Source: Candidatus Altiarchaeota archaeon
GTDB taxonomy: Archaea; Altiarchaeota; Altiarchaeia; IMC4; SCGC-AAA252-I15
Length of the DNA stretch: 64,000 bases
Reading direction: 5' to 3'
NCBI GenBank assembly: GCA_043800255.1
Contig: JAZDNF010000010.1
Span: 67,478-131,477, forward strand
A program made the position numbers and the translations under genes. Below the pieces are notes generated by a model, which was not told the origin of the DNA, did not search any database, and saw only the letters and a program-made list of their open reading frames with translations. This document shows, piece by piece, positions 1 through 64,000 of the stretch. Positions within the stretch are counted from its first letter, which is position 1. Each line of letters opens with the position of its first letter.

Positions 1-1
1 G

Positions 2-433
2 GGGTTCATGCTCGGCAGAGGGAAGACAATAACCCTGAAAGGCGACGCTGGAGGTCGAACTGGCATGTCACTGGCAGGCGGCACGCTCAACATAGAAGGA
101 GACGTTGGGATGTATACTGGCCAGCTTATGGACGCCGGCGTAATAAATGTGACAGGAAACGCAGGCAATTACACGGGAGTCGGGATGAGAAACGGGACAA
201 TCAAGATCGGAGGGGACGTTGGGGAAAACACAGGAAAGGGGATGATAGGCGGTCACATTCACATAAAAGGCAACGCCGGCAGAGGCTTGGGAGACAAGAT
301 GAAAGGCGGCGGCATCACAGTCAACGGAGAGATGGCGGACCTAGCAGCCAGCGTAGGGGGGATGAAAGATGAGGGCCCGAAACCAGAAGGAGGTCAAATC
401 TGGAACAAGAGGGTAAAAATATGGGGAAAGTAG
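2..433 (+). CDS. Array member 1, GXGXG beta-helix protein (5' truncated by window edge)
   Basis: Frame open from the window start; GXGXG coils; ends GQIWNKRVKIWGK. Confidence 0.9.
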   Translation, partial: GFMLGRGKTITLKGDAGGRTGMSLAGGTLNIEGDVGMYTGQLMDAGVINVTGNAGNYTGVGMRNGTIKIGGDVGENTGKGMIGGHIHIKGNAGRGLGDKMKGGGITVNGEMADLAASVGGMKDEGPKPEGGQIWNKRVKIWGK

Positions 434-1143
434 ATCAAAAGATTGTGAAGTTGAAATTGGAAGGGCATCAGCTGAGCGAGAAGCTTCCCAAGCTTAAGGA
501 CCCTGTCATCAGGGAGGCTCTCGAATTGTACTCTCAACTGCTCTATGATGTGTACGCTTCCACTCCGACGGTAGAGTATCCGGAATATCTGCGTAGGACG
601 GAAGGCTTTAACATGACGCCGGCGCAGCTGCAGGAGATGCTGGACGTCTGGGAGAAGTCTTCCCAGGATTTTTCCGGGCCAGTCTGGGCCAACGACGCTG
701 TAGGGTGGGCTAAGATGGGAGTGTTTGCGACCGCCTTGATGCAGAACTCAAAACACAATAATTTCGAGTTCGAGCTGAAGAGAGCGCACCTGCAATACTT
801 AGGCTGTTTTCTGACGCAGGGGAAGAGCATCAAAGTCAAAGGCGACCTCGGGCAGTGGACCGGCTGGGGGCTGCAGGGAGGGAGAATAGAGGTAGATGGC
901 AATTTATCCTTCTGCACCGGCCAGAAAATGAAGGCAGGAGAGATCATAGTGAACGGCGACATCTCCAGGATGGGCGCCATAGAAATGGAGGGCGGGCTGA
1001 TACACGTTAAAGGCGACGCTGAAGAGTACCTGGGAAATAAGATGAAAGCAGGCAAGGTGATTGTCGACGGAAAGCTCAAAGGAGTGTCTGAAGATTACAT
1101 CTCCGGAGAAATCTACAACAAAAATGTGAGAGTGAAACCATGA
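421..1143 (+). CDS. Array member 2, GXGXG beta-helix protein (240 aa)
   Basis: MGKVDQKIVKLKLEG leader, GVFATALMQNS, GXGXG coils; 13-nt overlap with member 1. Confidence 0.92.
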   Translation: MGKVDQKIVKLKLEGHQLSEKLPKLKDPVIREALELYSQLLYDVYASTPTVEYPEYLRRTEGFNMTPAQLQEMLDVWEKSSQDFSGPVWANDAVGWAKMGVFATALMQNSKHNNFEFELKRAHLQYLGCFLTQGKSIKVKGDLGQWTGWGLQGGRIEVDGNLSFCTGQKMKAGEIIVNGDISRMGAIEMEGGLIHVKGDAEEYLGNKMKAGKVIVDGKLKGVSEDYISGEIYNKNVRVKP

Positions 1144-2078
1144 CAGGCACAAAGGTCGTTAAATTGAACTTGGAGGGCGGCGGATTGGCTGATCAACTGC
1201 CGAAGCTGGCAGGGTTTAATGATGCCATTATAGCAGATGCTCATAAAGTGTTCGATCAGACTCCGCATTATGCCTCGCCGTCCGCATATTTCAGGGCGCT
1301 TGTCGAAGATACGGGAGGTTTGGACGTGCCGTCCAGCCAGATGCAGAGGGTATTGGATAAGTCGTTGGAAAAATACCGGCATACTGGGGAGTATCTCGGC
1401 AGGGCAGGGTTTCTAATCTCGGCTTTGATTCAGAATTCCAGCGACAAGAGGTTCAGGCTGACGGTAAAGGAGCCGTTGCACGTTCTGGGTTACGGACTGG
1501 GCAGAGGCAAAGAACTAGTTGTTGACGGCAATCTGGGAGATTTCACAGGCTCCTACTTGGATGGAGGCCGGGTCATAGTCAACGGTTCAGTCGCCTCCAT
1601 GGCTGGCGACTGCATGTCCGCCGGAGAGTTGATCGTCAACGGTGATGTGGGAGAAAGGGCAGGCCTGAGCATGAAAGGCGGGAAAATTGGCGTGAAAGGT
1701 AATGCAAGTGATGAACTTGGCGGGTGGATGGAAGGCGGAATAATAACTGTTGATGGAAACGTTGGAACCGATGCAGGAAAATGGATGAAAGGCGGCGAAG
1801 TGCATGTAAACGGCGATGTTGGGGATAATACTGGCACAGGCATGAACGGAGGAACCCTAAAAGTCGTAGGGAACTCAGGAGACGGGACCGGCTGGAGTAT
1901 GAACGGCGGGATTATCCTCATCGGAGGAAATGTCGGGAAGGGCACTGCAGGTTGCGCTAGGGGAGGCACAATCAAAGTCAACGGCAAAATAAAAGAAATA
2001 AGCAAATTACTGTCTGAACGCGGAGAATTCAAAGGGGAAATCTGGGAGGAAGGATTCCAAATCTGGCCGAAAAAATGA
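1140..2078 (+). CDS. Array member 3, GXGXG beta-helix protein (312 aa)
   Basis: MTGTKVVKLNLE leader, GXGXG coils, ATGA overlap. Confidence 0.93.
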   Translation: MTGTKVVKLNLEGGGLADQLPKLAGFNDAIIADAHKVFDQTPHYASPSAYFRALVEDTGGLDVPSSQMQRVLDKSLEKYRHTGEYLGRAGFLISALIQNSSDKRFRLTVKEPLHVLGYGLGRGKELVVDGNLGDFTGSYLDGGRVIVNGSVASMAGDCMSAGELIVNGDVGERAGLSMKGGKIGVKGNASDELGGWMEGGIITVDGNVGTDAGKWMKGGEVHVNGDVGDNTGTGMNGGTLKVVGNSGDGTGWSMNGGIILIGGNVGKGTAGCARGGTIKVNGKIKEISKLLSERGEFKGEIWEEGFQIWPKK

Positions 2079-3070
2079 CAGGCACGAAGGTTGTTAAACT
2101 CAAACTGGAAGACGGCGGCTTGGGAGACAGGCTCCCGAAGCTGGCGGAAGACCCGCTTGTGAAAGAGGCTGCAGAGTTCTACGATAATTGGGAATACAAC
2201 ATGTTGGTGGCGTCAAGACGATTCTATGAGGAAACGCTTGAGAAAGCCAAGCAGTGGAATCTCACATCCTCTCAAGTGCAAAGGCTGGTCGAGGGCCTCG
2301 AAGGAAAACTCACGCCAGGACATGAGGCAGAGTATTCTGAGAAGACCGGCATATTCCTGAGCGCGATAATCCAGGGATCAAGCACCAGCGAATTCGAGTT
2401 CAAGACGAGAAGGCCCTTAACCTACCTGGGATTCCAGCTCAGGGATGGGAAGAAGATCACCGTACACGGCGATGTGGGGGACAACACCGGCAGGTTCATG
2501 GAATCCGGCGAAGTCCGCGTGAAAGGGAATGCCGGGAGCGAGACGGGGAACTTCATGAAAGGCGGCAAGATAATAGTCGAAGGCGATGCGAAGAACATGA
2601 CCGGACACCTGATGGAAGCAGGCGAAATCGATGTCAGAGGCGAAGCCGGAGATCACAGTGGCAGCGAAATGGTGGACGGCACAATACGTGTCGGAAAATC
2701 TGCCGGAAAAAACACGGGCGAGAAGATGAGAGGCGGAAAAATCCATGTCACAGGCGGTGCCGGAGACAGGACAGGCTACGGGATGCAGGACGGGTACATT
2801 GAGGTTGGAAGAGATGCCGGCATGTTCACAGGCGAGTGGATGGCTGGCGGCAAAATCCACGTCAAAGGCAACGTCAAGGAGGAGACAGGTAAGCGCATGA
2901 TAAACGGCGAAATCATCGTCGACGGCGATGCAGGAGCGTCCGCAGCCTCCATGATGACCGGCGGCAAGATAAGCGTCGGCGGAGACATGGCAGATCTAGC
3001 AAGAGACCAGCCATTCAAATACATAGGAGTCGGCCAAATCTGGAACAAAGGAAAAAGGATAGCAGGATGA
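2075..3070 (+). CDS. Array member 4, GXGXG beta-helix protein (331 aa)
   Basis: Leader, GXGXG coils, ATGA overlap. Confidence 0.93.
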   Translation: MTGTKVVKLKLEDGGLGDRLPKLAEDPLVKEAAEFYDNWEYNMLVASRRFYEETLEKAKQWNLTSSQVQRLVEGLEGKLTPGHEAEYSEKTGIFLSAIIQGSSTSEFEFKTRRPLTYLGFQLRDGKKITVHGDVGDNTGRFMESGEVRVKGNAGSETGNFMKGGKIIVEGDAKNMTGHLMEAGEIDVRGEAGDHSGSEMVDGTIRVGKSAGKNTGEKMRGGKIHVTGGAGDRTGYGMQDGYIEVGRDAGMFTGEWMAGGKIHVKGNVKEETGKRMINGEIIVDGDAGASAASMMTGGKISVGGDMADLARDQPFKYIGVGQIWNKGKRIAG

Positions 3071-3810
3071 CAGGCACAAAAGTAGTCAAATTGAAGCTGG
3101 AGGATGCTGGTGGCGGGAATCTGCCAAAATTGAAGGATACAGTGCTTGCTATACTTGAGACCGCTTACAAAAGTTTCGAGCACAAGCCTGAAGACGTCCG
3201 CAGTGACCGTTATGCGTTTGCGTTGGCTTCTCTGGTTGGCGTAGACGCCAACGAGGCGAGGGTCCGGTCCAAGAAGACGTTAATCTCCATGTCCAATGTG
3301 AACTGTGATGAGCGGACAATCCAAGCGTTCATAGACAAATCCCTAATCAGTCATCAGCGTGAGGGAGAGTTTCAGGGCAAGGCAGGTATTTTCTTAAACG
3401 CGCTGATAAGCACCTCTCCAGAGGAAAAGCTCACATTAGATCTCAGAAAGCTGAAGAGGATGAATAACCTTTGCTCATTCATGGAGGATAAGGACGTTAC
3501 GCTGATAGGGGATGTCGGCGACTGGACTGCCTATGCGGCGTGGTCTGGGAAGGTTACAATCAAAGGCAACGCCGGGAACGGAACAGGGTGTGCGCTTATT
3601 GGCGCCACAGTCATAGTGGAAGGGGATGCTGGAGACGATACCGCCCGTAGTGCGGAAGGTGGCGAAATCCACATCAAAGGAGATTGCGGAATGCATACTG
3701 GGGAGTTCATGAAAGGCGGTAAACTACTGGTGAATGGCAAAATAGCGGAACTAAGCGATAAAATCAAAGGCGGCGAAGTCTGGCAGGGAAAGACGAGGAT
3801 ATACCCATGA
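3067..3810 (+). CDS. Array member 5, GXGXG beta-helix protein (247 aa, divergent helical domain)
   Basis: Leader, GIFLNALIS, GXGXG coils, ATGA overlap. Confidence 0.93.
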   Translation: MTGTKVVKLKLEDAGGGNLPKLKDTVLAILETAYKSFEHKPEDVRSDRYAFALASLVGVDANEARVRSKKTLISMSNVNCDERTIQAFIDKSLISHQREGEFQGKAGIFLNALISTSPEEKLTLDLRKLKRMNNLCSFMEDKDVTLIGDVGDWTAYAAWSGKVTIKGNAGNGTGCALIGATVIVEGDAGDDTARSAEGGEIHIKGDCGMHTGEFMKGGKLLVNGKIAELSDKIKGGEVWQGKTRIYP

Positions 3811-4601
3811 CTGGAACCAAGATTGTAAAACTAAAGCTGGAGAACGCTAATGCGCCAGGCAGATTACCCAGCCTCAGGGAGTCCACAGCAGAGAAAGTCC
3901 TCAGCGTGTTTATGGCAACAGAGTACGTCGAACCTGACGAATGCTATCTCAGCTTCCGGGAGCAGACGAAAGATTTGAACGTCACATCCTCCCAGCTTCA
4001 GAAGATCATACGCGCACTAGAGAGAGGACACATAAAAAATACCACGGATTCGCACAAGGCAGGCATGCTGGTGAGCGCATTCATCCAGAATTCGACGGAA
4101 ACCGAGTTTCATATACAGTCTAAAATCCCGCTCGGATGTGTGGGATACAGGCTGCAGGGCGATAAGAAGATCACAATCGAGGGAGATTATGGAGATGCCA
4201 CAGGCTGGGAAATGAAAAGCGGCAGCATCCACGTCAAAGGACATGCTGGAATGCACCCTGGAATTGCCATGGAGGGCGGGACGATAATAGTCGACGGAAA
4301 CGCTGGACTTGGTACCGGCTATGTCATGTCAGGCGGCAAAATACACGTCAAAGGAAATGTGGGGGAGGAAACCGGCTACAAGATGAGCAACGGGACGATA
4401 GAGGTCGACGGCAGCTCACGAGACCAAACCGGGTTCGGCATGCACGGCGGCACCTTGCACATCGGAGGGAACGCAGGAAAGGAGACCGGCAATGACATGG
4501 GAGGCGGCATCATCAAAGTCGATGGAAAAATCAGCGGAATAAGCGGCAGCTACAAGAAGGGAGAAATCTGGGAAGCCGAGGTGAAGGTGAGGCCAAAGTG
4601 A
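3807..4601 (+). CDS. Array member 6, GXGXG beta-helix protein (264 aa)
   Basis: Leader, GXGXG coils, ATGA overlap. Confidence 0.93.
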   Translation: MTGTKIVKLKLENANAPGRLPSLRESTAEKVLSVFMATEYVEPDECYLSFREQTKDLNVTSSQLQKIIRALERGHIKNTTDSHKAGMLVSAFIQNSTETEFHIQSKIPLGCVGYRLQGDKKITIEGDYGDATGWEMKSGSIHVKGHAGMHPGIAMEGGTIIVDGNAGLGTGYVMSGGKIHVKGNVGEETGYKMSNGTIEVDGSSRDQTGFGMHGGTLHIGGNAGKETGNDMGGGIIKVDGKISGISGSYKKGEIWEAEVKVRPK

Positions 4602-5434
4602 CTGGGACAAAGGTCGTCAAACTGAGGCTGGAAGATAGTGGAGGGAAGCTGCCCGCCCTGATAGGCGACAAGGTGGATGAGGCTGCGGTGGGGAAGGCAG
4701 TGGAACTATTCTATGCTGAGGTGCCTGACATCCCGCTCCAAGGGATTGATGTCCAAAAGGATGTCGCATACTATGAGAAGATGGTGGATGCGACAAGAGA
4801 CTTTAATGTGACGACAGAGCAGCTTACTGAAATAGTCAGCAAAATCGAAGACGACCAGCGTCTGAGGCTTAAGACGGCGCATGTCATGGGAATGTATTTC
4901 ACCGCATTGATGAACAATTCAAAGCATCCTTATTTCGAGATAAAAACGCGCGAGAACATGTGGTATCTGGGGATGAGGATGAAGGACGACAAGACCGCAG
5001 TCCTGAAGGGTAAGGGAGGAAGGCATGTTGGATACGAGATGGAACATGGCACCCTAATAGTCGAAGGCAACACAGGGGCTTATACAGGCCAGCACATGAA
5101 AGGCGGGCAGCTAATCCTGAAAGACTACTCTGGAGACGCGTTAGGCGAATGGATGCAAGGCGGCAGCATAATGGCAGAAGCTGACGTTGGAAAATACGCC
5201 GGCAGGCACATGCGAGGAGGGAGCTTAACAGTGAAAGGCAAATCAGACGATTACACCGGCATGCAGATGATCAACGGCATAATCCGCATCGGAAAAGACG
5301 CTGGCAGCTGGACCGGCGACGGGATGAGAGGCGGCAAAATCACAGTAGACGGGAAGATAAGACATCTTGGGTATGACATGACCGGCGGAGAAATATGGCA
5401 GGGGAATGAAAAGGTCTGGCCGAGAGAAAAATGA
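4598..5434 (+). CDS. Array member 7, GXGXG beta-helix protein (278 aa, GTG start)
   Basis: Leader, GXGXG coils, GTGA overlap. Confidence 0.93.
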   Translation: MTGTKVVKLRLEDSGGKLPALIGDKVDEAAVGKAVELFYAEVPDIPLQGIDVQKDVAYYEKMVDATRDFNVTTEQLTEIVSKIEDDQRLRLKTAHVMGMYFTALMNNSKHPYFEIKTRENMWYLGMRMKDDKTAVLKGKGGRHVGYEMEHGTLIVEGNTGAYTGQHMKGGQLILKDYSGDALGEWMQGGSIMAEADVGKYAGRHMRGGSLTVKGKSDDYTGMQMINGIIRIGKDAGSWTGDGMRGGKITVDGKIRHLGYDMTGGEIWQGNEKVWPREK

Positions 5435-6078
5435 CCGGCACAAAAATCGTCAAGTTGAACTTAGAGGGGGGCGGTGCCGACAAGCTCCCCCAATTGAAAG
5501 AGGATATCATCACTAGCAAGGTTTTTGACATCATCGAGAGGACACCGTACAACGTTGTAACTGGGGGGTCCTATTATGAGAGGATTCTCGAAGCCACCAG
5601 AGGATTAACTCCGAAAGAGGATGAGATACAGGAAGTGTTAACTCGCCTGCTGTCAGCGCACAAGGAGGACGGAAGATTCATGCATGACACGTTTATGGTG
5701 ATGAAGGTCGGCTACATGACGAACGCATTGATCCACCACTCCAGACAGAAGAAAATCATGTTAATCCTGCCGGAGCCTGTGAACTGCCTGGGCTACAGGC
5801 TGGAAGAGGGGAAGGAGGTAATACTGGAGGGAAATGCTGGCGGAAACATCGGCTGCGAGATGAAAGGCGCCAAACTAACGGTTAACGGTAACGTGCGGGG
5901 GAACCTTGGGACGGAGATGACTCAGGGCGAAATCACAGTGAACGGGAGCGTTGGGGGGACTGTCGGCGAGGACATGGAAGGAGGGAAGATAACAGTCAAC
6001 GGAGAAATCAAAAAACTGAGCGACAGGATAAAGGGTGGCGAAGTCTGGCAAAAAAACAACAGAGTGTGGCCAACATGA
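5431..6078 (+). CDS. Array member 8, GXGXG beta-helix protein (215 aa)
   Basis: Leader, GXGXG coils, ATGA overlap. Confidence 0.93.
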   Translation: MTGTKIVKLNLEGGGADKLPQLKEDIITSKVFDIIERTPYNVVTGGSYYERILEATRGLTPKEDEIQEVLTRLLSAHKEDGRFMHDTFMVMKVGYMTNALIHHSRQKKIMLILPEPVNCLGYRLEEGKEVILEGNAGGNIGCEMKGAKLTVNGNVRGNLGTEMTQGEITVNGSVGGTVGEDMEGGKITVNGEIKKLSDRIKGGEVWQKNNRVWPT

Positions 6079-6884
6079 CGGGGACAAAGGTAGTGAAACT
6101 AAAGTTGGAAGGCGGTGGCGGTCTGGCAGAGAGGCTGCCTGAGTTGCGTGATACTCTGGTAGAAAAGGCGATGATAGCGTATGGGGGATTAGCATACGAT
6201 CGGAATTACCAGCTCTTCTATCCCCCTCTGCTGGAAAGTCTCAGAGATTTTGATGTGATGCCAAAGGAGTTGCAGGCCATATCAGACAGACTCCGTGAAG
6301 TTTATTCAGGGCAGAATGGGTTCTCTGAAATTGCGGGGATGTTCCTCACAGCATTGGTGCAGAACTCAAACACGAGCGAATTCAAGCTAAAATTAAAGTC
6401 GCCGTTGAATCTGATTGGAATCGGATTATCCAAGGGGAAGGACCTGACAGTGGAAGGGGACGTTGGAGAGCTTCTCGGAGCATTCATGGAGGGCGCGAAA
6501 ATCCACGTCACCGGAAAAGCAGGAGACCTGGTAGGGCGGTCCATGGAGAAAGGCACCATCAAAGTGGACGGCGACGCCGGCAACCAGGCTGGCCTGCACA
6601 TGGAAAACGGGACGATCGAGATTGGAGGCAACACAGGGTATGCGCTGGGAGACGGGATGCGAGCAGGATCCATCACAGTCGGAGGCAACACCGGGAATGA
6701 GCTGGGGTTGGCCATGCAGTGGGGTTACATCAAAGTCGAAGGAGATGCAGGAGATATGATAGGAGAATTCATGGAGGGCGGCACGATCGAGATTAACGGA
6801 AAAATGGGCAAGATACACAGCGAGTATAAGGACGGTGTGATAATCCACCAGGGCAGGCAGGTAAGGCCTAAGAAAAAAACATGA
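6075..6884 (+). CDS. Array member 9, GXGXG beta-helix protein (269 aa)
   Basis: Start moved from 6066 to the MTGTK ATG overlapping the upstream TGA. Confidence 0.92.
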   Translation: MTGTKVVKLKLEGGGGLAERLPELRDTLVEKAMIAYGGLAYDRNYQLFYPPLLESLRDFDVMPKELQAISDRLREVYSGQNGFSEIAGMFLTALVQNSNTSEFKLKLKSPLNLIGIGLSKGKDLTVEGDVGELLGAFMEGAKIHVTGKAGDLVGRSMEKGTIKVDGDAGNQAGLHMENGTIEIGGNTGYALGDGMRAGSITVGGNTGNELGLAMQWGYIKVEGDAGDMIGEFMEGGTIEINGKMGKIHSEYKDGVIIHQGRQVRPKKKT

Positions 6885-7555
6885 CTGGGACGAAAGTCGT
6901 TAAGTTGAGGCTGGAGGACAGCGGGACTGGCGGATTACCCAACCTTAAAGAGGGGGTCGTCGGCAGGGCAGTTAAACTATACGAGGACAGCACCTGTGAT
7001 GTTGTCAACGACTACTATGCTATGATGGCAGAGGCGACGAGGGACTTTGATGTGAGACCGGCCGAACTCCAGAGGATAATCGATATTATCGAGAAAAAAT
7101 CGGAAGGGGATTTTGACGACAATAAGAAAGGGGCTTTCCTGACGGTCTTAATGCAGAACTCCAGAAGCCAGGCTTTTAGAATCAAGATAAAATCCCCGGT
7201 ATCCTGTCTAGGCGTCAATCTGAAGGGTGATAAGAAGATTACTGTCGTAGGCGATCTGCTGGATGAGACGGGAGCGTGCATGGAAGGCGGGGAAATACAT
7301 GTGAAAGGGAATGTAAAAGACTATACTGGGTCATCGATGACTGGGGGGAAAATAACCGTCGACGGGAACGCGGAGGATCTTACTGGGACTGCCATGGCTG
7401 GCGGAATCATAACCGTGAAGGGGAATGTCGGGGAAAACACCAGCCTGCACATGACAGGAGGCAAACTAGAGGTTGGAGGAGAAATAGCCGGCATATCAGG
7501 CAGAGTACATGGCGGGGAAATCTATAACAAAGGCGAGCGGGTGTGGCCGAGATGA
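6881..7555 (+). CDS. Array member 10, GXGXG beta-helix protein (224 aa)
   Basis: Leader, GXGXG coils, ATGA overlap. Confidence 0.93.
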   Translation: MTGTKVVKLRLEDSGTGGLPNLKEGVVGRAVKLYEDSTCDVVNDYYAMMAEATRDFDVRPAELQRIIDIIEKKSEGDFDDNKKGAFLTVLMQNSRSQAFRIKIKSPVSCLGVNLKGDKKITVVGDLLDETGACMEGGEIHVKGNVKDYTGSSMTGGKITVDGNAEDLTGTAMAGGIITVKGNVGENTSLHMTGGKLEVGGEIAGISGRVHGGEIYNKGERVWPR

Positions 7556-8427
7556 CGGGAACCAAGGTCGTAAAGCTGAAGCTGGATGGGGGTGGCGCTG
7601 AGAGGCTCCCGCATCTGAAGGAGGGAAAAATCAAACAGGCTTTGGAACTGTTTGATAGTGTAGAATACCTCAAGGGGTCGGTGAACTATCAGACTAACTT
7701 CGACTATGAGGGCTATTACCGGAAAGTGCTTGAGGGCGCTGAGATGATAAATGCTTCAGAGTCGGAAGTTCAGGGCATTCTCGTGGCATTGGAGGCCAAG
7801 CGGTCTGAAATCGACTGGTTCGATTCTCATGTCGGAACCTTCATAACTGCCATGATGCAAGGCTCCAAAACACAGGAATTCACGCTCAAACCGAAATACT
7901 CCTTGCACAGTATAGGCGATTATCTGCAGGGCGACAAGAAGATTACCGTATTCGGTGACATGGGAACAATAGGGCGTAAAATTACCGGCGGCGAGCTGAT
8001 AATAAAAGGAAACGTCTTTGACTTCTCAGGGGAGAGGATGACCGGCGGAAAGCTGATAATAGACGGATTTGCAGGCGGTGACTTGGGGAAAGAGATGGGC
8101 GGCGGCCTGATAGAGGCTGCAGAGGTTCGGGGCAGGCTTTTGGGCTGCTACATGTGGGGTGGCACGATCAGAATCAAGGGAGACGCCGGCGACGAGATAG
8201 GAGCGAACATGTCGAAAGGCGAAATATACGTCGGAGGAAACGCAGGCGACAAATTGGGCGATGAAATGCGCGGCGGAAAGATCGTGGTAGAGGGTGAGGC
8301 AGGACATAAGGTGGGTGATTGGGCTACCGGCGGCCAAATCATCGTTGGAAAGAAGATAAAATCGCTCGGAGCCGTGTACTCACAGTGCGAGGTCATAGTA
8401 GCAGGAGAGAAGGTGGCGCCAAAGTGA
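7552..8427 (+). CDS. Array member 11, GXGXG beta-helix protein (291 aa)
   Basis: Start moved from 7543 to the MTGTK ATG (ATGA overlap). Confidence 0.92.
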   Translation: MTGTKVVKLKLDGGGAERLPHLKEGKIKQALELFDSVEYLKGSVNYQTNFDYEGYYRKVLEGAEMINASESEVQGILVALEAKRSEIDWFDSHVGTFITAMMQGSKTQEFTLKPKYSLHSIGDYLQGDKKITVFGDMGTIGRKITGGELIIKGNVFDFSGERMTGGKLIIDGFAGGDLGKEMGGGLIEAAEVRGRLLGCYMWGGTIRIKGDAGDEIGANMSKGEIYVGGNAGDKLGDEMRGGKIVVEGEAGHKVGDWATGGQIIVGKKIKSLGAVYSQCEVIVAGEKVAPK

Positions 8428-9149
8428 CTGGGACAAAGATTGTTAAATTGAAATTGGAGGATGGCTCAGCTGACAGGCTCCCAAGGTTGAAGGGGGACAC
8501 TGTGGCGGAGGCTCTCCGGTTTTATGAGCTGAGTAAGAAGCGACGTCCGGACTCCTCTCAGGAGGATGTTTATGACAGCATGCTCAAGGATACTAAGCAG
8601 TTCAACGTGTCGAGCGAGGAGCTGCAGATGATGCACTGGCGGCTTGAGGAAGCCTACGGGGGCGGCGAATGGTACGCTGAGAACGCGGGAATCTACCTGA
8701 CGACGTTGATGCAGAATTCCAACCAAAGGAGATTCGTCATCGAGCCGGTAATTCCCTTGGACTTTTTCGGGATGGGATTGTCAGGAGACAAGGAAGTGCT
8801 TGTCAAAGGCGACGTCGGAGACAATCTGGGCTTCCGGATGGAAGACGGCAGGATAACCGTTGAAGGCAAGGCAGCGGACTATACTGGCTGGCTGCTCAAG
8901 GGAGGGGAACTGATGATTACCGGCGACGCCGGGGAGCTGCTCGGGTTCATGATGGAAAAAGGCTCCATCGCGGTCGGAGGGTCGGTGACAGACTACCTGG
9001 GGAAGGAGATGAAGGACGGAAAAATAACGGTCCGAGGAAACGCCGGACGTGATGTTGCAGAAGACAGCAGAGGAGGGGTCATACTAATCGGCGGAACCTA
9101 CGAGAGCGCAAGCAGGAAGAGAGGAGCCACCATAGTGATGTCAGCATGA
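8424..9149 (+). CDS. Array member 12, GXGXG beta-helix protein (241 aa, GTG start)
   Basis: Start moved from 8319 to GTG-TGTK (GTGA overlap). Confidence 0.9.
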   Translation: MTGTKIVKLKLEDGSADRLPRLKGDTVAEALRFYELSKKRRPDSSQEDVYDSMLKDTKQFNVSSEELQMMHWRLEEAYGGGEWYAENAGIYLTTLMQNSNQRRFVIEPVIPLDFFGMGLSGDKEVLVKGDVGDNLGFRMEDGRITVEGKAADYTGWLLKGGELMITGDAGELLGFMMEKGSIAVGGSVTDYLGKEMKDGKITVRGNAGRDVAEDSRGGVILIGGTYESASRKRGATIVMSA

Positions 9150-9820
9150 AAATCGTGAAACTGAAACTCGAGGACGGCTCTGAGACGCTACCCAAGCTCA
9201 AGGTCAGTACGGTAGACGAGGCAGTAAACTTGTTTGATCATCTGGGGCAGGTAAATTCCTTTGAAAGGTATTACCTGCAGGCTGCCGAGTCAACCCAGAA
9301 CTTTAATGTTGACTCAAGGCAACTGCAGGGGATACTGCAAAAACTGGAAGAAAAACACAGCGATGAGATTCTCTACTCTGTCCGGGCAGGGCTTTTTCTC
9401 ACGGCCCTGATGAGGAAATCACAATCTGAGTTGTTTGATATTGAACCAAAAATCCCATTAGATTTCGTGGGCTACTGGATGGAGGGGTCGAAGACTGTCA
9501 GAATACATGGGAATGCTGGAAACCATCTGGGATGGAGTCTCCGCAGCGGAAACATCGAAGTGGATGAAAATTCAGGCGCTAGCACAGGACGCGGCATGTC
9601 CGGCGGGACAATAACCGTGAAAAAGAACACTGGCTGGCAGACTGGAGTGATAATGCAAGGTGGAATAATCAACGTCGGTGGAAATGCCGGCGAAGAAACT
9701 GGAGATGGGATGACCGGCGGCATCATCAAAGTCGATGGAAAAATCAGCGGAATAAGCGGCAGCTACAAGAAGGGAGAAATCTGGGAAGGAAACGTGAAAA
9801 AGAGGCCGAAAGAAAAATGA
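9146..9820 (+). CDS. Array member 13, GXGXG beta-helix protein (224 aa)
   Basis: Short leader MKIVKLKLE, GXGXG coils, ATGA overlap. Confidence 0.93.
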   Translation: MKIVKLKLEDGSETLPKLKVSTVDEAVNLFDHLGQVNSFERYYLQAAESTQNFNVDSRQLQGILQKLEEKHSDEILYSVRAGLFLTALMRKSQSELFDIEPKIPLDFVGYWMEGSKTVRIHGNAGNHLGWSLRSGNIEVDENSGASTGRGMSGGTITVKKNTGWQTGVIMQGGIINVGGNAGEETGDGMTGGIIKVDGKISGISGSYKKGEIWEGNVKKRPKEK

Positions 9821-10623
9821 GCGGGACAAAGGTCGTCAAACTAAAGTTGGATGGTGATGGGCCCTCACAGAAGCTGCCAAAGCTTAAGGAACCTCCGATA
9901 GAGGATACCCTGAAGCTCTACGATCGTCTGGAAGTCGACGCCGATTTTCTGTATAAGCGGGAATATGCTGATATGCTGAAAGCCGCTGGAGGAGTCAATC
10001 TCATGCCAGAACAAATGCAGGAGGTGCTGTCCGAGCTGGAGAAGAAGCACGGCGATGAGAAAAATTATCCCAAGAAGGCAGGACTATTCATTACAGCTTT
10101 GATACAAAATTCAAGTCAGGAACGTTTCGAATTAGACGCTAAAAAAGCGTTATCCTATGTTGGATGCCGGCTGAAGGGAGGGAAGGACATAAAGATTAAA
10201 GGCGTGCTTGGAGACTATACTGGGGCTGAGATGGAGGATGGCAGCATAACCGTTCTCGGAAGCGCGAGCGACAGCACAGGCCGCGACATGAGAGGCGGGA
10301 AAATACACGTGGAGGGTAGCGTGAACGGCTACACTGGAATGCAAATGAAGGCCGGCGAGATAACCGTGATGGGACATGCTGGGGACTGCACAGGCCATCT
10401 CATGGAGAATGGAAAGATAAAGGTGATGCAGGATGTCGGGCGTCTCACGGGGTTCAACATGAAAGGCGGGGAAATCTGGGTCGGAGGAAACGCTCACATG
10501 GACACTGGCTCTTTCATGGGAGGCGGGAAAATCTATGTTGTCGGAGGGATAACCCACATAGACAAGGATAGTATAAAAGGCGGCGAAATATTCGCAGAAG
10601 GGTCAAAGGTGTGGCCAGAATGA
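9817..10623 (+). CDS. Array member 14, GXGXG beta-helix protein (268 aa)
   Basis: MSGTK leader, GXGXG coils, ATGA overlap. Confidence 0.93.
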   Translation: MSGTKVVKLKLDGDGPSQKLPKLKEPPIEDTLKLYDRLEVDADFLYKREYADMLKAAGGVNLMPEQMQEVLSELEKKHGDEKNYPKKAGLFITALIQNSSQERFELDAKKALSYVGCRLKGGKDIKIKGVLGDYTGAEMEDGSITVLGSASDSTGRDMRGGKIHVEGSVNGYTGMQMKAGEITVMGHAGDCTGHLMENGKIKVMQDVGRLTGFNMKGGEIWVGGNAHMDTGSFMGGGKIYVVGGITHIDKDSIKGGEIFAEGSKVWPE

Positions 10624-11657
10624 CAGGCACAAAGGTCGTCAAACTTAAGCTGGAGGATGGAGCTGGCGATAAGTTGCCGAGGCTTAAGGATGATGACATT
10701 AACGTGGACTCTGTAGCAGAGCTGTTCGAAAAGTTAGAGTATACGACTGTAGATGAGGCTGAATCCTACTACAAGAGTGTGCTTGATGCTACGAAAGGGC
10801 TGCATGCGTCCCCCTTGAAACTGCAGGCTCTGCTAGAAACCATAGAGGAAAAGCATGGCGGGGAAACCAACCCGGATCAGGTCGGCCTATTCCTGACAGC
10901 ATTGATTGAGAACTCCCGACACAGGGAATTCGTGATAAAACCTGGAAAACACCTCTCCTACTTAGGCTACCGGCTGTCAGGCGGCAAGAAAATAGTCGTA
11001 GAAGGTGATGTCGTACGCAATACTGGCAGTGAGATGAGAGGCGGAACTGTTATAGTGGAAGGGGATGCGGTAGACTCCACCGGGGAGAATATGGTGGACG
11101 GCAAGATAATAGTCAAAGGCGAGGCAGGAGCTAGCACAGGCGCTGGGATGCTGGGAGGAAGCATAACGGTTCACGGTGACGCACACCATGCTACTGGTTC
11201 CAGGATGCTTGGTGGAAAAATCCACATCAAAGGCAGTGTTTGGGATCATCTAGGCGATGGGATGAAAGGCGGCAGCATCACAGTCGAAGGGAAAGCTGGG
11301 AACGGGACTGGATCAGCAATGGAAGACGGCACCATAACCATCATGAAAGACAGTGGACATTACACCGGCTATCAGATGAAAGGCGGGAACATCATCGTAA
11401 AAGGTGATGTAACGTATGATTATCTCGGCTACGGCATGGAGGGCGGGAACATAGAGGTGGGAGGAAACGCTGGCAAATGCGTTGGTAATAACATGAAAGG
11501 AGGCCGCATTAACATAGGCGGGAACGGAGGAGACTATCTCGGGGTTGGGATGAAAGCTGGCGAGATCATCGTGGGAGGCAGGATAGAAAAAATTTATCCT
11601 AAGAGCATCGAGGGCGGCGAGATTTGGGAAGCCGGAAAAAAGGTGTGGCCGAAATGA
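10620..11657 (+). CDS. Array member 15, GXGXG beta-helix protein (345 aa)
   Basis: Start moved from 10611 to the MTGTK ATG; long coil run. Confidence 0.92.
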   Translation: MTGTKVVKLKLEDGAGDKLPRLKDDDINVDSVAELFEKLEYTTVDEAESYYKSVLDATKGLHASPLKLQALLETIEEKHGGETNPDQVGLFLTALIENSRHREFVIKPGKHLSYLGYRLSGGKKIVVEGDVVRNTGSEMRGGTVIVEGDAVDSTGENMVDGKIIVKGEAGASTGAGMLGGSITVHGDAHHATGSRMLGGKIHIKGSVWDHLGDGMKGGSITVEGKAGNGTGSAMEDGTITIMKDSGHYTGYQMKGGNIIVKGDVTYDYLGYGMEGGNIEVGGNAGKCVGNNMKGGRINIGGNGGDYLGVGMKAGEIIVGGRIEKIYPKSIEGGEIWEAGKKVWPK

Positions 11658-12343
11658 CAGGGACAAAGATTGTTAAATTGAAATTGGAGGGCGGGACAGG
11701 TGAGAGGCTGCCGAAGCTGATGGATTCACAGGTGAGTGAGGCGGTGTCATTCTACAACGGATGGTCGTATGATGGTAGCAATGGCAGTCATTTCACAGAT
11801 GAGACGTTGAAAAGATTCAGGGGGTTGGATTTCAAAACAAAACAGCTTCAAGAGATTGTCGACATCCTGGAGAGGACTGCACCAGACGAAAGATGGTACT
11901 CTGCGAAGGCAGGGTACTTCTCAAGTGCATTAATGCGGGGTTCGACTGAGAAGGAATTCAGACTAAATGTGCGAAAACCGCTGGACTATTTCGGAAATTA
12001 TCTGTCAGACGGCAAGAAAGTCACAGTGTACGGTGATCTGGGGGACTGGACAGGCAGGATGATGGAAGACGCGCACATCATCGTGAAAGGAAATGCAGGA
12101 GGCGATACCGGAAACTTCATGGACGGCGGCAGCATAGACGTGAAAGGGAATGCTGAAAGATACACTGGCAGTCACATGACCGGCGGACGGATACATGTCT
12201 ACGGCAATGCTGGGGATTACACTGGTGATGACATGGAAGGCGGTAGAATCGAAGTGGGCGGCACTATTGGGGGAATAGGGACTGCCCTCAAAGGCGGTGA
12301 AATCTGGCACAGAGGCGAGAGGGTGTGGCCGAAGGAAGAATGA
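11654..12343 (+). CDS. Array member 16, GXGXG beta-helix protein (229 aa)
   Basis: Start moved from 11624 to the MTGTK ATG (ATGA overlap). Confidence 0.92.
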   Translation: MTGTKIVKLKLEGGTGERLPKLMDSQVSEAVSFYNGWSYDGSNGSHFTDETLKRFRGLDFKTKQLQEIVDILERTAPDERWYSAKAGYFSSALMRGSTEKEFRLNVRKPLDYFGNYLSDGKKVTVYGDLGDWTGRMMEDAHIIVKGNAGGDTGNFMDGGSIDVKGNAERYTGSHMTGGRIHVYGNAGDYTGDDMEGGRIEVGGTIGGIGTALKGGEIWHRGERVWPKEE

Positions 12344-13170
12344 CCGGGACAAAAATCGTTAAGCTGAACTTGGACGGTGCAGCTGACAAGCTGCCTGCGC
12401 TGAGAGAGGATATCACAGACAGAGCCTCTAATCTATTCAAGAGCGGTCTTGATTATTTCGGTTCAACAGAGGAGCACTACAAGAGAATTCTGAAGGATAC
12501 AGGGAATATGAGCGCATCGAATGCTGAACTTCAGTTGATACTCTGCCGATTGGAGGAGGAACATGGAGAACAAAAATGGTACGCTCCGAAGGCGGGGATT
12601 TTCCTCTCAGCGTTTATGCAGAACTCACAAGAAAACAAATTTAGGATAGTGGCTAGGAAACCATTGGACTACCTGGGATATAAGTTGGGGAAGGGCAAGC
12701 AGGTCACAGTTGATGGCGACGTTGGCGATTACGCTGGCGCTAAGATGGATGGCGGAAGCTTAACTATCAAAGGCAACGCCGGGATAAAGACAGGTTATAT
12801 GTTGAATAGGGGTGAGATTCTAGTTGAAGGAGACTCCGGAGACAGCACCGGGGAGAATAATATCTCCGGCATAATAACCGTTGGGGGAAACGTCCCTGGC
12901 AGAACAGGCAACGGGATGAAGGGAGGGAAGGTCACAATAAAGGGCAACGCAGGCAGGCAGACCGGCTACGGCATGAAGGACGGGATAGTGCATGTGCATG
13001 GTGACATGGGGATAGAAACAGGCGCGAGCATGTTCGGCGGCAGAATAGAAGTCGACGGGAACATACAAGCCTACGATGTAGAATGGCTGCAGGGTAATAC
13101 CTGGGGCAAGCAGTTTTTCAAAGGCGAGATATGGAACAAAGGCAAAAGGGTGTGGCCTAAAGAAGAATGA
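12340..13170 (+). CDS. Array member 17, GXGXG beta-helix protein (276 aa)
   Basis: Start moved from 12325 to the MTGTK ATG (ATGA overlap). Confidence 0.92.
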   Translation: MTGTKIVKLNLDGAADKLPALREDITDRASNLFKSGLDYFGSTEEHYKRILKDTGNMSASNAELQLILCRLEEEHGEQKWYAPKAGIFLSAFMQNSQENKFRIVARKPLDYLGYKLGKGKQVTVDGDVGDYAGAKMDGGSLTIKGNAGIKTGYMLNRGEILVEGDSGDSTGENNISGIITVGGNVPGRTGNGMKGGKVTIKGNAGRQTGYGMKDGIVHVHGDMGIETGASMFGGRIEVDGNIQAYDVEWLQGNTWGKQFFKGEIWNKGKRVWPKEE

Positions 13171-14060
13171 CAGGCACAAAAATCGTTAAGCTGAATTTGG
13201 ACGGTGCAGCTGACAAACTTCCAAGTCTGAAGTCCGACCCTGTTGTGGAGGAGGCCCTAAGGTTATACGAGGCCAGCGTATTTGATGGCCATGTTTCAGT
13301 ATACCGCAGAGAAATGGTTGATCATGGTTCAAAGCTGGATGTAAGCCAGAAACAGTTGCAGCATATCGTAGACGTTTTGGAGGAGACACAGCCTGAAGGC
13401 GAATACCTCAGCAAGGGCGGAGTATTCCTGACCGCTCTGATTCAGGCCTCAAGACAGGATGACTTCCAGCTTAGGACAAAAAGGAAACTGAACTTCGTAG
13501 GCTGCAGTCTTACGGAAGGGAAGAGGATAACAGTCTACGGGGACCTGGGGAATAACACTGGAATGCATATGGCCGGGGGAAAACTGCACATACTCGGCAG
13601 CGTAGGCAACGTTACAGGATACGGGATGGAAGACGGCGAAATAACTGTTGGTGGTAATGCCGCAGATGGCACAGGTGTCGGGATGAAGAAGGGAAAAATC
13701 AGAATAGAGGGTGATGTCGGAAACGAGACTGGCGACCAGATGGGCGGCGGCGAGATAGAAGTCCTCGGCAAGGCGGGGGACAGAACAGGCGTCCGTATGA
13801 CCGGCGGAAAAATAAGAGTAGAAAAGGATGCTGGAGACGAGACCGGCCGTTCGATGAGCTGGGGAGCAATCCATGTACGGGGAGACATCGGAGACGACAC
13901 CGGATATGACATGACAGACGGGCTCATCAGGGTGGACGGGAACGCAGGAGAGCATACTGGGCAGATAAGCCGCGGGGGAACCGTCCAAGTCAGAGGCGAA
14001 ATCAAAAGCAAGGCAGAGAACAGGATGTGCGCGATACAACAGGGAGACGAAATCAGATGA
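13167..14060 (+). CDS. Array member 18, GXGXG beta-helix protein (297 aa)
   Basis: Leader, GXGXG coils, ATGA overlap. Confidence 0.93.
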   Translation: MTGTKIVKLNLDGAADKLPSLKSDPVVEEALRLYEASVFDGHVSVYRREMVDHGSKLDVSQKQLQHIVDVLEETQPEGEYLSKGGVFLTALIQASRQDDFQLRTKRKLNFVGCSLTEGKRITVYGDLGNNTGMHMAGGKLHILGSVGNVTGYGMEDGEITVGGNAADGTGVGMKKGKIRIEGDVGNETGDQMGGGEIEVLGKAGDRTGVRMTGGKIRVEKDAGDETGRSMSWGAIHVRGDIGDDTGYDMTDGLIRVDGNAGEHTGQISRGGTVQVRGEIKSKAENRMCAIQQGDEIR

Positions 14061-14845
14061 CAGGTACGAAGGTCGTGAAGCTGAAGCTTGATGGGAATGC
14101 AGCTGGCAAGCTGCCTGAGCTGAGAGACAGGATTGATGAGAGCGTCTTCAGCAAGGCGTTTCAGCTTTTTGAGAGCACACCCTACCCGAACGAGTGGGAA
14201 TACCATCGGAGTCTCATTGGCAGCGTATCAGACGCTGGTTTGGACACAGACAATGTCACGCTCCAGGCGGTGATTGACTCTCTGGAGAAGGATCATGCTG
14301 GCGAAAAGTTCGACGAGGAGGTTGAGGAGATGTTCGGTAACGTCGGATCCTACCATAACAAGGCTGGGCTGCTCTATACTGCCCTGATACAGGCTTCCAG
14401 CAGGAACGAATTCGAGATCACATTGAGAAAGCGTGTCAACTTTCTGGGGCGCCTTTTAGACAGCAAAAAAGTTGTAGTGAACGGCGATGTAGGCCACAAG
14501 CTTGGGTCGAAGATGAAGGCTGGAGAGATTGTTGTGAACGGGAACGCCGGACTGTGGGTTGGCAGTGACATGGCTGGGGGAAAAATCCGCATTAGGGGGA
14601 ATTCTGACAGTTTCGCAGGCAGCTGGGCGAAAGCCGGCGGGATCATAGTCGAAGGCGACGCTGGAACAGGGACTGGAGACGGTCTATGTGGGGGTAATGT
14701 CATCGTCATGGGAGACGCCAAAGGCCGCACCGGACACGACGCATCAAGCGGGGTCATAGACGTGAAAGGCAAAATCAATCGCCTGAGCAAAAAAGTCGGC
14801 CCCTCAGTGACAATACTCGAAGGCGGGAAACAAGTAAAAAAATGA
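14057..14845 (+). CDS. Array member 19, GXGXG beta-helix protein (262 aa)
   Basis: Start moved from 14027 to the MTGTK ATG. Confidence 0.92.
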   Translation: MTGTKVVKLKLDGNAAGKLPELRDRIDESVFSKAFQLFESTPYPNEWEYHRSLIGSVSDAGLDTDNVTLQAVIDSLEKDHAGEKFDEEVEEMFGNVGSYHNKAGLLYTALIQASSRNEFEITLRKRVNFLGRLLDSKKVVVNGDVGHKLGSKMKAGEIVVNGNAGLWVGSDMAGGKIRIRGNSDSFAGSWAKAGGIIVEGDAGTGTGDGLCGGNVIVMGDAKGRTGHDASSGVIDVKGKINRLSKKVGPSVTILEGGKQVKK

Positions 14846-15402
14846 CAGGCACGAAGGTGGTGAAGCTGAAGCTGGAGGAAGGTGTTGGCGGCAAGCTTCC
14901 GAAGATCAGGGAGGATCCGGTGGAGGTTGCGCTTAAGTTGTTCGATGATACGAAGTACTTGGGTCCGGGACAATTCTACCACGATACTGTGAAGAACACG
15001 CGAGGGGTCAGCGTCAGCCCGGAACAGCTTCGAGAGATCCTAAAACACCTTGAAGGAAGGTGGGATGCTGACTACAAATACTCTGCTAGGGTGGGGGCCT
15101 TCCTGACGGCGTTGATACGGAACTCAGAGCATGAGAGTTTCAGGATAAAGCCCCAGCATAGGATACACACTCTTGGAGTGTACTTGGACAGGGAGAAGGA
15201 GATTACTGTGGAGGGGGACGTCGGCGACTGGCTCGGCGACAATATGAAAGCAGGCACGATAATAGTAAAGGGAGACGCTGGAGAATACGCTGGAGGCGAC
15301 CAGCATGGCGGCGAAATAATTGTCGAAGGGTCGGCTGGGCCCTGCGCAGGATGGCGCTCAAGATACGGCAAACTGGACATACGGGAGGGCAAAGGCAAGT
15401 GA
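14842..15402 (+). CDS. Array member 20, GXGXG beta-helix protein (186 aa, shortest)
   Basis: Leader, about 3 coils, ATGA overlap. Confidence 0.92.
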   Translation: MTGTKVVKLKLEEGVGGKLPKIREDPVEVALKLFDDTKYLGPGQFYHDTVKNTRGVSVSPEQLREILKHLEGRWDADYKYSARVGAFLTALIRNSEHESFRIKPQHRIHTLGVYLDREKEITVEGDVGDWLGDNMKAGTIIVKGDAGEYAGGDQHGGEIIVEGSAGPCAGWRSRYGKLDIREGKGK

Positions 15403-16079
15403 CAGGCACAAAGGTAATCAAGTTGAAGTTGGATGGGGACGGCGCAGCTGAGAAATTGCCGAGACTTAAAGAGGGCGTTGTCGAAAAGGCTGTTGAGATA
15501 TACCGGCAGGGTGTGATGGGCATAATGGAGGAAAGCCACTATACGCAGCTGCTTGAGAGCACGAAGGGATTGGATGCGACATCAGACGCGTTGCAGGAGA
15601 TACTCGAAAAACTGGAGAAAAGATTCGGAAACCAAAAATACTTCGAAACCACAGCCGGAATACTCCTGACAACCCTGATACAGAATTCCTCACACGACAA
15701 GTTCAGGATAAAACCCTCAATCCCGCTGAACTATCTGGGATACAATCTGAGCGGCGACAAGGAACTCACAGTGGACGGTTCAGTCGGGGAACTAACAGGA
15801 CATCGCATGGGCGAGGGCATCATAAGCATCATGGGGGATGCTGGAGATAACACCGGGAAGAACATGCGTTGGGGCACCATCAACGTGGTTGGAAACGCTG
15901 GTAACAATACTGGAGAGGAGATGACAGCTGGAAACATAAATGTAAGGGGAAATTCTGGCGTGCGCACAGGACATGCAATGTTCGGCGGTCAGATAAGCGT
16001 CGGAGGAAAAATCAAGAGCATTGGAATACCCTACTTTGGGACCATAACGGAGGCCGGAGAGAAAGTGTTCTCCAAGTAG
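15399..16079 (+). CDS. Array member 21, GXGXG beta-helix protein (226 aa, GTG start)
   Basis: Start moved from 15351 to GTG-TGTK (GTGA overlap). Confidence 0.9.
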   Translation: MTGTKVIKLKLDGDGAAEKLPRLKEGVVEKAVEIYRQGVMGIMEESHYTQLLESTKGLDATSDALQEILEKLEKRFGNQKYFETTAGILLTTLIQNSSHDKFRIKPSIPLNYLGYNLSGDKELTVDGSVGELTGHRMGEGIISIMGDAGDNTGKNMRWGTINVVGNAGNNTGEEMTAGNINVRGNSGVRTGHAMFGGQISVGGKIKSIGIPYFGTITEAGEKVFSK

Positions 16080-16130
16080 GATGGCGGACGAAATCATAGA
16101 CTCGGAAGACGAGAGGCTTAGCCGAAATGA
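16080..16130 (+). pseudogene. Decayed 3' end of a lost array member
   Basis: GGCGGACGAAATC...GACGAGAGGCTTAGCCGAAATGA resembles the consensus tail GGCGGCGAAATC...GAGAGGGTGTGGCCGAAATGA (GGEI...ERVWPK*) with indels. Confidence 0.5.
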
Positions 16131-16813
16131 CAGGAACTAAAATCGTTAAGTTGAAGCTTGAGGAGGGCAGCGGGGAGAAACTTCCGGAGTTGAAGGAGAA
16201 TGTTGTTGACGCTGCGCTCAGGGTCTGGCAGGAGACGCCGTATCAGGGCGTGTATGAGTATACCGAGAGGATACTCTCGAAGACGGAAGGATTGAATGTC
16301 AACTCCAAGCAATTGCAGGAGATAATCTCCCGACTAGAGGAAGATTACTCAGACGGGCGCAAGTACGATGAGGAGGCTGGGCTATTTCTTACGGCGTTGA
16401 TGCGGAACTCTGGCAATTTCAGGTTCAGGATAAAAACGGAAGTGCCTTTGAGTTATGTCGGATACCTGCTCGATGAGGATAAGACTATTACCGTAAACGG
16501 AAACGTCGGGGATAACCTTGGGGAGGAGATGGAAAACGGGAGGATAATAGTGAACGGTCATGCTAGAACCAAGGCCGGCGACGGAATGCGCGGAGGAAAG
16601 ATAGAGATAAAGGGGAGCGCAGGCAATGCGGCAGCACACTGCATGAGAGGGGGAGAATTGCACGTCCAAGGTGGCACGGGGAAAGCGACAGCCCTTAACA
16701 TGACCGGCGGAACTCTCAAAGTCAAAGGAAAGATAGAAGAGATAAGTGCCAACTACGACAAAGGGACCATCTACGAAGGGGAGACAAAAGTCCGCCCCAA
16801 ACCTGGAAAATAG
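16127..16813 (+). CDS. Array member 22, GXGXG beta-helix protein (228 aa)
   Basis: Leader, GXGXG coils; 47-nt gap upstream. Confidence 0.93.
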   Translation: MTGTKIVKLKLEEGSGEKLPELKENVVDAALRVWQETPYQGVYEYTERILSKTEGLNVNSKQLQEIISRLEEDYSDGRKYDEEAGLFLTALMRNSGNFRFRIKTEVPLSYVGYLLDEDKTITVNGNVGDNLGEEMENGRIIVNGHARTKAGDGMRGGKIEIKGSAGNAAAHCMRGGELHVQGGTGKATALNMTGGTLKVKGKIEEISANYDKGTIYEGETKVRPKPGK

Positions 16814-16853
16814 GCCCTATTTCTGTCTGAAATCCCGGATATATACTCGAGAA
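16814..16853 (+). promoter_or_regulatory. Possible internal promoter/regulatory spacer
   Basis: Non-coding gap ending CGGATATATACTCGAGAA-ATG, similar to the 18398-18459 spacer. Confidence 0.3.
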
Positions 16854-17594
16854 ATGACTGGCACGAAGGTAATCAAGCTGAAGCTTGAGGAGGGTAGCGG
16901 GGAAAAGCTCCCAGCGTTGAAGGATCCTGTCGTTGAGGGTGCCGCTGCATTGTATCGGAGTATGGAAATGTTCCCGAAATACGACTACGGTGACCAGCCG
17001 GAAGAGCGCTACCAGGAGCTTCTGGGAATGTCCGTCGGCTTGAATGTGACTCCTGTCCAGGTTCAGAGGATAATAGAGAGACTGGAGCAGGATCATTCCG
17101 AGGAGGAGTACTACGCTGACAAGGCCGGCCTCCTGCTGACGGCGTTGGTCCAGGGCTCAAAATCGAACGAATTCGAATTCACGGCAAAGAAGAAACTGAA
17201 CTATCTTGGGTTCATGCTGGAGGAGGGCAAGACTGTGAAGGTTAACGGCGACCTGGGGGAAAGAATCGGCCGGAAGATGAGAGGCGGCAGCATTGACGTC
17301 TCAGGCTCTGTCGGTGATGAGGCAGGGTGGGAGATGCGCGGAGGGGAAATAACCATCGGAAAGGATGCAGGAGACTGGACCGGATTCGAAATGCATGACG
17401 GAAGAATACACGTGAAAGGCAACACCGACGGCTACGCGGGCTCTGGAATGTATGACGGAGAAATACAGGTCGACGGAAACGCAGGCCGCAAGACAGCAGA
17501 AGGCAAGCGAGGGGGAGTCCTCGACATCAAAGGAGATGTCGCGAGCTGGGGGGACAAGATTGGTAGGGAAATCAGCCCAGGAATTTTCGATTAA
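16854..17594 (+). CDS. Array member 23, GXGXG beta-helix protein (246 aa)
   Basis: Start moved from 16746 to the MTGTK ATG at 16854. Confidence 0.92.
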   Translation: MTGTKVIKLKLEEGSGEKLPALKDPVVEGAAALYRSMEMFPKYDYGDQPEERYQELLGMSVGLNVTPVQVQRIIERLEQDHSEEEYYADKAGLLLTALVQGSKSNEFEFTAKKKLNYLGFMLEEGKTVKVNGDLGERIGRKMRGGSIDVSGSVGDEAGWEMRGGEITIGKDAGDWTGFEMHDGRIHVKGNTDGYAGSGMYDGEIQVDGNAGRKTAEGKRGGVLDIKGDVASWGDKIGREISPGIFD

Positions 17595-17599
17595 GAAGA

Positions 17600-18397
17600 A
17601 TGACAGGAACTAAGATTATCAAACTCAAGTTGGAAGAAGGCGGCGCGGAGAGGCTACCGAAGCTGTTAGGCGACAGAGTGCATGATGCGCTCAGGATTTA
17701 TGACAAGAACTGGGGTCAGGTGATAGCGGTTGATGAGTGGTACCGGAACATGCTAGCGGACAGCGAGAGCCTGGACATGAGGTCTGATGAACTCCAGAGC
17801 CTGCAGGCTGAGCTTGAGAAGAAATCCGGCAGGTTGTCGGGCGACCAACTGCGCTGGCATAACATGCAATCCGGGATACTGCTGAGCGCCCTGATGCAGA
17901 ATTCGAGCGAAACCGAGTTCACGCTCAAGACCAATAAACCGTGGCTTCACCTGGGTTTCGGCCTGAAGGACGGTAAGAAGGTTACCGTGATAGGCTCGCT
18001 CGGTACCTTCGCCGGGAACCAGCTGGCAGGAGGCGCCCTGCACGTCAGAGGGAACACTGGCAGCAATACCGGCGAGAGGATGAAGGCAGGCTCGATAAAG
18101 ATAGAGGGGAACACAAAAGATTACCTTGGCAGCGGGATGGAAGGCGGAACGATTGAGGTAAGCGGGAACGCAGGCAAGAGGGTGGGTTCCAGCCTGAAGG
18201 ACGGCAAAATAGAAGTTGTCGGCGACGTGGGCGACGAAGCGGCATACTGGACTCACGGCGGCACAATACACGTAAAGGGGAACGCAGGCAAGAACACCGG
18301 GTGGAACAACCACTCCAAACTGATTGTTGACGGAAAAATCGAGGGATTCGCGTCAAACGCCAAAGACATCTGGAAAGGCACACGGAAGATCAGGTAA
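17600..18397 (+). CDS. Array member 24, GXGXG beta-helix protein (265 aa)
   Basis: Leader, GXGXG coils; 5-nt gap upstream. Confidence 0.93.
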   Translation: MTGTKIIKLKLEEGGAERLPKLLGDRVHDALRIYDKNWGQVIAVDEWYRNMLADSESLDMRSDELQSLQAELEKKSGRLSGDQLRWHNMQSGILLSALMQNSSETEFTLKTNKPWLHLGFGLKDGKKVTVIGSLGTFAGNQLAGGALHVRGNTGSNTGERMKAGSIKIEGNTKDYLGSGMEGGTIEVSGNAGKRVGSSLKDGKIEVVGDVGDEAAYWTHGGTIHVKGNAGKNTGWNNHSKLIVDGKIEGFASNAKDIWKGTRKIR

Positions 18398-18459
18398 CGG
18401 CGGAAATAGGCTGATTTCCCGCGTTTTTCTCTTTCAACGTCGCGGTATATAACCGGGAA
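18398..18459 (+). promoter_or_regulatory. Possible internal terminator/promoter spacer
   Basis: Longest gap in the array (62 nt): pyrimidine tract TTTTTCTCTTTC followed by CGGTATATAACCGGGAA-ATG. Confidence 0.35.
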
Positions 18460-19068
18460 ATGTCTGAGACGAAGATTGTCAAGCTGAAGCTGGAGGATTT
18501 GGGGGCAGGGGAGAAATTGCCTGATTTAAGGCAGAATCCTGTGGAAACAGCTTTGAGAATCTATGAGAAGACTGAGATTCCGCCAGTTTCGAGACCTGAT
18601 GAACGACAGTTGATCGAGGCTAACAGGTACCATGCGGCTTTCATCGAGCAGACCCGTGATTTGGACACCACGCCAGAGCATTTGAGGGAGCTTCTGAGGA
18701 AACTTGAGGCGCAGCATGGTGATGATGAGCATTTCAGGCACAAGGCGGCAGTACTGTTGACGGTGTTAATGCAACATTCCAGTGCAGAGAAATTCGAGAT
18801 AAAACCTAAAAAGAGGCTGGATTTTTTCGGGCTCATGTTGAACGCTGACAAGGAGATAACCGTTGACGGTAATGTCGGCAACAATCTGGGTCATGCGATG
18901 AACGATGGGAAAATAATCGTGAAGGGTAACGCGTTGAAGGGAACCGGCTCTTCAAAAAAAGGGGGATACATCCTGGTTGAAGGGGACACTGGAGAGGACA
19001 CAGGCGAAGACGAAAGAGGGGGAAATATCAAAGTGATTGGGCGTAGGGATAATCCGTATCTAAAATAA
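18460..19068 (+). CDS. Array member 25, GXGXG beta-helix protein (202 aa)
   Basis: MSETKIVKLKLE leader, few coils. Confidence 0.92.
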   Translation: MSETKIVKLKLEDLGAGEKLPDLRQNPVETALRIYEKTEIPPVSRPDERQLIEANRYHAAFIEQTRDLDTTPEHLRELLRKLEAQHGDDEHFRHKAAVLLTVLMQHSSAEKFEIKPKKRLDFFGLMLNADKEITVDGNVGNNLGHAMNDGKIIVKGNALKGTGSSKKGGYILVEGDTGEDTGEDERGGNIKVIGRRDNPYLK

Positions 19069-19081
19069 GTTAGGTAGTAGG

Positions 19082-19885
19082 ATGACGGACACAAAAGTTA
19101 TAAAACTCAAACTCGAAGGGGATTCAAGTGAACGATTGCCCAATCTCATGGGAGACACCACCACCCTCCGGGCGTTGAATATATTCTCCCAGTCTGACAG
19201 AGAAGAAGAACCGCTTGCAGCATACAACAAATACCAAGAGCAGACCAAAGACCTTAATGTCAGCTCCCGGCAGCTGAACGAGATAATCAAAAGCCTGGAG
19301 GAAACTTTCCCCCCCAATGAGGACATCCGAAACACGCGCTACTTCGGGCTGTTAACCTCTGCTTTGATAAACAACTCAAAGGAGAAGAAGTTCAGAATAA
19401 AATCCCGATTCCCGATGGACTTCGTAGGGTACAAGCTGGACGGCGGGAAGGAGCTGACAGTCGACTGCGAAGTCGGCGACGGCACAGGCATGTACATGAA
19501 AAGCGGGAAAATACTGGTCAATGGCCACGCGATGGACGACACCGGCGCGCTGATGGAAGGCGGCTACATCGAAATCAGGCAGGGAGCTCTGAGCGACGTG
19601 GGGAACGGCATGAAGGGCGGAAAAATCAAGGTCATAGGAGACGCGTACGTGGGAGCTGGCAGGGAGATGGAAGGCGGTGAAATAATAGTCGAAGGAAACG
19701 CCGACTCCCACACCGCGTGGAGGATGAGGAAAGGGCACATAGTAATCACAGGGAATGTAACTGATTTCACAGGCGAGCGCATGCGCGGAGGCCTGCTCGA
19801 AGTCGATGGGAGCATACAAGCCCTCGGCGACGTGAAAGGCGGGGAAATCCGCAGAAAAGGGGAAACGTACTGGAAAAAAGAATGA
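19082..19885 (+). CDS. Array member 26, GXGXG beta-helix protein (267 aa)
   Basis: MTDTK leader, GXGXG coils; AGGT upstream. Confidence 0.93.
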   Translation: MTDTKVIKLKLEGDSSERLPNLMGDTTTLRALNIFSQSDREEEPLAAYNKYQEQTKDLNVSSRQLNEIIKSLEETFPPNEDIRNTRYFGLLTSALINNSKEKKFRIKSRFPMDFVGYKLDGGKELTVDCEVGDGTGMYMKSGKILVNGHAMDDTGALMEGGYIEIRQGALSDVGNGMKGGKIKVIGDAYVGAGREMEGGEIIVEGNADSHTAWRMRKGHIVITGNVTDFTGERMRGGLLEVDGSIQALGDVKGGEIRRKGETYWKKE

Positions 19886-20619
19886 GTGGCACAAAGATCG
19901 TTAAACTAAAGTTGGAAGGCGATGGTACAGGTCAGAAGTTGCCTGACCTTCGACAGAATCCAATGGAGAAGGCGCTGTCAGCATACGAGCTGATAGAAGA
20001 GCAACTGGATATTAACGGAGACTTTCGGCATGTTTCAGAACTCTTAGGGGACGTGGACGTGAAACCATCCCAACTCCAGCAGATAATCACCAAACTCGAG
20101 GAGAAACATGCGCTTGAGGATCGTTATCCGTCCAAGGCCGGTCTAATAGTGAACACACTAATACGGAAATCAACCAGCACTGTATTCAAATTCAAAAACA
20201 CGCAGACATTAAATCTTATCGGGTTCGAGCTTGAAGGCGATAAGAAAGTCACAATGGAAGGCAATGCTGGGCCACTGTCTGGCGCCCACATGAAAGACGG
20301 TGAATTACATGTTAAAGGAAACGTGGGGCAGGCTGCAGGACACCAGCTTGAAGGCGGCATGATAATAATCGACGGCAACGCTGACAGAGACATCGGCTGG
20401 GACATGATGGGTGGAGTAATCCATGTGAAAAAGAACGCGCAGAAGTGCGCGGGCAGGGAAATGAAAGCCGGGCTTTTGATTGTTGATGGGAATACAGGAG
20501 AACACACTGGAAGTGGGATGACTGGAGGCAGAATCGAGGTCGGCGGCACAATCGAGGCAATAGGTAGTGACGCTAAAGGCGAAATCTACAACAAGGGTGA
20601 GAAGGTGTGGCCCAAATGA
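19882..20619 (+). CDS. Array member 27, GXGXG beta-helix protein (245 aa)
   Basis: Leader, GXGXG coils, ATGA overlap. Confidence 0.93.
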   Translation: MSGTKIVKLKLEGDGTGQKLPDLRQNPMEKALSAYELIEEQLDINGDFRHVSELLGDVDVKPSQLQQIITKLEEKHALEDRYPSKAGLIVNTLIRKSTSTVFKFKNTQTLNLIGFELEGDKKVTMEGNAGPLSGAHMKDGELHVKGNVGQAAGHQLEGGMIIIDGNADRDIGWDMMGGVIHVKKNAQKCAGREMKAGLLIVDGNTGEHTGSGMTGGRIEVGGTIEAIGSDAKGEIYNKGEKVWPK

Positions 20620-21407
20620 CAGGCACAAAAGTAATCAAGCTGAAACTGGATGAGAGTGCCGACAAGTTGCCGAAATTGAGGGAAAAGTCTGATGATAGGG
20701 CGCTCAAGTTATTCGATGAAGTGAAATATCACGGAAATCCTTCTGAATTTTATGACAAGATTTTCGGATTGTCGGAGGGTTGGGACGTTGACTCGCAGAG
20801 ACTTCAGCAGATATATGACAGCCTATCCCACGCATACGGTGGGGAATTAGACACCGAGAAGGCCGGATTATTCCTCTCCGCGCTGATGCAGACATCCAGC
20901 TGCAACACACTCACGTTAGAGGTTTATCATCCCCTCGACCGGTTGTGCGGGAATCTGTTCGGAGAAAAGGATATTAGGCTGGTGGGTAACGTCGGTGAGC
21001 GTCTAGCGGAGTATATGACTAGTGGAAAAATCACAGTCGAAGGCGATGCTGGAAGCAGCCCAGGGCTAAGTATGATAGGCGGTAAGTTGCACATCAAAGG
21101 GGATGCTGGTGAGATGGCAGGCAACAAGTTGGGCAGTTGGTGGCACCCCGTTGTCATAAACGGTAAAAAGATCGACATGGAATACCCTCAACCGCCGGTG
21201 ATTATGGTCGACGGTGACACAGGAGACAAAACAGGGTTCATGATGTACAGGGGCTTAGTACATGTGAAGGGTAACGCGGGCGCAGAAACAGGCGCGCTGA
21301 TGAAAGGTGGCATCATAACGGTTGCTGGTAGAATCAAAAGCATAAGTCCCTCCTTTGAGAAGGATGAAATCTGGGAAGCTGGCGTGAAGAGGAGGCCGAT
21401 AGGATGA
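20616..21407 (+). CDS. Array member 28, GXGXG beta-helix protein (263 aa, loop insertion)
   Basis: Start moved from 20607; WWHPVVINGKKIDMEYPQPP insert within the coils. Confidence 0.92.
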   Translation: MTGTKVIKLKLDESADKLPKLREKSDDRALKLFDEVKYHGNPSEFYDKIFGLSEGWDVDSQRLQQIYDSLSHAYGGELDTEKAGLFLSALMQTSSCNTLTLEVYHPLDRLCGNLFGEKDIRLVGNVGERLAEYMTSGKITVEGDAGSSPGLSMIGGKLHIKGDAGEMAGNKLGSWWHPVVINGKKIDMEYPQPPVIMVDGDTGDKTGFMMYRGLVHVKGNAGAETGALMKGGIITVAGRIKSISPSFEKDEIWEAGVKRRPIG

Positions 21408-22222
21408 CGGCGACGAAAATCGTGAAATTCAGGCTTGACGGTGAAGGCAGCAGGGAGAAGCTGCCGAAGCTTAAGGAGTCTGTTGTCGAGCAGGCTGTTG
21501 CAATATATGAGGAGCCGTGTTTCACAGGGCCCAACTACTATGATATGATATGCGAGAAAATACAGGGCCTGGATGTGACGCCATCCCAGCTCAAGGAGAT
21601 AGCAGAGACTCTGGAGAAAAAACACGCAGCAGACGAATACTATCCGGATCTGAAACTTAATAAAAGCAAAGATTATGATGTCACGGCAGGGTATTTTCTC
21701 ACCGCGTTGGTGAACCATTCCAGTGAGACCACGTTCGAATTCAAAACACGCTGTGGATTGTACGGTGTGGGCTGGAAGCTCAAGGCTGGGAAGGAGCTCA
21801 CAGTCACCGGTGATCTGGGAAACCACGTTGCGAATGAGATGGAAGGAGGGAAGCTTCACGTCAGGGGAAGCGTCAGAGACCTGCTGGGTAACAAGATGAC
21901 GGGTGGCGAGATTATCGTGGAGAAAAATGCTGGAAACTATGCAGGACAGTGCATGGGCGGCGGGAGCATCCACATCAAAGGCAGAGCATGGGAGCAGACC
22001 GGACAGGACATGAGCGACGGGAAAATCACAGTAGACGGGGATGTAGGCAGCTGGCTTGGAGCTAAAATGACGGGAGGATACATCCGCGTCAAAGGAAACG
22101 CCGGAGAGGACACCGGCATATGGATGGAAAGCGGCGAAATCGAGGTCGACGGCAAAATAGCAGAATTAAGCGACAAGTACTTCGGCGGAAAAATCTGGGG
22201 CGGAGGACTGCAAAGAAGATGA
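21404..22222 (+). CDS. Array member 29, GXGXG beta-helix protein (272 aa)
   Basis: MTATKIVKFRLD leader, GXGXG coils, ATGA overlap. Confidence 0.93.
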   Translation: MTATKIVKFRLDGEGSREKLPKLKESVVEQAVAIYEEPCFTGPNYYDMICEKIQGLDVTPSQLKEIAETLEKKHAADEYYPDLKLNKSKDYDVTAGYFLTALVNHSSETTFEFKTRCGLYGVGWKLKAGKELTVTGDLGNHVANEMEGGKLHVRGSVRDLLGNKMTGGEIIVEKNAGNYAGQCMGGGSIHIKGRAWEQTGQDMSDGKITVDGDVGSWLGAKMTGGYIRVKGNAGEDTGIWMESGEIEVDGKIAELSDKYFGGKIWGGGLQRR

Positions 22223-23127
22223 CAGGCACGAAGGTCATAAAACTGAATCTAGAAGACGGTGGTTCAGCTGAAAAATTGCCGAAGCTTATGGACTCGGGGG
22301 TGGAGGATGTTGTGAAGGCCTTTACAGAGGTAAAATTCAAATCCGTTGACGAGTATTATGGCCTGGTCACAGATCGCGTGCGGGACTTTGATGTCACACA
22401 ACTCCAGTTGCAGCGTGTACTCAACTCTATTGAAGCACAAGCTGGTTCTAGGAAGTTCTTCGAAAGGGATGCGGGGCTGTTCCTGACAGCGTTGATCCAG
22501 ACATCTGATCGAGACGAATTCGCCTTAGAACCAACAATGCCCATAGGATACTTGGGACACAAACTGGCAGGAGGCAAGAAAATCACAGTAAAAGGAAATG
22601 TAGGAAATCAAATTGGACACCTTATGCAGGATGGGACTGTCATCATAGAAGGCAGCGCCCAGAATTTCACAGGATATGAGATGACCGGCGGAGAGATAAT
22701 AATCAAGGGGGATGTGGGTGCTAGCACTGGCAACAACATGAGAGGCGGGAAGATTCACGTCATCGAAAACGCCGGAGACCTCACAGCTCAACGGATGGCT
22801 GGCGGTATGATAGAGGTTGACGGCAAAGTTGGACACCATACAGGCGAGAATATGCAAGCAGGCACCATAAAAGTTAAGGGGGATGCGGGGGTAGGGACAG
22901 GTTGTGGCATGGAGGGAGGATTGATTGAACTAGGGGGCAATGCAGGGGCCAACACCGGAGAGCTTATGCGCGGCACAGGCAAGATTATAGTGAACGGCAA
23001 AATCGAAAGCATATCCTCTGAGTACTCTACGGGGGAGATCTGGGAGGGCTCCACCAAGATGAGGCCAACGAAAGTGGGTGAAGTGATTGGAAAATTCGGC
23101 GATATGATGCGAAAAACCGGACTCTAA
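22219..23127 (+). CDS. Array member 30, GXGXG beta-helix protein (302 aa)
   Basis: Start moved from 22120 to the MTGTK ATG; C-terminal extension. Confidence 0.92.
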   Translation: MTGTKVIKLNLEDGGSAEKLPKLMDSGVEDVVKAFTEVKFKSVDEYYGLVTDRVRDFDVTQLQLQRVLNSIEAQAGSRKFFERDAGLFLTALIQTSDRDEFALEPTMPIGYLGHKLAGGKKITVKGNVGNQIGHLMQDGTVIIEGSAQNFTGYEMTGGEIIIKGDVGASTGNNMRGGKIHVIENAGDLTAQRMAGGMIEVDGKVGHHTGENMQAGTIKVKGDAGVGTGCGMEGGLIELGGNAGANTGELMRGTGKIIVNGKIESISSEYSTGEIWEGSTKMRPTKVGEVIGKFGDMMRKTGL

Positions 23128-23134
23128 AAATAAT

Positions 23135-24004
23135 ATGGCCCAAGAGAAGATCATTAAACTGAGGCTGGAAGACGCTGCTGGAGGGGACAAGCTCCCAAAG
23201 CTGATGGATGATAAGGTAGACGAGAAAGCCATTCAGAAGCTTTTGGGCGTATACAAGACGACGAGACATGAGGGGCAGCTAAGGGATTACACGACTGAAA
23301 TGCATGAGAAATACTTTCAAAGTATGTTAGATTCTACAAGAGAGTTTAACGTAAACTCTGCAAGTTTGAAGGAGATTGCGAATGTGCTGCAGAAAGAATA
23401 CTATCCTCAGGAACTTCTCAAATCAAAGGCTGACAATCTAAGGCCCGTCGCCTCCGACAAGATCGGGCTTTTCCTATCAGCCCTCATCGAGAACTCAGAA
23501 CACGGCGTATTCACAATCGAGGCATCAGAGAGCATAGGCTACATCGGCTATCGCCTCAAAGCCGGGAAGATGATAACCCTCTTAGGCGATGCTGGCCCGT
23601 GCACAGGACACGAGATGTCCGGAGGCGAGATAATAATCGACGGCTCTCAGGACAACTGGCTCGGCTGCAGGATGTCAGGCGGGACTATACAAGTGAACGG
23701 GGATGCGAAGGGCTATACCGGAGACCACATGAGCGGGGGAACCATAAACATAAGCGGCAGAGCCGAGCACGTAATCGGAAGAGGAATGCGCGGCGGGAAG
23801 ATAACTATAGGAAAGAACGCTGGAAGGATCGTAGGCTTTAACATGATCGACGGCGAAATACACGTCAAAGGAGACGTTGATGAACTGGTGGGTGAACATA
23901 TGGGAGGAGGAATCATCAGAGTCGATGGGGAGTTGAAGGGAGTATACCCCGACTGTTATGGCGGAGAAATCTGGCAAGCCAATACGAAGGTGTGGTCTAA
24001 ATGA
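23135..24004 (+). CDS. Array member 31, GXGXG beta-helix protein (289 aa)
   Basis: MAQEKIIKLRLE leader, GXGXG coils; 7-nt gap upstream. Confidence 0.93.
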   Translation: MAQEKIIKLRLEDAAGGDKLPKLMDDKVDEKAIQKLLGVYKTTRHEGQLRDYTTEMHEKYFQSMLDSTREFNVNSASLKEIANVLQKEYYPQELLKSKADNLRPVASDKIGLFLSALIENSEHGVFTIEASESIGYIGYRLKAGKMITLLGDAGPCTGHEMSGGEIIIDGSQDNWLGCRMSGGTIQVNGDAKGYTGDHMSGGTINISGRAEHVIGRGMRGGKITIGKNAGRIVGFNMIDGEIHVKGDVDELVGEHMGGGIIRVDGELKGVYPDCYGGEIWQANTKVWSK

Positions 24005-24726
24005 CCGGGACAAAAATTGTCAAACTGAAATTGGAGGGTGTGGGATCAGGGGAGAAGTTACCTACTATAAAGGAGGATCCGTTGCTCGAATACCATATGC
24101 TCTTCGAGAAAGCGCCCTACGATGGCAATACTGAGATCTTTTACGCTGATATGCTCAGAGAGCTAGACCGTAACGGTCTATCGCAGAAGGAAATCCAGGC
24201 GATAGTCGACAAGATACCTGACACCAGGGAAACAGATTCCACGCTGAGGCGGCAATATTATGAGAAAGTCGGGCTCTTCATGTCAGCTCTGGTAGAGGGC
24301 TCCAAAGATCATGAAGTGAAGGTAAAAATCAGACGTCCGTTCAATTACGTGGGGTTCAGGATGGGCGAGAACAAGAAACTAACGGTGGAAGGCAACCTCG
24401 GGGACCATACTGCTTTCGGATTAGACGGCGGAGACCTCACAATAGTGGGGAACACAGAAGACAATACTGCGATATACATGAGATGCGGCAGCCTGAACAT
24501 CAAAGGCAACACCGGAAAAAACATCGGATGCAGCATGGTCACAGGCGCAATCAATGTTAGCGGAAACGCAGGCGACAATGTAGGAGATAGGATACACGGA
24601 GGCCTGATAGACGTGGGAGGCAGCATCGGAAAGATCGGGACGCCGGTGGACGGCAGCGTCGAAGGCTATGTTGGGCCTGACAGATACGGCGAAATCCGCC
24701 ACAAGGGAGTGAGGGTCGCACCATGA
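24001..24726 (+). CDS. Array member 32, GXGXG beta-helix protein (241 aa)
   Basis: Leader, GXGXG coils, ATGA overlap. Confidence 0.93.
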   Translation: MTGTKIVKLKLEGVGSGEKLPTIKEDPLLEYHMLFEKAPYDGNTEIFYADMLRELDRNGLSQKEIQAIVDKIPDTRETDSTLRRQYYEKVGLFMSALVEGSKDHEVKVKIRRPFNYVGFRMGENKKLTVEGNLGDHTAFGLDGGDLTIVGNTEDNTAIYMRCGSLNIKGNTGKNIGCSMVTGAINVSGNAGDNVGDRIHGGLIDVGGSIGKIGTPVDGSVEGYVGPDRYGEIRHKGVRVAP

Positions 24727-25574
24727 CCGGCACAAAGATTGTGAAACTCAAACTGGACGATGAAGGCCAGGCTGATCGGCTGCCGAAGCTGAAAGAGGGG
24801 ATAGTAGATGATGTCATCAGAATGTATGAGAAGAACAACAGCCAGGATATTGATCTGTTCCGGCCGTTTGTCCGGCAGGATATCCAAGGATTCAATGTTA
24901 GCCCAAAGCAGCTTCGGGAAATTCTGTCAAAGCTTGAATCAAATTTCGGCAGCAGTTCGGGTTACGCCCTAGAGGCGGCGGTAGTCCTAACCTATCTGAT
25001 AATGAATTCAACGCACAAGGAGTTCACAATAAGGCCACTCCAGAGACTTGACCGTCTCGGTGAGATGCTGGGCGAGGGGAAGACGATAATAGTCGAGGGG
25101 AAGCTGGGACATATGGCGGGAGCTGGCATGGATGGGGGTACGATAATCGTTAAAGGGGATACGATGGGTGAGACAGGATGTGCGATGAAAAGGGGAAAGA
25201 TTGTCATAGACGGGAATACTGGCGGACTCACCGGATGGAAGATGGAGGGGGGAACGCTGGAAGTGAGAGGAAATGTCGCGAAGAAACTGGGGCTTCAGAT
25301 GAGTGGCGGCAGCATCAAAGTGGTAGGCGACGCGGAAGATGATGGGGGAGAGTTCATGGAAGGTGGGAACATTGAAGTGTTTGGGAACGTGGGAGACAGG
25401 TTAGGCATGAACATGAAAGGCGGCGAAATCCACATCAAAGGCAAATGCGGTAAAAATACCGGACTTAGGATGAACGAGGGTAAACTACTGGTGGATGGCA
25501 GAATAGCGAGCATAAGCAAAGAATACCACTCTGGAGAAATCTGGGAAGCTGGTGTCAGGAGGAGGCCAAAGTGA
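24723..25574 (+). CDS. Array member 33, GXGXG beta-helix protein (283 aa)
   Basis: Leader, GXGXG coils, ATGA overlap. Confidence 0.93.
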   Translation: MTGTKIVKLKLDDEGQADRLPKLKEGIVDDVIRMYEKNNSQDIDLFRPFVRQDIQGFNVSPKQLREILSKLESNFGSSSGYALEAAVVLTYLIMNSTHKEFTIRPLQRLDRLGEMLGEGKTIIVEGKLGHMAGAGMDGGTIIVKGDTMGETGCAMKRGKIVIDGNTGGLTGWKMEGGTLEVRGNVAKKLGLQMSGGSIKVVGDAEDDGGEFMEGGNIEVFGNVGDRLGMNMKGGEIHIKGKCGKNTGLRMNEGKLLVDGRIASISKEYHSGEIWEAGVRRRPK

Positions 25575-26293
25575 CGGGCACTAAGGTTGTAAAGCTGAAA
25601 CTTGAGGATAATGGTCAGGCTGATAAACTGCCGAAGCTGAAAGACCCGCTCACAAAGGAGATCGCAAAAATTTTCGAGGAGACTGGCTACTGGCAGCTTG
25701 GGGCGAGCGGCCGTGATGCCCCAGAGTTCTACTACTTGGTGGTTCAGGAAAAAACGGAGAAATATGATGTCAGCCCCGAAGAGCTGCAGCTCATACTTGC
25801 GGATATTGAAGGGGGAGACCGCAGCAGAGCATGGTTTGACAGGTGCGCTGGCATATTCCTGACAGCCTTGGTGAACAACTCCAGCCGCGATGAGTTCAGA
25901 ATAACGCCTCAGATAAAATTGGACGGGATAGGCTACAGGCTCCAGAAGGGGAAGAAGATAACAGTTGACGGAGACGTCGGCGGATGGGTGGGACAGTACA
26001 TGGAAGGTGGCACGCTCATAGTCAACGGAAACGCAGATGATGCTCTTGGAGAGGGGATGGAGGATGGACGGGTTATCGTTACCGGCAGTGCAGGAAACAA
26101 CGTCGGCTTCCACATGGCAGACGGGTACATCGAAATCGGAAAAGAGACAGACGTCTTCACAGGAGACCGGGCGGAGGGGGGCAAAATCCTGGTAAAGGGG
26201 AAGGTAGGGCAATGCATCCCCCGGTATGAGGGCGGGGAACTCTGGGAAAGAGACCGAAAAATACTCCCAATGAAGAAAAGCAGATTAAAATGA
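25571..26293 (+). CDS. Array member 34, GXGXG beta-helix protein (240 aa, GTG start)
   Basis: Leader, GXGXG coils, GTGA overlap, AGGAGGAGG upstream. Confidence 0.93.
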   Translation: MTGTKVVKLKLEDNGQADKLPKLKDPLTKEIAKIFEETGYWQLGASGRDAPEFYYLVVQEKTEKYDVSPEELQLILADIEGGDRSRAWFDRCAGIFLTALVNNSSRDEFRITPQIKLDGIGYRLQKGKKITVDGDVGGWVGQYMEGGTLIVNGNADDALGEGMEDGRVIVTGSAGNNVGFHMADGYIEIGKETDVFTGDRAEGGKILVKGKVGQCIPRYEGGELWERDRKILPMKKSRLK

Positions 26294-27372
26294 CCGGGAC
26301 TAAAGTTGTCAAGCTGAAACTGGAAGGTGATGGTGCAGAGAATTTTCCGAAACTGAAGGCTGGGGCTGCTGTGGGAGAGGCAGTACAACTTTATAAAACG
26401 ATCGAATTCGAAGATAAACCTATAGAGGACATGTGCACTGTCGACGGTAGGACAGCGGGATTAAATCTGAAACCCTCTGAGATTCAGACGGTGCTCGATA
26501 TATTAGAAGAAGAGCACGGTGAGGATGAGGGATACCTTCAGAATGCAGGACTCTATATCACTGCGTTGATAAAAAACTCAGACGACAAGACGTTCACAAT
26601 AAAGACGAGAAAGCCGCTAGACCATTTCGGGAATTTCATGTCAGGGAAAGAGGTTGAAGTAGTCGGGGACATTGGCAAATGGGCTGGGGTGGGCATGAAA
26701 GACTGCAGACTAGGGATAACGGGAAGTGCGGGGGAGCTTGCCGGGTGGATGATGGGCAACAGCACGCTGAAAGTCTCAGGCGATGTCGGAAAAAAAACAG
26801 GGAATGAGATGGAAAACAGCAGACTTATCATAGGAGGCAACGCCGGAGAATATCTGGGCTCGAGGATGAAGAGTGGAAAGATTCTGGTAGAAGGTGATGT
26901 CCAGGGTTGGATGGGGAATGAAATGGAAAGCGGAGAGATAACCGTCAGAGGAAACATTGGCGGCGCCCTCTGCTGGAACATGAAATCCGGAAAAATAAAA
27001 ATTGAAGGAAATGCTGGCGACTCGATAGGAACGTGGATGAAAGATGGGGAGATTACTATCGAAGGCAGAGCAGGCAGCAGAGTGGGCTGGCTGCTGAAAG
27101 GCGGGAAGATACTGGTCAAAGGGGGTGTTGACGATGAGCTGGGACGCGAGATGACTGGCGGCGAAATAACCGTGGAAGGCAGTGCGAGAAGCTTAGCGGG
27201 CGCTGGAATGAAAAAGGGGACAATAAAAATCGGGAAAGATGGAGGATACAACCTAGGCTCCAAAATGGAAGGCGGACGCATCGAAGTCGGCGGAACCATT
27301 GAGAACATAGCCTCTGACATCCAAGGCGGGGTAATCTACAGCAAAGAGGAGAAGGTGTGGCCTAAATGGTAA
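26290..27372 (+). CDS. Array member 35, GXGXG beta-helix protein (360 aa, longest)
   Basis: Leader, about 11-12 coils, ATGA overlap. Confidence 0.93.
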   Translation: MTGTKVVKLKLEGDGAENFPKLKAGAAVGEAVQLYKTIEFEDKPIEDMCTVDGRTAGLNLKPSEIQTVLDILEEEHGEDEGYLQNAGLYITALIKNSDDKTFTIKTRKPLDHFGNFMSGKEVEVVGDIGKWAGVGMKDCRLGITGSAGELAGWMMGNSTLKVSGDVGKKTGNEMENSRLIIGGNAGEYLGSRMKSGKILVEGDVQGWMGNEMESGEITVRGNIGGALCWNMKSGKIKIEGNAGDSIGTWMKDGEITIEGRAGSRVGWLLKGGKILVKGGVDDELGREMTGGEITVEGSARSLAGAGMKKGTIKIGKDGGYNLGSKMEGGRIEVGGTIENIASDIQGGVIYSKEEKVWPKW

Positions 27373-28055
27373 ATACTAACGTAGTCAAACTGAAGCTGGA
27401 AGGCGGGTCTGAGGGCAGGCTGCCCAAGCTTATGGACGATACGGTTGAGAGGGCGGTTGAGCTATTCGACGAGGGCAGGCATGATGGTTATCCTCCGAAA
27501 AGTTTTGAGACTTATCTGCGTCAGACTAGCGACATAAGCGTGTCAGAGCGGCAATTGCAGGACATCGTTGACAGAATATGGGAGAAACACGGTGATGCGG
27601 AGAATACCGATGACCATCTGGGATTGTATGTGTCCGCTCTTGTCAGCAGTTCAAAACACAGCAAATTCAGGATTGAGACTCCCAAGCCGCTGAATAATCT
27701 CGGTTACAGGCTGCCGAAAGGCAAGACTCTCATAATCGGTGGCGATGCAGGAAGGCATTTGGGCTCCCTAAATGCCGGGCAGATAATCGTGAAAGGCGAC
27801 GCCGGGGATTACATCGGCTGGGAGATGAAAGAGGGCCAGATACTCGTCGAAGGCAACGCCGGCATGTATGTTGGATGTTATATGCGCAGCGGAGAGATTC
27901 AAGTTAGAGGGCAGGCCGATCCGATGGTCGGCATAAACATGACCGGCGGATTCATACGAGTCGGAAAGCTGTCAGAGGGTGAGGGCATCAGCGCAGCATA
28001 TCAAGGAGGCGAAATCTGGGAAGGAAACAAAAAAGTCAGACCAAAAGAAACATGA
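27366..28055 (+). CDS. Array member 36, GXGXG beta-helix protein (229 aa)
   Basis: MVNTNVVKLKLE leader; 7-nt ATGGTAA overlap. Confidence 0.92.
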   Translation: MVNTNVVKLKLEGGSEGRLPKLMDDTVERAVELFDEGRHDGYPPKSFETYLRQTSDISVSERQLQDIVDRIWEKHGDAENTDDHLGLYVSALVSSSKHSKFRIETPKPLNNLGYRLPKGKTLIIGGDAGRHLGSLNAGQIIVKGDAGDYIGWEMKEGQILVEGNAGMYVGCYMRSGEIQVRGQADPMVGINMTGGFIRVGKLSEGEGISAAYQGGEIWEGNKKVRPKET

Positions 28056-28876
28056 CTGGGACTAAAATTGTCAAACTAAGATTGGAGGATGGTAGGAAAG
28101 AGAACCTCCCCGGCCTCAGGGATGTGCTATCTGAACCGCAGGCTGAGGAGCTGGTCAGAATATGCGGCCGGATAAACTATGATGATGCCGGCAAATACTA
28201 TAAGTTAGCGTTGGCTGCGACAAAAAAATACAATCTAACCTCGTTGGAGCTGCAGACGGTGGTCGAAGGTTTAGAGAAAAGCTCTTCTGCTGGTTATGAA
28301 TCCCTCAACAGGAGCGGCATCTTCTTAACGGCATTAATCCAGAATTCAAAGCAACGGGAGTTCACGATAAAGACAAACAAACCCCTAAACTGCTTCGGAT
28401 GCTCATTAAGCGGCCACAAGAGCATAACAGTCAACGGGGACCTCGGCCACAACGCTGGCTTGGACATGATAAACGGGACAATCCACGTATATGGCAAGAC
28501 GGGAAACTCGACAGGAAACTCGATGGACGGCGGGGCAATCATCGTAGAAGAGTATATGGGATCTAACACTGGATTCATGATGTCAGGGGGCACGATAATC
28601 TGCCACGGAAGTTCCGGAAGCAGGACAGGCCATGCGATGGCCTGCAGACGTGGCATGACGAGCAGGATAGAAATACGAAAGGATGCAGGGGATGGGACAG
28701 GTTTCATGATGAGCTCAGGAGCTGAGATAGAGATTGGAGGAAACGCCGGAGACGGCCTCGGCGAGGACATGCACGGAGGCGTCATACGGGTAAAGGGGAA
28801 GATAGGAAGCATAAGCCCCAAATTCGGTTCCGGCGAAATCTGGGAGGGGGATGTGAAAAAGAGGCCGGAAAAATGA
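28052..28876 (+). CDS. Array member 37, GXGXG beta-helix protein (274 aa)
   Basis: Leader, GXGXG coils, ATGA overlap. Confidence 0.93.
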   Translation: MTGTKIVKLRLEDGRKENLPGLRDVLSEPQAEELVRICGRINYDDAGKYYKLALAATKKYNLTSLELQTVVEGLEKSSSAGYESLNRSGIFLTALIQNSKQREFTIKTNKPLNCFGCSLSGHKSITVNGDLGHNAGLDMINGTIHVYGKTGNSTGNSMDGGAIIVEEYMGSNTGFMMSGGTIICHGSSGSRTGHAMACRRGMTSRIEIRKDAGDGTGFMMSSGAEIEIGGNAGDGLGEDMHGGVIRVKGKIGSISPKFGSGEIWEGDVKKRPEK

Positions 28877-29586
28877 CAGGGACGAAGGTCGTCAAACTGA
28901 AACTTGAGGCGGGAGGCGATGACAGTTTGCCCCTATTGAAGGATCCTATTGCGGAGAAGATTGCCACCTTGTACAAGGACACTGCTGACAGATACCGCAC
29001 CGATCCCTCAGCCCAGTATATGATGGTGGAGCCCCACACAAGAAAGTTTAATCTGAACTCGGGGCAGATCCAGACTATCCTATTGGCTCTTGAAAAAACG
29101 TTCGGAGAGGATGAGCACTTCCACTGGAGAGCGGGAATAATACTGTCCGCGCTGATCAACAACTCCAAGGACAAAGAGTTCCGGATAAAAACCGCAACAC
29201 CGTTGAGTTGCCTCGGCTATAACCTAAAAGGCAAAAAACTGGTTGTGGACGGGGATGTTGGGAATCTCACGGGCGCGCATATGATAAACGGCGAACTGGT
29301 GGTGAACGGGAACGCGGGCGATAATACTGGCTGGGACATGCATCATGGGAGGATACGCATAACCGGGAATGCCGGAGCGCGCACAGGACATCACATGTCA
29401 GGCGACACCATAATAAAAGTCGAAGGCGACGCAGGCGCGGAAACAGGCCACCTCATGCATGACGGAGTAATCGACGTGGGCGGGAGGATTGAGAGCATAA
29501 GCCGCGCATTCCTAGAGTGGCCTGACGGGAAAATGCAGATGAGGGGGGAAATCTGGAACAAGGGTGAGAAGGTGTGGCCGAAATGA
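28873..29586 (+). CDS. Array member 38, GXGXG beta-helix protein (237 aa)
   Basis: Leader, GXGXG coils, ATGA overlap. Confidence 0.93.
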   Translation: MTGTKVVKLKLEAGGDDSLPLLKDPIAEKIATLYKDTADRYRTDPSAQYMMVEPHTRKFNLNSGQIQTILLALEKTFGEDEHFHWRAGIILSALINNSKDKEFRIKTATPLSCLGYNLKGKKLVVDGDVGNLTGAHMINGELVVNGNAGDNTGWDMHHGRIRITGNAGARTGHHMSGDTIIKVEGDAGAETGHLMHDGVIDVGGRIESISRAFLEWPDGKMQMRGEIWNKGEKVWPK

Positions 29587-30215
29587 CCGGGACAAAGATT
29601 GTCAAACTGAAGCTGGAGTATGAGGGTCAGGCTGACGGGCTGCCTCAGATTAAGGGTTCCGTCGTCGATCAGGTTGTGGGATTGTACAATAAGCTGAAAT
29701 ATCCTGAGGAGGTTGTCGATGATTCTCAGGGGCTTGTGGAGCGCACAAGCGAGTTTAATCTCAATTCCGGCGAGCTTCAGATGACTCTGATGAAACTTGA
29801 GAATGAGAACAAGGATGGCATAACATTCAGGGTGAAGACCGGTCTTTTCCTCTCAGCCCTGATGCGGAATTCCACGGAAACGCGATTCCAACTCAAGCCT
29901 ACCCGGGATATGTACTACCTCGGCTGGCGCCTGTCCGGCGGCAAGAAGATCACCGTCCTCGGAGACCTTGGGAATTACGCTGGACTGGAAATGACGGACT
30001 GTGAGATGCACATCACAGGAGATGCTGGCTCAGGGACCGGGGCACACATGTCAAACAGCAGGATAACAGTGGACGGGAGCACGGGAGACAGCACGGGCGC
30101 TGGAATGAAAAGCGGAACAATCAAAGTAGGGAAGAAAATACAGCACATAGAGCCTAACATCGAAGGCGGCGAGATTTGGGAAGCCGGGAAAAAGGTGTGG
30201 CCGAAAGAAAAATGA
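29583..30215 (+). CDS. Array member 39, GXGXG beta-helix protein (210 aa)
   Basis: Start moved from 29574 to the MTGTK ATG. Confidence 0.92.
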   Translation: MTGTKIVKLKLEYEGQADGLPQIKGSVVDQVVGLYNKLKYPEEVVDDSQGLVERTSEFNLNSGELQMTLMKLENENKDGITFRVKTGLFLSALMRNSTETRFQLKPTRDMYYLGWRLSGGKKITVLGDLGNYAGLEMTDCEMHITGDAGSGTGAHMSNSRITVDGSTGDSTGAGMKSGTIKVGKKIQHIEPNIEGGEIWEAGKKVWPKEK

Positions 30216-30835
30216 CGGGCACTAAGGTTGTGAAACTTAAACTGGATGCGGAAGGAGTAGGAGATAAATTACCGAAACTCAAGGACCCTATCGTGGAAGC
30301 TGCTGTCAGAGTGTTCGATGAAAATGAGTGGGTTTCCGACGCCTTCACAGACTACAACAATCTGGACGAGAAACTCCAGGGGATCAGTGTGACAGAAGAC
30401 GGTTTGAACCGCGTGATCGAAATCATCGAAGCATCTCATGAGCCAGACGGCGCATTAAAGCGGAATCTAGGCTTATTCGTCACCGCATTGGTCAAAAATT
30501 CGCCGAAGAACAGGTTCACAGTCAGGGCGAAGAACCCTCTGACTTATCTCGGATTTGCGATGGACAAGGGGAAGGGGATAACAGTCGAGGGAGACGTGGG
30601 AGACATGACAGGATATCATATGGCTGGTGGGCGTGTGACTGTTAAAGGCAATGCCAAGGACGGGACAGGCTGTAATATGGTGGCAGGCAGGATAGTGGTT
30701 GAGGGCAACGCTAGAGACGGGACCGGCGACATGATGAAAGGCGGTATACTAGATGTTCTGGGAGAAATCAGGGAAATAAGCAATAATATATACGGTGGCG
30801 AAGTCCGGCATAAGGGAGTGAAGGTAGCGCCATGA
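30212..30835 (+). CDS. Array member 40, GXGXG beta-helix protein (207 aa)
   Basis: Start moved from 30176 to the MTGTK ATG. Confidence 0.92.
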   Translation: MTGTKVVKLKLDAEGVGDKLPKLKDPIVEAAVRVFDENEWVSDAFTDYNNLDEKLQGISVTEDGLNRVIEIIEASHEPDGALKRNLGLFVTALVKNSPKNRFTVRAKNPLTYLGFAMDKGKGITVEGDVGDMTGYHMAGGRVTVKGNAKDGTGCNMVAGRIVVEGNARDGTGDMMKGGILDVLGEIREISNNIYGGEVRHKGVKVAP

Positions 30836-31500
30836 CAGGAACAAAGGTTGTTAAGCTGAAGTTGGAGGGCGGGTCGGCAGGGCAGCTTCCGAGGCTGAAA
30901 GACGATGCGACTGTTGAGAAGGCTGTCAGAGTCTACGAGGAGAACAAGGGCATGAGCCTGAAGGACTCCGATCCGTTGATGTTCTCCGATGAGAGGGCGT
31001 GGAGCAGATATTATGATAAGATCTCAGAGGAGCTTGGAGACATCAACGTCGACTCCGTGCAACTGCAGAGGATATACGATGCCATACTGCCGAACTACGC
31101 CCTAGACGAGTCTGGAACCCAGAGGGCGGGAATGTTCCTCACAGCACTGATACAGAAGTCAAAAGAGAGCGAATTGAAGCTGACACTGCACCATCCGGTG
31201 GACGCGTTAGGGTACAAATTAAAAGCGGAGAAGACGGTCAGAATCAAGGGGAACATTGGAAGCCACACCGGCTATGACATGGAACGAGGCAGGTTTGAGA
31301 TAGACGGGAACGCCGAGAACAAGACCGGCATCTTCATGAAGAACGGCGTGATTCACATCACAGGAAACGCAGGATATTTCACGGGAACCGGCATGGAAAA
31401 CGGCGAACTCAGGATCGACGGAAAAACAGCCGACCGCGTGAGCCCGAACTTCAGAGGCGGCAAAATCTACGAAAACGGAAAACTGGTGGCGCACAAATGA
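30832..31500 (+). CDS. Array member 41, GXGXG beta-helix protein (222 aa)
   Basis: Leader, GXGXG coils, ATGA overlap. Confidence 0.93.
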   Translation: MTGTKVVKLKLEGGSAGQLPRLKDDATVEKAVRVYEENKGMSLKDSDPLMFSDERAWSRYYDKISEELGDINVDSVQLQRIYDAILPNYALDESGTQRAGMFLTALIQKSKESELKLTLHHPVDALGYKLKAEKTVRIKGNIGSHTGYDMERGRFEIDGNAENKTGIFMKNGVIHITGNAGYFTGTGMENGELRIDGKTADRVSPNFRGGKIYENGKLVAHK

Positions 31501-32183
31501 CCGGGACAAAAGTTGTGAAACTCAAGCTGGAAGGAGGGTCGGGTGAGAAGCTCCCAACTTTGAAGGACCCTACAGTCGAGAAGGCTGCGGAGTTGTTCAA
31601 AAAATCAGAGCTCGGAGATAGTGTCCCATTATTCTTTGAGCAGATGGTGAAGAAAACAAAAAACTTGAACGCCTCATCAGCACAACTGCAGGCTATCATA
31701 CTGCTCATGGAAGAAGAGTGCTATAACAAGAGTTCGTATCCCCCCCTGGCAGGGATGTTCCTCACAGCGTTGATAAATAACTCTAAGACAGACAACTTCG
31801 AATTCGAACTGAAAAAGCCGGTTGACTCGCTCGGTTACCAGCTCGAAGATGGTAAAGAAATCACAGTAACCGCTAACTTGGGGGACTGGCTGGGAGAGCA
31901 GATGACAGGCGGGAAAATAAACGTCAGAGGTTACGCAAGACACCACGTCGGAGCCGAAATGCGCGGCGGAGAAATCCACGTTGACGGGACCATAAAAGAC
32001 TATGCAGCCGACCGGATGACCGGTGGCAGAATACACGTCGGAGAAATCAGAGGAGAATACACTGGACACTATATGGACGGCGGAACACTGGAATCCGACG
32101 GCAGCCTCGGACAGATAAGCCCGAAATACATAAAAGGGGACCTATTCCAAGACGGAGAAAAGTTCACCGTACTGAAAATATGA
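31497..32183 (+). CDS. Array member 42, GXGXG beta-helix protein (228 aa)
   Basis: Leader, GXGXG coils, ATGA overlap. Confidence 0.93.
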   Translation: MTGTKVVKLKLEGGSGEKLPTLKDPTVEKAAELFKKSELGDSVPLFFEQMVKKTKNLNASSAQLQAIILLMEEECYNKSSYPPLAGMFLTALINNSKTDNFEFELKKPVDSLGYQLEDGKEITVTANLGDWLGEQMTGGKINVRGYARHHVGAEMRGGEIHVDGTIKDYAADRMTGGRIHVGEIRGEYTGHYMDGGTLESDGSLGQISPKYIKGDLFQDGEKFTVLKI

Positions 32184-33040
32184 CAGGGACAAAAGTCATC
32201 AAACTCAGGTTGGACGAGGGTGGAACCCCTGAAAAGCTCCCGGAGCTCAAGCAGGATGTGGTGGGCGCAGTGCTCAAGTTCATGGAAGACACAGCGTACA
32301 GGTTCAGCTTCGGCGACCAGCCTGACGAATACTACGACAAGGCCCTGGATGCGACGAGAGGGTTGAACGCAACCTCAGACCAGGTCCAACAGCTGCTGGA
32401 GACGCTGGAACACAAGATCGAGGAAGAAGAGGCAAGCGTACCCCCCGAAGGCAAACCTATCAACGTGCCGGCCGGGTGCTACCTGAAATACAAGATGGGC
32501 TCAGGCCCAGTATTAAGCGCGCTAATGAACAACTCATCTCATGAAAAATTCGAACTCGCCACCAGGCTGCCAATAAGCAATCTAGGATACAAGCTCAGCG
32601 GAGGCAGGAAAATCACCGTCAACGGCGACTTAGGCAGCCACACAGGGGCGAAGATGTCAGACGGGATTATCAAAGTCAACGGGAAAGTCGAGAGTTGCAC
32701 GGGAGCCGGCATGTCCGGCGGCACAATACACATCACGAAAGGCGCGGGAGACTCTGCTGGTTTGGGAATGATAGACGGCACGATCAAGGTTGATGGCAGC
32801 GTCAGAAACGAGACAGGCCTTGCAATGAAAGGCGGAAAAATCATCATCGGAAGGAATGCAGGGGAAAAAACCGGCGATAATATGGCAGGCGGTGAGATAA
32901 CCGTGAGAGGAAACACTGGAAAGGACACAGGATGGCGGATGTATGACGGAACAATAGACGTTTACGGGAAAATCCAACTAAGCAAGAGCGTCTTCGGGGG
33001 CGAAGTACGGCACAAAGGAAAAAAGGTTGCTCCAAAATGA
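32180..33040 (+). CDS. Array member 43, GXGXG beta-helix protein (286 aa)
   Basis: Leader, GXGXG coils, ATGA overlap. Confidence 0.93.
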   Translation: MTGTKVIKLRLDEGGTPEKLPELKQDVVGAVLKFMEDTAYRFSFGDQPDEYYDKALDATRGLNATSDQVQQLLETLEHKIEEEEASVPPEGKPINVPAGCYLKYKMGSGPVLSALMNNSSHEKFELATRLPISNLGYKLSGGRKITVNGDLGSHTGAKMSDGIIKVNGKVESCTGAGMSGGTIHITKGAGDSAGLGMIDGTIKVDGSVRNETGLAMKGGKIIIGRNAGEKTGDNMAGGEITVRGNTGKDTGWRMYDGTIDVYGKIQLSKSVFGGEVRHKGKKVAPK

Positions 33041-33960
33041 CCGGCACGAAAATCGTCAAGCTGAAACTGGAAGGGGACGGGGGAACTGAGAAGCTGCCGA
33101 AGCTGATGGATTATGCCAAAGACAGGCAGGTGATGGTCGCCCTTGAAGCCTATCGGAGGGTTAAGAAGTCAGGTGCGACTGAGGATGTTTACGCCAAAGT
33201 TCTGGAGAACGTAAAGGATTTGGATGTGACGCCCCGGAAGCTCCAGATAATACTGACGGAATTAGAGAAGGAATTCGCAGACGAAGAAGATCTTGTATAT
33301 GGCGGGAAGGCGGGGCTGCTGCTTTCGGCTCTGATACAAAGCTCAAAACATAAGACGTTCCACCTCAGCCCGCTAAAACGTTTGGACAATTTGGGCTTCA
33401 AGCTGCCGGAGGGGAAGAAACTCATACTGGACGATGCAGAGTATTGGAATCTGGGGCATGCCATGATGGGCGGCAAGGTTGTTGTCAGGGGGAACGGAGG
33501 AGACTATCTTGGGCTGGGGATGAAAGCAGGCGAGATACTCGTTGAAGGGGGAACTAATTCCGGAGCAGGCTATCACATGCACGGCGGCACAATAACCGTC
33601 GAAGGGGATTCGGGAATCCAGACCGGGTACCTAATGCAGGGAGGGACTTTGAAGGTCAGGGGGAGCGCAGGACTGGAATTGGGCGCCAGAATGATGGGCG
33701 GCAGGATCGAGGTCGGAGGGGACGCAAAAGACAACGTTGGAGTTGACATGGAGGCAGGCGAAATCGAAGTCAAAGGAAACGCAGGACACTGGACAGGGCA
33801 CGAGATGAAAGGCGGGACCATCACTATAGGAAAAAACGTCGGAGAAGGCACCGGAAGGCATGCGAGAAATGGGGAAATCAGGGTCGGCGGAAAAATCGGA
33901 GGGATAAGCAAAGATCACGGGGCGACGAAGATATACGAGGGCGGAGAACAGGTAAGATGA
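33037..33960 (+). CDS. Array member 44, GXGXG beta-helix protein (307 aa)
   Basis: Leader, GXGXG coils, ATGA overlap. Confidence 0.93.
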   Translation: MTGTKIVKLKLEGDGGTEKLPKLMDYAKDRQVMVALEAYRRVKKSGATEDVYAKVLENVKDLDVTPRKLQIILTELEKEFADEEDLVYGGKAGLLLSALIQSSKHKTFHLSPLKRLDNLGFKLPEGKKLILDDAEYWNLGHAMMGGKVVVRGNGGDYLGLGMKAGEILVEGGTNSGAGYHMHGGTITVEGDSGIQTGYLMQGGTLKVRGSAGLELGARMMGGRIEVGGDAKDNVGVDMEAGEIEVKGNAGHWTGHEMKGGTITIGKNVGEGTGRHARNGEIRVGGKIGGISKDHGATKIYEGGEQVR

Positions 33961-34799
33961 CCGGTACGAAAATCATCAAGCTGAAACTTGAGGAGGGCAG
34001 GGCCTCGGAGACGCTTCCCCAGCTGATGGGGGATGACCTCATGGCTGCCGTTAAAATCTTCAAAAGGATAGAGTACGGCGGCAACATGCACGACTACTAT
34101 GACGAAGCTCTGAAGGCCACTAAAAAAATGAATATTGTCCCCGCGGCGATGATGGAACTGCCGAACCTGCTCAAACAGGAACATTCCAGCGAAGAAAATT
34201 ATGGAGTGACGGCCGGATTATATATGACGGCGCTGATGCAGAATTCTCCCTATAGCATGTTCACGGTCCCGAACATGCCTGAAGTGGATGGCCTCGGATT
34301 CAAGCTCAAAGGAGACAAGAGGATTATCGCATTAGGGTATGTTGGGAAATCACTGGGAAGCCACATGGAGGGAGGATCCATCCACGTGATGCAAAGCGCC
34401 ACCGACGATGTCGGATTGGGCATGAGAGGCGGGGAAATACGTATAGACGGGAACGCAGGGCACAGGATCGGCAGCCGCATGGAAAAGGGGAAAATAACCG
34501 TGATAGGATACGGATGCGACAAAGTCGCGGATGGCATGAAAGGCGGGAAAATAGAGATTGGCGGCAGCGTCGGCAGAGGATTAGGCTCGCACATGGAAGG
34601 CGGCGAAATCCATGTGAAAGGGGATGTGGGGATGAAGCTCGCATTCTTCATGAGAGGCGGGAAAATCACAGTAGACGGCGATATCGTCTCAGTCTCAGGA
34701 ACCACAGTCATCGCAGGCGGCAAGTCGTTTCTGCGGATGGAGGATGAGATATTCGGCGGAGAAATCTGGAACAAGGGGGAGAGGATATTCCCAAAATGA
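33957..34799 (+). CDS. Array member 45, GXGXG beta-helix protein (280 aa)
   Basis: Leader, GXGXG coils, ATGA overlap. Confidence 0.93.
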   Translation: MTGTKIIKLKLEEGRASETLPQLMGDDLMAAVKIFKRIEYGGNMHDYYDEALKATKKMNIVPAAMMELPNLLKQEHSSEENYGVTAGLYMTALMQNSPYSMFTVPNMPEVDGLGFKLKGDKRIIALGYVGKSLGSHMEGGSIHVMQSATDDVGLGMRGGEIRIDGNAGHRIGSRMEKGKITVIGYGCDKVADGMKGGKIEIGGSVGRGLGSHMEGGEIHVKGDVGMKLAFFMRGGKITVDGDIVSVSGTTVIAGGKSFLRMEDEIFGGEIWNKGERIFPK

Positions 34800-35416
34800 C
34801 AGGCACAAAAGTCGTAAAGTTGAATCTGGAGAACGGCGGATTCCAGGAGGGGCTTCCCAGCCTGAAGAAGAATGCTGTGGTGGAGGCTGTCGCCATCTTC
34901 ATGCAGGCAGAATACAGTGGAGCTGACACCTATTATGATAAGGTACTTGCAGAGACTGCTGGACTTGACATGAAACCCCAAGAGATTCAGGAAACGCTCG
35001 AGATGCTCGAGAAAGGTTACGGCCATGAAGAACACTTCCCGGTGAGGGCTGGGTCCCTGCTGACTGCGCTGATGCAGAACTCATCCCAACAGGAATTCAG
35101 CATCAAGCCGAAAACTCCGCTGGATTTCCTGGGATATCGACTGCATGACGGGAAGAAGATTACTGTGGAGGGGGACGTTGGAGGTTACCTCGGGCGTGAG
35201 ATGAGAAATGGAACCATACACGTGAACGGCAACTCCGGAAACCACACTGCCGCCGGAATGGGAGGCGGCACCATAGAGGTGGATGGGGATGCTGGAGAAT
35301 ATACTGCAAGCATAATGCACGGAGGGGTGTTGAAAGTCAACGGGAAGATACGGAAGCTGGCGGACACGTTCCTCAACGGGGAAATATGGGAAAGCGGGAA
35401 GAGGTTGCCCTTATAA
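34796..35416 (+). CDS. Array member 46, GXGXG beta-helix protein (206 aa)
   Basis: Leader, GXGXG coils, ATGA overlap. Confidence 0.93.
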   Translation: MTGTKVVKLNLENGGFQEGLPSLKKNAVVEAVAIFMQAEYSGADTYYDKVLAETAGLDMKPQEIQETLEMLEKGYGHEEHFPVRAGSLLTALMQNSSQQEFSIKPKTPLDFLGYRLHDGKKITVEGDVGGYLGREMRNGTIHVNGNSGNHTAAGMGGGTIEVDGDAGEYTASIMHGGVLKVNGKIRKLADTFLNGEIWESGKRLPL

Positions 35417-35417
35417 T

Positions 35418-36215
35418 ATGACAGGGACTAGAATCGTGAAACTGAAGCTGGAGGAAGACGGCAGCCCGGAAAAACTCCCCCAGCTGATGGGAGATAAAAC
35501 CGATGAGATAGTGCGCGTGTACCGTGAGACGGGCTTTGATAGCTTCCATTATATAAATTACTACAATGAAATGCTGAGGAGGACGGCGAAGTATAATCTG
35601 ACACCAAAACAGCTTCAGAATGTTGTGACCGTGCTAGAGCTAGAACGCTCCCGCAGCCTTGACAAGTACCAGCCAAGCGCAGGCCTTTTCATAACAGCTC
35701 TGATACAAAACTCCGGGCACGACAGATTCGAATTCAGAGTCCGAGAGCGGCTGTCCCGTCTGGGCCACAGGCTGGCGAGCGGAAAAGAGATAATAGTCGA
35801 CGGTGACGTGGAAAATTTCACAGGCGAAAGTCTCCAGGGCGGCAGCATCACGGTAGACGGGAGCGCACGCGAGTGCACCGGAAGTTCGATGAGGAAAGGG
35901 AAAATACTCGTCAAGCACAGCTGTGAGAACTACACCGGCTCTGGCATGAGCGGCGGGAGCATAACGGTCGAAGGCAGGGCTGGGGATGAGACAGGGCACG
36001 AGATGAAAGGCGGGACGATACGGGTAGACTACCATGTAGGCGACAAGACCGGGCAGCGGATGAGCGGCGGCCTCATAGACGTTGGAATGACAGCCGGACA
36101 CGATACTGGAGAGAAAGCGTTTGGGGGCATAATAAAAGTCGGAGGCGAAATCAAAGGCATCAGTCCCCGCTTCCACGGGGATGAGCTCTGGGAAAACGGC
36201 GAAAAGATAAGATGA
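35418..36215 (+). CDS. Array member 47, GXGXG beta-helix protein (265 aa)
   Basis: MTGTRIVKLKLE leader; 1-nt gap upstream. Confidence 0.93.
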   Translation: MTGTRIVKLKLEEDGSPEKLPQLMGDKTDEIVRVYRETGFDSFHYINYYNEMLRRTAKYNLTPKQLQNVVTVLELERSRSLDKYQPSAGLFITALIQNSGHDRFEFRVRERLSRLGHRLASGKEIIVDGDVENFTGESLQGGSITVDGSARECTGSSMRKGKILVKHSCENYTGSGMSGGSITVEGRAGDETGHEMKGGTIRVDYHVGDKTGQRMSGGLIDVGMTAGHDTGEKAFGGIIKVGGEIKGISPRFHGDELWENGEKIR

Positions 36216-36241
36216 CCAAACATACGGTGTGGCCTAGATGA
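36212..36241 (+). pseudogene. Collapsed array unit / 9-aa bridging mini-ORF MTKHTVWPR*
   Basis: ATG ACC AAA CAT ACG GTG TGG CCT AGA TGA; ATGA overlap with member 47 at its start and with member 48 at its end; begins MT and ends VWPR like full units. Confidence 0.7.
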
Positions 36242-37149
36242 CGGGGACAAAGGTTATCAAGTTGAAATTGGATGGGGACGGCGCAGCTGGCAAGCTGCCG
36301 AGGCTGAGAGGCAGTGTGGTGGATGAGGCCCTCGTCGTATTCGACACCACCGAGTTCAATGTTGTGGATGAGTACCGGGATGCTCTGCTTGGGAAGACGA
36401 AGGAGTTGAACGCGGATCAAAAGCAGCTTCAGGAGATTGTCAAACGGTTGGAAGGACGGGAAGATGTTGCGAGGTACGGGACAAAAGCCGGAATCCTGCT
36501 GACCTGTCTGATAGAGAACTCAAGCGAAAGGGAATTCGAATTCAGGATACAACGGCAGATTGACCATGTGGGGTACAGGCTAGCTTCTGACAGAAAGATG
36601 ACCGTTAAGGGGAACGTCGGAGACTTCACTGGGATGGAGATGAAAAAGGGCGAAGTCAACATAAACGGGAACACGACGGACCATGCTGGCATGGGGATGG
36701 AAGGCGGCACCATCAACATAAGAGGAGACGCCAGAGACCATACTGGCGGATTGATGAAAGGCGGGACCATAAACGTAGACGGCGATGCCGGAGCCGACAC
36801 TGGTCAGGGCATGACTGGGGGCACGGTGAACGTAAAAGGGGGCTCAGACGCTCGCACAGGCTATGAGATGGAAGGCGGGCTGATAACTGTCGGCAAGGAT
36901 GCTGGCGAATCCACTGGCAGGCAGATGGAAGGCGGGAGGATAACCGTCGGCGGAAACACTGGAATACTCACAGGCCACAGCATGCGCAAGGGAGAAATCG
37001 ATGTGAAAGGGACAGTCGGGCATGAGGCTGGCGAGCAAATGTCCGGCGGCACCATCAAAGCCGGCATGAAGGTGCTGAGCATCAGCGAAAAATATGAGTG
37101 GGGCGAAATCTGGCAGAGCGGAGAACGACTGAGGCCGATAGAAAGATGA
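36238..37149 (+). CDS. Array member 48, GXGXG beta-helix protein (303 aa)
   Basis: Leader, GXGXG coils. Confidence 0.93.
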   Translation: MTGTKVIKLKLDGDGAAGKLPRLRGSVVDEALVVFDTTEFNVVDEYRDALLGKTKELNADQKQLQEIVKRLEGREDVARYGTKAGILLTCLIENSSEREFEFRIQRQIDHVGYRLASDRKMTVKGNVGDFTGMEMKKGEVNINGNTTDHAGMGMEGGTINIRGDARDHTGGLMKGGTINVDGDAGADTGQGMTGGTVNVKGGSDARTGYEMEGGLITVGKDAGESTGRQMEGGRITVGGNTGILTGHSMRKGEIDVKGTVGHEAGEQMSGGTIKAGMKVLSISEKYEWGEIWQSGERLRPIER

Positions 37150-38075
37150 CAGGGATGAAGGTTATAAAACTGAAGCTGGAGGGAGACGGGAGTGAGACGC
37201 TCCCCAGTCTGAAGGGGGATCCTGTGGAGGCGGCAATCAGAACATTCGAGGAGATAACCTACGTTGATCCGCTGGTTGAGGAAGCCTATGAGAAGATGCT
37301 CAAGTCGACAAGCAGGATAAACGCGGACTCAAGGCAACTGCAGACTATAGTCGAAATATTGGAGGAACGGTACTGTTCTACGGTGTCCCGCCCAGCAGCC
37401 GATGATGAACGGACAAAAGCAGGATTGTACGTGACCGCTCTGGCGCAGAACTCTAAGACAGACAAATTCAACATAACGTCGAACAAGAAGCTGAACTATG
37501 TGGGCTTCAAGCTGAAGGAGGGGAAGGAGATAACCGTGGAAGGCGATGTCTGGGTTGGCGCGGGGCAATGGTTGGACGGCGGGAAACTGACGATAAACGG
37601 TTCCGCAGGCTACCATCTGGGGCACAATATGGCAGGCGGGAGCATACACGTCACCAAAGACGCTGGAGAAGGCGCAGGCTGGGAGATGACCGGAGGAGGA
37701 ATCAACATAGGCGGCAACGCTGGGAACCGGACCGGGTGGGAGATGGCGGGCGGGAACATACGGGTTGACGGCAGCGTAGGAGACGAGACCGGCAGGAACA
37801 TGGTCGGCGGCGAAATACTAGTGGAAAAGGATGCGGGAAACATGACCGGGAAAGGCATGAGCGGCGGAATGCTGACTGTCATCGGAAACGCCGGCGACAA
37901 GACCGGCCTCCAGATGGAACGAGGAGAACTCCGAATCGGGGGGAAATCTGGGAAAGAAACAGGGGAAGAGATGTGGGGCGGCAGGATAACCGTTCTGGGA
38001 GAGATCGAAGGGATAGCTGAGAAAAAACACAGCGGCGAAATATGGCAGAAAGGAACTAAGGTGTGGCCAGAATGA
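37146..38075 (+). CDS. Array member 49, GXGXG beta-helix protein (309 aa)
   Basis: Start moved from 37098 to the MTGMK ATG (ATGA overlap). Confidence 0.92.
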   Translation: MTGMKVIKLKLEGDGSETLPSLKGDPVEAAIRTFEEITYVDPLVEEAYEKMLKSTSRINADSRQLQTIVEILEERYCSTVSRPAADDERTKAGLYVTALAQNSKTDKFNITSNKKLNYVGFKLKEGKEITVEGDVWVGAGQWLDGGKLTINGSAGYHLGHNMAGGSIHVTKDAGEGAGWEMTGGGINIGGNAGNRTGWEMAGGNIRVDGSVGDETGRNMVGGEILVEKDAGNMTGKGMSGGMLTVIGNAGDKTGLQMERGELRIGGKSGKETGEEMWGGRITVLGEIEGIAEKKHSGEIWQKGTKVWPE

Positions 38076-38764
38076 CAGGAACCAAGGTCGTGAAACTGAA
38101 ACTGGAGGACGACGGGCGAGAGAAGCTCCCCCCGCTGAAGGAGGATTCGATAGTGGCTCATGTGGTTGAAGTCTACGGGCAAAGAGAGTACCGTGGTCGT
38201 TTCACAGAAATCGCAGAATACTACGATAATTTGTTGGAGGATATCGAAGGGTTGGATGTCAGGCCCCGGCAACTTCAGCGGATATACGACACGCTGGAGG
38301 AAACATATCCTAAGGAGCCGAAACATGTGAACAAGTTGGGCATATTCCTGACCGCATTAATCCAGAAGTCAACATCTGAGGAATTCGAGCTGAAGGTGAG
38401 GAAGCCGCTCGGACATCTGGGCTACCTCCTGAAAGGTGGCAAGAAGATTACGGTGAGCGGGAATCTTGGGGAAGCCGCAGGCCACTGCATGAAAGACGGG
38501 AAATTGATTGTGAAGGGGAACACGGGGGATACGACCGGGTGGGGGCTTGAAGGCGGAGAGATTATCCTAGAGGGGAACGCTGGAAAGAACACGGCGCATG
38601 GGATGAAAGGCGGAACACTCCACATAAGGGGAAACAGTGGCATATGGACTGCGACTGCGATGGAGGGCGGAATCCTGAAGGTGGACGGAAAAATAAAAGA
38701 GATAAGCGACGACTACCGAAGCGGGGAAATCTGGGAAGGCAACGTAAGGAGGAGGCCAAAGTGA
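38072..38764 (+). CDS. Array member 50, GXGXG beta-helix protein (230 aa)
   Basis: Start moved from 38063; close paralog of member 51. Confidence 0.92.
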   Translation: MTGTKVVKLKLEDDGREKLPPLKEDSIVAHVVEVYGQREYRGRFTEIAEYYDNLLEDIEGLDVRPRQLQRIYDTLEETYPKEPKHVNKLGIFLTALIQKSTSEEFELKVRKPLGHLGYLLKGGKKITVSGNLGEAAGHCMKDGKLIVKGNTGDTTGWGLEGGEIILEGNAGKNTAHGMKGGTLHIRGNSGIWTATAMEGGILKVDGKIKEISDDYRSGEIWEGNVRRRPK

Positions 38765-39453
38765 CGGGAACCAAGGTCGTGAAACTGAAGCTGGAGGATG
38801 AGGGTTTAGGCAAAAAACTTCCGAATCTGAAAGCAGATCCAGTAGTAGACCATGCGGTTGAAGTCTACGGACAAAGAGAATATCGTGATAACTACATGGA
38901 AATCATAGATTACCATCAGAAAGTTTTAGAGGATGCACGGGGATGGGATGTCACTTCCACCCAACTCCAAGAGATCTGTGGCAGAATAGACGACGGATAC
39001 TCCAACGAGCTGAAACATGATACGAAGTTGGGGATATTCTTGAGCGCCTTGATGAATGAGTCTAACCACAAGGAATTCAAGCTGAAAGTAAGAACGCCCC
39101 TCAGCCATCTGGGTTACCTGGCAAGTGACAAGGATATCACAGTCACGGGTGACTTGGGGGAGGCCGCAGGCCACTGCATGAAAGACGGGAAATTGATTGT
39201 TAAGGGGAACACAAGAGATATGGCCGGTTTGGGGCTTGAAGGCGGGGAGATCATCGTGGAAGGGAATGCCGGGACTAACACAGCACGTCTGATGGAAGGC
39301 GGAACCCTCCACATAAAGGGGAACAGCGGCATATTGACAGCCCTTTCGATGACCGGCGGAATCCTGAGAGTGGAGGGGAAAATAAAAGAAATGAGCGATG
39401 ACATCAGAGGCGGCGAGATTTGGCAGGGCAACAAGAAGGTGTGGCCGAGATGA
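38761..39453 (+). CDS. Array member 51, GXGXG beta-helix protein (230 aa, GTG start)
   Basis: Start moved from 38644 to GTG-TGTK (GTGA overlap), AAGGAGGAGG upstream. Confidence 0.91.
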   Translation: MTGTKVVKLKLEDEGLGKKLPNLKADPVVDHAVEVYGQREYRDNYMEIIDYHQKVLEDARGWDVTSTQLQEICGRIDDGYSNELKHDTKLGIFLSALMNESNHKEFKLKVRTPLSHLGYLASDKDITVTGDLGEAAGHCMKDGKLIVKGNTRDMAGLGLEGGEIIVEGNAGTNTARLMEGGTLHIKGNSGILTALSMTGGILRVEGKIKEMSDDIRGGEIWQGNKKVWPR

Positions 39454-40184
39454 GTGGCACTAAAGTCGTGAAACTGAGGCTGGAGGATGGGGGCGGTGAG
39501 AAGCTGCCGATGTTGAAGGGTGATGTGGTCGAGCGGGCTCTGGAATTGTATGATGCGATCGAATCCCATCATACTGTCACAGCCGAGGCTGAGGATTATG
39601 CGAACATTCTAAAACAGAGCAAAGGTTTCGACCTGAGTTCAGGCCAACTCCAGCTGGTGCTTGACAGGATAGCGGATGGGCCTGCAGGAATAATCAAGAA
39701 TAATCTGGGGCTCTTCCTGACGGCATTAATCCAGGGTTCCAAACATTCGGACTTCAAAATAAAAACGAAAATTCCCCTCAGGAACTTCGGATTCAAGCTG
39801 AAGGACAAGCGGATAACCGTTGAGGGGAATCTAGAGGACTGGACTGGAAACCAGATGGAAAGCGGGCGGATAATGGTGAACGGGAACGTAGGCTCCGATA
39901 CCGGGCATAAGATGCGCGGAGGCGAAATCATCATAGACGGTAACGCAGCATACCGGACAGGATTCAGGATGAAAGGCGGGAAAACGCATGTCAAAGGTTC
40001 CGTGTTGGGGGCGTTAGGAGCTTACATGGAAGACGGCCTAGTAGAGGTGGACGGAAACGGCGGGGAGAATGTCGGCCTCGCGATGAACGGCGGCATAATA
40101 AAAGTCAAGGGGGACATAACAAGCTTCGGAGACTTCTATACGGGCGGAGAGATTTGGGAAAAAGGAGTGAAAAAGAAGGGGTGA
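39450..40184 (+). CDS. Array member 52 (last), GXGXG beta-helix protein (244 aa)
   Basis: Start moved from 39420 to the MSGTK ATG (ATGA overlap). Confidence 0.92.
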   Translation: MSGTKVVKLRLEDGGGEKLPMLKGDVVERALELYDAIESHHTVTAEAEDYANILKQSKGFDLSSGQLQLVLDRIADGPAGIIKNNLGLFLTALIQGSKHSDFKIKTKIPLRNFGFKLKDKRITVEGNLEDWTGNQMESGRIMVNGNVGSDTGHKMRGGEIIIDGNAAYRTGFRMKGGKTHVKGSVLGALGAYMEDGLVEVDGNGGENVGLAMNGGIIKVKGDITSFGDFYTGGEIWEKGVKKKG

Positions 40185-40203
40185 GTCGCTTCCCCGCCAG
40201 CGC

Positions 40204-40235
40204 CTGATTTTTCTATACTATACTATATTATAACC
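40204..40235 (+). promoter_or_regulatory. Putative archaeal leaderless promoter of the S8 protease (may also terminate the array transcript)
   Basis: TTTTTCTATA about 20-28 nt upstream of the ATG, AT-rich TATATTATAACC just before it, no SD. Confidence 0.35.
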
Positions 40236-42680
40236 ATGTTCGCTGGTAGATTTTTGGTTTTGTCTCTTCTGCTGACAGGGTTCGTGTCAGCCTACTACCT
40301 AACCGGAGGAACAGACGAAGCAACCCTCAACCTGACATGCATCAGCAGAGAATGCTCCAACCTGTCGGCGACAGCAGACCTGGAAAGCAAAACGTCGGTC
40401 GGAAAGGCACTCGACAGACTGGAATCCGCAAGCCTAACCCGCCTCAGAGACAAGGCAGAATTCCTAGTCAAGAGCAGAATCTGGGAAAAGCAGGGCATCA
40501 TACTAGACTACCGCAAGATTCCGAAAGACTACTGGAATATGACTGTAGAATTCTCCCGCGACTCCAAAATAGCAAGCCTGAACTCGAGCATCGGGTTCGT
40601 GATACAGTTCTGGGAGCCGCCCGCATTGGAGTACCGGACTCATCTGCTGAGTGCTCTGAACGCAGGGGAAGAGGACAGCATCATCGGGAAGCTGGCGCAG
40701 AAGGCGGCTGAGGTTGGCATCGCCTCAGAGGATGAGATAGCTGACTTCGGCGCAAGACTCTACTCCCAGGGGCTGAGAGAATCGCACGCTAAGGCGATTG
40801 CAGAACTCACGCCAAAAGTGAGGGCAGAATACACCAACGTCTTCAACGGCATCTCAGTAGAAGCCTCCCCGGACGAGGCTCTGAAGCTGGCATCACTGCC
40901 GAACGTGAAAGCAGTGTATCCGATCAGACAATACCATACTATGCTATACGAGAGCGTGCCTGCGATAAACGCTGACGACGTCTGGCTCTTGAACGACAGC
41001 CAGAACAGGAGCGTCACAGGCTATGGTGTAACAGTCGCCGTCATAGACACCGGCGTAGACTACACTCACACAGACTTCGGAGGCTGCAGTAACAGGAACA
41101 TAACAGGCAACGCCGAAAACTATTCACTGAACTCCTCCCACCCCTACAATGACAGCTTCGACTACACGTGGACCATTACGATGCCAGGCTACTCCAGCAT
41201 CGCAGTCCACTTCTCCCGCCTTGAAGTGGAGTCAGGCTACGACCACGTTTACGTGATGAACTCGTCCAACAGCATACTGGACGACTACTCCGGGAGCTAC
41301 TCCAGCGTCTGGAGCTCATCTGCCCAGGGCGACACCATCAAGGTGAGACTCACGTCTGATGCGATGGTCGCCGGCTGGGGCTTCAGCATCGACCAGATTA
41401 TAAACGGGAGCACAGTCTTCAGCTGGAACTGCCCCAGGATAGTTGGAGGCTACGACTTCGTCAACAACGACTCCGATTCAATGGACGACAACGGCCACGG
41501 AACACATGTGGCAGGCACAGTCGGAGCCAACAGCTCAGCCATAAGAGGCGTCGCACCCGACGCGAGCATGCTGGCCTACAAGGTGTGCGACTCAGGCGGG
41601 AGCTGCGCGACAGACCACATCCTGGCCGGAATAGACAGAGCGGTAGACCCCAACCAGGACGGCAACTACTCTGACAAGGCCGACATAATAAGCATGTCAC
41701 TGGGCGGCTCAGGAGACCCTGATGACGACCTCTCCCAGGCTGTTGACACTGCAGTCGACAACGGCATAGTAGTCATCGTGGCAGCAGGCAACAACGGCCC
41801 CTTCGAGGAGACCATAGCCTGCCCAGGCTGCGCAAGGAAAGCTATTGCAGTCGGGGCGGTGTACAAGAGCAACATCACCACAGGCAACAGGGAATCCAGA
41901 CTCACGGTGGAGAGCGACGATAACAGGGAGCTGCAGTCCAATGCATTCCAATACAGCAACACGACAGCAGCCTACGGCATATCAGAGGAACTCTACGATG
42001 CAGGCCTCGGTTACGCGGTGAACTACACATCCAACGCATCAGGGAAGACAGCCCTCATCGGGAGAGGCTCGATGAATTCCACAGAGTTCTATTTTTACGA
42101 GAAAGTCAACATCGCCCACGATGCTGGAGCTGTCGCTGCCATAATCTATAACAACGAGCCTGGGAACTTCCTAGGCACACTGATGAATGACTCCTCCATC
42201 CCAGCAGTCTCAATCTCTCAGGCCAACGGGACTTACCTTTTGGACCTGATGGACAACGGCACAGTCCGGGTTAACCTGACAGTGACTCCAGAGTACACGA
42301 TAATGGCGGAGTTCAGCTCCAGGGGGCCGAGTTACATCTACCAGAAGCCTGACGTTGTCGCTCCTGGAGTTGACATATGCTCGACACAGTGGGGCACAGC
42401 GTGGAGCGATGACGAGTGCATCGACGACCAGCACACTGCCATAAGCGGGACTTCGATGGCCACGCCCCACGTTGCTGGAGTGGCTGCGCTGATACTGCAG
42501 CAGCATCCCACGTGGACTCCGCTTGAGGTTAAAGCCGCCCTTGAAAACACGGCATACGATTATGGCCTGGACAGGAACGTCCAAGGCGCCGGGAGGGTGG
42601 ACGCGTACGCCGCGGTGACGTTGAACAGCACACCTCCTGTCGCAGCATTATATGACATATCGACGGTGGAATACAAATGA
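40236..42680 (+). CDS. Secreted S8 (subtilisin-like) serine protease with I9-like prodomain, inserted CUB-like domain and PA domain (814 aa)
   Basis: Signal peptide; catalytic motifs VAVIDTG, HGTHVAG, SGTSMATPHVAG; YTNVFNGISV prodomain; GKTALIGRG...AGAVAAIIYNN PA motif; SSHPY...GWGF CUB-like insert. Confidence 0.93.
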   Translation: MFAGRFLVLSLLLTGFVSAYYLTGGTDEATLNLTCISRECSNLSATADLESKTSVGKALDRLESASLTRLRDKAEFLVKSRIWEKQGIILDYRKIPKDYWNMTVEFSRDSKIASLNSSIGFVIQFWEPPALEYRTHLLSALNAGEEDSIIGKLAQKAAEVGIASEDEIADFGARLYSQGLRESHAKAIAELTPKVRAEYTNVFNGISVEASPDEALKLASLPNVKAVYPIRQYHTMLYESVPAINADDVWLLNDSQNRSVTGYGVTVAVIDTGVDYTHTDFGGCSNRNITGNAENYSLNSSHPYNDSFDYTWTITMPGYSSIAVHFSRLEVESGYDHVYVMNSSNSILDDYSGSYSSVWSSSAQGDTIKVRLTSDAMVAGWGFSIDQIINGSTVFSWNCPRIVGGYDFVNNDSDSMDDNGHGTHVAGTVGANSSAIRGVAPDASMLAYKVCDSGGSCATDHILAGIDRAVDPNQDGNYSDKADIISMSLGGSGDPDDDLSQAVDTAVDNGIVVIVAAGNNGPFEETIACPGCARKAIAVGAVYKSNITTGNRESRLTVESDDNRELQSNAFQYSNTTAAYGISEELYDAGLGYAVNYTSNASGKTALIGRGSMNSTEFYFYEKVNIAHDAGAVAAIIYNNEPGNFLGTLMNDSSIPAVSISQANGTYLLDLMDNGTVRVNLTVTPEYTIMAEFSSRGPSYIYQKPDVVAPGVDICSTQWGTAWSDDECIDDQHTAISGTSMATPHVAGVAALILQQHPTWTPLEVKAALENTAYDYGLDRNVQGAGRVDAYAAVTLNSTPPVAALYDISTVEYK

Positions 42681-45600
42681 AGGCTGCAATAATGTTCACG
42701 GTGGTTGCGGTGCTGATGTCTGGGTGCCTCTACAGTGAGAGAGGCTACATCTCAGGTAGCGTCGACCTGAACGGGACCGCGAAGAGCGGCAGCCTCCTCA
42801 ATTATACCATAGACGTCGGGCAGTCATTCAATGCGAGCAACTGGACTACGGTGGGCATCACACTGACGAACGGCACCCAGCAGATACTAGAGGGCGTCCT
42901 CGCGGTGTGGAACACCTCTCTGGTTGACGAAGGCAACTACACCCTAAGGCTGTCGGTGACAGACACCGGCAACGTGACCAGCAGGGACTACCTGTATGTT
43001 ACGGTCGAGAACGTCCTCCTATCCTATCCGTACAACAACTCCGACGTCAGCATCGGCACCCCCCTCATAATAAACGGCTCAGTCGGAGGTGCCAGCTTCC
43101 AAAACTATGCCCTCCTCTGGGGCAGAGGGGAGAACCCGACAACATGGTCCTCTGAAGGAATAACCCTGACAGCCAACGGCACATCCATAGTGGACAAGGG
43201 CGTGCTGGGAACGTGGAACACCTCCGCCGCCGGCACCACAGGATTCTACACCCTCAACCTCGTAGTCAACTATACCACAAACATGACCAAGGAGAGGAAG
43301 TCGACGGTAATATTGAACAACTACCTGCCAGGATGGCCGAAGACGACAGACAACGCCCTATACTCTACGCCAGCATTGGCTGACCTCGACGGAGACGGCG
43401 ACCTGGAGATGATTGCAGGCTCATACGATGGCAGGCTCTACGTCTGGCATCACAACGGCTCCAATTACATAGAGGAGATAAACGGGACGGTCGGGAACTA
43501 CACCCTAGAATCGGAGCATCCCTACAACAACAGCTTCGACAGGACATGGACTATTACGATGCCGGGCTACTCCAGCATTGCAGTCCACTTCGAGAGGCTG
43601 GAGGCTGAGCCCTCATGGGATTACGTTTACATACTGAACGGCTCCAACCAGACTGTGGAATCGTTCTCAGGCGCGCACAACAACACCTGGTCGAAGTCCG
43701 TCTCAGGGGACACGATAGGAGTCAGGCTGGAATCAGACTACTATGTGACCGGTTGGGGCTTCAAAGTAGACATGGTACTGAACGGCACAGTCAGCAAACC
43801 ATGGCCTAAGAGCATGAACAACACAGTCTACTCATCTCCCGCCGTAGGGGACGTGTCAGGAGACGGAATCCCAGACATAGCTGTCGGAACCTACAAGGCC
43901 CTGCACCTATACCATGCCAACGGCTCCACAGTGTCAGGCTGGCCTCAACCTACGGAAGGCTACGTGGACTCAAGCCCTCTAATGGCTGACATCAACGGCG
44001 ACGGAGTCCTGGAAATAATCGTGGGCTCCTCAACCTTGATGTACGCATTCCACTCGAACGGGAGCAGCGTATCCGGTTGGCCTGCATCAACTTCTGGAAC
44101 GGTGCTGTCGTCAGCAGCCTCAGGAGACTCGGACGGCGACGGAAGCAATGAGATAATGGCAGGAGACGACAGCAACAGAGTTTATGTGTGGCATTCCAAC
44201 GGCTCATTGGCAGAAGGATGGCCCTACGTTGCATCGGGGATAATACGGTCCTCTCCTGCTGTAGGAGACGTAGACCTGGACGGCAGCCTGGAGATCATAG
44301 CAGCATCCTATGACGGGAGAGTGTACGCCTTCGAAAGAAACGGCAGCATCATCCCAGGATGGCCCTACTCCACAGGAGCATACGTCTACTCCTCGCCAGC
44401 ATTGGCGGATTTGGACGGCGACAGCATGCTCGAGATTGTAGCAGCGTCAACAGACGACAGAGTGTATGTCCTCTACAATAATGGCTCCATGTTCGGGGAA
44501 ACGGTGAACGGAACCTTAGCCAACCTCAGCCTCAACTCCTCCCACAACTACAATAACAGCGTTAACCTGACATGGAATATCACGGTGCCAGGCTACTCCA
44601 GCATCGCAGTCCACTTCTCCCGCATTGAGGTCGAGTCAGGCTACGATCACATTTACGTGTTGAACTCCTCTGACGGCATCATCAACGACTACTCTGGAAC
44701 TTACACTGACCTATGGAGCTCGCCAGTTCCAGGCGACACAGTAAAGGTGAGGCTGGTGTCTGACAGCTCGGTGACAGGCTGGGGCTTCAGTATCGACCAG
44801 GTTGTAAATGGCAGCGTCACTCGGCCGTTCCCAGTCGATACAGGCGGCAGCATTTACTCTTCGCCCTCCATTGGAGACATCAACGGAGACGGCCAGCAGG
44901 AGATAACAGTCGGCGGAGCCAATAGATTGCATGCGTGGCTGTCCAACGGCTCGGCAGTCCCAGGATTCCCGAAGGTCACCAACGGTTCCAGCTACTCTTC
45001 CCCGGTTATGGCAGACTTCGACGCTGACGGCGACGTTGACCTAGTCCTCGGCTCGCTTGATTACAGGATATACGTGTGGGATGAGAGCGCACCCTACAAC
45101 AATTCTCTTGTGGAGTGGGGCATGTTCAGGAATGATTTGAGGAGGAGCGGCTACTATCCTGTCGAAAGCCCTATCATCTCGCTCTCAGCGCCTGCAGCCA
45201 ACGTCACATCCTACTCGGATACTATGGCATTCTCCTACACTCCCAGAGGGCTTCTGAACCTGTCGAACTGTTCGCTCTACGGCAACAGCTCAGGCGCATG
45301 GTCTGTCCTGAACGCGTCATCCAACGTGACATGGGCTTCTATGAACACGCTCTACTACTCCTTCACTTCAAACGGGACTGTCCTCTGGAGCGTGGGCTGC
45401 TATAATACTATAGGCAGGTTCTCACTTTCAGGTGAGAACAGGACACTGAACGTTGCCCTCATCCCGACTGTAATCTCCAACGTCTCCTACTCGAACGTGA
45501 CCAACGCTTCAGCAGCAATCTCCTGGAGCACGAGCGTGCCGGCTGATGGGATAGTAGAATACGGCCTCAACAGCAGTTATGGGTCAGCAGCAGTCAATTC

Positions 45601-46264
45601 TACGAACTCCACCTACCCTACAGTCTACCTCTCAGGCCTATCCCCCGGCACCAGATACCACTTCAGGGTCAACTCGACCAGCGTCTACAACGTCAGCTCC
45701 TTGAGCGGGGACTACAACCTTACAACTGCTTTGACTCACGTCCAGGTTGTCAACTTCACAGCCAACCAGTCAACACTAGTCAACGCCTCACAGCTTAATA
45801 CCACTCTGGAGTTCACGGCGAACTCCAGCTTGAGCGACGTCGCAGTCACAGTCTCCTCCACAGTCCACAATCCAACGTCTGCGGACTTCTCAGTCCTGGG
45901 TCTGGGCAAGTACCTTGAAATCGAGGCTCCCGCAGCAGCAGGCAGCGCCTCATCGATAATGCTCAGAACCTACTACACTGATGACGAAATCAGCAGCTCC
46001 TACATGAACGAGTCATCCCTCGGCTTCTACTGGTATAACACATCGGTTGGGGAGTGGCAGCGTCTCAACAGTTCAGTTGGCTGGATGAGCTCTTGGGTTT
46101 ATGGTACTGGAGTGAACGCCTCATTGGATTACGTGTGGGCTAACCTCAGCCACCTCTCGACCTACGCTGTAGGAGGCTCGACCACGATACAGTCCCATCT
46201 GATCCCGTTAGTCTACGAGTGGAACATGATGTCATTTCCGCTCCAGTATGCTATAGTGGCCTGA
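42677..46264 (+). CDS. Putative lipoprotein with FG-GAP/VCBS beta-propeller repeats, two CUB-like inserts and an FN3-like domain (1195 aa)
   Basis: Lipobox-like LMSGC at residue 17; repeated P.(L/V)(A/G)D(L/I)(D/N)GDG.LEI...S.DG..Y.W..NGS...GWP; ISWSTSVPADGIVEYG FN3-like segment; ATGA overlap with the S8 gene. Confidence 0.88.
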   Translation: MKAAIMFTVVAVLMSGCLYSERGYISGSVDLNGTAKSGSLLNYTIDVGQSFNASNWTTVGITLTNGTQQILEGVLAVWNTSLVDEGNYTLRLSVTDTGNVTSRDYLYVTVENVLLSYPYNNSDVSIGTPLIINGSVGGASFQNYALLWGRGENPTTWSSEGITLTANGTSIVDKGVLGTWNTSAAGTTGFYTLNLVVNYTTNMTKERKSTVILNNYLPGWPKTTDNALYSTPALADLDGDGDLEMIAGSYDGRLYVWHHNGSNYIEEINGTVGNYTLESEHPYNNSFDRTWTITMPGYSSIAVHFERLEAEPSWDYVYILNGSNQTVESFSGAHNNTWSKSVSGDTIGVRLESDYYVTGWGFKVDMVLNGTVSKPWPKSMNNTVYSSPAVGDVSGDGIPDIAVGTYKALHLYHANGSTVSGWPQPTEGYVDSSPLMADINGDGVLEIIVGSSTLMYAFHSNGSSVSGWPASTSGTVLSSAASGDSDGDGSNEIMAGDDSNRVYVWHSNGSLAEGWPYVASGIIRSSPAVGDVDLDGSLEIIAASYDGRVYAFERNGSIIPGWPYSTGAYVYSSPALADLDGDSMLEIVAASTDDRVYVLYNNGSMFGETVNGTLANLSLNSSHNYNNSVNLTWNITVPGYSSIAVHFSRIEVESGYDHIYVLNSSDGIINDYSGTYTDLWSSPVPGDTVKVRLVSDSSVTGWGFSIDQVVNGSVTRPFPVDTGGSIYSSPSIGDINGDGQQEITVGGANRLHAWLSNGSAVPGFPKVTNGSSYSSPVMADFDADGDVDLVLGSLDYRIYVWDESAPYNNSLVEWGMFRNDLRRSGYYPVESPIISLSAPAANVTSYSDTMAFSYTPRGLLNLSNCSLYGNSSGAWSVLNASSNVTWASMNTLYYSFTSNGTVLWSVGCYNTIGRFSLSGENRTLNVALIPTVISNVSYSNVTNASAAISWSTSVPADGIVEYGLNSSYGSAAVNSTNSTYPTVYLSGLSPGTRYHFRVNSTSVYNVSSLSGDYNLTTALTHVQVVNFTANQSTLVNASQLNTTLEFTANSSLSDVAVTVSSTVHNPTSADFSVLGLGKYLEIEAPAAAGSASSIMLRTYYTDDEISSSYMNESSLGFYWYNTSVGEWQRLNSSVGWMSSWVYGTGVNASLDYVWANLSHLSTYAVGGSTTIQSHLIPLVYEWNMMSFPLQYAIVA

Positions 46265-46317
46265 AACGCGATATTCCCGCTATCTTTTTTATTCCTTTAT
46301 CCTATATTCTACTCTCT

Positions 46318-47166
46318 ATGAAGAATCTGACCGTGGCTGCAGGCGTGTTCGCTTTCCTCGTGGTTCCCCTTATTCTAGTCTCTTTCCTCTCCTCAGCCTA
46401 TTTCGTCTTCCAGGACCCTGAGCGCATAACCCTGAACCTGCAGAGCGGCATGGTGTGGAAGTACACCCTCCCATTGTTCTCGGCGTTGGCTGCTGTCATC
46501 ATCGCGGACGTGTGGGTTCTCGCCTCATATTATACTGCTGCGCAGGAGGTCGAGTCCCTGACTGACGGCCTCTACACCTCCGAGAAGGCTGACTCCTCGA
46601 ACATCTACACGCTGGCCTACCTGTCCGAGCCTAAGAATCCGTTCACAGTCGTCATCGGCAACTATGTCGTGTCGGCCTTCCTTTTCGTCCTCATCATCGT
46701 GTCAGCCTTCCTGGTGACTAACGTCATCGGCACGCCGGGGGCGCTCTTCTCCATCCTGTTCTTCAGCTTCCTGCTCTCTGTGATGGATTTGGCCCTCAAG
46801 TTCTACCTCTTCTATCTGAGGTACAGCTATTATGTGACGTTCATCTTCGATTACGGCACCAGCACGCTGCAGGTCTTCAAGACGAGGCTGATGTTCATGC
46901 AGTCCCTCAAGGAGTTCACATTCGACGAGATCAATGGGTTCTCCCTTGACACCGTATATCTCCAAGTCCCTGTGCTTAACCGCGTTTTCGAGCGCGGTTT
47001 TGATTTTTACATCAATGTTGCGAAGGAGCGGATTAACCTGTTCTACGTCAGCAAGTACAAGTTCGAGGCTTTCCTGAGCTTCATGAAGAGGCTTAAGGAG
47101 GACAATCCTGCCGTCGTGTCGAAGCTCTCTGATGCGGCGGTTCAGATAAATCATGGGGACAAATAA
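46318..47166 (+). CDS. Multi-pass membrane protein of unknown function (282 aa)
   Basis: About four hydrophobic segments and a soluble C-terminal part; start moved from 46219 to MKNLTV because 46265-46317 looks like T-rich intergenic DNA. Confidence 0.75.
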   Translation: MKNLTVAAGVFAFLVVPLILVSFLSSAYFVFQDPERITLNLQSGMVWKYTLPLFSALAAVIIADVWVLASYYTAAQEVESLTDGLYTSEKADSSNIYTLAYLSEPKNPFTVVIGNYVVSAFLFVLIIVSAFLVTNVIGTPGALFSILFFSFLLSVMDLALKFYLFYLRYSYYVTFIFDYGTSTLQVFKTRLMFMQSLKEFTFDEINGFSLDTVYLQVPVLNRVFERGFDFYINVAKERINLFYVSKYKFEAFLSFMKRLKEDNPAVVSKLSDAAVQINHGDK

Positions 47167-47270
47167 TTACTGTATCAGTAAGTTCTTACAAAATTCATTA
47201 CTTTAATGGTAATAATATGTCAGGATACAAACATCCTCTCATTTTTATCCAACCCATACCATTAGATTTC

Positions 47271-50200
47271 ATGCGAAACAGCCTGTGCTTATTGGTACTC
47301 CTCCTCATGGGAAGCTCGACAGCACAGCTGCTGGACTCTAAAGCCACTGCAGCCCTGCCGCACTCTGACACAATCCCTGTACTAGTCTTCTACGAGAATG
47401 CCGCTCCGGCCGCCTCGATTGCGGCCTACAGGCCGAAACACGTATATTCTCTCTTCAACGGCTTCTCAGCCGACCTGACTCCGGCAGAGATAGCTGCCCT
47501 GTTTGATGATCCATCGGTGAAGGCTGTCTACTATGACAGGAACTACAGCGTCGCGGACTACAATTATTCAGTCCAGCTTGCGACAAGCGTTGACACCGTC
47601 GGCGCGAGGTACGCGCACGAGTCCCTCAACATTACCGGCAGGAACATTACCGTGGCGGTAATAGACACCGGCATAAACTACTCCCATCCAGACCTGGGAG
47701 GCTGCCTCGGCGCAGGCTGCAGGGTCAGAGGCGGATACGACTTCTACGACAACGACAACGACCCCAACGACGAGCACGGCCACGGCACCCACTGCGCAGG
47801 AATCATCGGCGCCAACGGCACACTAATCGGTGTCGCGCCTGAAGTCCAGTTCCTAGCCTACAAAGTATGCAACCCTGCTGGGAGCGTCTGCACAGACTCG
47901 GCGATAATCGCATCAATAGACCATGCACTAGCCAACGGCGCTGACATAATAAGCATGTCATTGGGCGGCAAGATCTTGCCCAACGACGGTTCAGGCGCGA
48001 CAGAATTCATAATCGACCAGGCAGTAAATTTGGGAGTCGTAGCGGTCTCGGTGGCAGGCAACTCTGGCCCAGGCCAGTCATGCATCCAGGCTCCTGGCAT
48101 GTCCAAAAAGATAATAACCGTCGGAGGCTCCTACGATTCCGACACTCCGAACATCGCGGACGATGGGATGATGAGCATGAGCTGCAGGGGGCCTTCAGCA
48201 TTCGGCAGGCTTGACCCAGAAATTGTCGCACCGGGACAGGGGATAGTATCACTTGCCCTTGGAAGCGGCACAGCACCCAACACCGGAACTTCGATGTCCG
48301 CCCCCCATGTGTCAGGAGCGGCTGCCCTGCTGCTGGAACACAATAACACTCTCACTCCAGTCCAAGTGCGCTCCCTGCTGATGCATTCTGCGTCGAACTT
48401 CTCAGGGCACGTGTTCGACAGGGGCGCAGGCTTATTGAACATCTCAAGGGCGATACTGCAGACGGTAGGCGTCACAGTCAACGGTGACGACCGCATCGAA
48501 CTTTCAATCATTCCAGGCTTCAACGCCTCAGTGAACCTGACCCTCTACAACAACGGGAACAGCACCGTGTCTTTCAACTTCTCTTTTGAGTCTGCCACCG
48601 ACCTTAAGAACCTGAACTCGATAAACGCCTCGAACTTTGCGCTCCCATCAGACGTGAGCGTCAGCCCAGGTTCCAACCTCACAGTCAAGGTCAACATTTC
48701 CATACCCCTGGGAACTTCCCCCGCAACCTACGGTTCCACGCTGACTGCGGTGTCCAACGACAGCCAGCAGCTGAGGGTTCCAATAATCTTGACTGTTCCA
48801 ATCTTCGGCTCAGGCATGGCGAACGGGACCCTCTCAAATGCAGGCTCCTACGAGACAGGCAGCAACAGCCAGACGGGGGACACAATCTATTACCAGTTGA
48901 GGAGCGTGAACGGCTCTGTTCTGTCAGTCTTGTTGAACTGGTCTGGCAGCGGCAACGACCTAGACCTGTACCTGTTCACGTCCGGCGGAATTATAATCAA
49001 TTCCTCCACCGTCGGCGCAAGCGAGGGAGAGTCTCTCACATTATCTCGGTTAGACTACGACACCTACTGGATTGCAGTCCACGCTTTCATGCTGACCGGC
49101 ACGTTAGCGTACAACCTGACCGTATCGTACACTTCCAATGTCAGCGTGAGCCCCCCCTACTGGGACGGGATTGTAGGTTCCTCCAGCAACATATCATTCA
49201 CAGTCTCGAATGACGCCTTCCCGAAGAACGTCTCAGTGGACGTTGTCAGAGAGGTTCCCGATTCCAGCGCACTATACAACGTGTCAGTTTCAATGCCTGT
49301 CGCACCCGACGCTGATAACTATTATTGCAGTATAGTGTGGTTGAAATCTGACCTGAACTTCACCTTAAACGATACCAGGTACTTGGACGTGAACCTGACA
49401 TGGTACAGCGCAGGCAACCTGGACCTTTATTTGTGGAGTTGGAACGACACCGGAGACCAGGTCTTCCAGAGTGCGGAGTCTGTTGCGACCATGTACAGCA
49501 GCAACCACGCGAACCACCAGCTTAACGGCACGTGGGAGTCAATCAGCAGGGCTGACATACTATATTATAGTAGACGGTACTATGACCTTGGAATCACGGT
49601 CTGCAACAGGGACACCAACCAGTCGTACAACGGAACCTACACCGTCAACGCAACCCTCTACAACGTCTCACACTGGAGTCCAGCCTCTTTAAGCCTTAAC
49701 CGGCTGAACCTCTCAGCCAACCAGTCTCTGAACGTGACAGTCTCATTGAACATATCCCTCTCATCTGACGGCGAATCCTATGAAGCGTCATTTGTGATAG
49801 ACGGCTACGCCAGCATCCCGCTCAGGATGACATACGATGCGTCTCCTCCGGGAACGCCCACTTTGAACTCACTCCAACTGGAGGTCAACAATGACACTCC
49901 AGCCTATAGTTGGAACTACTCCGGGGAGCAGGTCAATTACTTCGAAATTCAGGTGTCGAATTTCTCCAACTTCAGCGCGTTCCCCGCTAATCACGGTTTC
50001 ACCAATCAGACCAACCAGACCAGCTTCACCTCCTCTCTACTCTACGACGGCCTCTACTTTTGGAGGGTCCGCGCTGTGGATTACGCCTACAACGCAGGCA
50101 ATTGGTCAGCATCAGGGAACTTCACAGTCAAGACAGTATTCCTCAACGAGTTTTCCCCAACTGTTGAGTGGGTTGAACTCTACAATATTATGTCAAAGAA

Positions 50201-50546
50201 CTATTCTCTCATGAATTGGACGCTTGGAGACCTGGACGAGAACTACACGCTGTTCGAAACCGCAGCAGGTGCGGGTTACACCATCCTATACGGTAACATC
50301 ACCAGTCTGACGCTCTCAGACTCTAATGGTTCCCTCTACCTGTGGAATCCGAATGGCCTGCTATTGGATAACGTATCCTACAGCAACCTATCCTCCAATT
50401 ACTCTTTCGGCAGGTCCTCTGACGGCGGCGGCAGCTGGCTTTCCTTCAGCTCGGATGACTCAACTCCTGGGGCAGCCAACAGTCAGACTGTCTCGATTGG
50501 CATGGTCTTTGGCTGGAATCTCATCAGTCTGCCGTTAACGGCGTGA
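47271..50546 (+). CDS. Secreted S8 protease with I9-like prodomain, PPC-like/Ig-like domains and a lamin-tail-like domain (about 1091 aa)
   Basis: Signal peptide MRNSLCLLVLLL (start moved from 47217); VAVIDTG, HGTHCAG, TGTSMSAPHVSG; LNW...DLDLYL PPC-like motifs; LNE..EWVELYN...TPGAAN LTD-like; C-terminal GWNLISLP. Confidence 0.9.
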   Translation: MRNSLCLLVLLLMGSSTAQLLDSKATAALPHSDTIPVLVFYENAAPAASIAAYRPKHVYSLFNGFSADLTPAEIAALFDDPSVKAVYYDRNYSVADYNYSVQLATSVDTVGARYAHESLNITGRNITVAVIDTGINYSHPDLGGCLGAGCRVRGGYDFYDNDNDPNDEHGHGTHCAGIIGANGTLIGVAPEVQFLAYKVCNPAGSVCTDSAIIASIDHALANGADIISMSLGGKILPNDGSGATEFIIDQAVNLGVVAVSVAGNSGPGQSCIQAPGMSKKIITVGGSYDSDTPNIADDGMMSMSCRGPSAFGRLDPEIVAPGQGIVSLALGSGTAPNTGTSMSAPHVSGAAALLLEHNNTLTPVQVRSLLMHSASNFSGHVFDRGAGLLNISRAILQTVGVTVNGDDRIELSIIPGFNASVNLTLYNNGNSTVSFNFSFESATDLKNLNSINASNFALPSDVSVSPGSNLTVKVNISIPLGTSPATYGSTLTAVSNDSQQLRVPIILTVPIFGSGMANGTLSNAGSYETGSNSQTGDTIYYQLRSVNGSVLSVLLNWSGSGNDLDLYLFTSGGIIINSSTVGASEGESLTLSRLDYDTYWIAVHAFMLTGTLAYNLTVSYTSNVSVSPPYWDGIVGSSSNISFTVSNDAFPKNVSVDVVREVPDSSALYNVSVSMPVAPDADNYYCSIVWLKSDLNFTLNDTRYLDVNLTWYSAGNLDLYLWSWNDTGDQVFQSAESVATMYSSNHANHQLNGTWESISRADILYYSRRYYDLGITVCNRDTNQSYNGTYTVNATLYNVSHWSPASLSLNRLNLSANQSLNVTVSLNISLSSDGESYEASFVIDGYASIPLRMTYDASPPGTPTLNSLQLEVNNDTPAYSWNYSGEQVNYFEIQVSNFSNFSAFPANHGFTNQTNQTSFTSSLLYDGLYFWRVRAVDYAYNAGNWSASGNFTVKTVFLNEFSPTVEWVELYNIMSKNYSLMNWTLGDLDENYTLFETAAGAGYTILYGNITSLTLSDSNGSLYLWNPNGLLLDNVSYSNLSSNYSFGRSSDGGGSWLSFSSDDSTPGAANSQTVSIGMVFGWNLISLPLTA

Positions 50547-50573
50547 ACCCTTATTTTCATGGCTTCTGCAACG

Positions 50574-50647
50574 TTTTTATAGTCTATTACCATAATTAAA
50601 CGCTAAAAGTTTTAGCAAGTTCTGCATGCATGCGTTTATGAGGTGAT
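50574..50647 (+). promoter_or_regulatory. TATA-like box, palindrome and Shine-Dalgarno upstream of the Cys-rich gene
   Basis: TTTTTATA at 50574-50581; GCTAAAA-G-TTTTAGC at 50602-50616; GAGGTGAT at 50640-50647, 5 nt before the ATG. Confidence 0.55.
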
Positions 50648-50652
50648 AAGAC

Positions 50653-53600
50653 ATGAAAGACAGTTTTAGAAGGTACTATTCTGAGCGTTATACTCCGGTT
50701 TCTTTGATACTATTTGCTACACTGGCTTTGCTCGTTAGCGTGAGCTACATATCTGCGGACACATCTAACGTATCACCTCAGGTTTACAGTGTCGCAGCAT
50801 GCAATGCGACCTGCGCTGACTGTCTCCAAGAGTACAACTGCTGGCCGAGCTTCGCAGGATGCATGTGGAGTCCCTCTAACATGACCTGCAACCCCGATCC
50901 ATGTCGGCTGATTCAGAACAACAACACCTGTGAAAACACTACCGGCTGCTTCTGGGATTCTCAATTCAGCAACACATGTAAGATAGATATGGGCGGTCCA
51001 GACTGCGCACAGTTCAATGGAAATCAGGCAGGCTGCACGTCTGCTCCGAATTGCATATGGAATGCTAATGGAAGTTTGTGCAATCCAGCATCACAGGGCA
51101 CATGCAGCGGAGCCACCTGCCAGTACTGTCTGAACTTCAACGACTGCGCCAGCAAAGGCTGCACTTGGAATCAAACCTCGAACACATGTGCAGCAGGTCA
51201 GGGCGGTCCAGGAGATTGTAACTCTAACTGCGGCGACTGCGTTGACCCGAACACCTGCTTCAACAGTGTTGCCAACCAGCCAAACCGCTGCGACTGGAAC
51301 TTCACATCATACCGCTGTTATCCGAAATCCGGTGGTGGAGGGCCCTGCAGCAGCGACTGTGGCGGATGCAACGATCAGTATTCATGCGACTCAAGCCCAG
51401 CTAACTGCATGTGGGAGTCCTTCAACCAGCGATGCAGTTGGGATAATGGGCAGGGAATCGACTGCGGAATCTACAACTCAACGATATGCTCGACTTTCGC
51501 CAACAACGGATGCCAGTGGAACGGCACAGCCTGCAGATTGTCTGCATGCGCCCAGAACTGCACCACCTGCGCCTTACAGGAGCCGTGCTTTAACAGCCCG
51601 GCCGGCTGCTGGTGGGACTTCGGAAAGAGCGCATGCAACTCCGGAGGCGGAGGAGGAGGCGGAGGCTTCATAGAAAGCTGCGAGACAGGAAGATGCGACC
51701 TCTGTACTACGCAAGCTAACTGTATTAACACAACATTACACCCGATGAACACTAACTGCGCGTGGGGTCTGCCCCCGTTCGGAGGCCAGGCGATGTGCTT
51801 CATGAACACCACATGCGTTCAGGACTGCTTCAGCTGCCATAATCAGGCTGAATGTCAGCTTTCCAATAATTCAGCGTTCTCGCAATCCGGCCCAGCCAAC
51901 TGCAGCTGGGACGTCTACAGCGGAAGCTGCTTCCCAGGTTCAGGCGATTCGTCTGGAGGCGGAGACGGCGGATTCGGACAATGCGACCAGAACTGCTCAC
52001 TATGCAAGGACCCGTCGATGTGCGACATGAGCATGGCATACTGCAGCTGGAACAGCAACACACTATCATGCGCCAGAGACCAGTGCGCCCAAAACTGCAC
52101 AGCATGCGGCAGCTCAAATGACTGTTTCATGAGCCCGATGGGATGCAACTGGAACGGCACAGCCTGTCTGGGACGCTCATGCTCTACGGACTGCACTGCA
52201 TGTTCTTTCACGACTGACTGCAATGCCAGCGCAGTCGGCATATGCGTCTGGAACAGCACAACACAAACTTGTAAATGGCCTGCGGGCAACGCCTTAAGCT
52301 GTAACAGCGACTGTTCCGCCTGCACAAGCGACGGACAATGCTACAGCAGCCCGAAAGGTTGTATGTGGAATTATGGCGTGAACACGTGCACTGCCAACCA
52401 GTGCATGACCAACTGTAGCGCATGCGACCAAGGCAACTGCGTCAACTCGTTCGCAGGATGCTTCTGGGACTTCGGTGCCAGCTCCTGTAAGGGAGGCGCC
52501 GGCGGAGGCGCTGGAGGCTGTCAGACCTGCACTGAGGACTGCTTCAGATGCCAGTCTAACTCAACATGCCAGACTTCGAACGATTCATGCTTCTCACAAT
52601 CAGGTTGTACGTGGAAGTTCGATCCGATGAAACAGATGGATCCGTGGGCGACATCAAATTACAGCTGCATGCCTAGGATGATGGGCGGCCAAGGAGGCGG
52701 AGGCGGCTTCACTGGCGAACCATCCTGCAATTTCACATGCGAATTCTGCACACAATCTGAATGCGCAAACGCTCACCCCTCAATGGCACCCCCGCCTGGA
52801 ACCTGCGTATGGAACAGTTGGGACAACATGTGCCACCCTGCCGGCGGCATGAGCGGCTCGGGAGGCGGCATGGGAGCGTCATGTTTCATGGCAGCTGGAA
52901 CCAGCCAAAGCCAATGCGAGGCGATACCAGGCTGCAAGTGGGATCCAACATTCCTAAAATGTGATCCAAACTTCGGCGACTTCGGCTGCGCTTCAACACA
53001 GGGCGGAATGTGCTCCAAATGTACTGATTCAACGAACTGCACATCTGACAAGCCCCACTGTGTGTGGGATAACGTAAGCACGCCAGCTACAGCTGACGAC
53101 TACTGCAGGGACAACTTCGGAGGCGGCGGCTTCAAGTTCGGCGGAAACTGCAATGGAATGTGCATGGACTGCTTCAACCAGCAGGACTGCAACCAATCAC
53201 TGGCAGGATGTAAGTGGCTCACAGACCCGTTCAACCCGAGCATGGGGCACTGCGACTGGAACAACACTTTCGGCTGCCCCGAGGACTGCTTCGCATGCAA
53301 TGAGCAGAGCGGATGCCAGGCGAGCAACAACACTAACGACCCGTTCAACACGGGCGCAACATCATGCTCTTGGAATTCAACCTTCTGGTACTGCAAACCC
53401 TCCAACTATACTGGTGAGATATGTTTCATGCCAGGCGACGAGGACAACGATGGCATGGAAGGCTGCGCTGACCCGAACTGCAACAACGACCCATTCTGCA
53501 ACTTCGGCGGCGGAGTAGGCGGTGGAGGCCCAGGGATGGGCGGGCCGATGGGGATGAACATCAACTGCTTCCAGTGGGACAGGTCCAACAACACATGGTG

Positions 53601-55998
53601 TGAGAACTGGACAGGCCACCCAGAAGTCGGCGCAGGCAACGCGTCTGCGACAGGCTGCGCATGGCATATGGTCTCCAAACCTATACAATTTGGAGGCGGC
53701 ATGGAAGGATTATGCGATCCCAAGTTCCAGGACTTCGTGTTCGGCGGGATGGGCGGCGACGCTCCGTTCTTCATAATGCACGACCAGTGCACGAAGGATC
53801 CGTCAGGCGGGGACAACCTGAACAGCACACTATGGCTGGAAATATGTGACATTGGCATAAAGGACATGTCCAACACCACAGCGTTCACATTGGATTTGGG
53901 CAGCATCGCCGACCTAGCACTGTGTAACGGACTGTATCTGAACAGCACTAACGGCACCGGCAAATACTGGTGGTTCCTGGACACGGACAACAGCCAGAGT
54001 ACCGGCTGCTCGATCAACGTATCAGGCCTTAGAGAAGGCGGCTCAACAATAGCAGACCACGGTGAGGGCGGATGGGAGTATGCCATATCCTATGTCGTAA
54101 ACTACACCGCAAACAACGGTACTATAGAGAACAGGATAGCCTACCAGTGCAAGAACAGCACCCAGAACAAGTGGGGCATCCTGCAAGCCACACTATCGGG
54201 GAAGAAGGACCAGGCCTGCAAGTACAGTGGCGTATACGTCGGAGTATCAAAGTCCGACATCGGCAACCCGACCGGGACGATTAGGATGTCAGCTTACACA
54301 GGGAACGCCAGCTCACAATTTGACACTTCCGCGAGCGCTAACCTGGTGAACCCAGCTGACAGAGCGTTGAATGGTTACTTCACGCCCGGTACTATAGACT
54401 TCGCGCCGCCCAACTGTTTCATGAACCCAGCGGCATGCGGCTCAGGCTTCGACATGCAGGGCGGTTTCATGAACTTCGAGGACTGCTTCCCGGGAACGGG
54501 AGATGAGGACTTCGACGGCAAGAAGAACTGCGACGACGAGGACTGCGCCTGGAACCCGTTCTGCCAGGGACAGGCTGCGACATACAACGCATCAAACGAT
54601 ACGAAGGCTCCAACTGTTACGATGAACAATGTGGACACGCACTCAGACCACGCCGTAGTCCACTGGGCGACGGACGAACCCTCACAGGGTCTGGTGATGT
54701 TCTTCTGGACGAACAGGAGCTGCGAGAACAACAGCCAGAACATCAGCGAGTTCAACGACCCGTTCTTCACGGGAGACGACTACAGGCCGTTCCACGACGT
54801 GCCGTTGGATTACAACCACTTCAACCCAGCCTACAGGCTGAGCACGAACATGTCGCCTGGCGTCGCATACTATTATAAGACGGTCAGCTGCGACAGGGCC
54901 GCCTATGCGAACGGCACAGCCAACCCGAACTGCGCTGTCTCAGCGTGCCTGAATTTCACGACGTCCAGGCAGTGCTCGAGCTACACGAACCAGACCGCGT
55001 GCGTAACCGCCGGGCCGTGCAACTGGAACAACAACACGAACGTCTGCAACCAGGGGTTCAAGTTCGGCTTCGGCTTCACGCCTCCGCCGTTCACGCCCCC
55101 AACGAACCCGAAGGGTAACATCGTGTTCCAGATCGACCTTATCGGTAACAGGACTTGGATGACGTACGACTTCAGCGGCCAGAGTTACACGTTCAACGGC
55201 TCATCAGGAGTCAACGTGAGGTTCGGGAACCCGAACACGACCGTGAACAACATCACGATGCCGTGGTGGATTTACATGTTCAACTGCAGTCTATCGTCTG
55301 CGGCCACGATCAACATGACGAACATGTTCGCGGTGGGCAACACGACCAACAACGCCACCAACGCCACATTGTACGTCGGCCTTGACAGCAGCAAGTGGTA
55401 TGACCTGCAGCAGAAGCTCGGCTGCAAGAAGATTTGGGAGCAGATTCCGATGCTGGGCCTCAACTGCACGGCTCCGATGTCGCTCACATACTGTGACGGC
55501 AACGGCAGCAACTGCAACACCACGCTGTCAGGCGACAACGCGACGATTGTGGAGTGCAACGAGACCGGCAACTATACCATATGGGAGCTGCCTGCAAATT
55601 CCGGAATATTCAGCTCGTATACGCTGACGTCCGGGGTCGACACGACGGCGCCGGTCATCTACAACTTCACCATCGGGTCTTCGACGACGAACGTGTCAGC
55701 CACAGTCAGTTGGACGACGAACGAGATGTCAAATTCGACGGTCAACTACGGCAACACAACAGCGCTTGGCTCGACTGCTGTGAACAGCACGTTGGCGACG
55801 TCGCACGTGGTGTACATCACAGGCGTGACGAACGGGACGACCTATTATTATCAGGTCGTCTCAAGCGACAGCTCAGGCAACACGCGTACTGACACCAACG
55901 CCGGCAGCTATTACAGTTTCGCGCCGGCTGCGAGCACTTCGCAGGCGGTCACGCTGACATTGGGCTGGAATCTGATAAGCATCCCGCTTACGTCGTAA
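50653..55998 (+). CDS. Giant secreted cysteine-rich repeat surface protein with FN3-like domains (1781 aa)
   Basis: N-terminal hydrophobic signal; many C-x3-C-x2-C-x5-C-x5-7-C-x-W-x4-6-C repeats with poly-Gly linkers; two C..GDED.DG...C.D..C motifs; W.T.E..S...V.(Y/F) FN3-like segments; ends GWNLISIPLTS. Confidence 0.88.
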   Translation: MKDSFRRYYSERYTPVSLILFATLALLVSVSYISADTSNVSPQVYSVAACNATCADCLQEYNCWPSFAGCMWSPSNMTCNPDPCRLIQNNNTCENTTGCFWDSQFSNTCKIDMGGPDCAQFNGNQAGCTSAPNCIWNANGSLCNPASQGTCSGATCQYCLNFNDCASKGCTWNQTSNTCAAGQGGPGDCNSNCGDCVDPNTCFNSVANQPNRCDWNFTSYRCYPKSGGGGPCSSDCGGCNDQYSCDSSPANCMWESFNQRCSWDNGQGIDCGIYNSTICSTFANNGCQWNGTACRLSACAQNCTTCALQEPCFNSPAGCWWDFGKSACNSGGGGGGGGFIESCETGRCDLCTTQANCINTTLHPMNTNCAWGLPPFGGQAMCFMNTTCVQDCFSCHNQAECQLSNNSAFSQSGPANCSWDVYSGSCFPGSGDSSGGGDGGFGQCDQNCSLCKDPSMCDMSMAYCSWNSNTLSCARDQCAQNCTACGSSNDCFMSPMGCNWNGTACLGRSCSTDCTACSFTTDCNASAVGICVWNSTTQTCKWPAGNALSCNSDCSACTSDGQCYSSPKGCMWNYGVNTCTANQCMTNCSACDQGNCVNSFAGCFWDFGASSCKGGAGGGAGGCQTCTEDCFRCQSNSTCQTSNDSCFSQSGCTWKFDPMKQMDPWATSNYSCMPRMMGGQGGGGGFTGEPSCNFTCEFCTQSECANAHPSMAPPPGTCVWNSWDNMCHPAGGMSGSGGGMGASCFMAAGTSQSQCEAIPGCKWDPTFLKCDPNFGDFGCASTQGGMCSKCTDSTNCTSDKPHCVWDNVSTPATADDYCRDNFGGGGFKFGGNCNGMCMDCFNQQDCNQSLAGCKWLTDPFNPSMGHCDWNNTFGCPEDCFACNEQSGCQASNNTNDPFNTGATSCSWNSTFWYCKPSNYTGEICFMPGDEDNDGMEGCADPNCNNDPFCNFGGGVGGGGPGMGGPMGMNINCFQWDRSNNTWCENWTGHPEVGAGNASATGCAWHMVSKPIQFGGGMEGLCDPKFQDFVFGGMGGDAPFFIMHDQCTKDPSGGDNLNSTLWLEICDIGIKDMSNTTAFTLDLGSIADLALCNGLYLNSTNGTGKYWWFLDTDNSQSTGCSINVSGLREGGSTIADHGEGGWEYAISYVVNYTANNGTIENRIAYQCKNSTQNKWGILQATLSGKKDQACKYSGVYVGVSKSDIGNPTGTIRMSAYTGNASSQFDTSASANLVNPADRALNGYFTPGTIDFAPPNCFMNPAACGSGFDMQGGFMNFEDCFPGTGDEDFDGKKNCDDEDCAWNPFCQGQAATYNASNDTKAPTVTMNNVDTHSDHAVVHWATDEPSQGLVMFFWTNRSCENNSQNISEFNDPFFTGDDYRPFHDVPLDYNHFNPAYRLSTNMSPGVAYYYKTVSCDRAAYANGTANPNCAVSACLNFTTSRQCSSYTNQTACVTAGPCNWNNNTNVCNQGFKFGFGFTPPPFTPPTNPKGNIVFQIDLIGNRTWMTYDFSGQSYTFNGSSGVNVRFGNPNTTVNNITMPWWIYMFNCSLSSAATINMTNMFAVGNTTNNATNATLYVGLDSSKWYDLQQKLGCKKIWEQIPMLGLNCTAPMSLTYCDGNGSNCNTTLSGDNATIVECNETGNYTIWELPANSGIFSSYTLTSGVDTTAPVIYNFTIGSSTTNVSATVSWTTNEMSNSTVNYGNTTALGSTAVNSTLATSHVVYITGVTNGTTYYYQVVSSDSSGNTRTDTNAGSYYSFAPAASTSQAVTLTLGWNLISIPLTS

Positions 55999-56006
55999 GG
56001 CGGGAT
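55981..56006. terminator. Hairpin between convergent genes (putative terminator)
   Basis: ATCCCGC-TTACG-T-CGTAA-G-GCGGGAT inverted repeat spanning the stop of the Cys-rich gene and adjacent to the stop of the Zn-ribbon gene. Confidence 0.4.
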
Positions 56007-56007
56007 A

Positions 56008-56172
56008 CTATCCCTTTTTTTCTTTTTTATCTTCTATGTAGCCTTGGGCAGGCCACTCCCAACCGCATTTGGGGCAGGTTATCAGGTCTTCCTCTTCTTT
56101 AACCCTTAAGAGGCCTTTCCTGCCGCATCTGTCGCATTTTCTGTCGTCTAGAAAGAGTATGTCAGCGGACAT
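56008..56172 (-). CDS. Small zinc-ribbon protein (54 aa), below the ORF-track cutoff
   Basis: Manual translation: MSADILFLDDRKCDRCGRKGLLRVKEEEDLITCPKCGWEWPAQGYIEDKKEKKG*, with CxxC-x16-CPxCG. Confidence 0.75.
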   Translation of the reverse strand: MSADILFLDDRKCDRCGRKGLLRVKEEEDLITCPKCGWEWPAQGYIEDKKEKKG

Positions 56173-56206
56173 CAAAAAGTATATTAGGATTCTGGGGAAA
56201 AAAATG

Positions 56207-58201
56207 CTATGCGCCCTCCTCCTTCTCCTTTTCTTCCATGTCCAGCTGCTTTAGGAGGTCGATGAACCTCACCTTGAGGGTCACATCTCCTATGTTATCC
56301 ACTATCTTTGCTATGATGCTCGGTACCGGGCCTCCGCCGTCTTCATTCCTGAGGGGTGCCATCCTCCACGCCCAATTGGCTTTCAGGTCGTCGGAGTCCA
56401 GGCTCATTATTGTCCTCCCCAGCGCGTAAACCGCCAGTTCTCTGACAGATGGGGTGCGCTTGTCATCCGGGTCAAGCACCTTTTCCACACCCTCCAGCAT
56501 CCTCTCCTTCTCGCTGTCATCTGGGTTCAGGCTTGCCATCGTCTTCTCTGTTGCAGCAAGAAGCGCTCCGACAGCGTCTCTGTCCTTCTCCTTAGTGAGC
56601 GCATCCAGCATCCTGTGCATGTGATCCCTCCTGACGTTGTCGTTTTTTATGCCTGGCACGACAACCTTCAGCGATTCGACAGCCGCTCTTCTAACTAGAT
56701 TACTGTCGTCTCCCAGCCTGCTGGAAGCACGTTCCGCATACCCTTTCCATAACTCCTGGTTCTCTCCTATGGGGACGTACCTCCCGTACTCTTCTGCTCC
56801 GTGTCCGTTCAGGAGCGCGTGTTCGTCAGAAAGTCTCTCTCTGATGCGCGCCTTCACAGTCTCATCCAGTTCAGGATGCTTTTTCAGCAGCCTCTTGAGC
56901 GATTTGGAAGCGTGCTCCTGCACGTCCTTCGCAGACCTCTGGACGTGCTTGATGAAGGTTGTCTTAACCATTGGGTCGCCGACGTGGTCTACTACTGGAA
57001 CTATGAGCTTCTCCCTGACCTCTTTTATCTTCGTCGTGAACGCTATCCCATCGAAGAGGCTTATCCCCTCGTATCTGGCGTCAGTGTCTACCTGGCCTAT
57101 CCTCTCAGCCAGCTTCAGCGCGTGACCGTATTTGAAGTCGCTGCCTGTCATCCCGTTCAGCGTCTTGCACAATCCGATATATGCTCCAGACTTTGTTATC
57201 ATCAGGAAATCCTGGACGAACTGGTCCATGTCCTCTTTGGATGCTACTGTGCCTTCGAACTTCTGCCCCCTCTGGGCGACTGCGTAGGCTGTCTTCACCC
57301 TCTCAAGGTCTTCTCTGCCGTCGAGCATGTCCTCCAGCTTTGACACCAGCTTCCTCTGCCTGTCAGCGTCCTTGAGGGTGAATGCGATGTCGCCTATCGT
57401 GTGGGCGCTCGTGTTCGTTATCCAGTGGGTTGGGAACGGGTACCTCCAGCTTCTGCCTTTGGCTTTAGCCCATCCGCTGTCTCTCTCATCTGCCCCTATT
57501 CTGTTGATGAACCAGCCTATCACCTTCTCCTTGAAGTCGTCGTCAGGCACCTTCCTGGTGATCTCGCTGACGGCGTCGAATATCCTGTCTCCTGTCTGCA
57601 GGTACTGCTCTGCTCCCGGTGCCGCGGCCGCCAGCACCTTCTCTACTATGTCCTTTTTCTTGTTTTCGTCTTTGAATTTTGGCACGATCTTCCCCAGAAG
57701 GTCGGCTGACCTGTTCCTCCTGCGTTCGCTGTCGCTTCTCAGGTTTCCCACAAGGGTTTCAGCGTAACCGTGCTTGTATCTTTCGTCCTCGACCGATGAT
57801 ATGATGCTCTCAAGGCTTTCCGTGAGCGCGTCAGCGAACTCTCCGATTACGAACTTCATCGGCGTCTGTTCGCGCATTTCCAGGTTCTCCTCTCCCCTGA
57901 GCAGGTCTTCGAATTCCACCACCGCTTCCATTCTCATGTCGTCGTCTCCTGTCTTCGGCAGCTCCCTTCCCAGCCGCCGTATCTCCCCCTTTATTCTCCC
58001 GGCTTTGACCCTTGTCTCATCGCGTTTTTTTGGCGGCTGGTTTTCGCTCCTGTCAAGCCTCTTCAGTTCCCTGATGCCTCTGATGACCCATCTCACCTCC
58101 CTCCGCTTCTTTTCTAGAGGGTTTATCTCCTTAAGCTGCTCCAGCCTCTCAGCCTCGAGCTTGTCCTTCATCGGATGCTTTATTATCTTCTCGTCAGCCA
58201 T
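56207..58201 (-). CDS. Alpha-solenoid (HEAT/ARM-like) cytoplasmic protein (664 aa)
   Basis: Charged and helical; HEAT-like segments (LGDDSNLVRRAAVESL, SVRELAVYALG, DVQEHASKSL); no signal peptide or TM segment. Confidence 0.75.
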   Translation of the reverse strand: MADEKIIKHPMKDKLEAERLEQLKEINPLEKKRREVRWVIRGIRELKRLDRSENQPPKKRDETRVKAGRIKGEIRRLGRELPKTGDDDMRMEAVVEFEDLLRGEENLEMREQTPMKFVIGEFADALTESLESIISSVEDERYKHGYAETLVGNLRSDSERRRNRSADLLGKIVPKFKDENKKKDIVEKVLAAAAPGAEQYLQTGDRIFDAVSEITRKVPDDDFKEKVIGWFINRIGADERDSGWAKAKGRSWRYPFPTHWITNTSAHTIGDIAFTLKDADRQRKLVSKLEDMLDGREDLERVKTAYAVAQRGQKFEGTVASKEDMDQFVQDFLMITKSGAYIGLCKTLNGMTGSDFKYGHALKLAERIGQVDTDARYEGISLFDGIAFTTKIKEVREKLIVPVVDHVGDPMVKTTFIKHVQRSAKDVQEHASKSLKRLLKKHPELDETVKARIRERLSDEHALLNGHGAEEYGRYVPIGENQELWKGYAERASSRLGDDSNLVRRAAVESLKVVVPGIKNDNVRRDHMHRMLDALTKEKDRDAVGALLAATEKTMASLNPDDSEKERMLEGVEKVLDPDDKRTPSVRELAVYALGRTIMSLDSDDLKANWAWRMAPLRNEDGGGPVPSIIAKIVDNIGDVTLKVRFIDLLKQLDMEEKEKEEGA

Positions 58202-58261
58202 CGTCTACTATTAGGAGGTACGAGAAATTAACCGTTTTTATCCTCCTCTTTAATATCTTAT

Positions 58262-59584
58262 ATGGCTGACGGTGAGGGCTTTTCCGCTGACGAGGGCATA
58301 CTTCTAGTCTACCTGATTCTCGCGTTCCTCTCATACAGTCTCTTCTTCACACCATGGGTCACTTCTGACGGCCTCTCCTACTATGCTTACCTACGGTCTC
58401 TCACGGTTGACGGGGACCTCTATTTTGGGAACGAGTTCGAAGCTCTCTCCAAGCTGGGCACTGGGGAAATCAATGACGCGTCAGTCGTCACGGAAACCGG
58501 CTACTATGGTAACAGGTTCTCCATCGGCCCTGCCCTGTTGTGGAGTCCCTTCTACCTGTTCTCTCAGCTGAAGTATGATAGCATCCTCTCCCATAATGAG
58601 CTGGCAGGTTACGGGCAGCGGAGCGTCTGGTATGCTGCTTTCGCCACCTTCTTCTACTCTTTTTTGGGCCTCTTATTGTTGGACAACCTATTGGAGCGAG
58701 TGTTCTCGAAGACTGTTGCATTCTATTCAACCGTACTCATATGGCTTTCCACCCCCCTCCTCTATTATATGGTACATGAGCCTACCATGTCCCACGGGCT
58801 GTCCTTTTTCGCTGTGACATTGTTCGTCTGCTGGTGGCATGCCTTCAGAAGGAGGGAAGGATGGGTGAAGTACGCTCTTATGGGCTTAACAGGCGGTCTC
58901 ATGGCGGTAATCCGCTGGCAGGACGCTATCTTCTTTTTGCTGCCAGTTTATGACCTTTATAGGGCCTATCTGGGGGACTCTAAACTCCGTCCCATCCTGT
59001 TGAAGCGTATTCTGGTCATGTTTTCGGTCGCGTTCCTCGTGTTTTCGCCTCAGATGGTAGCCTGGAAGGTCATCTATGGGAGTTTTCTGACTGTGCCGCA
59101 GGGTGAGGGCTTCTTTGATTTCCTGCATCCCAGAGTACTGCAACTTCTCTTCTCCACGCACGGTCTGCTCACGTGGACGCCGCTCTACTTGGTTTCCATA
59201 GCAGGTTTCTACTTCCTGTACAGGAGGGATCGGGAGCTTGCTATTCCAATCTTACTAGTATTAGCAGCCAACATACTCTTCAACGGTTTCCTGGTGGACT
59301 GGCACGGTCACTGGAGTTTCGGCGCCCGCCGGCTAGTCAACTGCATCCCATTGTTCGCATTAGGCTTGGCAGCCTTCCTGGAACATTACCAGAAACGAAT
59401 TCCCCTCGCAGTACTCTTCACAGCACTCCTAATATTCGCAGCCTGGAACATCCTGCTGCTGACCCAAATAACATTCCAGCACAACCTCATCAACCATGAT
59501 GTGCCCTACAGTCAGCTGATACAGAACCAGAGCCGGGCGATAGAACAACTCACGCAACTCATACGGTACAAACTGTTCAGCTAG
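58262..59584 (+). CDS. GT-C fold membrane glycosyltransferase (PMT/ArnT, GT39/GT83-like) (440 aa)
   Basis: Many TM segments; SDG..YYAYLRSL..DGDL loop after TM1, GPALLWSPF, W.G.WSFGARRL motifs. Confidence 0.75.
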   Translation: MADGEGFSADEGILLVYLILAFLSYSLFFTPWVTSDGLSYYAYLRSLTVDGDLYFGNEFEALSKLGTGEINDASVVTETGYYGNRFSIGPALLWSPFYLFSQLKYDSILSHNELAGYGQRSVWYAAFATFFYSFLGLLLLDNLLERVFSKTVAFYSTVLIWLSTPLLYYMVHEPTMSHGLSFFAVTLFVCWWHAFRRREGWVKYALMGLTGGLMAVIRWQDAIFFLLPVYDLYRAYLGDSKLRPILLKRILVMFSVAFLVFSPQMVAWKVIYGSFLTVPQGEGFFDFLHPRVLQLLFSTHGLLTWTPLYLVSIAGFYFLYRRDRELAIPILLVLAANILFNGFLVDWHGHWSFGARRLVNCIPLFALGLAAFLEHYQKRIPLAVLFTALLIFAAWNILLLTQITFQHNLINHDVPYSQLIQNQSRAIEQLTQLIRYKLFS

Positions 59585-60317
59585 TCTTGCAGTAGTAGAA
59601 TCTTTCTGTAATTGTGGGGTCGTTTCTCATGTGCGTTGTTCGGCCGTCGGCGCATATCATCTGGTAGTAGACTATCGTCTTGTCGTCTATATCCTCCTTC
59701 CATGTTGAGGTTTTGTCGCCGCTGCTGAAGACATTCCTTATTATGAGCGTATTCTCAAGAGTGACTCTCCTGTCGTCTGCGTTCTCTTCTATCCTGTTGG
59801 AGCAGGGGTTGTAGGCTATGTCTCCAGTTATTATGTGCTCTGAGCGCTCTTCCAGCAGTCTCTGGATTCTCTCATCAGCTTCCTCTGCCATCGTCCTGCA
59901 GTCTTTTTCCTCGGTGATTGTCGAAGTCGTTGGAATAGTCGTCGTTGTTGCATGAACCTGCAGGTTGCATGTTATGCTTATCCCAGCGCTTTCGAATTGT
60001 GTGGGGCAGCCTTCTGACGCGTTCGCCTGGAGTCCGTTGACATAATAGTACAGCAGTTCGCCGCCTATGTACCCTTGGCTGCAGGCGTCGTCTGCTGTTA
60101 AGCGTATGGTGTAGAATCCTGACACGCTCATACTGGCTGTTGTCGTCTGGTTGTAGCTGCTGTTCAACCCTGCTATCGTTACCGTGGCGTTCTTCAGCAG
60201 CCTGCCGTCCTCGTACGCGTATCCTGCGATAAGATGCGGCAGCCGGCAGCCTCCCGCAGAAACAGAAATCACTAACTCTAAGACCGCCAGCAGAACAAAC
60301 CCTAACCTGCCTTTCAT
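59577..60317 (-). CDS. Secreted protein with beta-sandwich-like N-domain and Thr-rich linker (246 aa)
   Basis: Signal peptide; PH.I.GY...DG....A.V.I pattern; TTTTIPTTST linker. Confidence 0.7.
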   Translation of the reverse strand: MKGRLGFVLLAVLELVISVSAGGCRLPHLIAGYAYEDGRLLKNATVTIAGLNSSYNQTTTASMSVSGFYTIRLTADDACSQGYIGGELLYYYVNGLQANASEGCPTQFESAGISITCNLQVHATTTTIPTTSTITEEKDCRTMAEEADERIQRLLEERSEHIITGDIAYNPCSNRIEENADDRRVTLENTLIIRNVFSSGDKTSTWKEDIDDKTIVYYQMICADGRTTHMRNDPTITERFYYCKTS

Positions 60318-60421
60318 CCCCCTATTTCACCCCCAGTTAATATCCCCCATTCTCGGCTTAAATACTGTTTATCTGCAGCAGCATTTTCCCCCAAGGATTT
60401 GAACTTGAAATATTAGACTAT

Positions 60422-60457
60422 GGTTTCCTAGCCTCCCACCACGGAAGCTAGGAAACC
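60422..60457. terminator. Strong hairpin (11-bp perfect stem) at the edge of the AT-rich module
   Basis: GGTTTCCTAGC (60422-60432) pairs with GCTAGGAAACC (60447-60457). Confidence 0.45.
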
Positions 60458-60530
60458 GACACAATTTTTATGATTATATGTTTCTTATTGGCCTCCTTAA
60501 TTTTCGTAAGTCTTATACTCTTTCCGCAAG

Positions 60531-60926
60531 TCAAACATTTATGTAACCTCCGACTAGGAGGAAAAGGAAGATAAGGATTATTGCGTAACCTAATCCCTCG
60601 ATTATTGCAGGTTCGCCTTCGCTAACGTCAAAGATCCTCCAAATACATTTGCCTGTTAATAAGAATTCGATTATTCGGTAAGTACAAAAGAAGGTTATAA
60701 TTCCAAGGCCTGTTGATTGTACTAGGAAGTCACGTGTTACTGAATTGTGATTATGGGTATAATTTACATAAATCATAGCTAGGCTTATTAAGGAACTGAT
60801 AGAAAGATTAATCAAGTAATTAGTCTTTGTTGTTGGGATATACCCTATTATTTCCCACCCTGCCCCGTACCATTTTCCTGTTTCTGGGTCTTTGCCAAAC
60901 CAAGTTGTTTTCTTCTGGTTTTTCAT
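60531..60926 (-). CDS. Small membrane protein, candidate immunity protein (131 aa)
   Basis: About 3 hydrophobic segments; AT-rich; third gene of the Rhs module. Confidence 0.6.
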   Translation of the reverse strand: MKNQKKTTWFGKDPETGKWYGAGWEIIGYIPTTKTNYLINLSISSLISLAMIYVNYTHNHNSVTRDFLVQSTGLGIITFFCTYRIIEFLLTGKCIWRIFDVSEGEPAIIEGLGYAIILIFLFLLVGGYINV

Positions 60927-60930
60927 TCTT

Positions 60931-61668
60931 TTAACTCTTATTCTGTGTAAAGACGAGATTTATTATCCTTGTGTCTCTACTTGGGTTATGAGTTATTCTG
61001 AAAGGCATAGTCCACTCTTGGCCTTTGTAATCCCATGTCAGATTGATTACGGTATCTTTTCGAATGAGATCTCTGTTAATGGCTAGTATGCCATCAGATG
61101 CATTTCCAACGTAGGTATTATCTACATACACTCTTCCGCTAAGTGCCGTATTATTCTCCATTTTAAAAGACAACAACAAATCTCCTGAATTCTGTTGAGG
61201 CTGAATCATCAACGCCAGGATTGTGATAATTAGGAGGAATATAACGGCGGCTACTACTCCGTTCATGTTTTCTCTAAGTTTGTATTCTGGTTCTCTATCA
61301 TAGATTTTTCTAAGGTACACTACCATAACAAGGACACCGACAACACCTCCATACGCTGGTTTGATGCCCAGATAATAGAACAGTATTATGCCAGCGGAGG
61401 CGCCAACGGCAACTAGCAGTATCAATCTGAATCTAATCGACCACGATTTTTCTCCCTCAGACTTGCTCTGCCTATGTTCCTCTTCACGCTTAAGCTTATT
61501 ATTCAGACTCTTAATCAGATACGGTATGCCTACTAGAATACCAGCTATTCCGCCATAGTATGGGTCAAAACCTAGGAGATAAAGTATGTAAGATGCAAAA
61601 AATGTGGCTATGAATACTCTAAAACCGAGTTTTGCATAGAACATGAGAGATTTTGAATTCAATTTCAT
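60931..61668 (-). CDS. Membrane protein with duplicated two-TM unit and small C-terminal beta (PEGA-like) domain, candidate immunity protein (245 aa)
   Basis: LYLLGFDPYYGGIAGILV / FYYLGIKPAYGGVVGVLV repeat; GRVYVDNTYVG; starts 2 nt after the Rhs stop. Confidence 0.65.
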   Translation of the reverse strand: MKLNSKSLMFYAKLGFRVFIATFFASYILYLLGFDPYYGGIAGILVGIPYLIKSLNNKLKREEEHRQSKSEGEKSWSIRFRLILLVAVGASAGIILFYYLGIKPAYGGVVGVLVMVVYLRKIYDREPEYKLRENMNGVVAAVIFLLIITILALMIQPQQNSGDLLLSFKMENNTALSGRVYVDNTYVGNASDGILAINRDLIRKDTVINLTWDYKGQEWTMPFRITHNPSRDTRIINLVFTQNKS

Positions 61669-61670
61669 TT

Positions 61671-62918
61671 TTATGGTTTCTCCTCCATGGGATTAGGATT
61701 TTCTGTATCCTCTTCCACTTGTGCTGTGCAAGAGTTCTCCCCTATTTTATATTCAGAGGATATGGTCCATATTGTCTCTTTGGTGATTCCTTCTACTACC
61801 GGGTTTGTAATATCCTGGTTTGATGTTGTAGCTAATACGCCTGGAGGCCCAAATACTTGAGAAGAAAGGTATGTTTCTTCAAAATTAGAAGTAATTGCAC
61901 CCATCGCGTCTTTTGGCTTTAATGGATTTTTAGATGTAAACATCGATTCAATACCACCTTTTACTACCGAATAAGTAGATACTGCAACTAGGTTAGTTGC
62001 TTCTACATTACCCCCACTCTGTATAAACGTAATTGTACCTGCTATCCCTGCTGCTGAACCTCCCGCTATTGCTCCAAGCGTTTTAATCCCTGTTTTAGCA
62101 ACAGATCTCTGAGAGGGTTCTGTTGTAATGTAATCTATTACTCCGTATCCAAGCCCAACTAATGTTGCTACTGTAATAATTATTCCCCCAGCACTCCCTT
62201 CTACCACACACGCGTCCCATGCACAATTTCCGCTTGGGTCTGTGTATTTCAGTGGATTATTTCTAACGTAACTGTATCTGTTCAGCGTCTGGGGGTCATA
62301 CGGATCCTGGATAATGGTGTCTGGCTGTGTGAATCGTTTGATTGTGGGGTTGTAGTATCGTGCTCCGTAGTAGTATAGGCCGGATTCTATGTCGTATTCT
62401 TGGTCTGTGTAGAGGTATTTGTTGATTGCGTTGTCTATGGTTTCGCCGAAGGGTGTATATGATTGTCTTGCAATCTCTTGGCCTGCGGCGTCTGTAATCA
62501 CGCTGGTGCTTCCAAGGTGGTCTTTCAGATAATAATAAATTCCTGTGGAGTTTTTCTTGGCCACCCTCTCCCCATTGGCGAAGTAGTATGAGGTTCCTTG
62601 GCCGTCGGTTTCTTCGTAGTGTTCTCCTATGTAGTAGGTGGTGTGTCCGCCTTCGACCTTTTTGACTCTGTTGCCTGTGTGATCGTACCCGTACTGGGCT
62701 ACCACTGTGGAGCAGGCTTGGTCTTGGCAGACCCTGGAGAGCTGGTTAGCATCATCATACTCGTAGTAGAATTCGCCGTCAGACAGGAGGTTCCCGTTCG
62801 CATCATAGGAGAAATCAACGGAAACTGCGGTGGAAGTGGTCACCGAAATCGACAAAACCAGGAATGAGGCGAAGACCGCATACGCGGCCTTCATATTTCT
62901 TTTGTCGGGTTTTGTCAT
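61671..62918 (-). CDS. Short RHS repeat-associated core protein with signal peptide and variable C-terminal tip (415 aa)
   Basis: YDANGN, YDDANQL, DHLGS, YTPFG, GLYYYGARYYNP..RF.QPD, NRYSYV.NNPLKYTDPSG, followed by a hydrophobic Gly-rich C-terminal region. Confidence 0.9.
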   Translation of the reverse strand: MTKPDKRNMKAAYAVFASFLVLSISVTTSTAVSVDFSYDANGNLLSDGEFYYEYDDANQLSRVCQDQACSTVVAQYGYDHTGNRVKKVEGGHTTYYIGEHYEETDGQGTSYYFANGERVAKKNSTGIYYYLKDHLGSTSVITDAAGQEIARQSYTPFGETIDNAINKYLYTDQEYDIESGLYYYGARYYNPTIKRFTQPDTIIQDPYDPQTLNRYSYVRNNPLKYTDPSGNCAWDACVVEGSAGGIIITVATLVGLGYGVIDYITTEPSQRSVAKTGIKTLGAIAGGSAAGIAGTITFIQSGGNVEATNLVAVSTYSVVKGGIESMFTSKNPLKPKDAMGAITSNFEETYLSSQVFGPPGVLATTSNQDITNPVVEGITKETIWTISSEYKIGENSCTAQVEEDTENPNPMEEKP

Positions 62919-62944
62919 TGTTTATCCTCTTGTTTTTCCGCCTT

Positions 62945-62999
62945 TTTATACTCGAACGTATTATACATAATATACGTATTTTATGTGAGGTGACGTAAT
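62945..62999 (+). promoter_or_regulatory. TA promoter/operator with repeated ACGTAWT motif and SD
   Basis: TTTATA box; ACGTATT at 62956 and 62974, ACGTAAT at 62993; imperfect palindrome at 62956-62977; GAGGTGA at 62987-62993. Confidence 0.5.
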
Positions 63000-63227
63000 A
63001 TGGTGAGTCTGACGTTGTCGGTTCCGTTGGAGCTTAAGCAGAAGATGGACAAGTTCCCGGAGATGAACTGGTCTGCGGTGGCGAGGCGCGCCATAGCGGA
63101 GAAAATCACTGCGTTGGATTTTATGGACCGGATGCTCTCTAAGAGCGAGCTCACGGAAGAGGACGCTCTAACGCTCGGCAGGAAGGTGAACAAGGCGGTT
63201 GCTAAGAGATACCTCAACGTGGAGTAG
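63000..63227 (+). CDS. vapB: Ribbon-helix-helix (VapB/CopG-type) antitoxin (75 aa)
   Basis: MVSLTLSVP.ELK.KMD.FPE.NWS.VAR.AI pattern typical of archaeal RHH antitoxins; directly upstream of a PIN remnant. Confidence 0.75.
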   Translation: MVSLTLSVPLELKQKMDKFPEMNWSAVARRAIAEKITALDFMDRMLSKSELTEEDALTLGRKVNKAVAKRYLNVE

Positions 63228-63332
63228 ATGGAATTTGTCGTATGCGGCATCTGGTCTAACGACAAGCGGCTGAAAGAACAGTCCGAGGTTAAAGTATACT
63301 CCACGCGGGACCTGCTCAAAGCGTTTGAGTGA
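63228..63332 (+). pseudogene. vapC: PIN-domain (VapC-like) toxin with large in-frame internal deletion (34 aa)
   Basis: Translates MEFVV-CGIWSNDKRLKEQSEVKVYSTRDLLKAFE*: first strand of a PIN domain fused to the C-terminal IWSND...VKVYST.DL motif. Confidence 0.7.
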
Positions 63333-63541
63333 ATGTTCTCCATTTTATCCCTCCTATCATTTGCAGCAGCATTTTGCTAGTGCTAGGTTGCTCTGACACC
63401 AGTCGTCAGCCGCTGGCGTTGAAACGCTCTATTCCACCGGTCTCTGGCCGGTGGTTCTTCACATCTGCCACGCTCCAGTACATTTTGTTTTGCATAATCG
63501 TTCATCCCTCTACATGTTTGGCGTGCGTTCTGACATGTAGC

Positions 63542-64000
63542 TCAGGGCATTGTTGTCGTTGTTGTTGGAACTGTTGTGGTGTTTTGGTTGTGTATTTTTA
63601 GGTATGGTTTTTTGTTTGTTTCTGCTTGGTAGGTGTACCAGTAGTTTTGGTGTCCTGTTGCTCCTCCTTCTTGTTCGTTTGTTGTGTTCCAGTGTAGTCT
63701 CAACCCTAAGAAGCTGGTCGCATTATTGTAGCCTTCTGTCACGTTCACGCAGTATTCGCCGTATGGGGAGTAGGCTGTGTATAATGTGCCTAACAGTGTT
63801 CCGCTGTCGAAGTCAGACCTGTTCACTAGTCCGTCTCCTCTATAGTAGTCTGCGATTACGTCATATGCGTTTCCTGAGTATATTTTGTTGTAGTAGTATA
63901 CGCACAGTTCCGCAGATTCTGCCTGGCCTGTTACTGGGAACTCTAGGATTGTTCTTGCTGGTCCTCCTTTCTGGTAGTTTCCTACTAGGGAGTATTGTGT
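63542..64000 (-). CDS. 3' end of an extracellular protein with DNRLRE-like domain (5' part outside the window)
   Basis: Frame open from 64000: ...LVGNYQKGGPARTILEFPVTGQAESAELCVY...VNVT...FLGLRL...KPYLKI, ending in a Thr-rich tail. Confidence 0.6.
   Translation of the reverse strand, partial: TQYSLVGNYQKGGPARTILEFPVTGQAESAELCVYYYNKIYSGNAYDVIADYYRGDGLVNRSDFDSGTLLGTLYTAYSPYGEYCVNVTEGYNNATSFLGLRLHWNTTNEQEGGATGHQNYWYTYQAETNKKPYLKIHNQNTTTVPTTTTTMP

Follow-up and report, generated by a model that had tools for sequence, protein, structure and literature searches.

A 97-gene tandem array of tagged beta-helix proteins, candidate third component of a MoxR-class AAA+/VWA gene module in an Altiarchaeota genome

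Why does a small archaeal genome devote about 5% of its DNA to one uncharacterised family of tagged beta-helix proteins? In the window analysed here (a stretch of 64,000 nucleotides from an Altiarchaeota contig), positions 1-40184 hold 52 consecutive plus-strand paralogous ORFs, 51 of them complete and one that starts beyond the left edge, all with a common N-terminus, a helical region and GXGXG coils, and with no foreign gene among them. An earlier note on this DNA had counted at least 52 same-strand paralogs and had the array continue past the left edge, and both statements hold: the window contains the right-hand half of a tandem array in which 97 genes cover 80.8 kb (contig C15, C15:26884-107661) and which takes up 4.6% of the 1.75-Mb genome (17 contigs, metagenome assembly) and consists of a 25-gene and a 72-gene block separated by a 4.8-kb gap. 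The genes encode proteins of 153 to 447 aa, and 76 of the 96 junctions (41 of these in the window) are 4-nt ATGA/GTGA overlaps. Six of the nine gaps longer than 20 nt share a T-run followed by a TATATA motif, which, judging from its sequence, may be a terminator/promoter unit. No description of the family or its arrays was found in the literature, in keeping with the earlier note, which had called them a candidate undescribed system. Features of the window are collected in Table 1.

Table 1. Features of the array within the window (window coordinates)
Feature	Position	Strand	Description
Array gene 46 of 97, 3' part	1..433	+	GXGXG coils, then C-terminal cap ...GGQIWNKRVKIWGK; start at C15:67113, left of the window
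Array genes 47-97 of 97 (51 complete)	421..40184	+	N-domain profile A1 matched by all, E 1e-23 to 7e-42
Short variant, 186 aa, ~3 coils	14842..15402	+	Canonical C-terminal cap absent; PF01493 27.4 bits, under cut-off
Intergenic gap	16814..16853	.	T-run, then TATATA box ending ~10 nt 5' of ATG
Intergenic gap	18398..18459	.	T-run and TATATAA, like gap 16814..16853
Longest window member, 360 aa, ~12 coils	26290..27372	+	PF01493 57.7 bits
Modelled array gene, 230 aa	38072..38764	+	AlphaFold2 model

From N- to C-terminus, the array proteins consist of a tag, a four-helix bundle, a right-handed beta-helix of the FwdC/GltB type and a small cap. The tag spans ~22 nearly invariant residues (MTGTKVVKLKLE, a Gly-rich stretch, then LP.L) and is predicted by modelling to be structurally free. 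Genome-wide, its regular expression was matched at 99 places, namely, the 97 array genes and two genes on contig C10, one of which encodes a 416-aa helical protein without a GXGXG domain. The coils of the beta-helix, which varies in length, are 19 residues long (G-x-x-M-x-G-G-x-I-x-V-x-G-N-A-G-D-x-T) and number about 1 to 17 per protein; conservation is highest at coil positions 1, 4, 7, 9, 11 and 13, and positions 2, 3, 5, 8, 10, 12, 17 and 18 are variable (3.2-4.0 bits). Against PF01493 (GXGXG; cut-off 32.5 bits), one array member scores 48.4 bits and the longest window member 57.7 bits. The AlphaFold2 model of one protein (137-row alignment; pLDDT 93.7, pTM 0.87) places the free tag at residues 1-20 (pLDDT 53-62), helices at 22-99 and the beta-helix at 104-228, with the helix bundle closing one of its ends and a C-terminal hairpin the other; a Foldseek search with it matched FwdC, FhcC and GltB over the beta-helix only. 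The top matches (5t5i_C, 8rja_C, 6s6y_C and 1ofd_A), together with those to PF01493, bear out the fold assignment of the earlier note. That note had also regarded every copy as free of frameshifts and truncations: all 97 reading frames are indeed open, but about 8 of the 97 proteins lack a recognisable cap (tails judged by eye; in the window, 8424-9149, 14842-15402, 16854-17594 and 18460-19068), and one gene outside the window consists of the N-domain only. The array proteins are hydrophilic over their first 25 residues, no transmembrane or signal-like segment was found in them (a Kyte-Doolittle mean of 1.6 was reached by 1 of 97), and they are probably cytoplasmic and non-enzymatic.

The gap between the two blocks, 17 kb left of the window, is occupied by an AAA+ and a VWA gene, divergently transcribed. 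The claims that no foreign gene separates the copies and that partners are lacking are thus true of the window and of FwdA- or GltB-type partners at the array, respectively, but not of the array as a whole, which this pair interrupts. The ATPase (850 aa, with a C-terminal rhodanese domain) falls nearest to NorQ/CbbQ/AAA_5 clusters (feature score of 0.96, structural TM up to 0.84); its AAA_5 score of 21.8 bits is just below the cut-off of 22, and it was not listed in a genome-wide AAA_5 scan at an E value of ≤0.001. The VWA protein (738 aa; PF00092 31.3 bits, cut-off 23.8; integrin I-domain matches) carries a DxSxS-type metal-site motif and, spotted by eye, an N-terminal HExxH motif, which was matched by no peptidase profile. 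The tag and helix bundle were not found on either protein. Two related genomes, G004 and G018, encode homologues of the pair (41% and 37% identity) but have no match to the N-domain profile, so the family is not required for the pair to function.

Within the phylum, 2 of 61 genomes match the profile; no second assembly was found to carry the tag-bearing form, and two metagenome scans yielded 0 relatives. The beta-helix array system is not unique to this genome, though largest there. Relatives in DPANN archaea (P0102-P0166, in loci L019-L068) combine a helical domain, matching profile positions 25-117 (E 5e-12 to 4e-4), with a GXGXG beta-helix whose coils and G.IYHKG.LI cap are as in the array proteins; they too form tandem same-strand arrays (11 genes in L023, 8 in L033 and 7 in L034, for example) and are tied to an AAA_5 ATPase and a VWA-like protein. 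They differ in that the N-terminal motif RFG.YKPE.E..VR takes the place of the Altiarchaeota tag, a motif also present on proteins of another, unrelated family encoded at these loci, and in that their arrays are smaller and scattered across several contigs. The ATPase and VWA protein that go with them are, moreover, only class-level relatives of the Altiarchaeota pair, with BLASTP aligning just the Walker A stretch. The family has 34-68 matches per genome. In three loci (L029, L045 and L066), the AAA_5 ATPase and VWA-like genes are interleaved with family genes; in the expanded genomes G062-G065, the ATPase is single-copy (4/4) and lies within ~2 kb of family genes in all three genomes with usable context. 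Some Micrarchaeota carry the module as a compact single-copy cassette, and other DPANN archaea carry it together with tandem arrays that yield tens of matches per genome; in two genomes (G077 and G078), the ATPase, VWA-like and beta-helix genes form a compact operon. Among 61 evenly sampled Micrarchaeota genomes, the ATPase was found in five, the family in five and both in four (Fisher one-sided p = 4.7e-5, with counts from related and hence not independent genomes and from incomplete metagenome-assembled genomes); in the fifth ATPase-bearing genome, hmmsearch placed a family gene directly downstream of the ATPase. The earlier note had noticed neither the conserved tag at the N-terminus nor the AAA+/VWA pair, nor the recurrence of family arrays in DPANN archaea.

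What is new is the context: the beta-helix array encloses genes for a MoxR-class AAA+ ATPase and for a VWA protein. We put at roughly one half the probability that a MoxR-class AAA+/VWA/helical-plus-beta-helix gene module has this array as its hyper-expanded third component. The array proteins are not additional FwdC or GltB subunits; instead of belonging to a metabolic enzyme, they seem to act, in many copies, as third partner to a remodelling pair driven by ATP. We infer that the MoxR-VWA module recruits the array proteins via their shared tag. For the tag alone, the 10 closest pairs give dN/dS values of 0.05-0.14 at a dS of 0.7-1.5, and the tag is therefore kept at the protein level and not via gene conversion. 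The paralogs would be beta-solenoid modules for scaffolding or binding, unlike one another in length and at the coil positions that face outward. The tag would be the handle by which they are recruited, either by the VWA adaptor together with the AAA+ motor or by some common hub, and then assembled, remodelled or processed. The ATGA overlaps may permit translational coupling, through which long runs of paralogs could be co-produced.

A role in conflict or defence, which brings the idea of the earlier note up to date, is possible, if somewhat unlikely. By analogy, the 97 paralogs might form a germline-encoded repertoire of recognition surfaces (invader sensors or decoys) feeding a MoxR-VWA pair with a peptidase-like effector on its VWA protein. 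The embedding of the pair in the array would suit such a role, as would the range of coil numbers and the concentration of variability at outward-facing coil positions, although any beta-solenoid is expected to vary there. The analogous MoxR-vWA ternary conflict systems (Kaur et al. 2020, PMC7159879) have diversifying third components, and a tag shared by unrelated proteins fits their coupling logic; the words GXGXG, solenoid, FwdC and Altiarchaeota, however, are absent from that paper. Selection speaks against such a repertoire. The N-domains of the paralogs have a median identity of 34%, with only 10 pairs above 55%, so the copies are as clearly diverged as had been claimed, and the 10 closest pairs show dN/dS values of 0.13-0.31 at a dS of at least 0.57, which makes them old duplicates under purifying selection; neither positive selection across the gene nor a recent round of birth-and-death is apparent. 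The diversifying birth-and-death repertoire put forward in the earlier note is therefore not supported. In addition, PADLOC returned 0 matches for seven proteins, and the array is flanked by genes for secreted proteases and adhesins, with no mobile-element or other defence genes identified among the flanking genes.

It is rather improbable that the paralogs are the mixed subunits of a matrix or of a cytoskeleton-like structure, joined head to tail or gathered on a hub, with the AAA+/VWA pair acting only as an assembly chaperone. Beta-solenoids often polymerise, co-production of long gene runs would serve such a structure, and the free, strand-like tag could, going by the model, add to a neighbouring subunit. 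One natural fusion is present in the array, and fusions of 2 to 5 units occur elsewhere (P0102, P0106, P0107, P0130 and P0135); in the model of a two-unit fusion, however, the units have no fixed packing (pTM 0.61, linker pLDDT of <50), and thus nothing supports a rigid hetero-polymer. The beta-helix is, moreover, capped at both ends in the monomer model, and 97 different subunits are not obviously needed.

Given the metagenome-derived assembly in 17 contigs, the only one found to carry the tag-bearing form, an assembly artefact or a neutral or selfish amplification without function was weighed as well and is very unlikely. Long near-identical DNA repeats are absent from the array (families reach 60-84% identity, and a single 49-nt stretch 96%) and the paralogs are deeply diverged, which argues against collapse or mis-joining; the open frames, purifying selection and strong constraint on the tag argue against neutrality. 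At 90-99% identity, 20 of 30 bins are matched by short contigs of a groundwater run, possibly the very sample from which the genome came, and sister-family arrays recur in independent DPANN assemblies.

That the array serves ordinary metabolism, by supplying formylmethanofuran dehydrogenase or glutamate synthase with extra beta-helix subunits, is hardly credible, even though its coils are matched by both PF01493 and TIGR03122, FwdC and GltB are its closest structural matches and the source annotation calls two relatives 'formylmethanofuran dehydrogenase subunit C', since the tag and four-helix bundle are foreign to both subunits and the genome has a single FwdC and a single GltB-type protein of its own. 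The only FwdC passing TIGR03122 (C8:72539-73177; 208 bits in one stretch, profile positions 1-212) adjoins the single FwdA (C8:73170-74756), so the matching number of FwdA/B partners that the earlier note had considered does not exist elsewhere; FmdE was not found in the genome.

Compared with FwdC/FhcC (TIGR03122; 5t5i_C, 8rja_C and 6s6y_C), the array proteins share the right-handed GXGXG beta-helix (Foldseek probability of 1.00 over 125-150 columns, 25-30% identity), a non-catalytic scaffold fold in both. Unlike FwdC, they lack the first part of its profile, vary in coil number, carry the additional helix bundle and tag and do not lie beside FwdA/B/D, in 97 copies versus 1. Their best single TIGR03122 match reaches 125.7 bits, single stretches all remain under the cut-off, and the 24 array matches listed start no earlier than profile position 15 and no later than 73, most of them at 58-73. 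For a few long members, a pass depends on summing several stretches, as for gene 26290..27372 (218.8 bits from three stretches, profile positions 73-204). With the C-terminal beta-helix of GltB (PF01493; 1ofd_A and 1ea0_A) and its stand-alone archaeal version, they share the Pfam domain and the fold, but the true version on contig C9 scores 124 bits and belongs to a split glutamate synthase operon with GATase and Glu_synthase genes, whereas array members score 19-57.7 bits and have no such neighbours.

In CbbQ-CbbO, a MoxR-class AAA+/VWA pair, the VWA protein is the client adaptor to the motor. NorQ-NorD is likewise described (PMC9976466) as having a VWA protein that brings the client to the AAA+ motor. 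The array-gap pair resembles both in its AAA_5/NorQ-like ATPase encoded beside a VWA protein with a DxSxS-type motif, and it differs in the rhodanese domain of the ATPase, in the HExxH motif of the VWA protein and in its client, which would not be one enzyme but a multigene family with as many as 97 paralogs. The MoxR-vWA ternary systems of PMC7159879 reach up to 22 copies per genome, with diversifying sensors and small adaptor domains common to core and effector proteins. The array system departs from them in its third component, which is not VMAP, iSTAND or FtsH, in a module made of a short linear tag plus helix bundle and not found on the core proteins, and in its hosts, archaea with small genomes; it shares with them the MoxR and vWA core with a conserved third gene, the many paralogs per genome and a small N-terminal module on several otherwise different proteins, in the locus and elsewhere.

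The 52 consecutive plus-strand open reading frames (ORFs) at window positions 1 to 40184, which the earlier note had described as same-strand paralogs, are indeed a single family: every one starts with MTGTK(V/I)(V/I)KLKLE and continues through a helical region into GXGXG coils. On the whole contig (C15, of which the window is positions 67478 to 131477), the array comprises 97 genes (C15:26884-107661) in blocks of 25 and 72, separated by a 4.8-kb gap, and its 80,778 bp make up 4.62% of a 1,747,814-bp genome (17 contigs, 93% completeness) whose Orc1/Cdc6 proteins have named best matches exclusively in Altiarchaeota (51 to 60% identity). Neighboring genes overlap by 4 nucleotides at 76 of the 96 junctions (69 ATGA and 7 GTGA; 41 of these overlaps lie within the window), with ATG as the start codon in 90 genes and GTG in 7. 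A Shine-Dalgarno-like GGTG/AGGT was seen for 67 of the 97 genes, inside the K-V-W-P codons of the preceding gene. The rare intergenic gaps have in common a T-run, a CTGTCTGTACTG-like stretch and a TATATAA box, the last of which ends some 8 to 11 nucleotides 5' of the ATG, i.e., nearer than the usual archaeal TATA-to-start distance. Base composition is uniform across the part of the array in the window. GC skew is strongly positive (0.17 to 0.29) over window positions 1 to 40000, stops at 40 kb and is near zero in the six 2-kb bins after the array (40001 to 52000); the skew of the array probably reflects a coding strand rich in Gly, Asp and Glu codons and not a signal of replication.

Since the DNA copies are only 60 to 84% alike and long near-identical repeats are absent among them, it is unlikely that the array is an assembly artifact. 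A sequencing-run search for the array stretch returned one DNA run (X1, a groundwater metagenome; share, 0.05), and no RNA run containing the array was among the runs listed. Short contigs from the groundwater run (n = 35; 90 to 99% identity) occupy 20 of the 30 bins of the tested stretch; none of them spans it, and two "skip" joints have short sides (25 to 28 nucleotides). As this run may be the source sample, it does not count as independent support for the array.

The array proteins are 153 to 447 amino acids (aa) long (median, 256) and represent a new architecture, in which a near-invariant N-terminal tag is followed by a helix bundle and an FwdC-like beta-helix. Their consensus reads MTGTKVVKLKLEggG.aekLPkLK, then about 95 helical residues including AG.FLTALiQNS, then the coils and finally a cap, GGEIw.kG.kV.Pk. 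An AlphaFold2 model of one member (137-row alignment; pLDDT, 93.7; pTM, 0.87) placed four helices at residues 22 to 99 and the beta-helix at residues 104 to 228, with low confidence (53 to 62) for residues 1 to 20; for the natural two-unit fusion, no inter-unit geometry was obtained. Conservation within the 19-residue coil is highest at positions 1, 4, 7, 9, 11 and 13, and positions 2, 3, 5, 8, 10, 12, 17 and 18 vary. The number of coils per protein, estimated from length because pattern-based counts (1 to 11) were too low, spans about 1 to 17 and is most often 6; reading of the tails gave about 8 members without a cap, the cap pattern (68 of 97) having been too strict. With a PF01493 (GXGXG) cutoff of 32.5 bits, individual members scored 48.4, 57.7 and 40.6 bits, and a short one scored 27.4; genome-wide, 97 of the 99 PF01493 matches fell within C15:27-108 kb, many of them exceeding the cutoff either singly or together with adjacent same-frame stretches. 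Foldseek matched the beta-helix alone to PDB entries (FwdC, 5t5i_C and 8rja_C; FhcC, 6s6y_C; GltB, 1ofd_A), and a Protein Atlas search with the N-domain found no named family, every score being below 0.8. A secreted or surface protein was rejected, as no member has a signal-like, membrane-like or hydrophobic N terminus, and a DNA mimic was rejected on the basis of a median pI of 6.1.

Despite this shared fold, the array proteins are neither FwdC nor GltB. Membership in FwdC was judged by the TIGR03122 equivalog, with a cutoff of 130.65 bits to be reached in one stretch over the whole profile. The best single stretch in the array scored 125.7 bits, the 24 array matches listed start at profile positions 15 to 73 (most at 58 to 73), and some long members exceed the cutoff only when two or three stretches are summed. 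The sole single-stretch pass in the genome was found elsewhere (C8:72539-73177; 208 bits, profile positions 1 to 212), adjoining the single FwdA gene (C8:73170-74756; 618.5 bits); FmdE was not found. Likewise, the strongest PF01493 protein of the genome (contig C9; 124 bits) shares an operon with genes for an amidotransferase, Glu_synthase, ferredoxin and a pyridine-nucleotide oxidoreductase, and the amidotransferase/FMN (Glu_synthase) context was seen for this protein only and for none of the array members. With one FwdA and one glutamate synthase operon, the partner counts are thus 1 and 1 versus 97 array genes. The remark in the earlier note that catalytic partners are missing here therefore holds for those of the FwdC and GltB type: no FwdA, FwdB or FwdD gene is located in or next to the array, and the FwdA and Glu_synthase genes are present in single copy on the other two contigs. 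Its further suggestion of a diversifying repertoire of the LRR or VLR kind fared less well, as the signature of diversifying selection or rapid birth and death did not appear: the 10 closest pairs have Nei-Gojobori dN/dS values of 0.13 to 0.31 (dS, 0.57 to 2.3). In the first 25 codons of the same pairs, dN/dS drops to 0.05 to 0.14 (dS, 0.7 to 1.5). The N-domains have a median pairwise identity of 34% (5th to 95th percentile, 27 to 42%), with only 10 pairs above 55%. Genes far apart in the array are no less alike than close ones, and the nearest relative lies within two genes for just 8% of the genes. The copies are old and have all been kept intact, and the tag is maintained at the protein level; the array of 97 genes is real, intact and ancient.

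A pattern search of the genome gave 99 tag sites. Apart from the 97 in the array, there are two in neighboring genes on contig C10, both of which were confirmed by a tag-only HMM (42.8 and 37.2 bits; remainder, ≤6.3 bits). One encodes a divergent family member (219 aa), and the other encodes a helical protein (416 aa) with no Pfam match and no coils. The tag is a module, and the C10 locus may be the ancestral locus. Among the neighbors there are genes for a beta-solenoid protein of 193 aa with weak likeness to FapA, a protein of 771 aa in which sigma-70 region-4-like segments recur and a HEAT-like protein of 583 aa.

When one member was used as the query in a word-indexed search of 5.8 billion protein clusters, 8 full-length matches were returned, all from the window's own contig; the other 15 matches cover coils only. 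An exhaustive N-domain profile search of 1.84 billion representatives gave 165 matches at an E value of ≤0.001. The best 85 of these match from the profile start and consist of the C10 copy and 84 array-type proteins; matches beyond the best 85 begin at profile positions of approximately 12 to 45 and hence lack the tag. Within the phylum, 2 of 61 species genomes match the N-domain profile: the genome studied here and a second one (G003), with a weak TPR-fused protein. Metagenome scans with MTGTKVVK and MTGTKIVK, from which records near this genome were possibly left out, matched 28 and 19 stretches, respectively, with no relatives among them.

The tagless relatives match positions 25 to 117 of the N-domain alignment (E values of 5e-12 to 4e-4) and share with the array proteins the motifs AG.FL(S/T)AL(I/M).NS and G.I(Y/W)(H/E)KG. 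They make up a DPANN sister family that, like the array proteins, has GXGXG coils after a helical domain as well as a G.I(Y/W)..G cap but carries the N-terminal motif RFG.YKPE.E..VR in place of the tag. A one-genome-per-species scan yielded 78 loci, some of them coil-only FwdC-like matches, chiefly in Micrarchaeota and Iainarchaeota, with others in Aenigmatarchaeota, Nanoarchaeota, Woesearchaeota, one Hydrothermarchaeota genome and a few bacteria. The sister family, too, forms arrays, with same-strand tandem runs of 11 (L023), 8 (L033), 7 (L034) and 5 to 6 (L019, L020 and L022) genes; four DPANN genomes of 1.0 to 1.4 Mb have 34, 56, 68 and 34 matches, which are not gene counts, as some genes match twice. 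A second multicopy DPANN family has the same RFG.Y.P..VR N terminus on an unrelated domain with no Pfam match. In a FastTree phylogeny (94 helical-domain columns, no rows dropped), one clade (support, 0.76) unites all 97 array genes with the copies from C10 and G003 and with 4 of the 43 tagless relatives; inner nodes are poorly resolved, so that the tree shows no single origin or donor. Two relatives were labeled "formylmethanofuran dehydrogenase subunit C" by a source, and such mislabeling of members by annotation pipelines can skew the metabolism reconstructed for DPANN and Altiarchaeota genomes. In the literature searched, no relevant paper joined GXGXG or FwdC with DPANN, Micrarchaeota, Iainarchaeota, Altiarchaeota or Hydrothermarchaeota. 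Almost nothing is known of the cell biology and host interactions of the lineages in which the family is widespread.

The gap between the array blocks holds a divergently transcribed pair of genes. In the 738-aa product, an HEAGHH motif and a long stretch of charged linker accompany a VWA domain (PF00092, 31.3 bits versus a cutoff of 23.8; residues 530 to 676) with integrin I-domain matches and a DGSGSM motif. The 850-aa product combines a P-loop ATPase core with a C-terminal rhodanese domain. Its AAA_5 score of 21.8 bits is just below the cutoff of 22, and it was not listed in the AAA_5 scan of the genome at an E value of ≤0.001; by language-model features (Atlas), AAA_5 clusters accounted for all 10 best matches (0.96), with AAA_5/CbbQ/NorQ nearest, and by structure, the core matched "putative ATPase (NorQ)" clusters with TM values of up to 0.84. 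The same type of pair, ATPase plus zincin-VWA, occurs in two related genomes, G004 and G018 (41% and 37% identity), in neither of which the family profile has a match, which makes the pair older than the array and separable from it. The rhodanese domain is lacking in both homologues. Three helical-repeat paralogs, all ending in ..PPLKKL, flank the pair in G018; no such C-terminal motif was found in the array genome. The ATPase N termini of all three genomes (KTTV..V.., then LPP[LI]) look tag-like by eye, an impression on which we do not rely, and the tag-only HMM gave nothing above background for them. A complex prediction (no controls) for the full 738-aa protein and the N-domain of the array proteins gave no answer (score, 0.00) and carries no weight either way.

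A similar association emerged in DPANN when nonfamily neighbors were clustered at the loci of 14 labeled genomes. Interleaved with family genes were an AAA_5 ATPase in 4 of the 14 (28.9 to 34.4 bits, above the cutoff) and, in 5, a VWA-like protein roughly 600 aa long, for which one of three proteins tested reached 20.1 bits with VWA_2, below the cutoff of 27. The ATPase is single copy in all four expanded DPANN genomes, and no more than about 2 kb separates it from family genes in the three of those with usable context. In an even sample of 61 Micrarchaeota genomes, the ATPase was found in 5, the family in 5 and both in 4 (one-sided Fisher P = 4.7e-5, the genomes being related and hence not independent samples). 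The fifth genome with the ATPase has a family gene (168.8 bits) directly 3' of the ATPase gene. Two genomes (G077 and G078) have a compact operon of ATPase, VWA-like and beta-helix genes, with a member of the second RFG.Y.P-tagged family adjacent. The ATPase and VWA proteins of DPANN align with those of the array genome at the Walker A motif only. The family lies repeatedly next to an ATPase of the AAA_5 type and a protein of the VWA type and co-occurs with them.

Directly 3' of the array lie five large genes that resemble a set for secreted proteases and adhesins. With the M6 peptidase gene upstream and S8 subtilase genes downstream, extracellular protease genes flank the array on both sides. 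Several small ORFs near the RHS-like ORF farther downstream have no family match.

Features of the array contig and of related loci, with locations in window, contig (C) or locus (L) coordinates
Feature	Location	Strand	Description
Five large genes directly 3' of array	window 40236-55998	+	secreted protease/adhesin look
Gene 1 after array			S8 subtilase; CUB, PA and inhibitor-I9 domains; 814 aa
Gene 2 after array			FG-GAP and CUB repeats; 1195 aa
Gene 3 after array			no family match; 315 aa
Gene 4 after array			S8 subtilase with lamin-tail domain; 1109 aa
Gene 5 after array			weak fn3-like match only; 1781 aa
Gene directly upstream of array	L002:3271-6738 (C15:23271-26738)	+	M6 peptidase, CBM96, lamin-tail; 1155 aa; secreted-looking
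RHS-like ORF	window 61671-62918	-	415 aa; weak RHS-repeat matches, E 2e-5
Second tag locus	L013:9052-16415 (on C10)	-	two genes starting MTTKIVKLNLEGGGSD.LP.L
Array gap	C15:46002-50824		two divergently transcribed genes: 738-aa VWA protein, 850-aa ATPase
Rhodanese domain of ATPase	L003:8272-10824		residues 739-847; E 7e-13 to 6mxv_A
Locus in array-less genome G018	L102 (G018:C29) 40-1517, 6529-7242		ATPase/VWA pair with flanking helical-repeat paralogs
Pair in array-less genome G004	L101 (G004:C32) 6952-11694		ATPase/VWA pair
Two-unit fusion gene	L003:12545-13885 (C15:52545-53888)		447 aa; second unit without tag, without stop/start junction
Intergenic gaps sharing motif	window 16814-16853, 18398-18459		
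Further gaps sharing motif	C15 27817-27865, 40932-40994, 53889-53959, 65778-65821		
Second multicopy DPANN family	L041:7290-8207, L036:7475-8563, L023:195-1094, others		about 300 aa

We infer that the paralogs are clients or adaptors of this ATPase/VWA machine, to which they would be recruited via the shared tag, with their differing lengths and surfaces as the point of the expansion. Taken further, small-genome archaea may possess an unrecognized system of a MoxR-like ATPase, a VWA adaptor and a tagged beta-solenoid protein, the third part having been multiplied in some lineages into a germline target-recognition repertoire, a reading to which we give roughly one chance in six. Such a system would extend over Altiarchaeota and several DPANN phyla, its matches numbering in the tens per genome and its genes 97 here; the beta-helix surface would differ from paralog to paralog, and the many targets recognized, such as host, symbiont or virus proteins, would be handed to one shared remodeling or proteolytic machine. 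Two less likely accounts of the 97 paralogs are a structural polymer and a defense repertoire, the latter having to reckon with the 0 matches that PADLOC returned among 7 proteins. If the tagged three-part system is real, some 4 to 5% of this archaeal genome is devoted to one uncharacterized protein family, a prokaryote would join the examples of extreme tandem expansion of paralogs, here with translational coupling, and the link to a candidate MoxR-class ATPase and a VWA protein offers a testable handle in tag-dependent binding, ATP-dependent remodeling and possible tag cleavage.

Of the known systems, NorQ/NorD is the subject of PMC9976466, and MoxR-vWA ternary systems with shared adaptor domains are described in PMC7159879, which does not contain the words GXGXG, solenoid, FwdC or Altiarchaeota. 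In those ternary conflict systems, the third component is VMAP, an inactive STAND or FtsH. No such Pfam matches were seen; here, the third component is instead a helix bundle joined to a GXGXG beta-helix.

Follow-up and report, generated by a model that had tools for sequence, protein, structure and literature searches.

The locus described here raises the question of why the divergent proteins of a long tandem gene array all begin with nearly the same short peptide. The stretch of DNA that was analysed, referred to as the window, comprises 64,000 nucleotides from Candidatus Altiarchaeota archaeon, and the leader under study opens one of the array genes in it (Table 1). The original prediction regarded this leader as a shared docking tag, for example an export signal, a cargo-loading peptide or a donor strand. 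The answer proposed below, which is tentative, retains the docking tag and names a possible partner for it, namely a pair of proteins encoded in the array itself.

The leader and its distribution

In the leader MTGTKVVKLNLEGGGLADQLPKLAG, a strand-like segment of basic and hydrophobic residues is followed by an acidic residue, a spacer rich in Gly and an LPxL motif. The consensus over about 24 residues reads TK[VI][VI]KL[KRN]L, an acidic residue, the spacer and [KR]LPxL[KRM][DE], leading into helix 1. Among the 97 array members, M1, K8, L11 and P21 are 100% conserved, followed by L20 (98%), L9 (97%), L23 and K5 (both 96%) and T4 (95%). With 3.74 bits per column, residues 1–12 form the most informative run of 12 columns in the entire alignment, the leader being the best-conserved stretch of these paralogs, which show 30%–42% identity elsewhere. 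It is followed, as had been claimed, by the most variable part of the family (approximately residues 28–88).

The conserved parts are separated by a region that tolerates change. Position 12 is acidic in 98 of the 99 leaders found in this genome (E in 69, D in 29, Q in 1), and the spacer between L[ED] and LP varies from 5 to 8 residues, with G at 39%, D at 15%, E at 12% and A at 11% (variation is seen in, e.g., DGAADK, ENANAPGR and DESADK). The LP pattern is matched by 97 of the 99 leaders, 76 of which have K or R directly before it; after LPx, these 97 leaders continue with L (93) or I (4), then K (53), R (26) or M (14), and then D (36), E (30) or G (15). A reading of KLKLEGG as a double-glycine (C39) or ubiquitin-like 'LxLxGG' motif was rejected on the grounds that the Gly run is not conserved. 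No hydrophobic h-region of the Sec, Tat or class III pilin type was detected by Kyte-Doolittle analysis in the first 45 aa of the 97 members (15-residue maximum mean: median 0.36, top 1.61), and no RR occurs in the 51 window leaders, so that the denial of a Sec, Tat or pilin signal in the original prediction holds.

The tag exists, then, as a peptide, and as a peptide it is under selection. Fourfold-degenerate third positions of the leader carry 0.1–0.3 bits and all synonymous codons are used (83 of 94 members, those in the canonical register). Because the fourfold sites vary freely, the conservation lies at the peptide level and does not reflect recent homogenisation of the DNA.

Table 1. Location of the leaders, the leader-bearing gene and the array members in the window.
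Feature	Position	Strand	Remarks
Leader MTGTKVVKLNLEGGGLADQLPKLAG	1140–1214	+	First 25 codons of the 312-aa ORF
Leader-bearing ORF, 312 aa	1140–2078	+	Leader, variable N-domain, beta-helix, C-terminal cap
Near-consensus leader MTGTKVVKLKLEDGAGDKLPRLKD	10620–10691	+	First row of the leader alignments
Leader variant, F for L before the invariant Pro (ENFPKLK)	26290–26364	+	
Leader variant MVNTNVVKLKLEGGSEGRLPKLMD	27366–27437	+	First five residues changed, remainder kept
Window part of the tandem array	421–40184	+	51 complete paralogs, leader at the start of each
Leader starts 1–17	421, 1140, 2075, 3067, 3807, 4598, 5431, 6075, 6881, 7552, 8424, 9146, 9817, 10620, 11654, 12340, 13167	+	
Leader starts 18–34	14057, 14842, 15399, 16127, 16854, 17600, 18460, 19082, 19882, 20616, 21404, 22219, 23135, 24001, 24723, 25571, 26290	+	
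Leader starts 35–51	27366, 28052, 28873, 29583, 30212, 30832, 31497, 32180, 33037, 33957, 34796, 35418, 36238, 37146, 38072, 38761, 39450	+	
3' end of the preceding array member	2–433	+	Leader at C15:67113, upstream of the window

The leaders in the window are approximately 60–81 nt long. The whole array, of which the window holds a part, comprises 97 genes over about 80 kb (G000:C15:26884–107661, G000 being this genome) that encode proteins of 186–447 aa, and the assertion that every array member bears the leader proved correct both for the 51 complete window genes and for all 97. Neighbouring genes share 4-nt ATGA overlaps at 71 of 93 junctions. The array is flanked upstream by a gene for an M6 peptidase with CBM96 and LTD domains, and downstream by genes for S8 subtilases, an FG-GAP/CUB protein and a 1782-aa protein.

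A 26-position HMM was made from the leaders alone of 44 window genes out of 51; in this genome it returned 99 matches with E ≤ 1.2e-7, of which 97 fall in the array and two on contig C10, and the next best match had an E-value of 0.39. In the 60 other genomes of the phylum, the same HMM found nothing below E 0.05. Of the 99 proteins, 97 are the GXGXG beta-helix proteins of the array; the others are a stray paralog and a HEAT-like protein. Together these ~100 tagged proteins make up about 4.6% of the 1.75-Mb genome. Two other searches added little: a word-index protein search with residues 1–115 returned the query itself as the sole hit, the paralogs falling under the E-value bar at that database size, and a leader pattern scan of the genome contigs matched 19 stretches, none of which was confirmed as a relative. 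For window positions 1140–6078, no sequencing run and no RNA data set was listed, a result that has no bearing on expression.

The HEAT-like protein (416 aa) is the sole carrier outside the family that the leader HMM detected in this genome. When it was aligned with the family profile by hhalign, the match was confined to residues 3–35 (probability 95%), and neither a Pfam nor a GXGXG match was found in it. The whole-genome HMM search suggested in the original prediction has thus yielded one otherwise unrelated carrier, and the tag occurs on a second fold. The gene of this carrier follows a tagged GXGXG gene with an ATGA overlap, and its leader shares 57 of 72 nt with the leader of that neighbour, so that it may stem from a rather recent duplication of a 5' end and need not have been maintained independently.

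The body of the tagged proteins

The protein encoded at 1140–2078 was modelled with AlphaFold2 from an alignment of 44 paralogs, with a mean pLDDT of 93. The modelled body consists of a four-helix variable N-domain (helices within 24–99), a GXGXG right-handed beta-helix (104–285) and a cap formed by a C-terminal helix and a hairpin (289–309). Both ends of the beta-helix are covered in the model, one by the N-domain together with strand 104–108 and the other by helix 289–294 with hairpin 300–309. From residue 31 onwards, the 10-residue blocks reach pLDDT values of 80–99 (mostly 97–99), while the three blocks of residues 1–30 reach 56, 50 and 69, and residues 1–16 have no secondary structure. 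Leader residues 1–25 look unpacked in this model, and a low pLDDT is not proof that the leader is free in the cell. The possibility named in the original prediction that would have spoken against a tag, namely a leader folded confidently into the core of its own protein, is not what the model gives.

The body belongs to the GXGXG beta-helix family (PF01493), which includes FwdC and the C-terminal domain of GltS. PF01493 scored 46.7 bits for the 1140–2078 protein; three of the four members scanned scored 46.7–57.7 bits, above the cut-off of 32.5 bits, and the fourth scored 27 bits. TIGR03122 scored 214.9 bits, and a Foldseek comparison of the AlphaFold2 model with FwdC (5t61) gave an E-value of 1.1e-6 at 31%–35% identity. 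The repeat and the fold of FwdC/FmdC, of FhcC and of the glutamate synthase C-terminal domain are common to the body of every array member. Unlike FwdC and GltB, the array members carry the leader and an extra, variable four-helix N-domain, differ in their number of repeats and occur in about 97 tandem copies. No partner genes of the fwdA/B/D or gltB type are present in the array. A role as functional FwdC, a formylmethanofuran dehydrogenase subunit, was rejected in view of the 97 copies and of an array that contains only paralogs together with AAA+ and VWA genes.

Single-copy FwdC-like and GltB-C-like genes of sister genomes are without the leader. When a GltB-C-like protein was aligned with the family by hhalign, the alignment ran from residue 26 of that protein to family position 97 onward and nothing was aligned with the leader; a homology of the leader to the GltB-C-like N-terminus was rejected on this basis. 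Among 35 distant beta-helix relatives from a library of 1.84 billion proteins, none has this leader and at least 10 have a different conserved N-terminal motif, from which it follows that the tag changes with the lineage and the body is kept.

A candidate partner inside the array

The only genes within the 80-kb array that do not belong to the family encode an 850-aa AAA+ protein and a 738-aa protein with a HExxH motif and a MIDAS-VWA domain; they form a divergent gene pair in mid-array. This pair, a candidate partner of the leader, does not figure among the suggestions of the original prediction.

In the highly divergent AAA+ ATPase, the Walker A (GEPGTGKT) and B (IIDEF; (I/L/F)DEF) motifs are invariant across three of three homologs; the protein of this genome carries a fused rhodanese domain. 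Class assignments are marginal by their scores, i.e., 21.8 bits for Pfam AAA_5 (cut-off 22), E 0.0065 for NCBIfam GvpN and E 0.16 for CobS, and the best match in a profile search against the PDB, proteasomal Rpt6, is weak.

The VWA protein has a disordered linker between its N-domain and its C-terminal VWA domain; the MIDAS is complete, with residues D535, S537, S539, T619 and D648 invariant in 14 sequences. Of the 14 aligned rows, at least 90% keep HEAGHH in the N-domain (one row lacks this region); AlphaFold2 places the motif on a helix (92–104) after three short strands, with pLDDT 80–95. For this HExxH N-domain, neither Pfam (all 14 members scanned) nor NCBIfam nor the PDB sequences gave a match, and the Foldseek and VIA-align lists for the protein were filled by the VWA domain. 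According to structure comparison of the model, the VWA domain is closest to the AAA+-coupled MIDAS domains of Rea1 (Z 20.9, rmsd 2.9 Å over 214 residues; Foldseek E 1.4e-7), MDN1 (Z 20.0) and NorD (Z 16.9, rmsd 12.5 Å), with generic VWA domains at Z ≤ 16.8. A co-fold of the VWA adaptor (738 aa, 4-row alignment) with Mg, Zn and a 36-residue leader (46-row alignment), run without controls, scored 0.00 in both runs and speaks neither for nor against binding.

Across the phylum, the pair co-occurs with terminal tags. Among 61 genomes of the phylum, a homolog of the AAA+ protein is present in three (G000, G004 and G018); the HExxH-VWA gene adjoins it in all three and on one metagenome contig, and expanded families with constant terminal tags occur only in these three genomes. 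G004 and G018 contain 26 and 45 matches, respectively, to a different, helical family of approximately 240 aa, whose invariant columns are confined to an N-terminal and a C-terminal tag. Three copies of this family flank the AAA+/VWA pair in G018; next to the pair of G004, whose contig measures 11.8 kb, there is no tagged gene. In five genomes that lack the pair, one or two matches each to the helical family were obtained, which leave the tag regions uncovered, and no tags were found in four ORFs examined from four of the five loci. One genus is split in this respect: both pair and tags are present in G004 and G018, and G013, G016 and G020 have neither. Because G004 and G018 share that genus, the co-occurrence is backed by about two independent lineages, together with a gain or loss inside a genus.

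With the leader HMM, the AAA+ N-termini of G004 and G018, the AAA+ protein of G000 and the helical-family tags all scored ≤3 bits, and nothing appeared at E ≤ 1 in the phylum search. By eye, LPxLK in the leader resembles both the N-termini of the AAA+ proteins in G004 and G018 and the helical family's PPLK[KR] C-tag; at ≤3 bits with the leader HMM, this likeness was discarded.

The nearest parallels to the pair are the MoxR-class AAA+/VWA-MIDAS chaperone pairs (NorQ/NorD, CbbQ/CbbO, RavA/ViaA) and Rea1 (Midasin)-MIDAS with its UBL-domain ligands; they are matched here by an AAA+ gene adjoining the gene of a protein in which a linker joins an N-domain to a C-terminal MIDAS-VWA domain. Ligands of Rea1 reportedly donate a Glu to the MIDAS ion (work behind PDB 6qta and 6qtb). 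For NorQ/NorD, the MIDAS is described as binding the client at its acidic residues, with specificity proposed to come from the adaptor's N-domain (PMC9976466). Known MoxR-class AAA+/VWA pairs serve one defined client complex, whereas here about 99 diverse proteins with a linear N-terminal tag are the putative clients; unlike in NorQ/NorD-type pairs, the adaptor has a conserved HExxH, and the ATPase is highly divergent and, in this genome, carries the rhodanese fusion. A second parallel is provided by vWA-MoxR conflict systems, beside which peptide-processing modules are described that pair a zincin metallopeptidase with a precursor that diverges fast but keeps one terminal peptide constant (Kaur et al. 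2020, PMC7159879). Those modules resemble the present locus in that HExxH, vWA and AAA+ are linked with a fast-diverging family that keeps a constant terminal peptide; they differ in that the precursor is small and its conserved peptide C-terminal, whereas the present tag sits at the N-terminus of folded beta-helix proteins that number ~100, and HExxH and VWA lie in one chain. No mention of 'GXGXG' or 'beta-helix' was found in PMC7159879.

Possible roles of the leader and their significance

That the conservation serves the nucleic acid rather than the peptide, in re-initiation at ATGA overlaps or as a recombination substrate, is largely refuted and retains an almost negligible probability: starts do overlap the preceding stops, and SD-like 4-mers lie before 66 of the 97 starts against 23 ± 4 in control windows, but the leader makes free use of synonymous codons and the 30 nt upstream carry 0.0–0.7 bits per position. 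It is hardly probable either that the leader sorts its proteins for non-classical export or for loading into a compartment or surface structure. Genes for secreted or surface proteins flank the array, and an N-terminal position is typical of sorting signals; against this, the leaders have neither a hydrophobic segment nor, in the window, a twin-arginine, no transporter gene lies within the array, and encapsulin (PF04454), BMC shell (PF00936) and C39 peptidase (PF03412) genes were not found in this 93%-complete genome in searches whose controls responded (for C39, in 7 of 14 genomes). A search for gas vesicles (PF00741) was uninformative, as its control gave no response in any genome. The cargo peptides of encapsulins and BMCs and the leaders of C39 substrates are alike by general description, being short, conserved, unstructured terminal peptides on otherwise different proteins, but the shell gene or C39 peptidase that goes with them was not found here and the Gly run of the leader is not invariant. 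It is also very unlikely that the leader simply forms part of each protein's structure, such as an N-terminal strand lying on its own N-domain or beta-helix that the model missed, with its conservation reflecting folding. Alignments of paralogs only can miss contacts, and by eye the FwdC-like and GltB-C-like proteins of sister genomes start with a short strand-like segment, an acidic residue and a Gly. Yet the same alignment places the rest of the protein with high confidence and leaves residues 1–25 unplaced, the leader stays unaligned with the GltB-C-like protein, the spacer varies in length and composition, the HEAT-like fold bears the same leader, and distant relatives keep the body with other N-termini.

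Two alternatives remain. In one, the leader is an assembly strand, with KVVKLKL adding as a donor or edge strand to another member and so giving a hetero-oligomer or filament for which the AAA+/VWA pair is an assembly chaperone, or to which the pair is unrelated. Basic and hydrophobic residues alternate in a way that suits an edge strand, the monomer model leaves this strand without a pairing partner, the 4-nt overlaps favour co-production of neighbours, and a MoxR/VWA pair in the assembly of an archaeal viral tail is a precedent cited in PMC7159879. We nevertheless think it unlikely, given that in the model each end of the beta-helix is closed off by elements of the same protein, that a simple C-terminal cap motif is present in 63 of 97 members against 97 of 97 for the leader, and that the HEAT-like protein, which has no beta-helix to extend, bears the leader too. 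In the other, which we hold to be decidedly unlikely, the leader is a pro-peptide that the HExxH domain removes, e.g., by cutting in the Gly-rich spacer, so that it would be a processing site for maturing or activating the beta-helix proteins and not a lasting handle. The near-invariance of HEAGHH among the adaptor homologs, its modelled position on a helix, a flexible Gly/Asp/Glu/Ala spacer between the conserved strand and the body, and the zincin metallopeptidase modules beside vWA-MoxR systems (PMC7159879) all point that way; the lack of a sequence match for the HExxH domain in Pfam, NCBIfam or PDB, structure searches taken up by the VWA domain, a third zinc ligand that was not identified, and a spacer with no conserved cleavage motif, in which GG is not invariant, point the other way. 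This reading overlaps the one that we prefer, because docking would precede cleavage.

The preferred reading, to which we give a slightly less than even chance, is that the leader is a flexible, portable docking tag and that the tagged proteins are clients or partners of the AAA+/HExxH-MIDAS-VWA machine encoded in the array. The core of the original proposal, a shared docking tag, is thereby kept, in line with a leader that is unpacked in the AlphaFold2 model, peptide-level selection, an unrelated carrier and the co-occurrence with the AAA+/VWA pair. Its specific mechanisms draw no support from these results: for cargo loading, the 93%-complete genome yielded no gene for an encapsulin or a BMC shell; for export, no machinery was identified; and for donor-strand polymerisation, the model shows a beta-helix closed off at either end by its own chain. 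By analogy with NorQ/NorD and Rea1-MIDAS/UBL, the VWA adaptor would grip the tag, whose acidic residue is a candidate for the sixth ligand of the MIDAS metal, and specificity would come from the strand and LPxL parts, perhaps by way of the adaptor's N-domain. The ATPase would then remodel, assemble or release the client, and the conserved HExxH domain may additionally clip the tag.

A broader version, which we consider rather unlikely, is that a general, hitherto undescribed addressing system exists in archaea, in which an AAA+ motor and a zincin-like MIDAS adaptor read a genome-specific terminal peptide, one 'dialect' of which is seen here. Any family gaining the peptide would be enrolled and multiplied, with ~100 variable-head clients being docked, remodelled, assembled or clipped as a result; the families concerned would be the beta-helix and HEAT-like proteins here and the helical-repeat proteins in the sister genomes. 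Under such a system, the frequent ATGA overlaps would mean that clients are made in a fixed order and ratio, which would leave room for an ordered hetero-assembly encoded by gene order.

In the parts consulted of the literature on MoxR/vWA, GXGXG, FwdC and Altiarchaeota/DPANN paralogs, no description of such arrays or tags was found, and the array genes would otherwise be named automatically as 'formylmethanofuran dehydrogenase subunit C'. If the address is read by the AAA+/MIDAS-VWA pair, it would offer a concrete handle on a large class of unannotated archaeal genes. It would also extend the role of MoxR/VWA-type machines from the maturation of one enzyme complex to the service of a hundred tagged clients, and explain the expansion of unrelated families in the few genomes that own the machine. 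With approximately one gene in twenty tied to it, the tag likely matters for the organism.

Organization of the array

The source genome (1.75 Mb, 17 contigs, 93% complete) devotes ~80 kb, or ~4.6% of its length, to a tandem array of genes that open with the same leader, an N-terminal peptide of about 24 residues reading TK[VI][VI]KL[KRN]L, an acidic residue, a spacer and [KR]LPxL[KRM][DE]. In each member, the leader is followed by a variable four-helix N-domain and a right-handed GXGXG (PF01493) beta-helix whose number of turns varies; a GGEIWxxGxKVWPK-type C-terminal cap usually closes the protein. Stop and start codons overlap by 4 nt (ATGA) at 71/93 junctions, so translation of the array probably proceeds in long coupled units. 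On NCBIfam TIGR03122 (cut-off 130.65) one member reaches 214.9 bits, so array genes would be labeled 'formylmethanofuran dehydrogenase subunit C' by automatic annotation; however, fwd partner genes are absent from the array.

Coordinates of the array, its neighbors and related loci (C15 and C10, contigs of the source genome; the window corresponds to C15:67478-131477)
Feature	Location	Strand	Remarks
Whole array, 97 leader genes	C15:26884-107661		94 by strict pattern, 3 with a single substitution each
Tail of one further array gene	window 2-433	+	
Complete leader-opening genes, n = 51	window 421-40184	+	
Leader-bearing ORF, 312 aa	window 1140-2078	+	first 25 residues MTGTKVVKLNLEGGGLADQLPKLAG, encoded at 1140-1214
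C-terminal K-V-W-P codons (example)	window 10606-10619		AAGGTGTGGCC
Member scoring on TIGR03122	window 10620-11657		
Spacers with TATATA-type motif	window 16814-16853 and 18398-18459		GGATATATAC, GGTATATAAC; 10-11 and 7-8 nt before ATG
Putatively shortened gene	window 35418-36215		
22-nt spacer with relic	window 36216-36237		ACGGTGTGGCCTAG
S8 subtilases x2 (with I9, and one with PA and CUB), FG-GAP/CUB/fn3 protein, 1782-aa protein	window 40236-55998	+	downstream of array
662-aa protein (HEAT repeat match), 413-aa protein (RHS repeat match)	window 56207-62921	-	downstream of array
M6 (InhA-like) peptidase with CBM96 and lamin-tail domain	C15:23274-26738		upstream of array
Divergent gene pair	C15:46002-50824		
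VWA protein, 738 aa	within C15:46002-50824		conserved HEAGHH motif, low-complexity linker, VWA domain
AAA+ protein, 850 aa	C15:48272-50824		outside the window; Walker A GEPGTGKT, Walker B IIDEF
Stray leader genes: 219-aa GXGXG member, then 416-aa protein	C10:21051-22999	-	adjoining, ATGA overlap

The K-V-W-P codons in the last ~15 nt of the genes are conserved and supply an SD-like 4-mer at -18 to -4 of the next start in 66/97 genes (23 ± 4 in random in-gene windows); the C-terminal protein motif may double as the ribosome-binding site of the following gene. In one 22-nt spacer, a remnant of the usual C-terminal coding sequence persists out of frame, which suggests that the adjoining gene was shortened through a frame change. 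Real intergenic spacers are few; two of them contain TATATA-type motifs, which may be internal promoters. Both flanks of the array encode large proteins of secreted or surface type, and the remaining minus-strand ORFs of the downstream flank (window 56207-62921) have no Pfam match.

A conserved peptide outside the predicted core

A leader-only HMM (26 positions, from 44/51 window genes) gave 99 matches in the source genome at E ≤ 1.2e-7, the next match standing at E 0.39, and nothing below E 0.05 in 60 other genomes of the phylum. In the 97 array members, M1, K8, L11 and P21 are invariant and T4, K5, L9, L20 and L23 are 95-98% conserved; position 12 is acidic (E or D) in 98/99 leaders, and the spacer comprises 5-8 residues, chiefly G, D, E and A. 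No other 12-column window of the alignment is as informative as residues 1-12 (3.74 bits per column), in agreement with the original prediction, in which the leader is the best-conserved stretch outside the coil framework. Its view that the leader has no hydrophobic segment holds over the array members; its exclusion of a Tat signal agrees with the absence of a twin-arginine from 51/51 window leaders. Across the 83/94 members with canonical register, all synonymous codons of the leader are used, and fourfold third positions carry only 0.1-0.3 bits; the 30 nt upstream of the starts carry at most 0.7 bits per position. The target of selection is therefore the peptide rather than DNA or RNA, and recent gene conversion does not account for the uniformity of the leaders.

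Two outcomes that the original prediction had named as counting against it, a leader confidently folded into the protein's own core and its restriction to one protein family, failed to appear. In an AlphaFold2 model of an array member, run with a 44-paralog alignment (mean pLDDT 93, pTM 0.88), ten-residue blocks from residue 31 onward have a pLDDT of 80-99, mostly 97-99, whereas residues 1-10, 11-20 and 21-30 have 56, 50 and 69, and residues 1-16 are assigned no secondary structure; the leader is thus predicted to lie outside the core. Genome-wide searches by pattern and by leader HMM alike found two carriers outside the array, adjoining on contig C10, one of which is outside the beta-helix family. 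This 416-aa protein shows neither a Pfam match nor a GXGXG repeat, and its likeness to the family profile is confined to residues 3-35 (hhalign probability 95%); the leader can thus be carried by a second fold. The protein's likeness to HEAT-repeat entries of the ESM Atlas, at a TM below 0.5, is a lead only. Because the two C10 leaders are identical at 57/72 nt, the 416-aa carrier may have gained its leader by fairly recent copying of a 5' end. The two genes close a compact operon with a 771-aa protein (Sigma70_r4-like modules) and other orphan proteins.

Relatives, distribution and the AAA+/HExxH-VWA pair

A profile of the first 115 residues matched 120 of 1.84 billion representative proteins (E ≤ 0.001), the best 85 being the genome's own array paralogs and the 219-aa C10 member. 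Matches to the remaining 35 begin only at about profile position 20-45, and the leader occurs in 0/35. Most of them combine a helical domain (AGLFLSALINNS-like) with GXGXG repeats and a GKIYHKGKLIV-like end; short fragments and unrelated repeat proteins account for a few. A different N-terminal motif (RFGxYKPExE..VR-like) is conserved in at least 10/35, and a third occurs in one or two; the tag therefore changes with lineage while the body is retained. Relatives P0090-P0095 and P0103 (~500 aa) contain two N-domain plus beta-helix modules per chain, i.e., fused tandem paralogs.

The single interruption of the array is a divergent gene pair encoding an AAA+ ATPase and an HExxH/VWA protein. The Walker A and B motifs of the former are invariant in 3/3 homologs, and with its weak matches to AAA_5, GvpN and CobS it is at most weakly MoxR-like; the C-terminal rhodanese domain (PF00581, E 5e-13) is found in the source genome only, the homologs of G004 and G018, two other genomes of the phylum, ending before it. 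In the VWA protein, 5/5 MIDAS residues are invariant in 14 sequences. Its AlphaFold2 model (mean pLDDT 71) is confident for the VWA domain, to which the nearest structures are Rea1 (Z 20.9, rmsd 2.9 A over 214 residues), human MDN1 (Z 20.0) and NorD (Z 16.9, rmsd 12.5 A over 214), with generic VWA domains at Z 16.8 and below. In the model, the domain is closest to MIDAS domains that work with AAA+ rings.

Among 61 genomes of the phylum, many of them incomplete, N-terminal profile and leader HMM place the tagged beta-helix family in the source genome only, and homologs of the AAA+ are confined to G004 (41% identity) and G018 (37%), other matches being restricted to the rhodanese part. Each of these two genomes, like one metagenome contig, has the AAA+ gene beside an HExxH-VWA homolog. 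G004 and G018 lack the tagged beta-helix family and have a distinct helical-repeat family of ~240 aa (26 and 45 matches, respectively). Across 17 aligned members (mean column identity 29%; 18-30% relative to the first row), invariance is limited to M1, PLL of the N-terminal tag (MTxK..R.QPLLxPP) and P and L of the C-terminal tag (PPLK[KR]). Three copies flank the pair on G018 contig C29, and no tagged gene stands beside it on the short G004 contig C32. Five genomes without the pair have 1-2 helical-family matches each, outside the tag regions, and no tags were seen in four ORFs from 4/5 fetched loci. Within one genus, G004 and G018 have both the pair and a tagged expansion, whereas G013, G016 and G020 have neither. 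In this phylum, then, expanded families with constant terminal peptides are found only alongside the pair, as judged from two profiled families, related genomes (G004/G018) and many incomplete assemblies. A by-eye LPxLK likeness among the leader, the G004/G018 ATPase N-termini and the helical-family PPLK[KR] tail reached at most 3 bits with the leader HMM and is thus not supported.

A possible docking handle and its alternatives

The most likely reading, at a little under an even chance, is that the leader is a docking handle that recruits its carriers to the AAA+/HExxH-VWA machine as clients. Against this reading stand the at most weakly MoxR-like ATPase, an HExxH domain with no match in Pfam, NCBIfam or PDB sequences, the unsupported LPxLK likeness, and the absence of a tagged neighbor of the pair on the G004 contig. 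According to PMC9976466, engagement of acidic client residues by NorQ/NorD requires the MIDAS, and the adaptor N-domain is proposed as the source of specificity. The leader, as a flexible peptide flanked by Gly, would offer in its near-invariant acidic residue a type of ligand suited to such a site. This residue would bind the MIDAS metal of the VWA adaptor, specificity would come from the strand segment and LPxL, ATP-driven remodeling or assembly of the client would follow, and the HExxH domain might clip the leader. That last step overlaps with the rather improbable view of the leader as a cleavable pro-peptide.

An assembly strand between members would suit the strand-like pattern and the translational coupling of the array genes, but it is unlikely: both beta-helix ends are capped in the AlphaFold2 model, the leader is in 97/97 members and the simple cap motif in only 63, and the HEAT-like carrier has no beta-helix. 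The second fold also speaks against an intramolecular strand overlooked by the model, as do the variable spacer and the hhalign alignment of a GltB-C-like protein, which begins only at family position 97 with nothing at the leader; we consider this improbable. An export or compartment signal, which the flanking secreted-protease genes might favor, is very unlikely, given that no shell gene or C39 peptidase was found in the 93%-complete genome and no transporter inside the array. Conservation as a nucleic-acid signal is largely refuted by the freely varying synonymous sites.

Among the papers listed by a literature search, none described such arrays or tags, and the eLife survey of vWA-MoxR systems (PMC7159879) contains neither 'GXGXG' nor 'beta-helix' in its text. 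The survey describes zincin-plus-precursor peptide-processing modules, the nearest published analogue. We rate the leader as a variant within known kinds, namely client recognition by AAA+/MIDAS-VWA machines or terminal addressing peptides. That it belongs to a general tag-addressed client system is a doubtful but conceivable extension.
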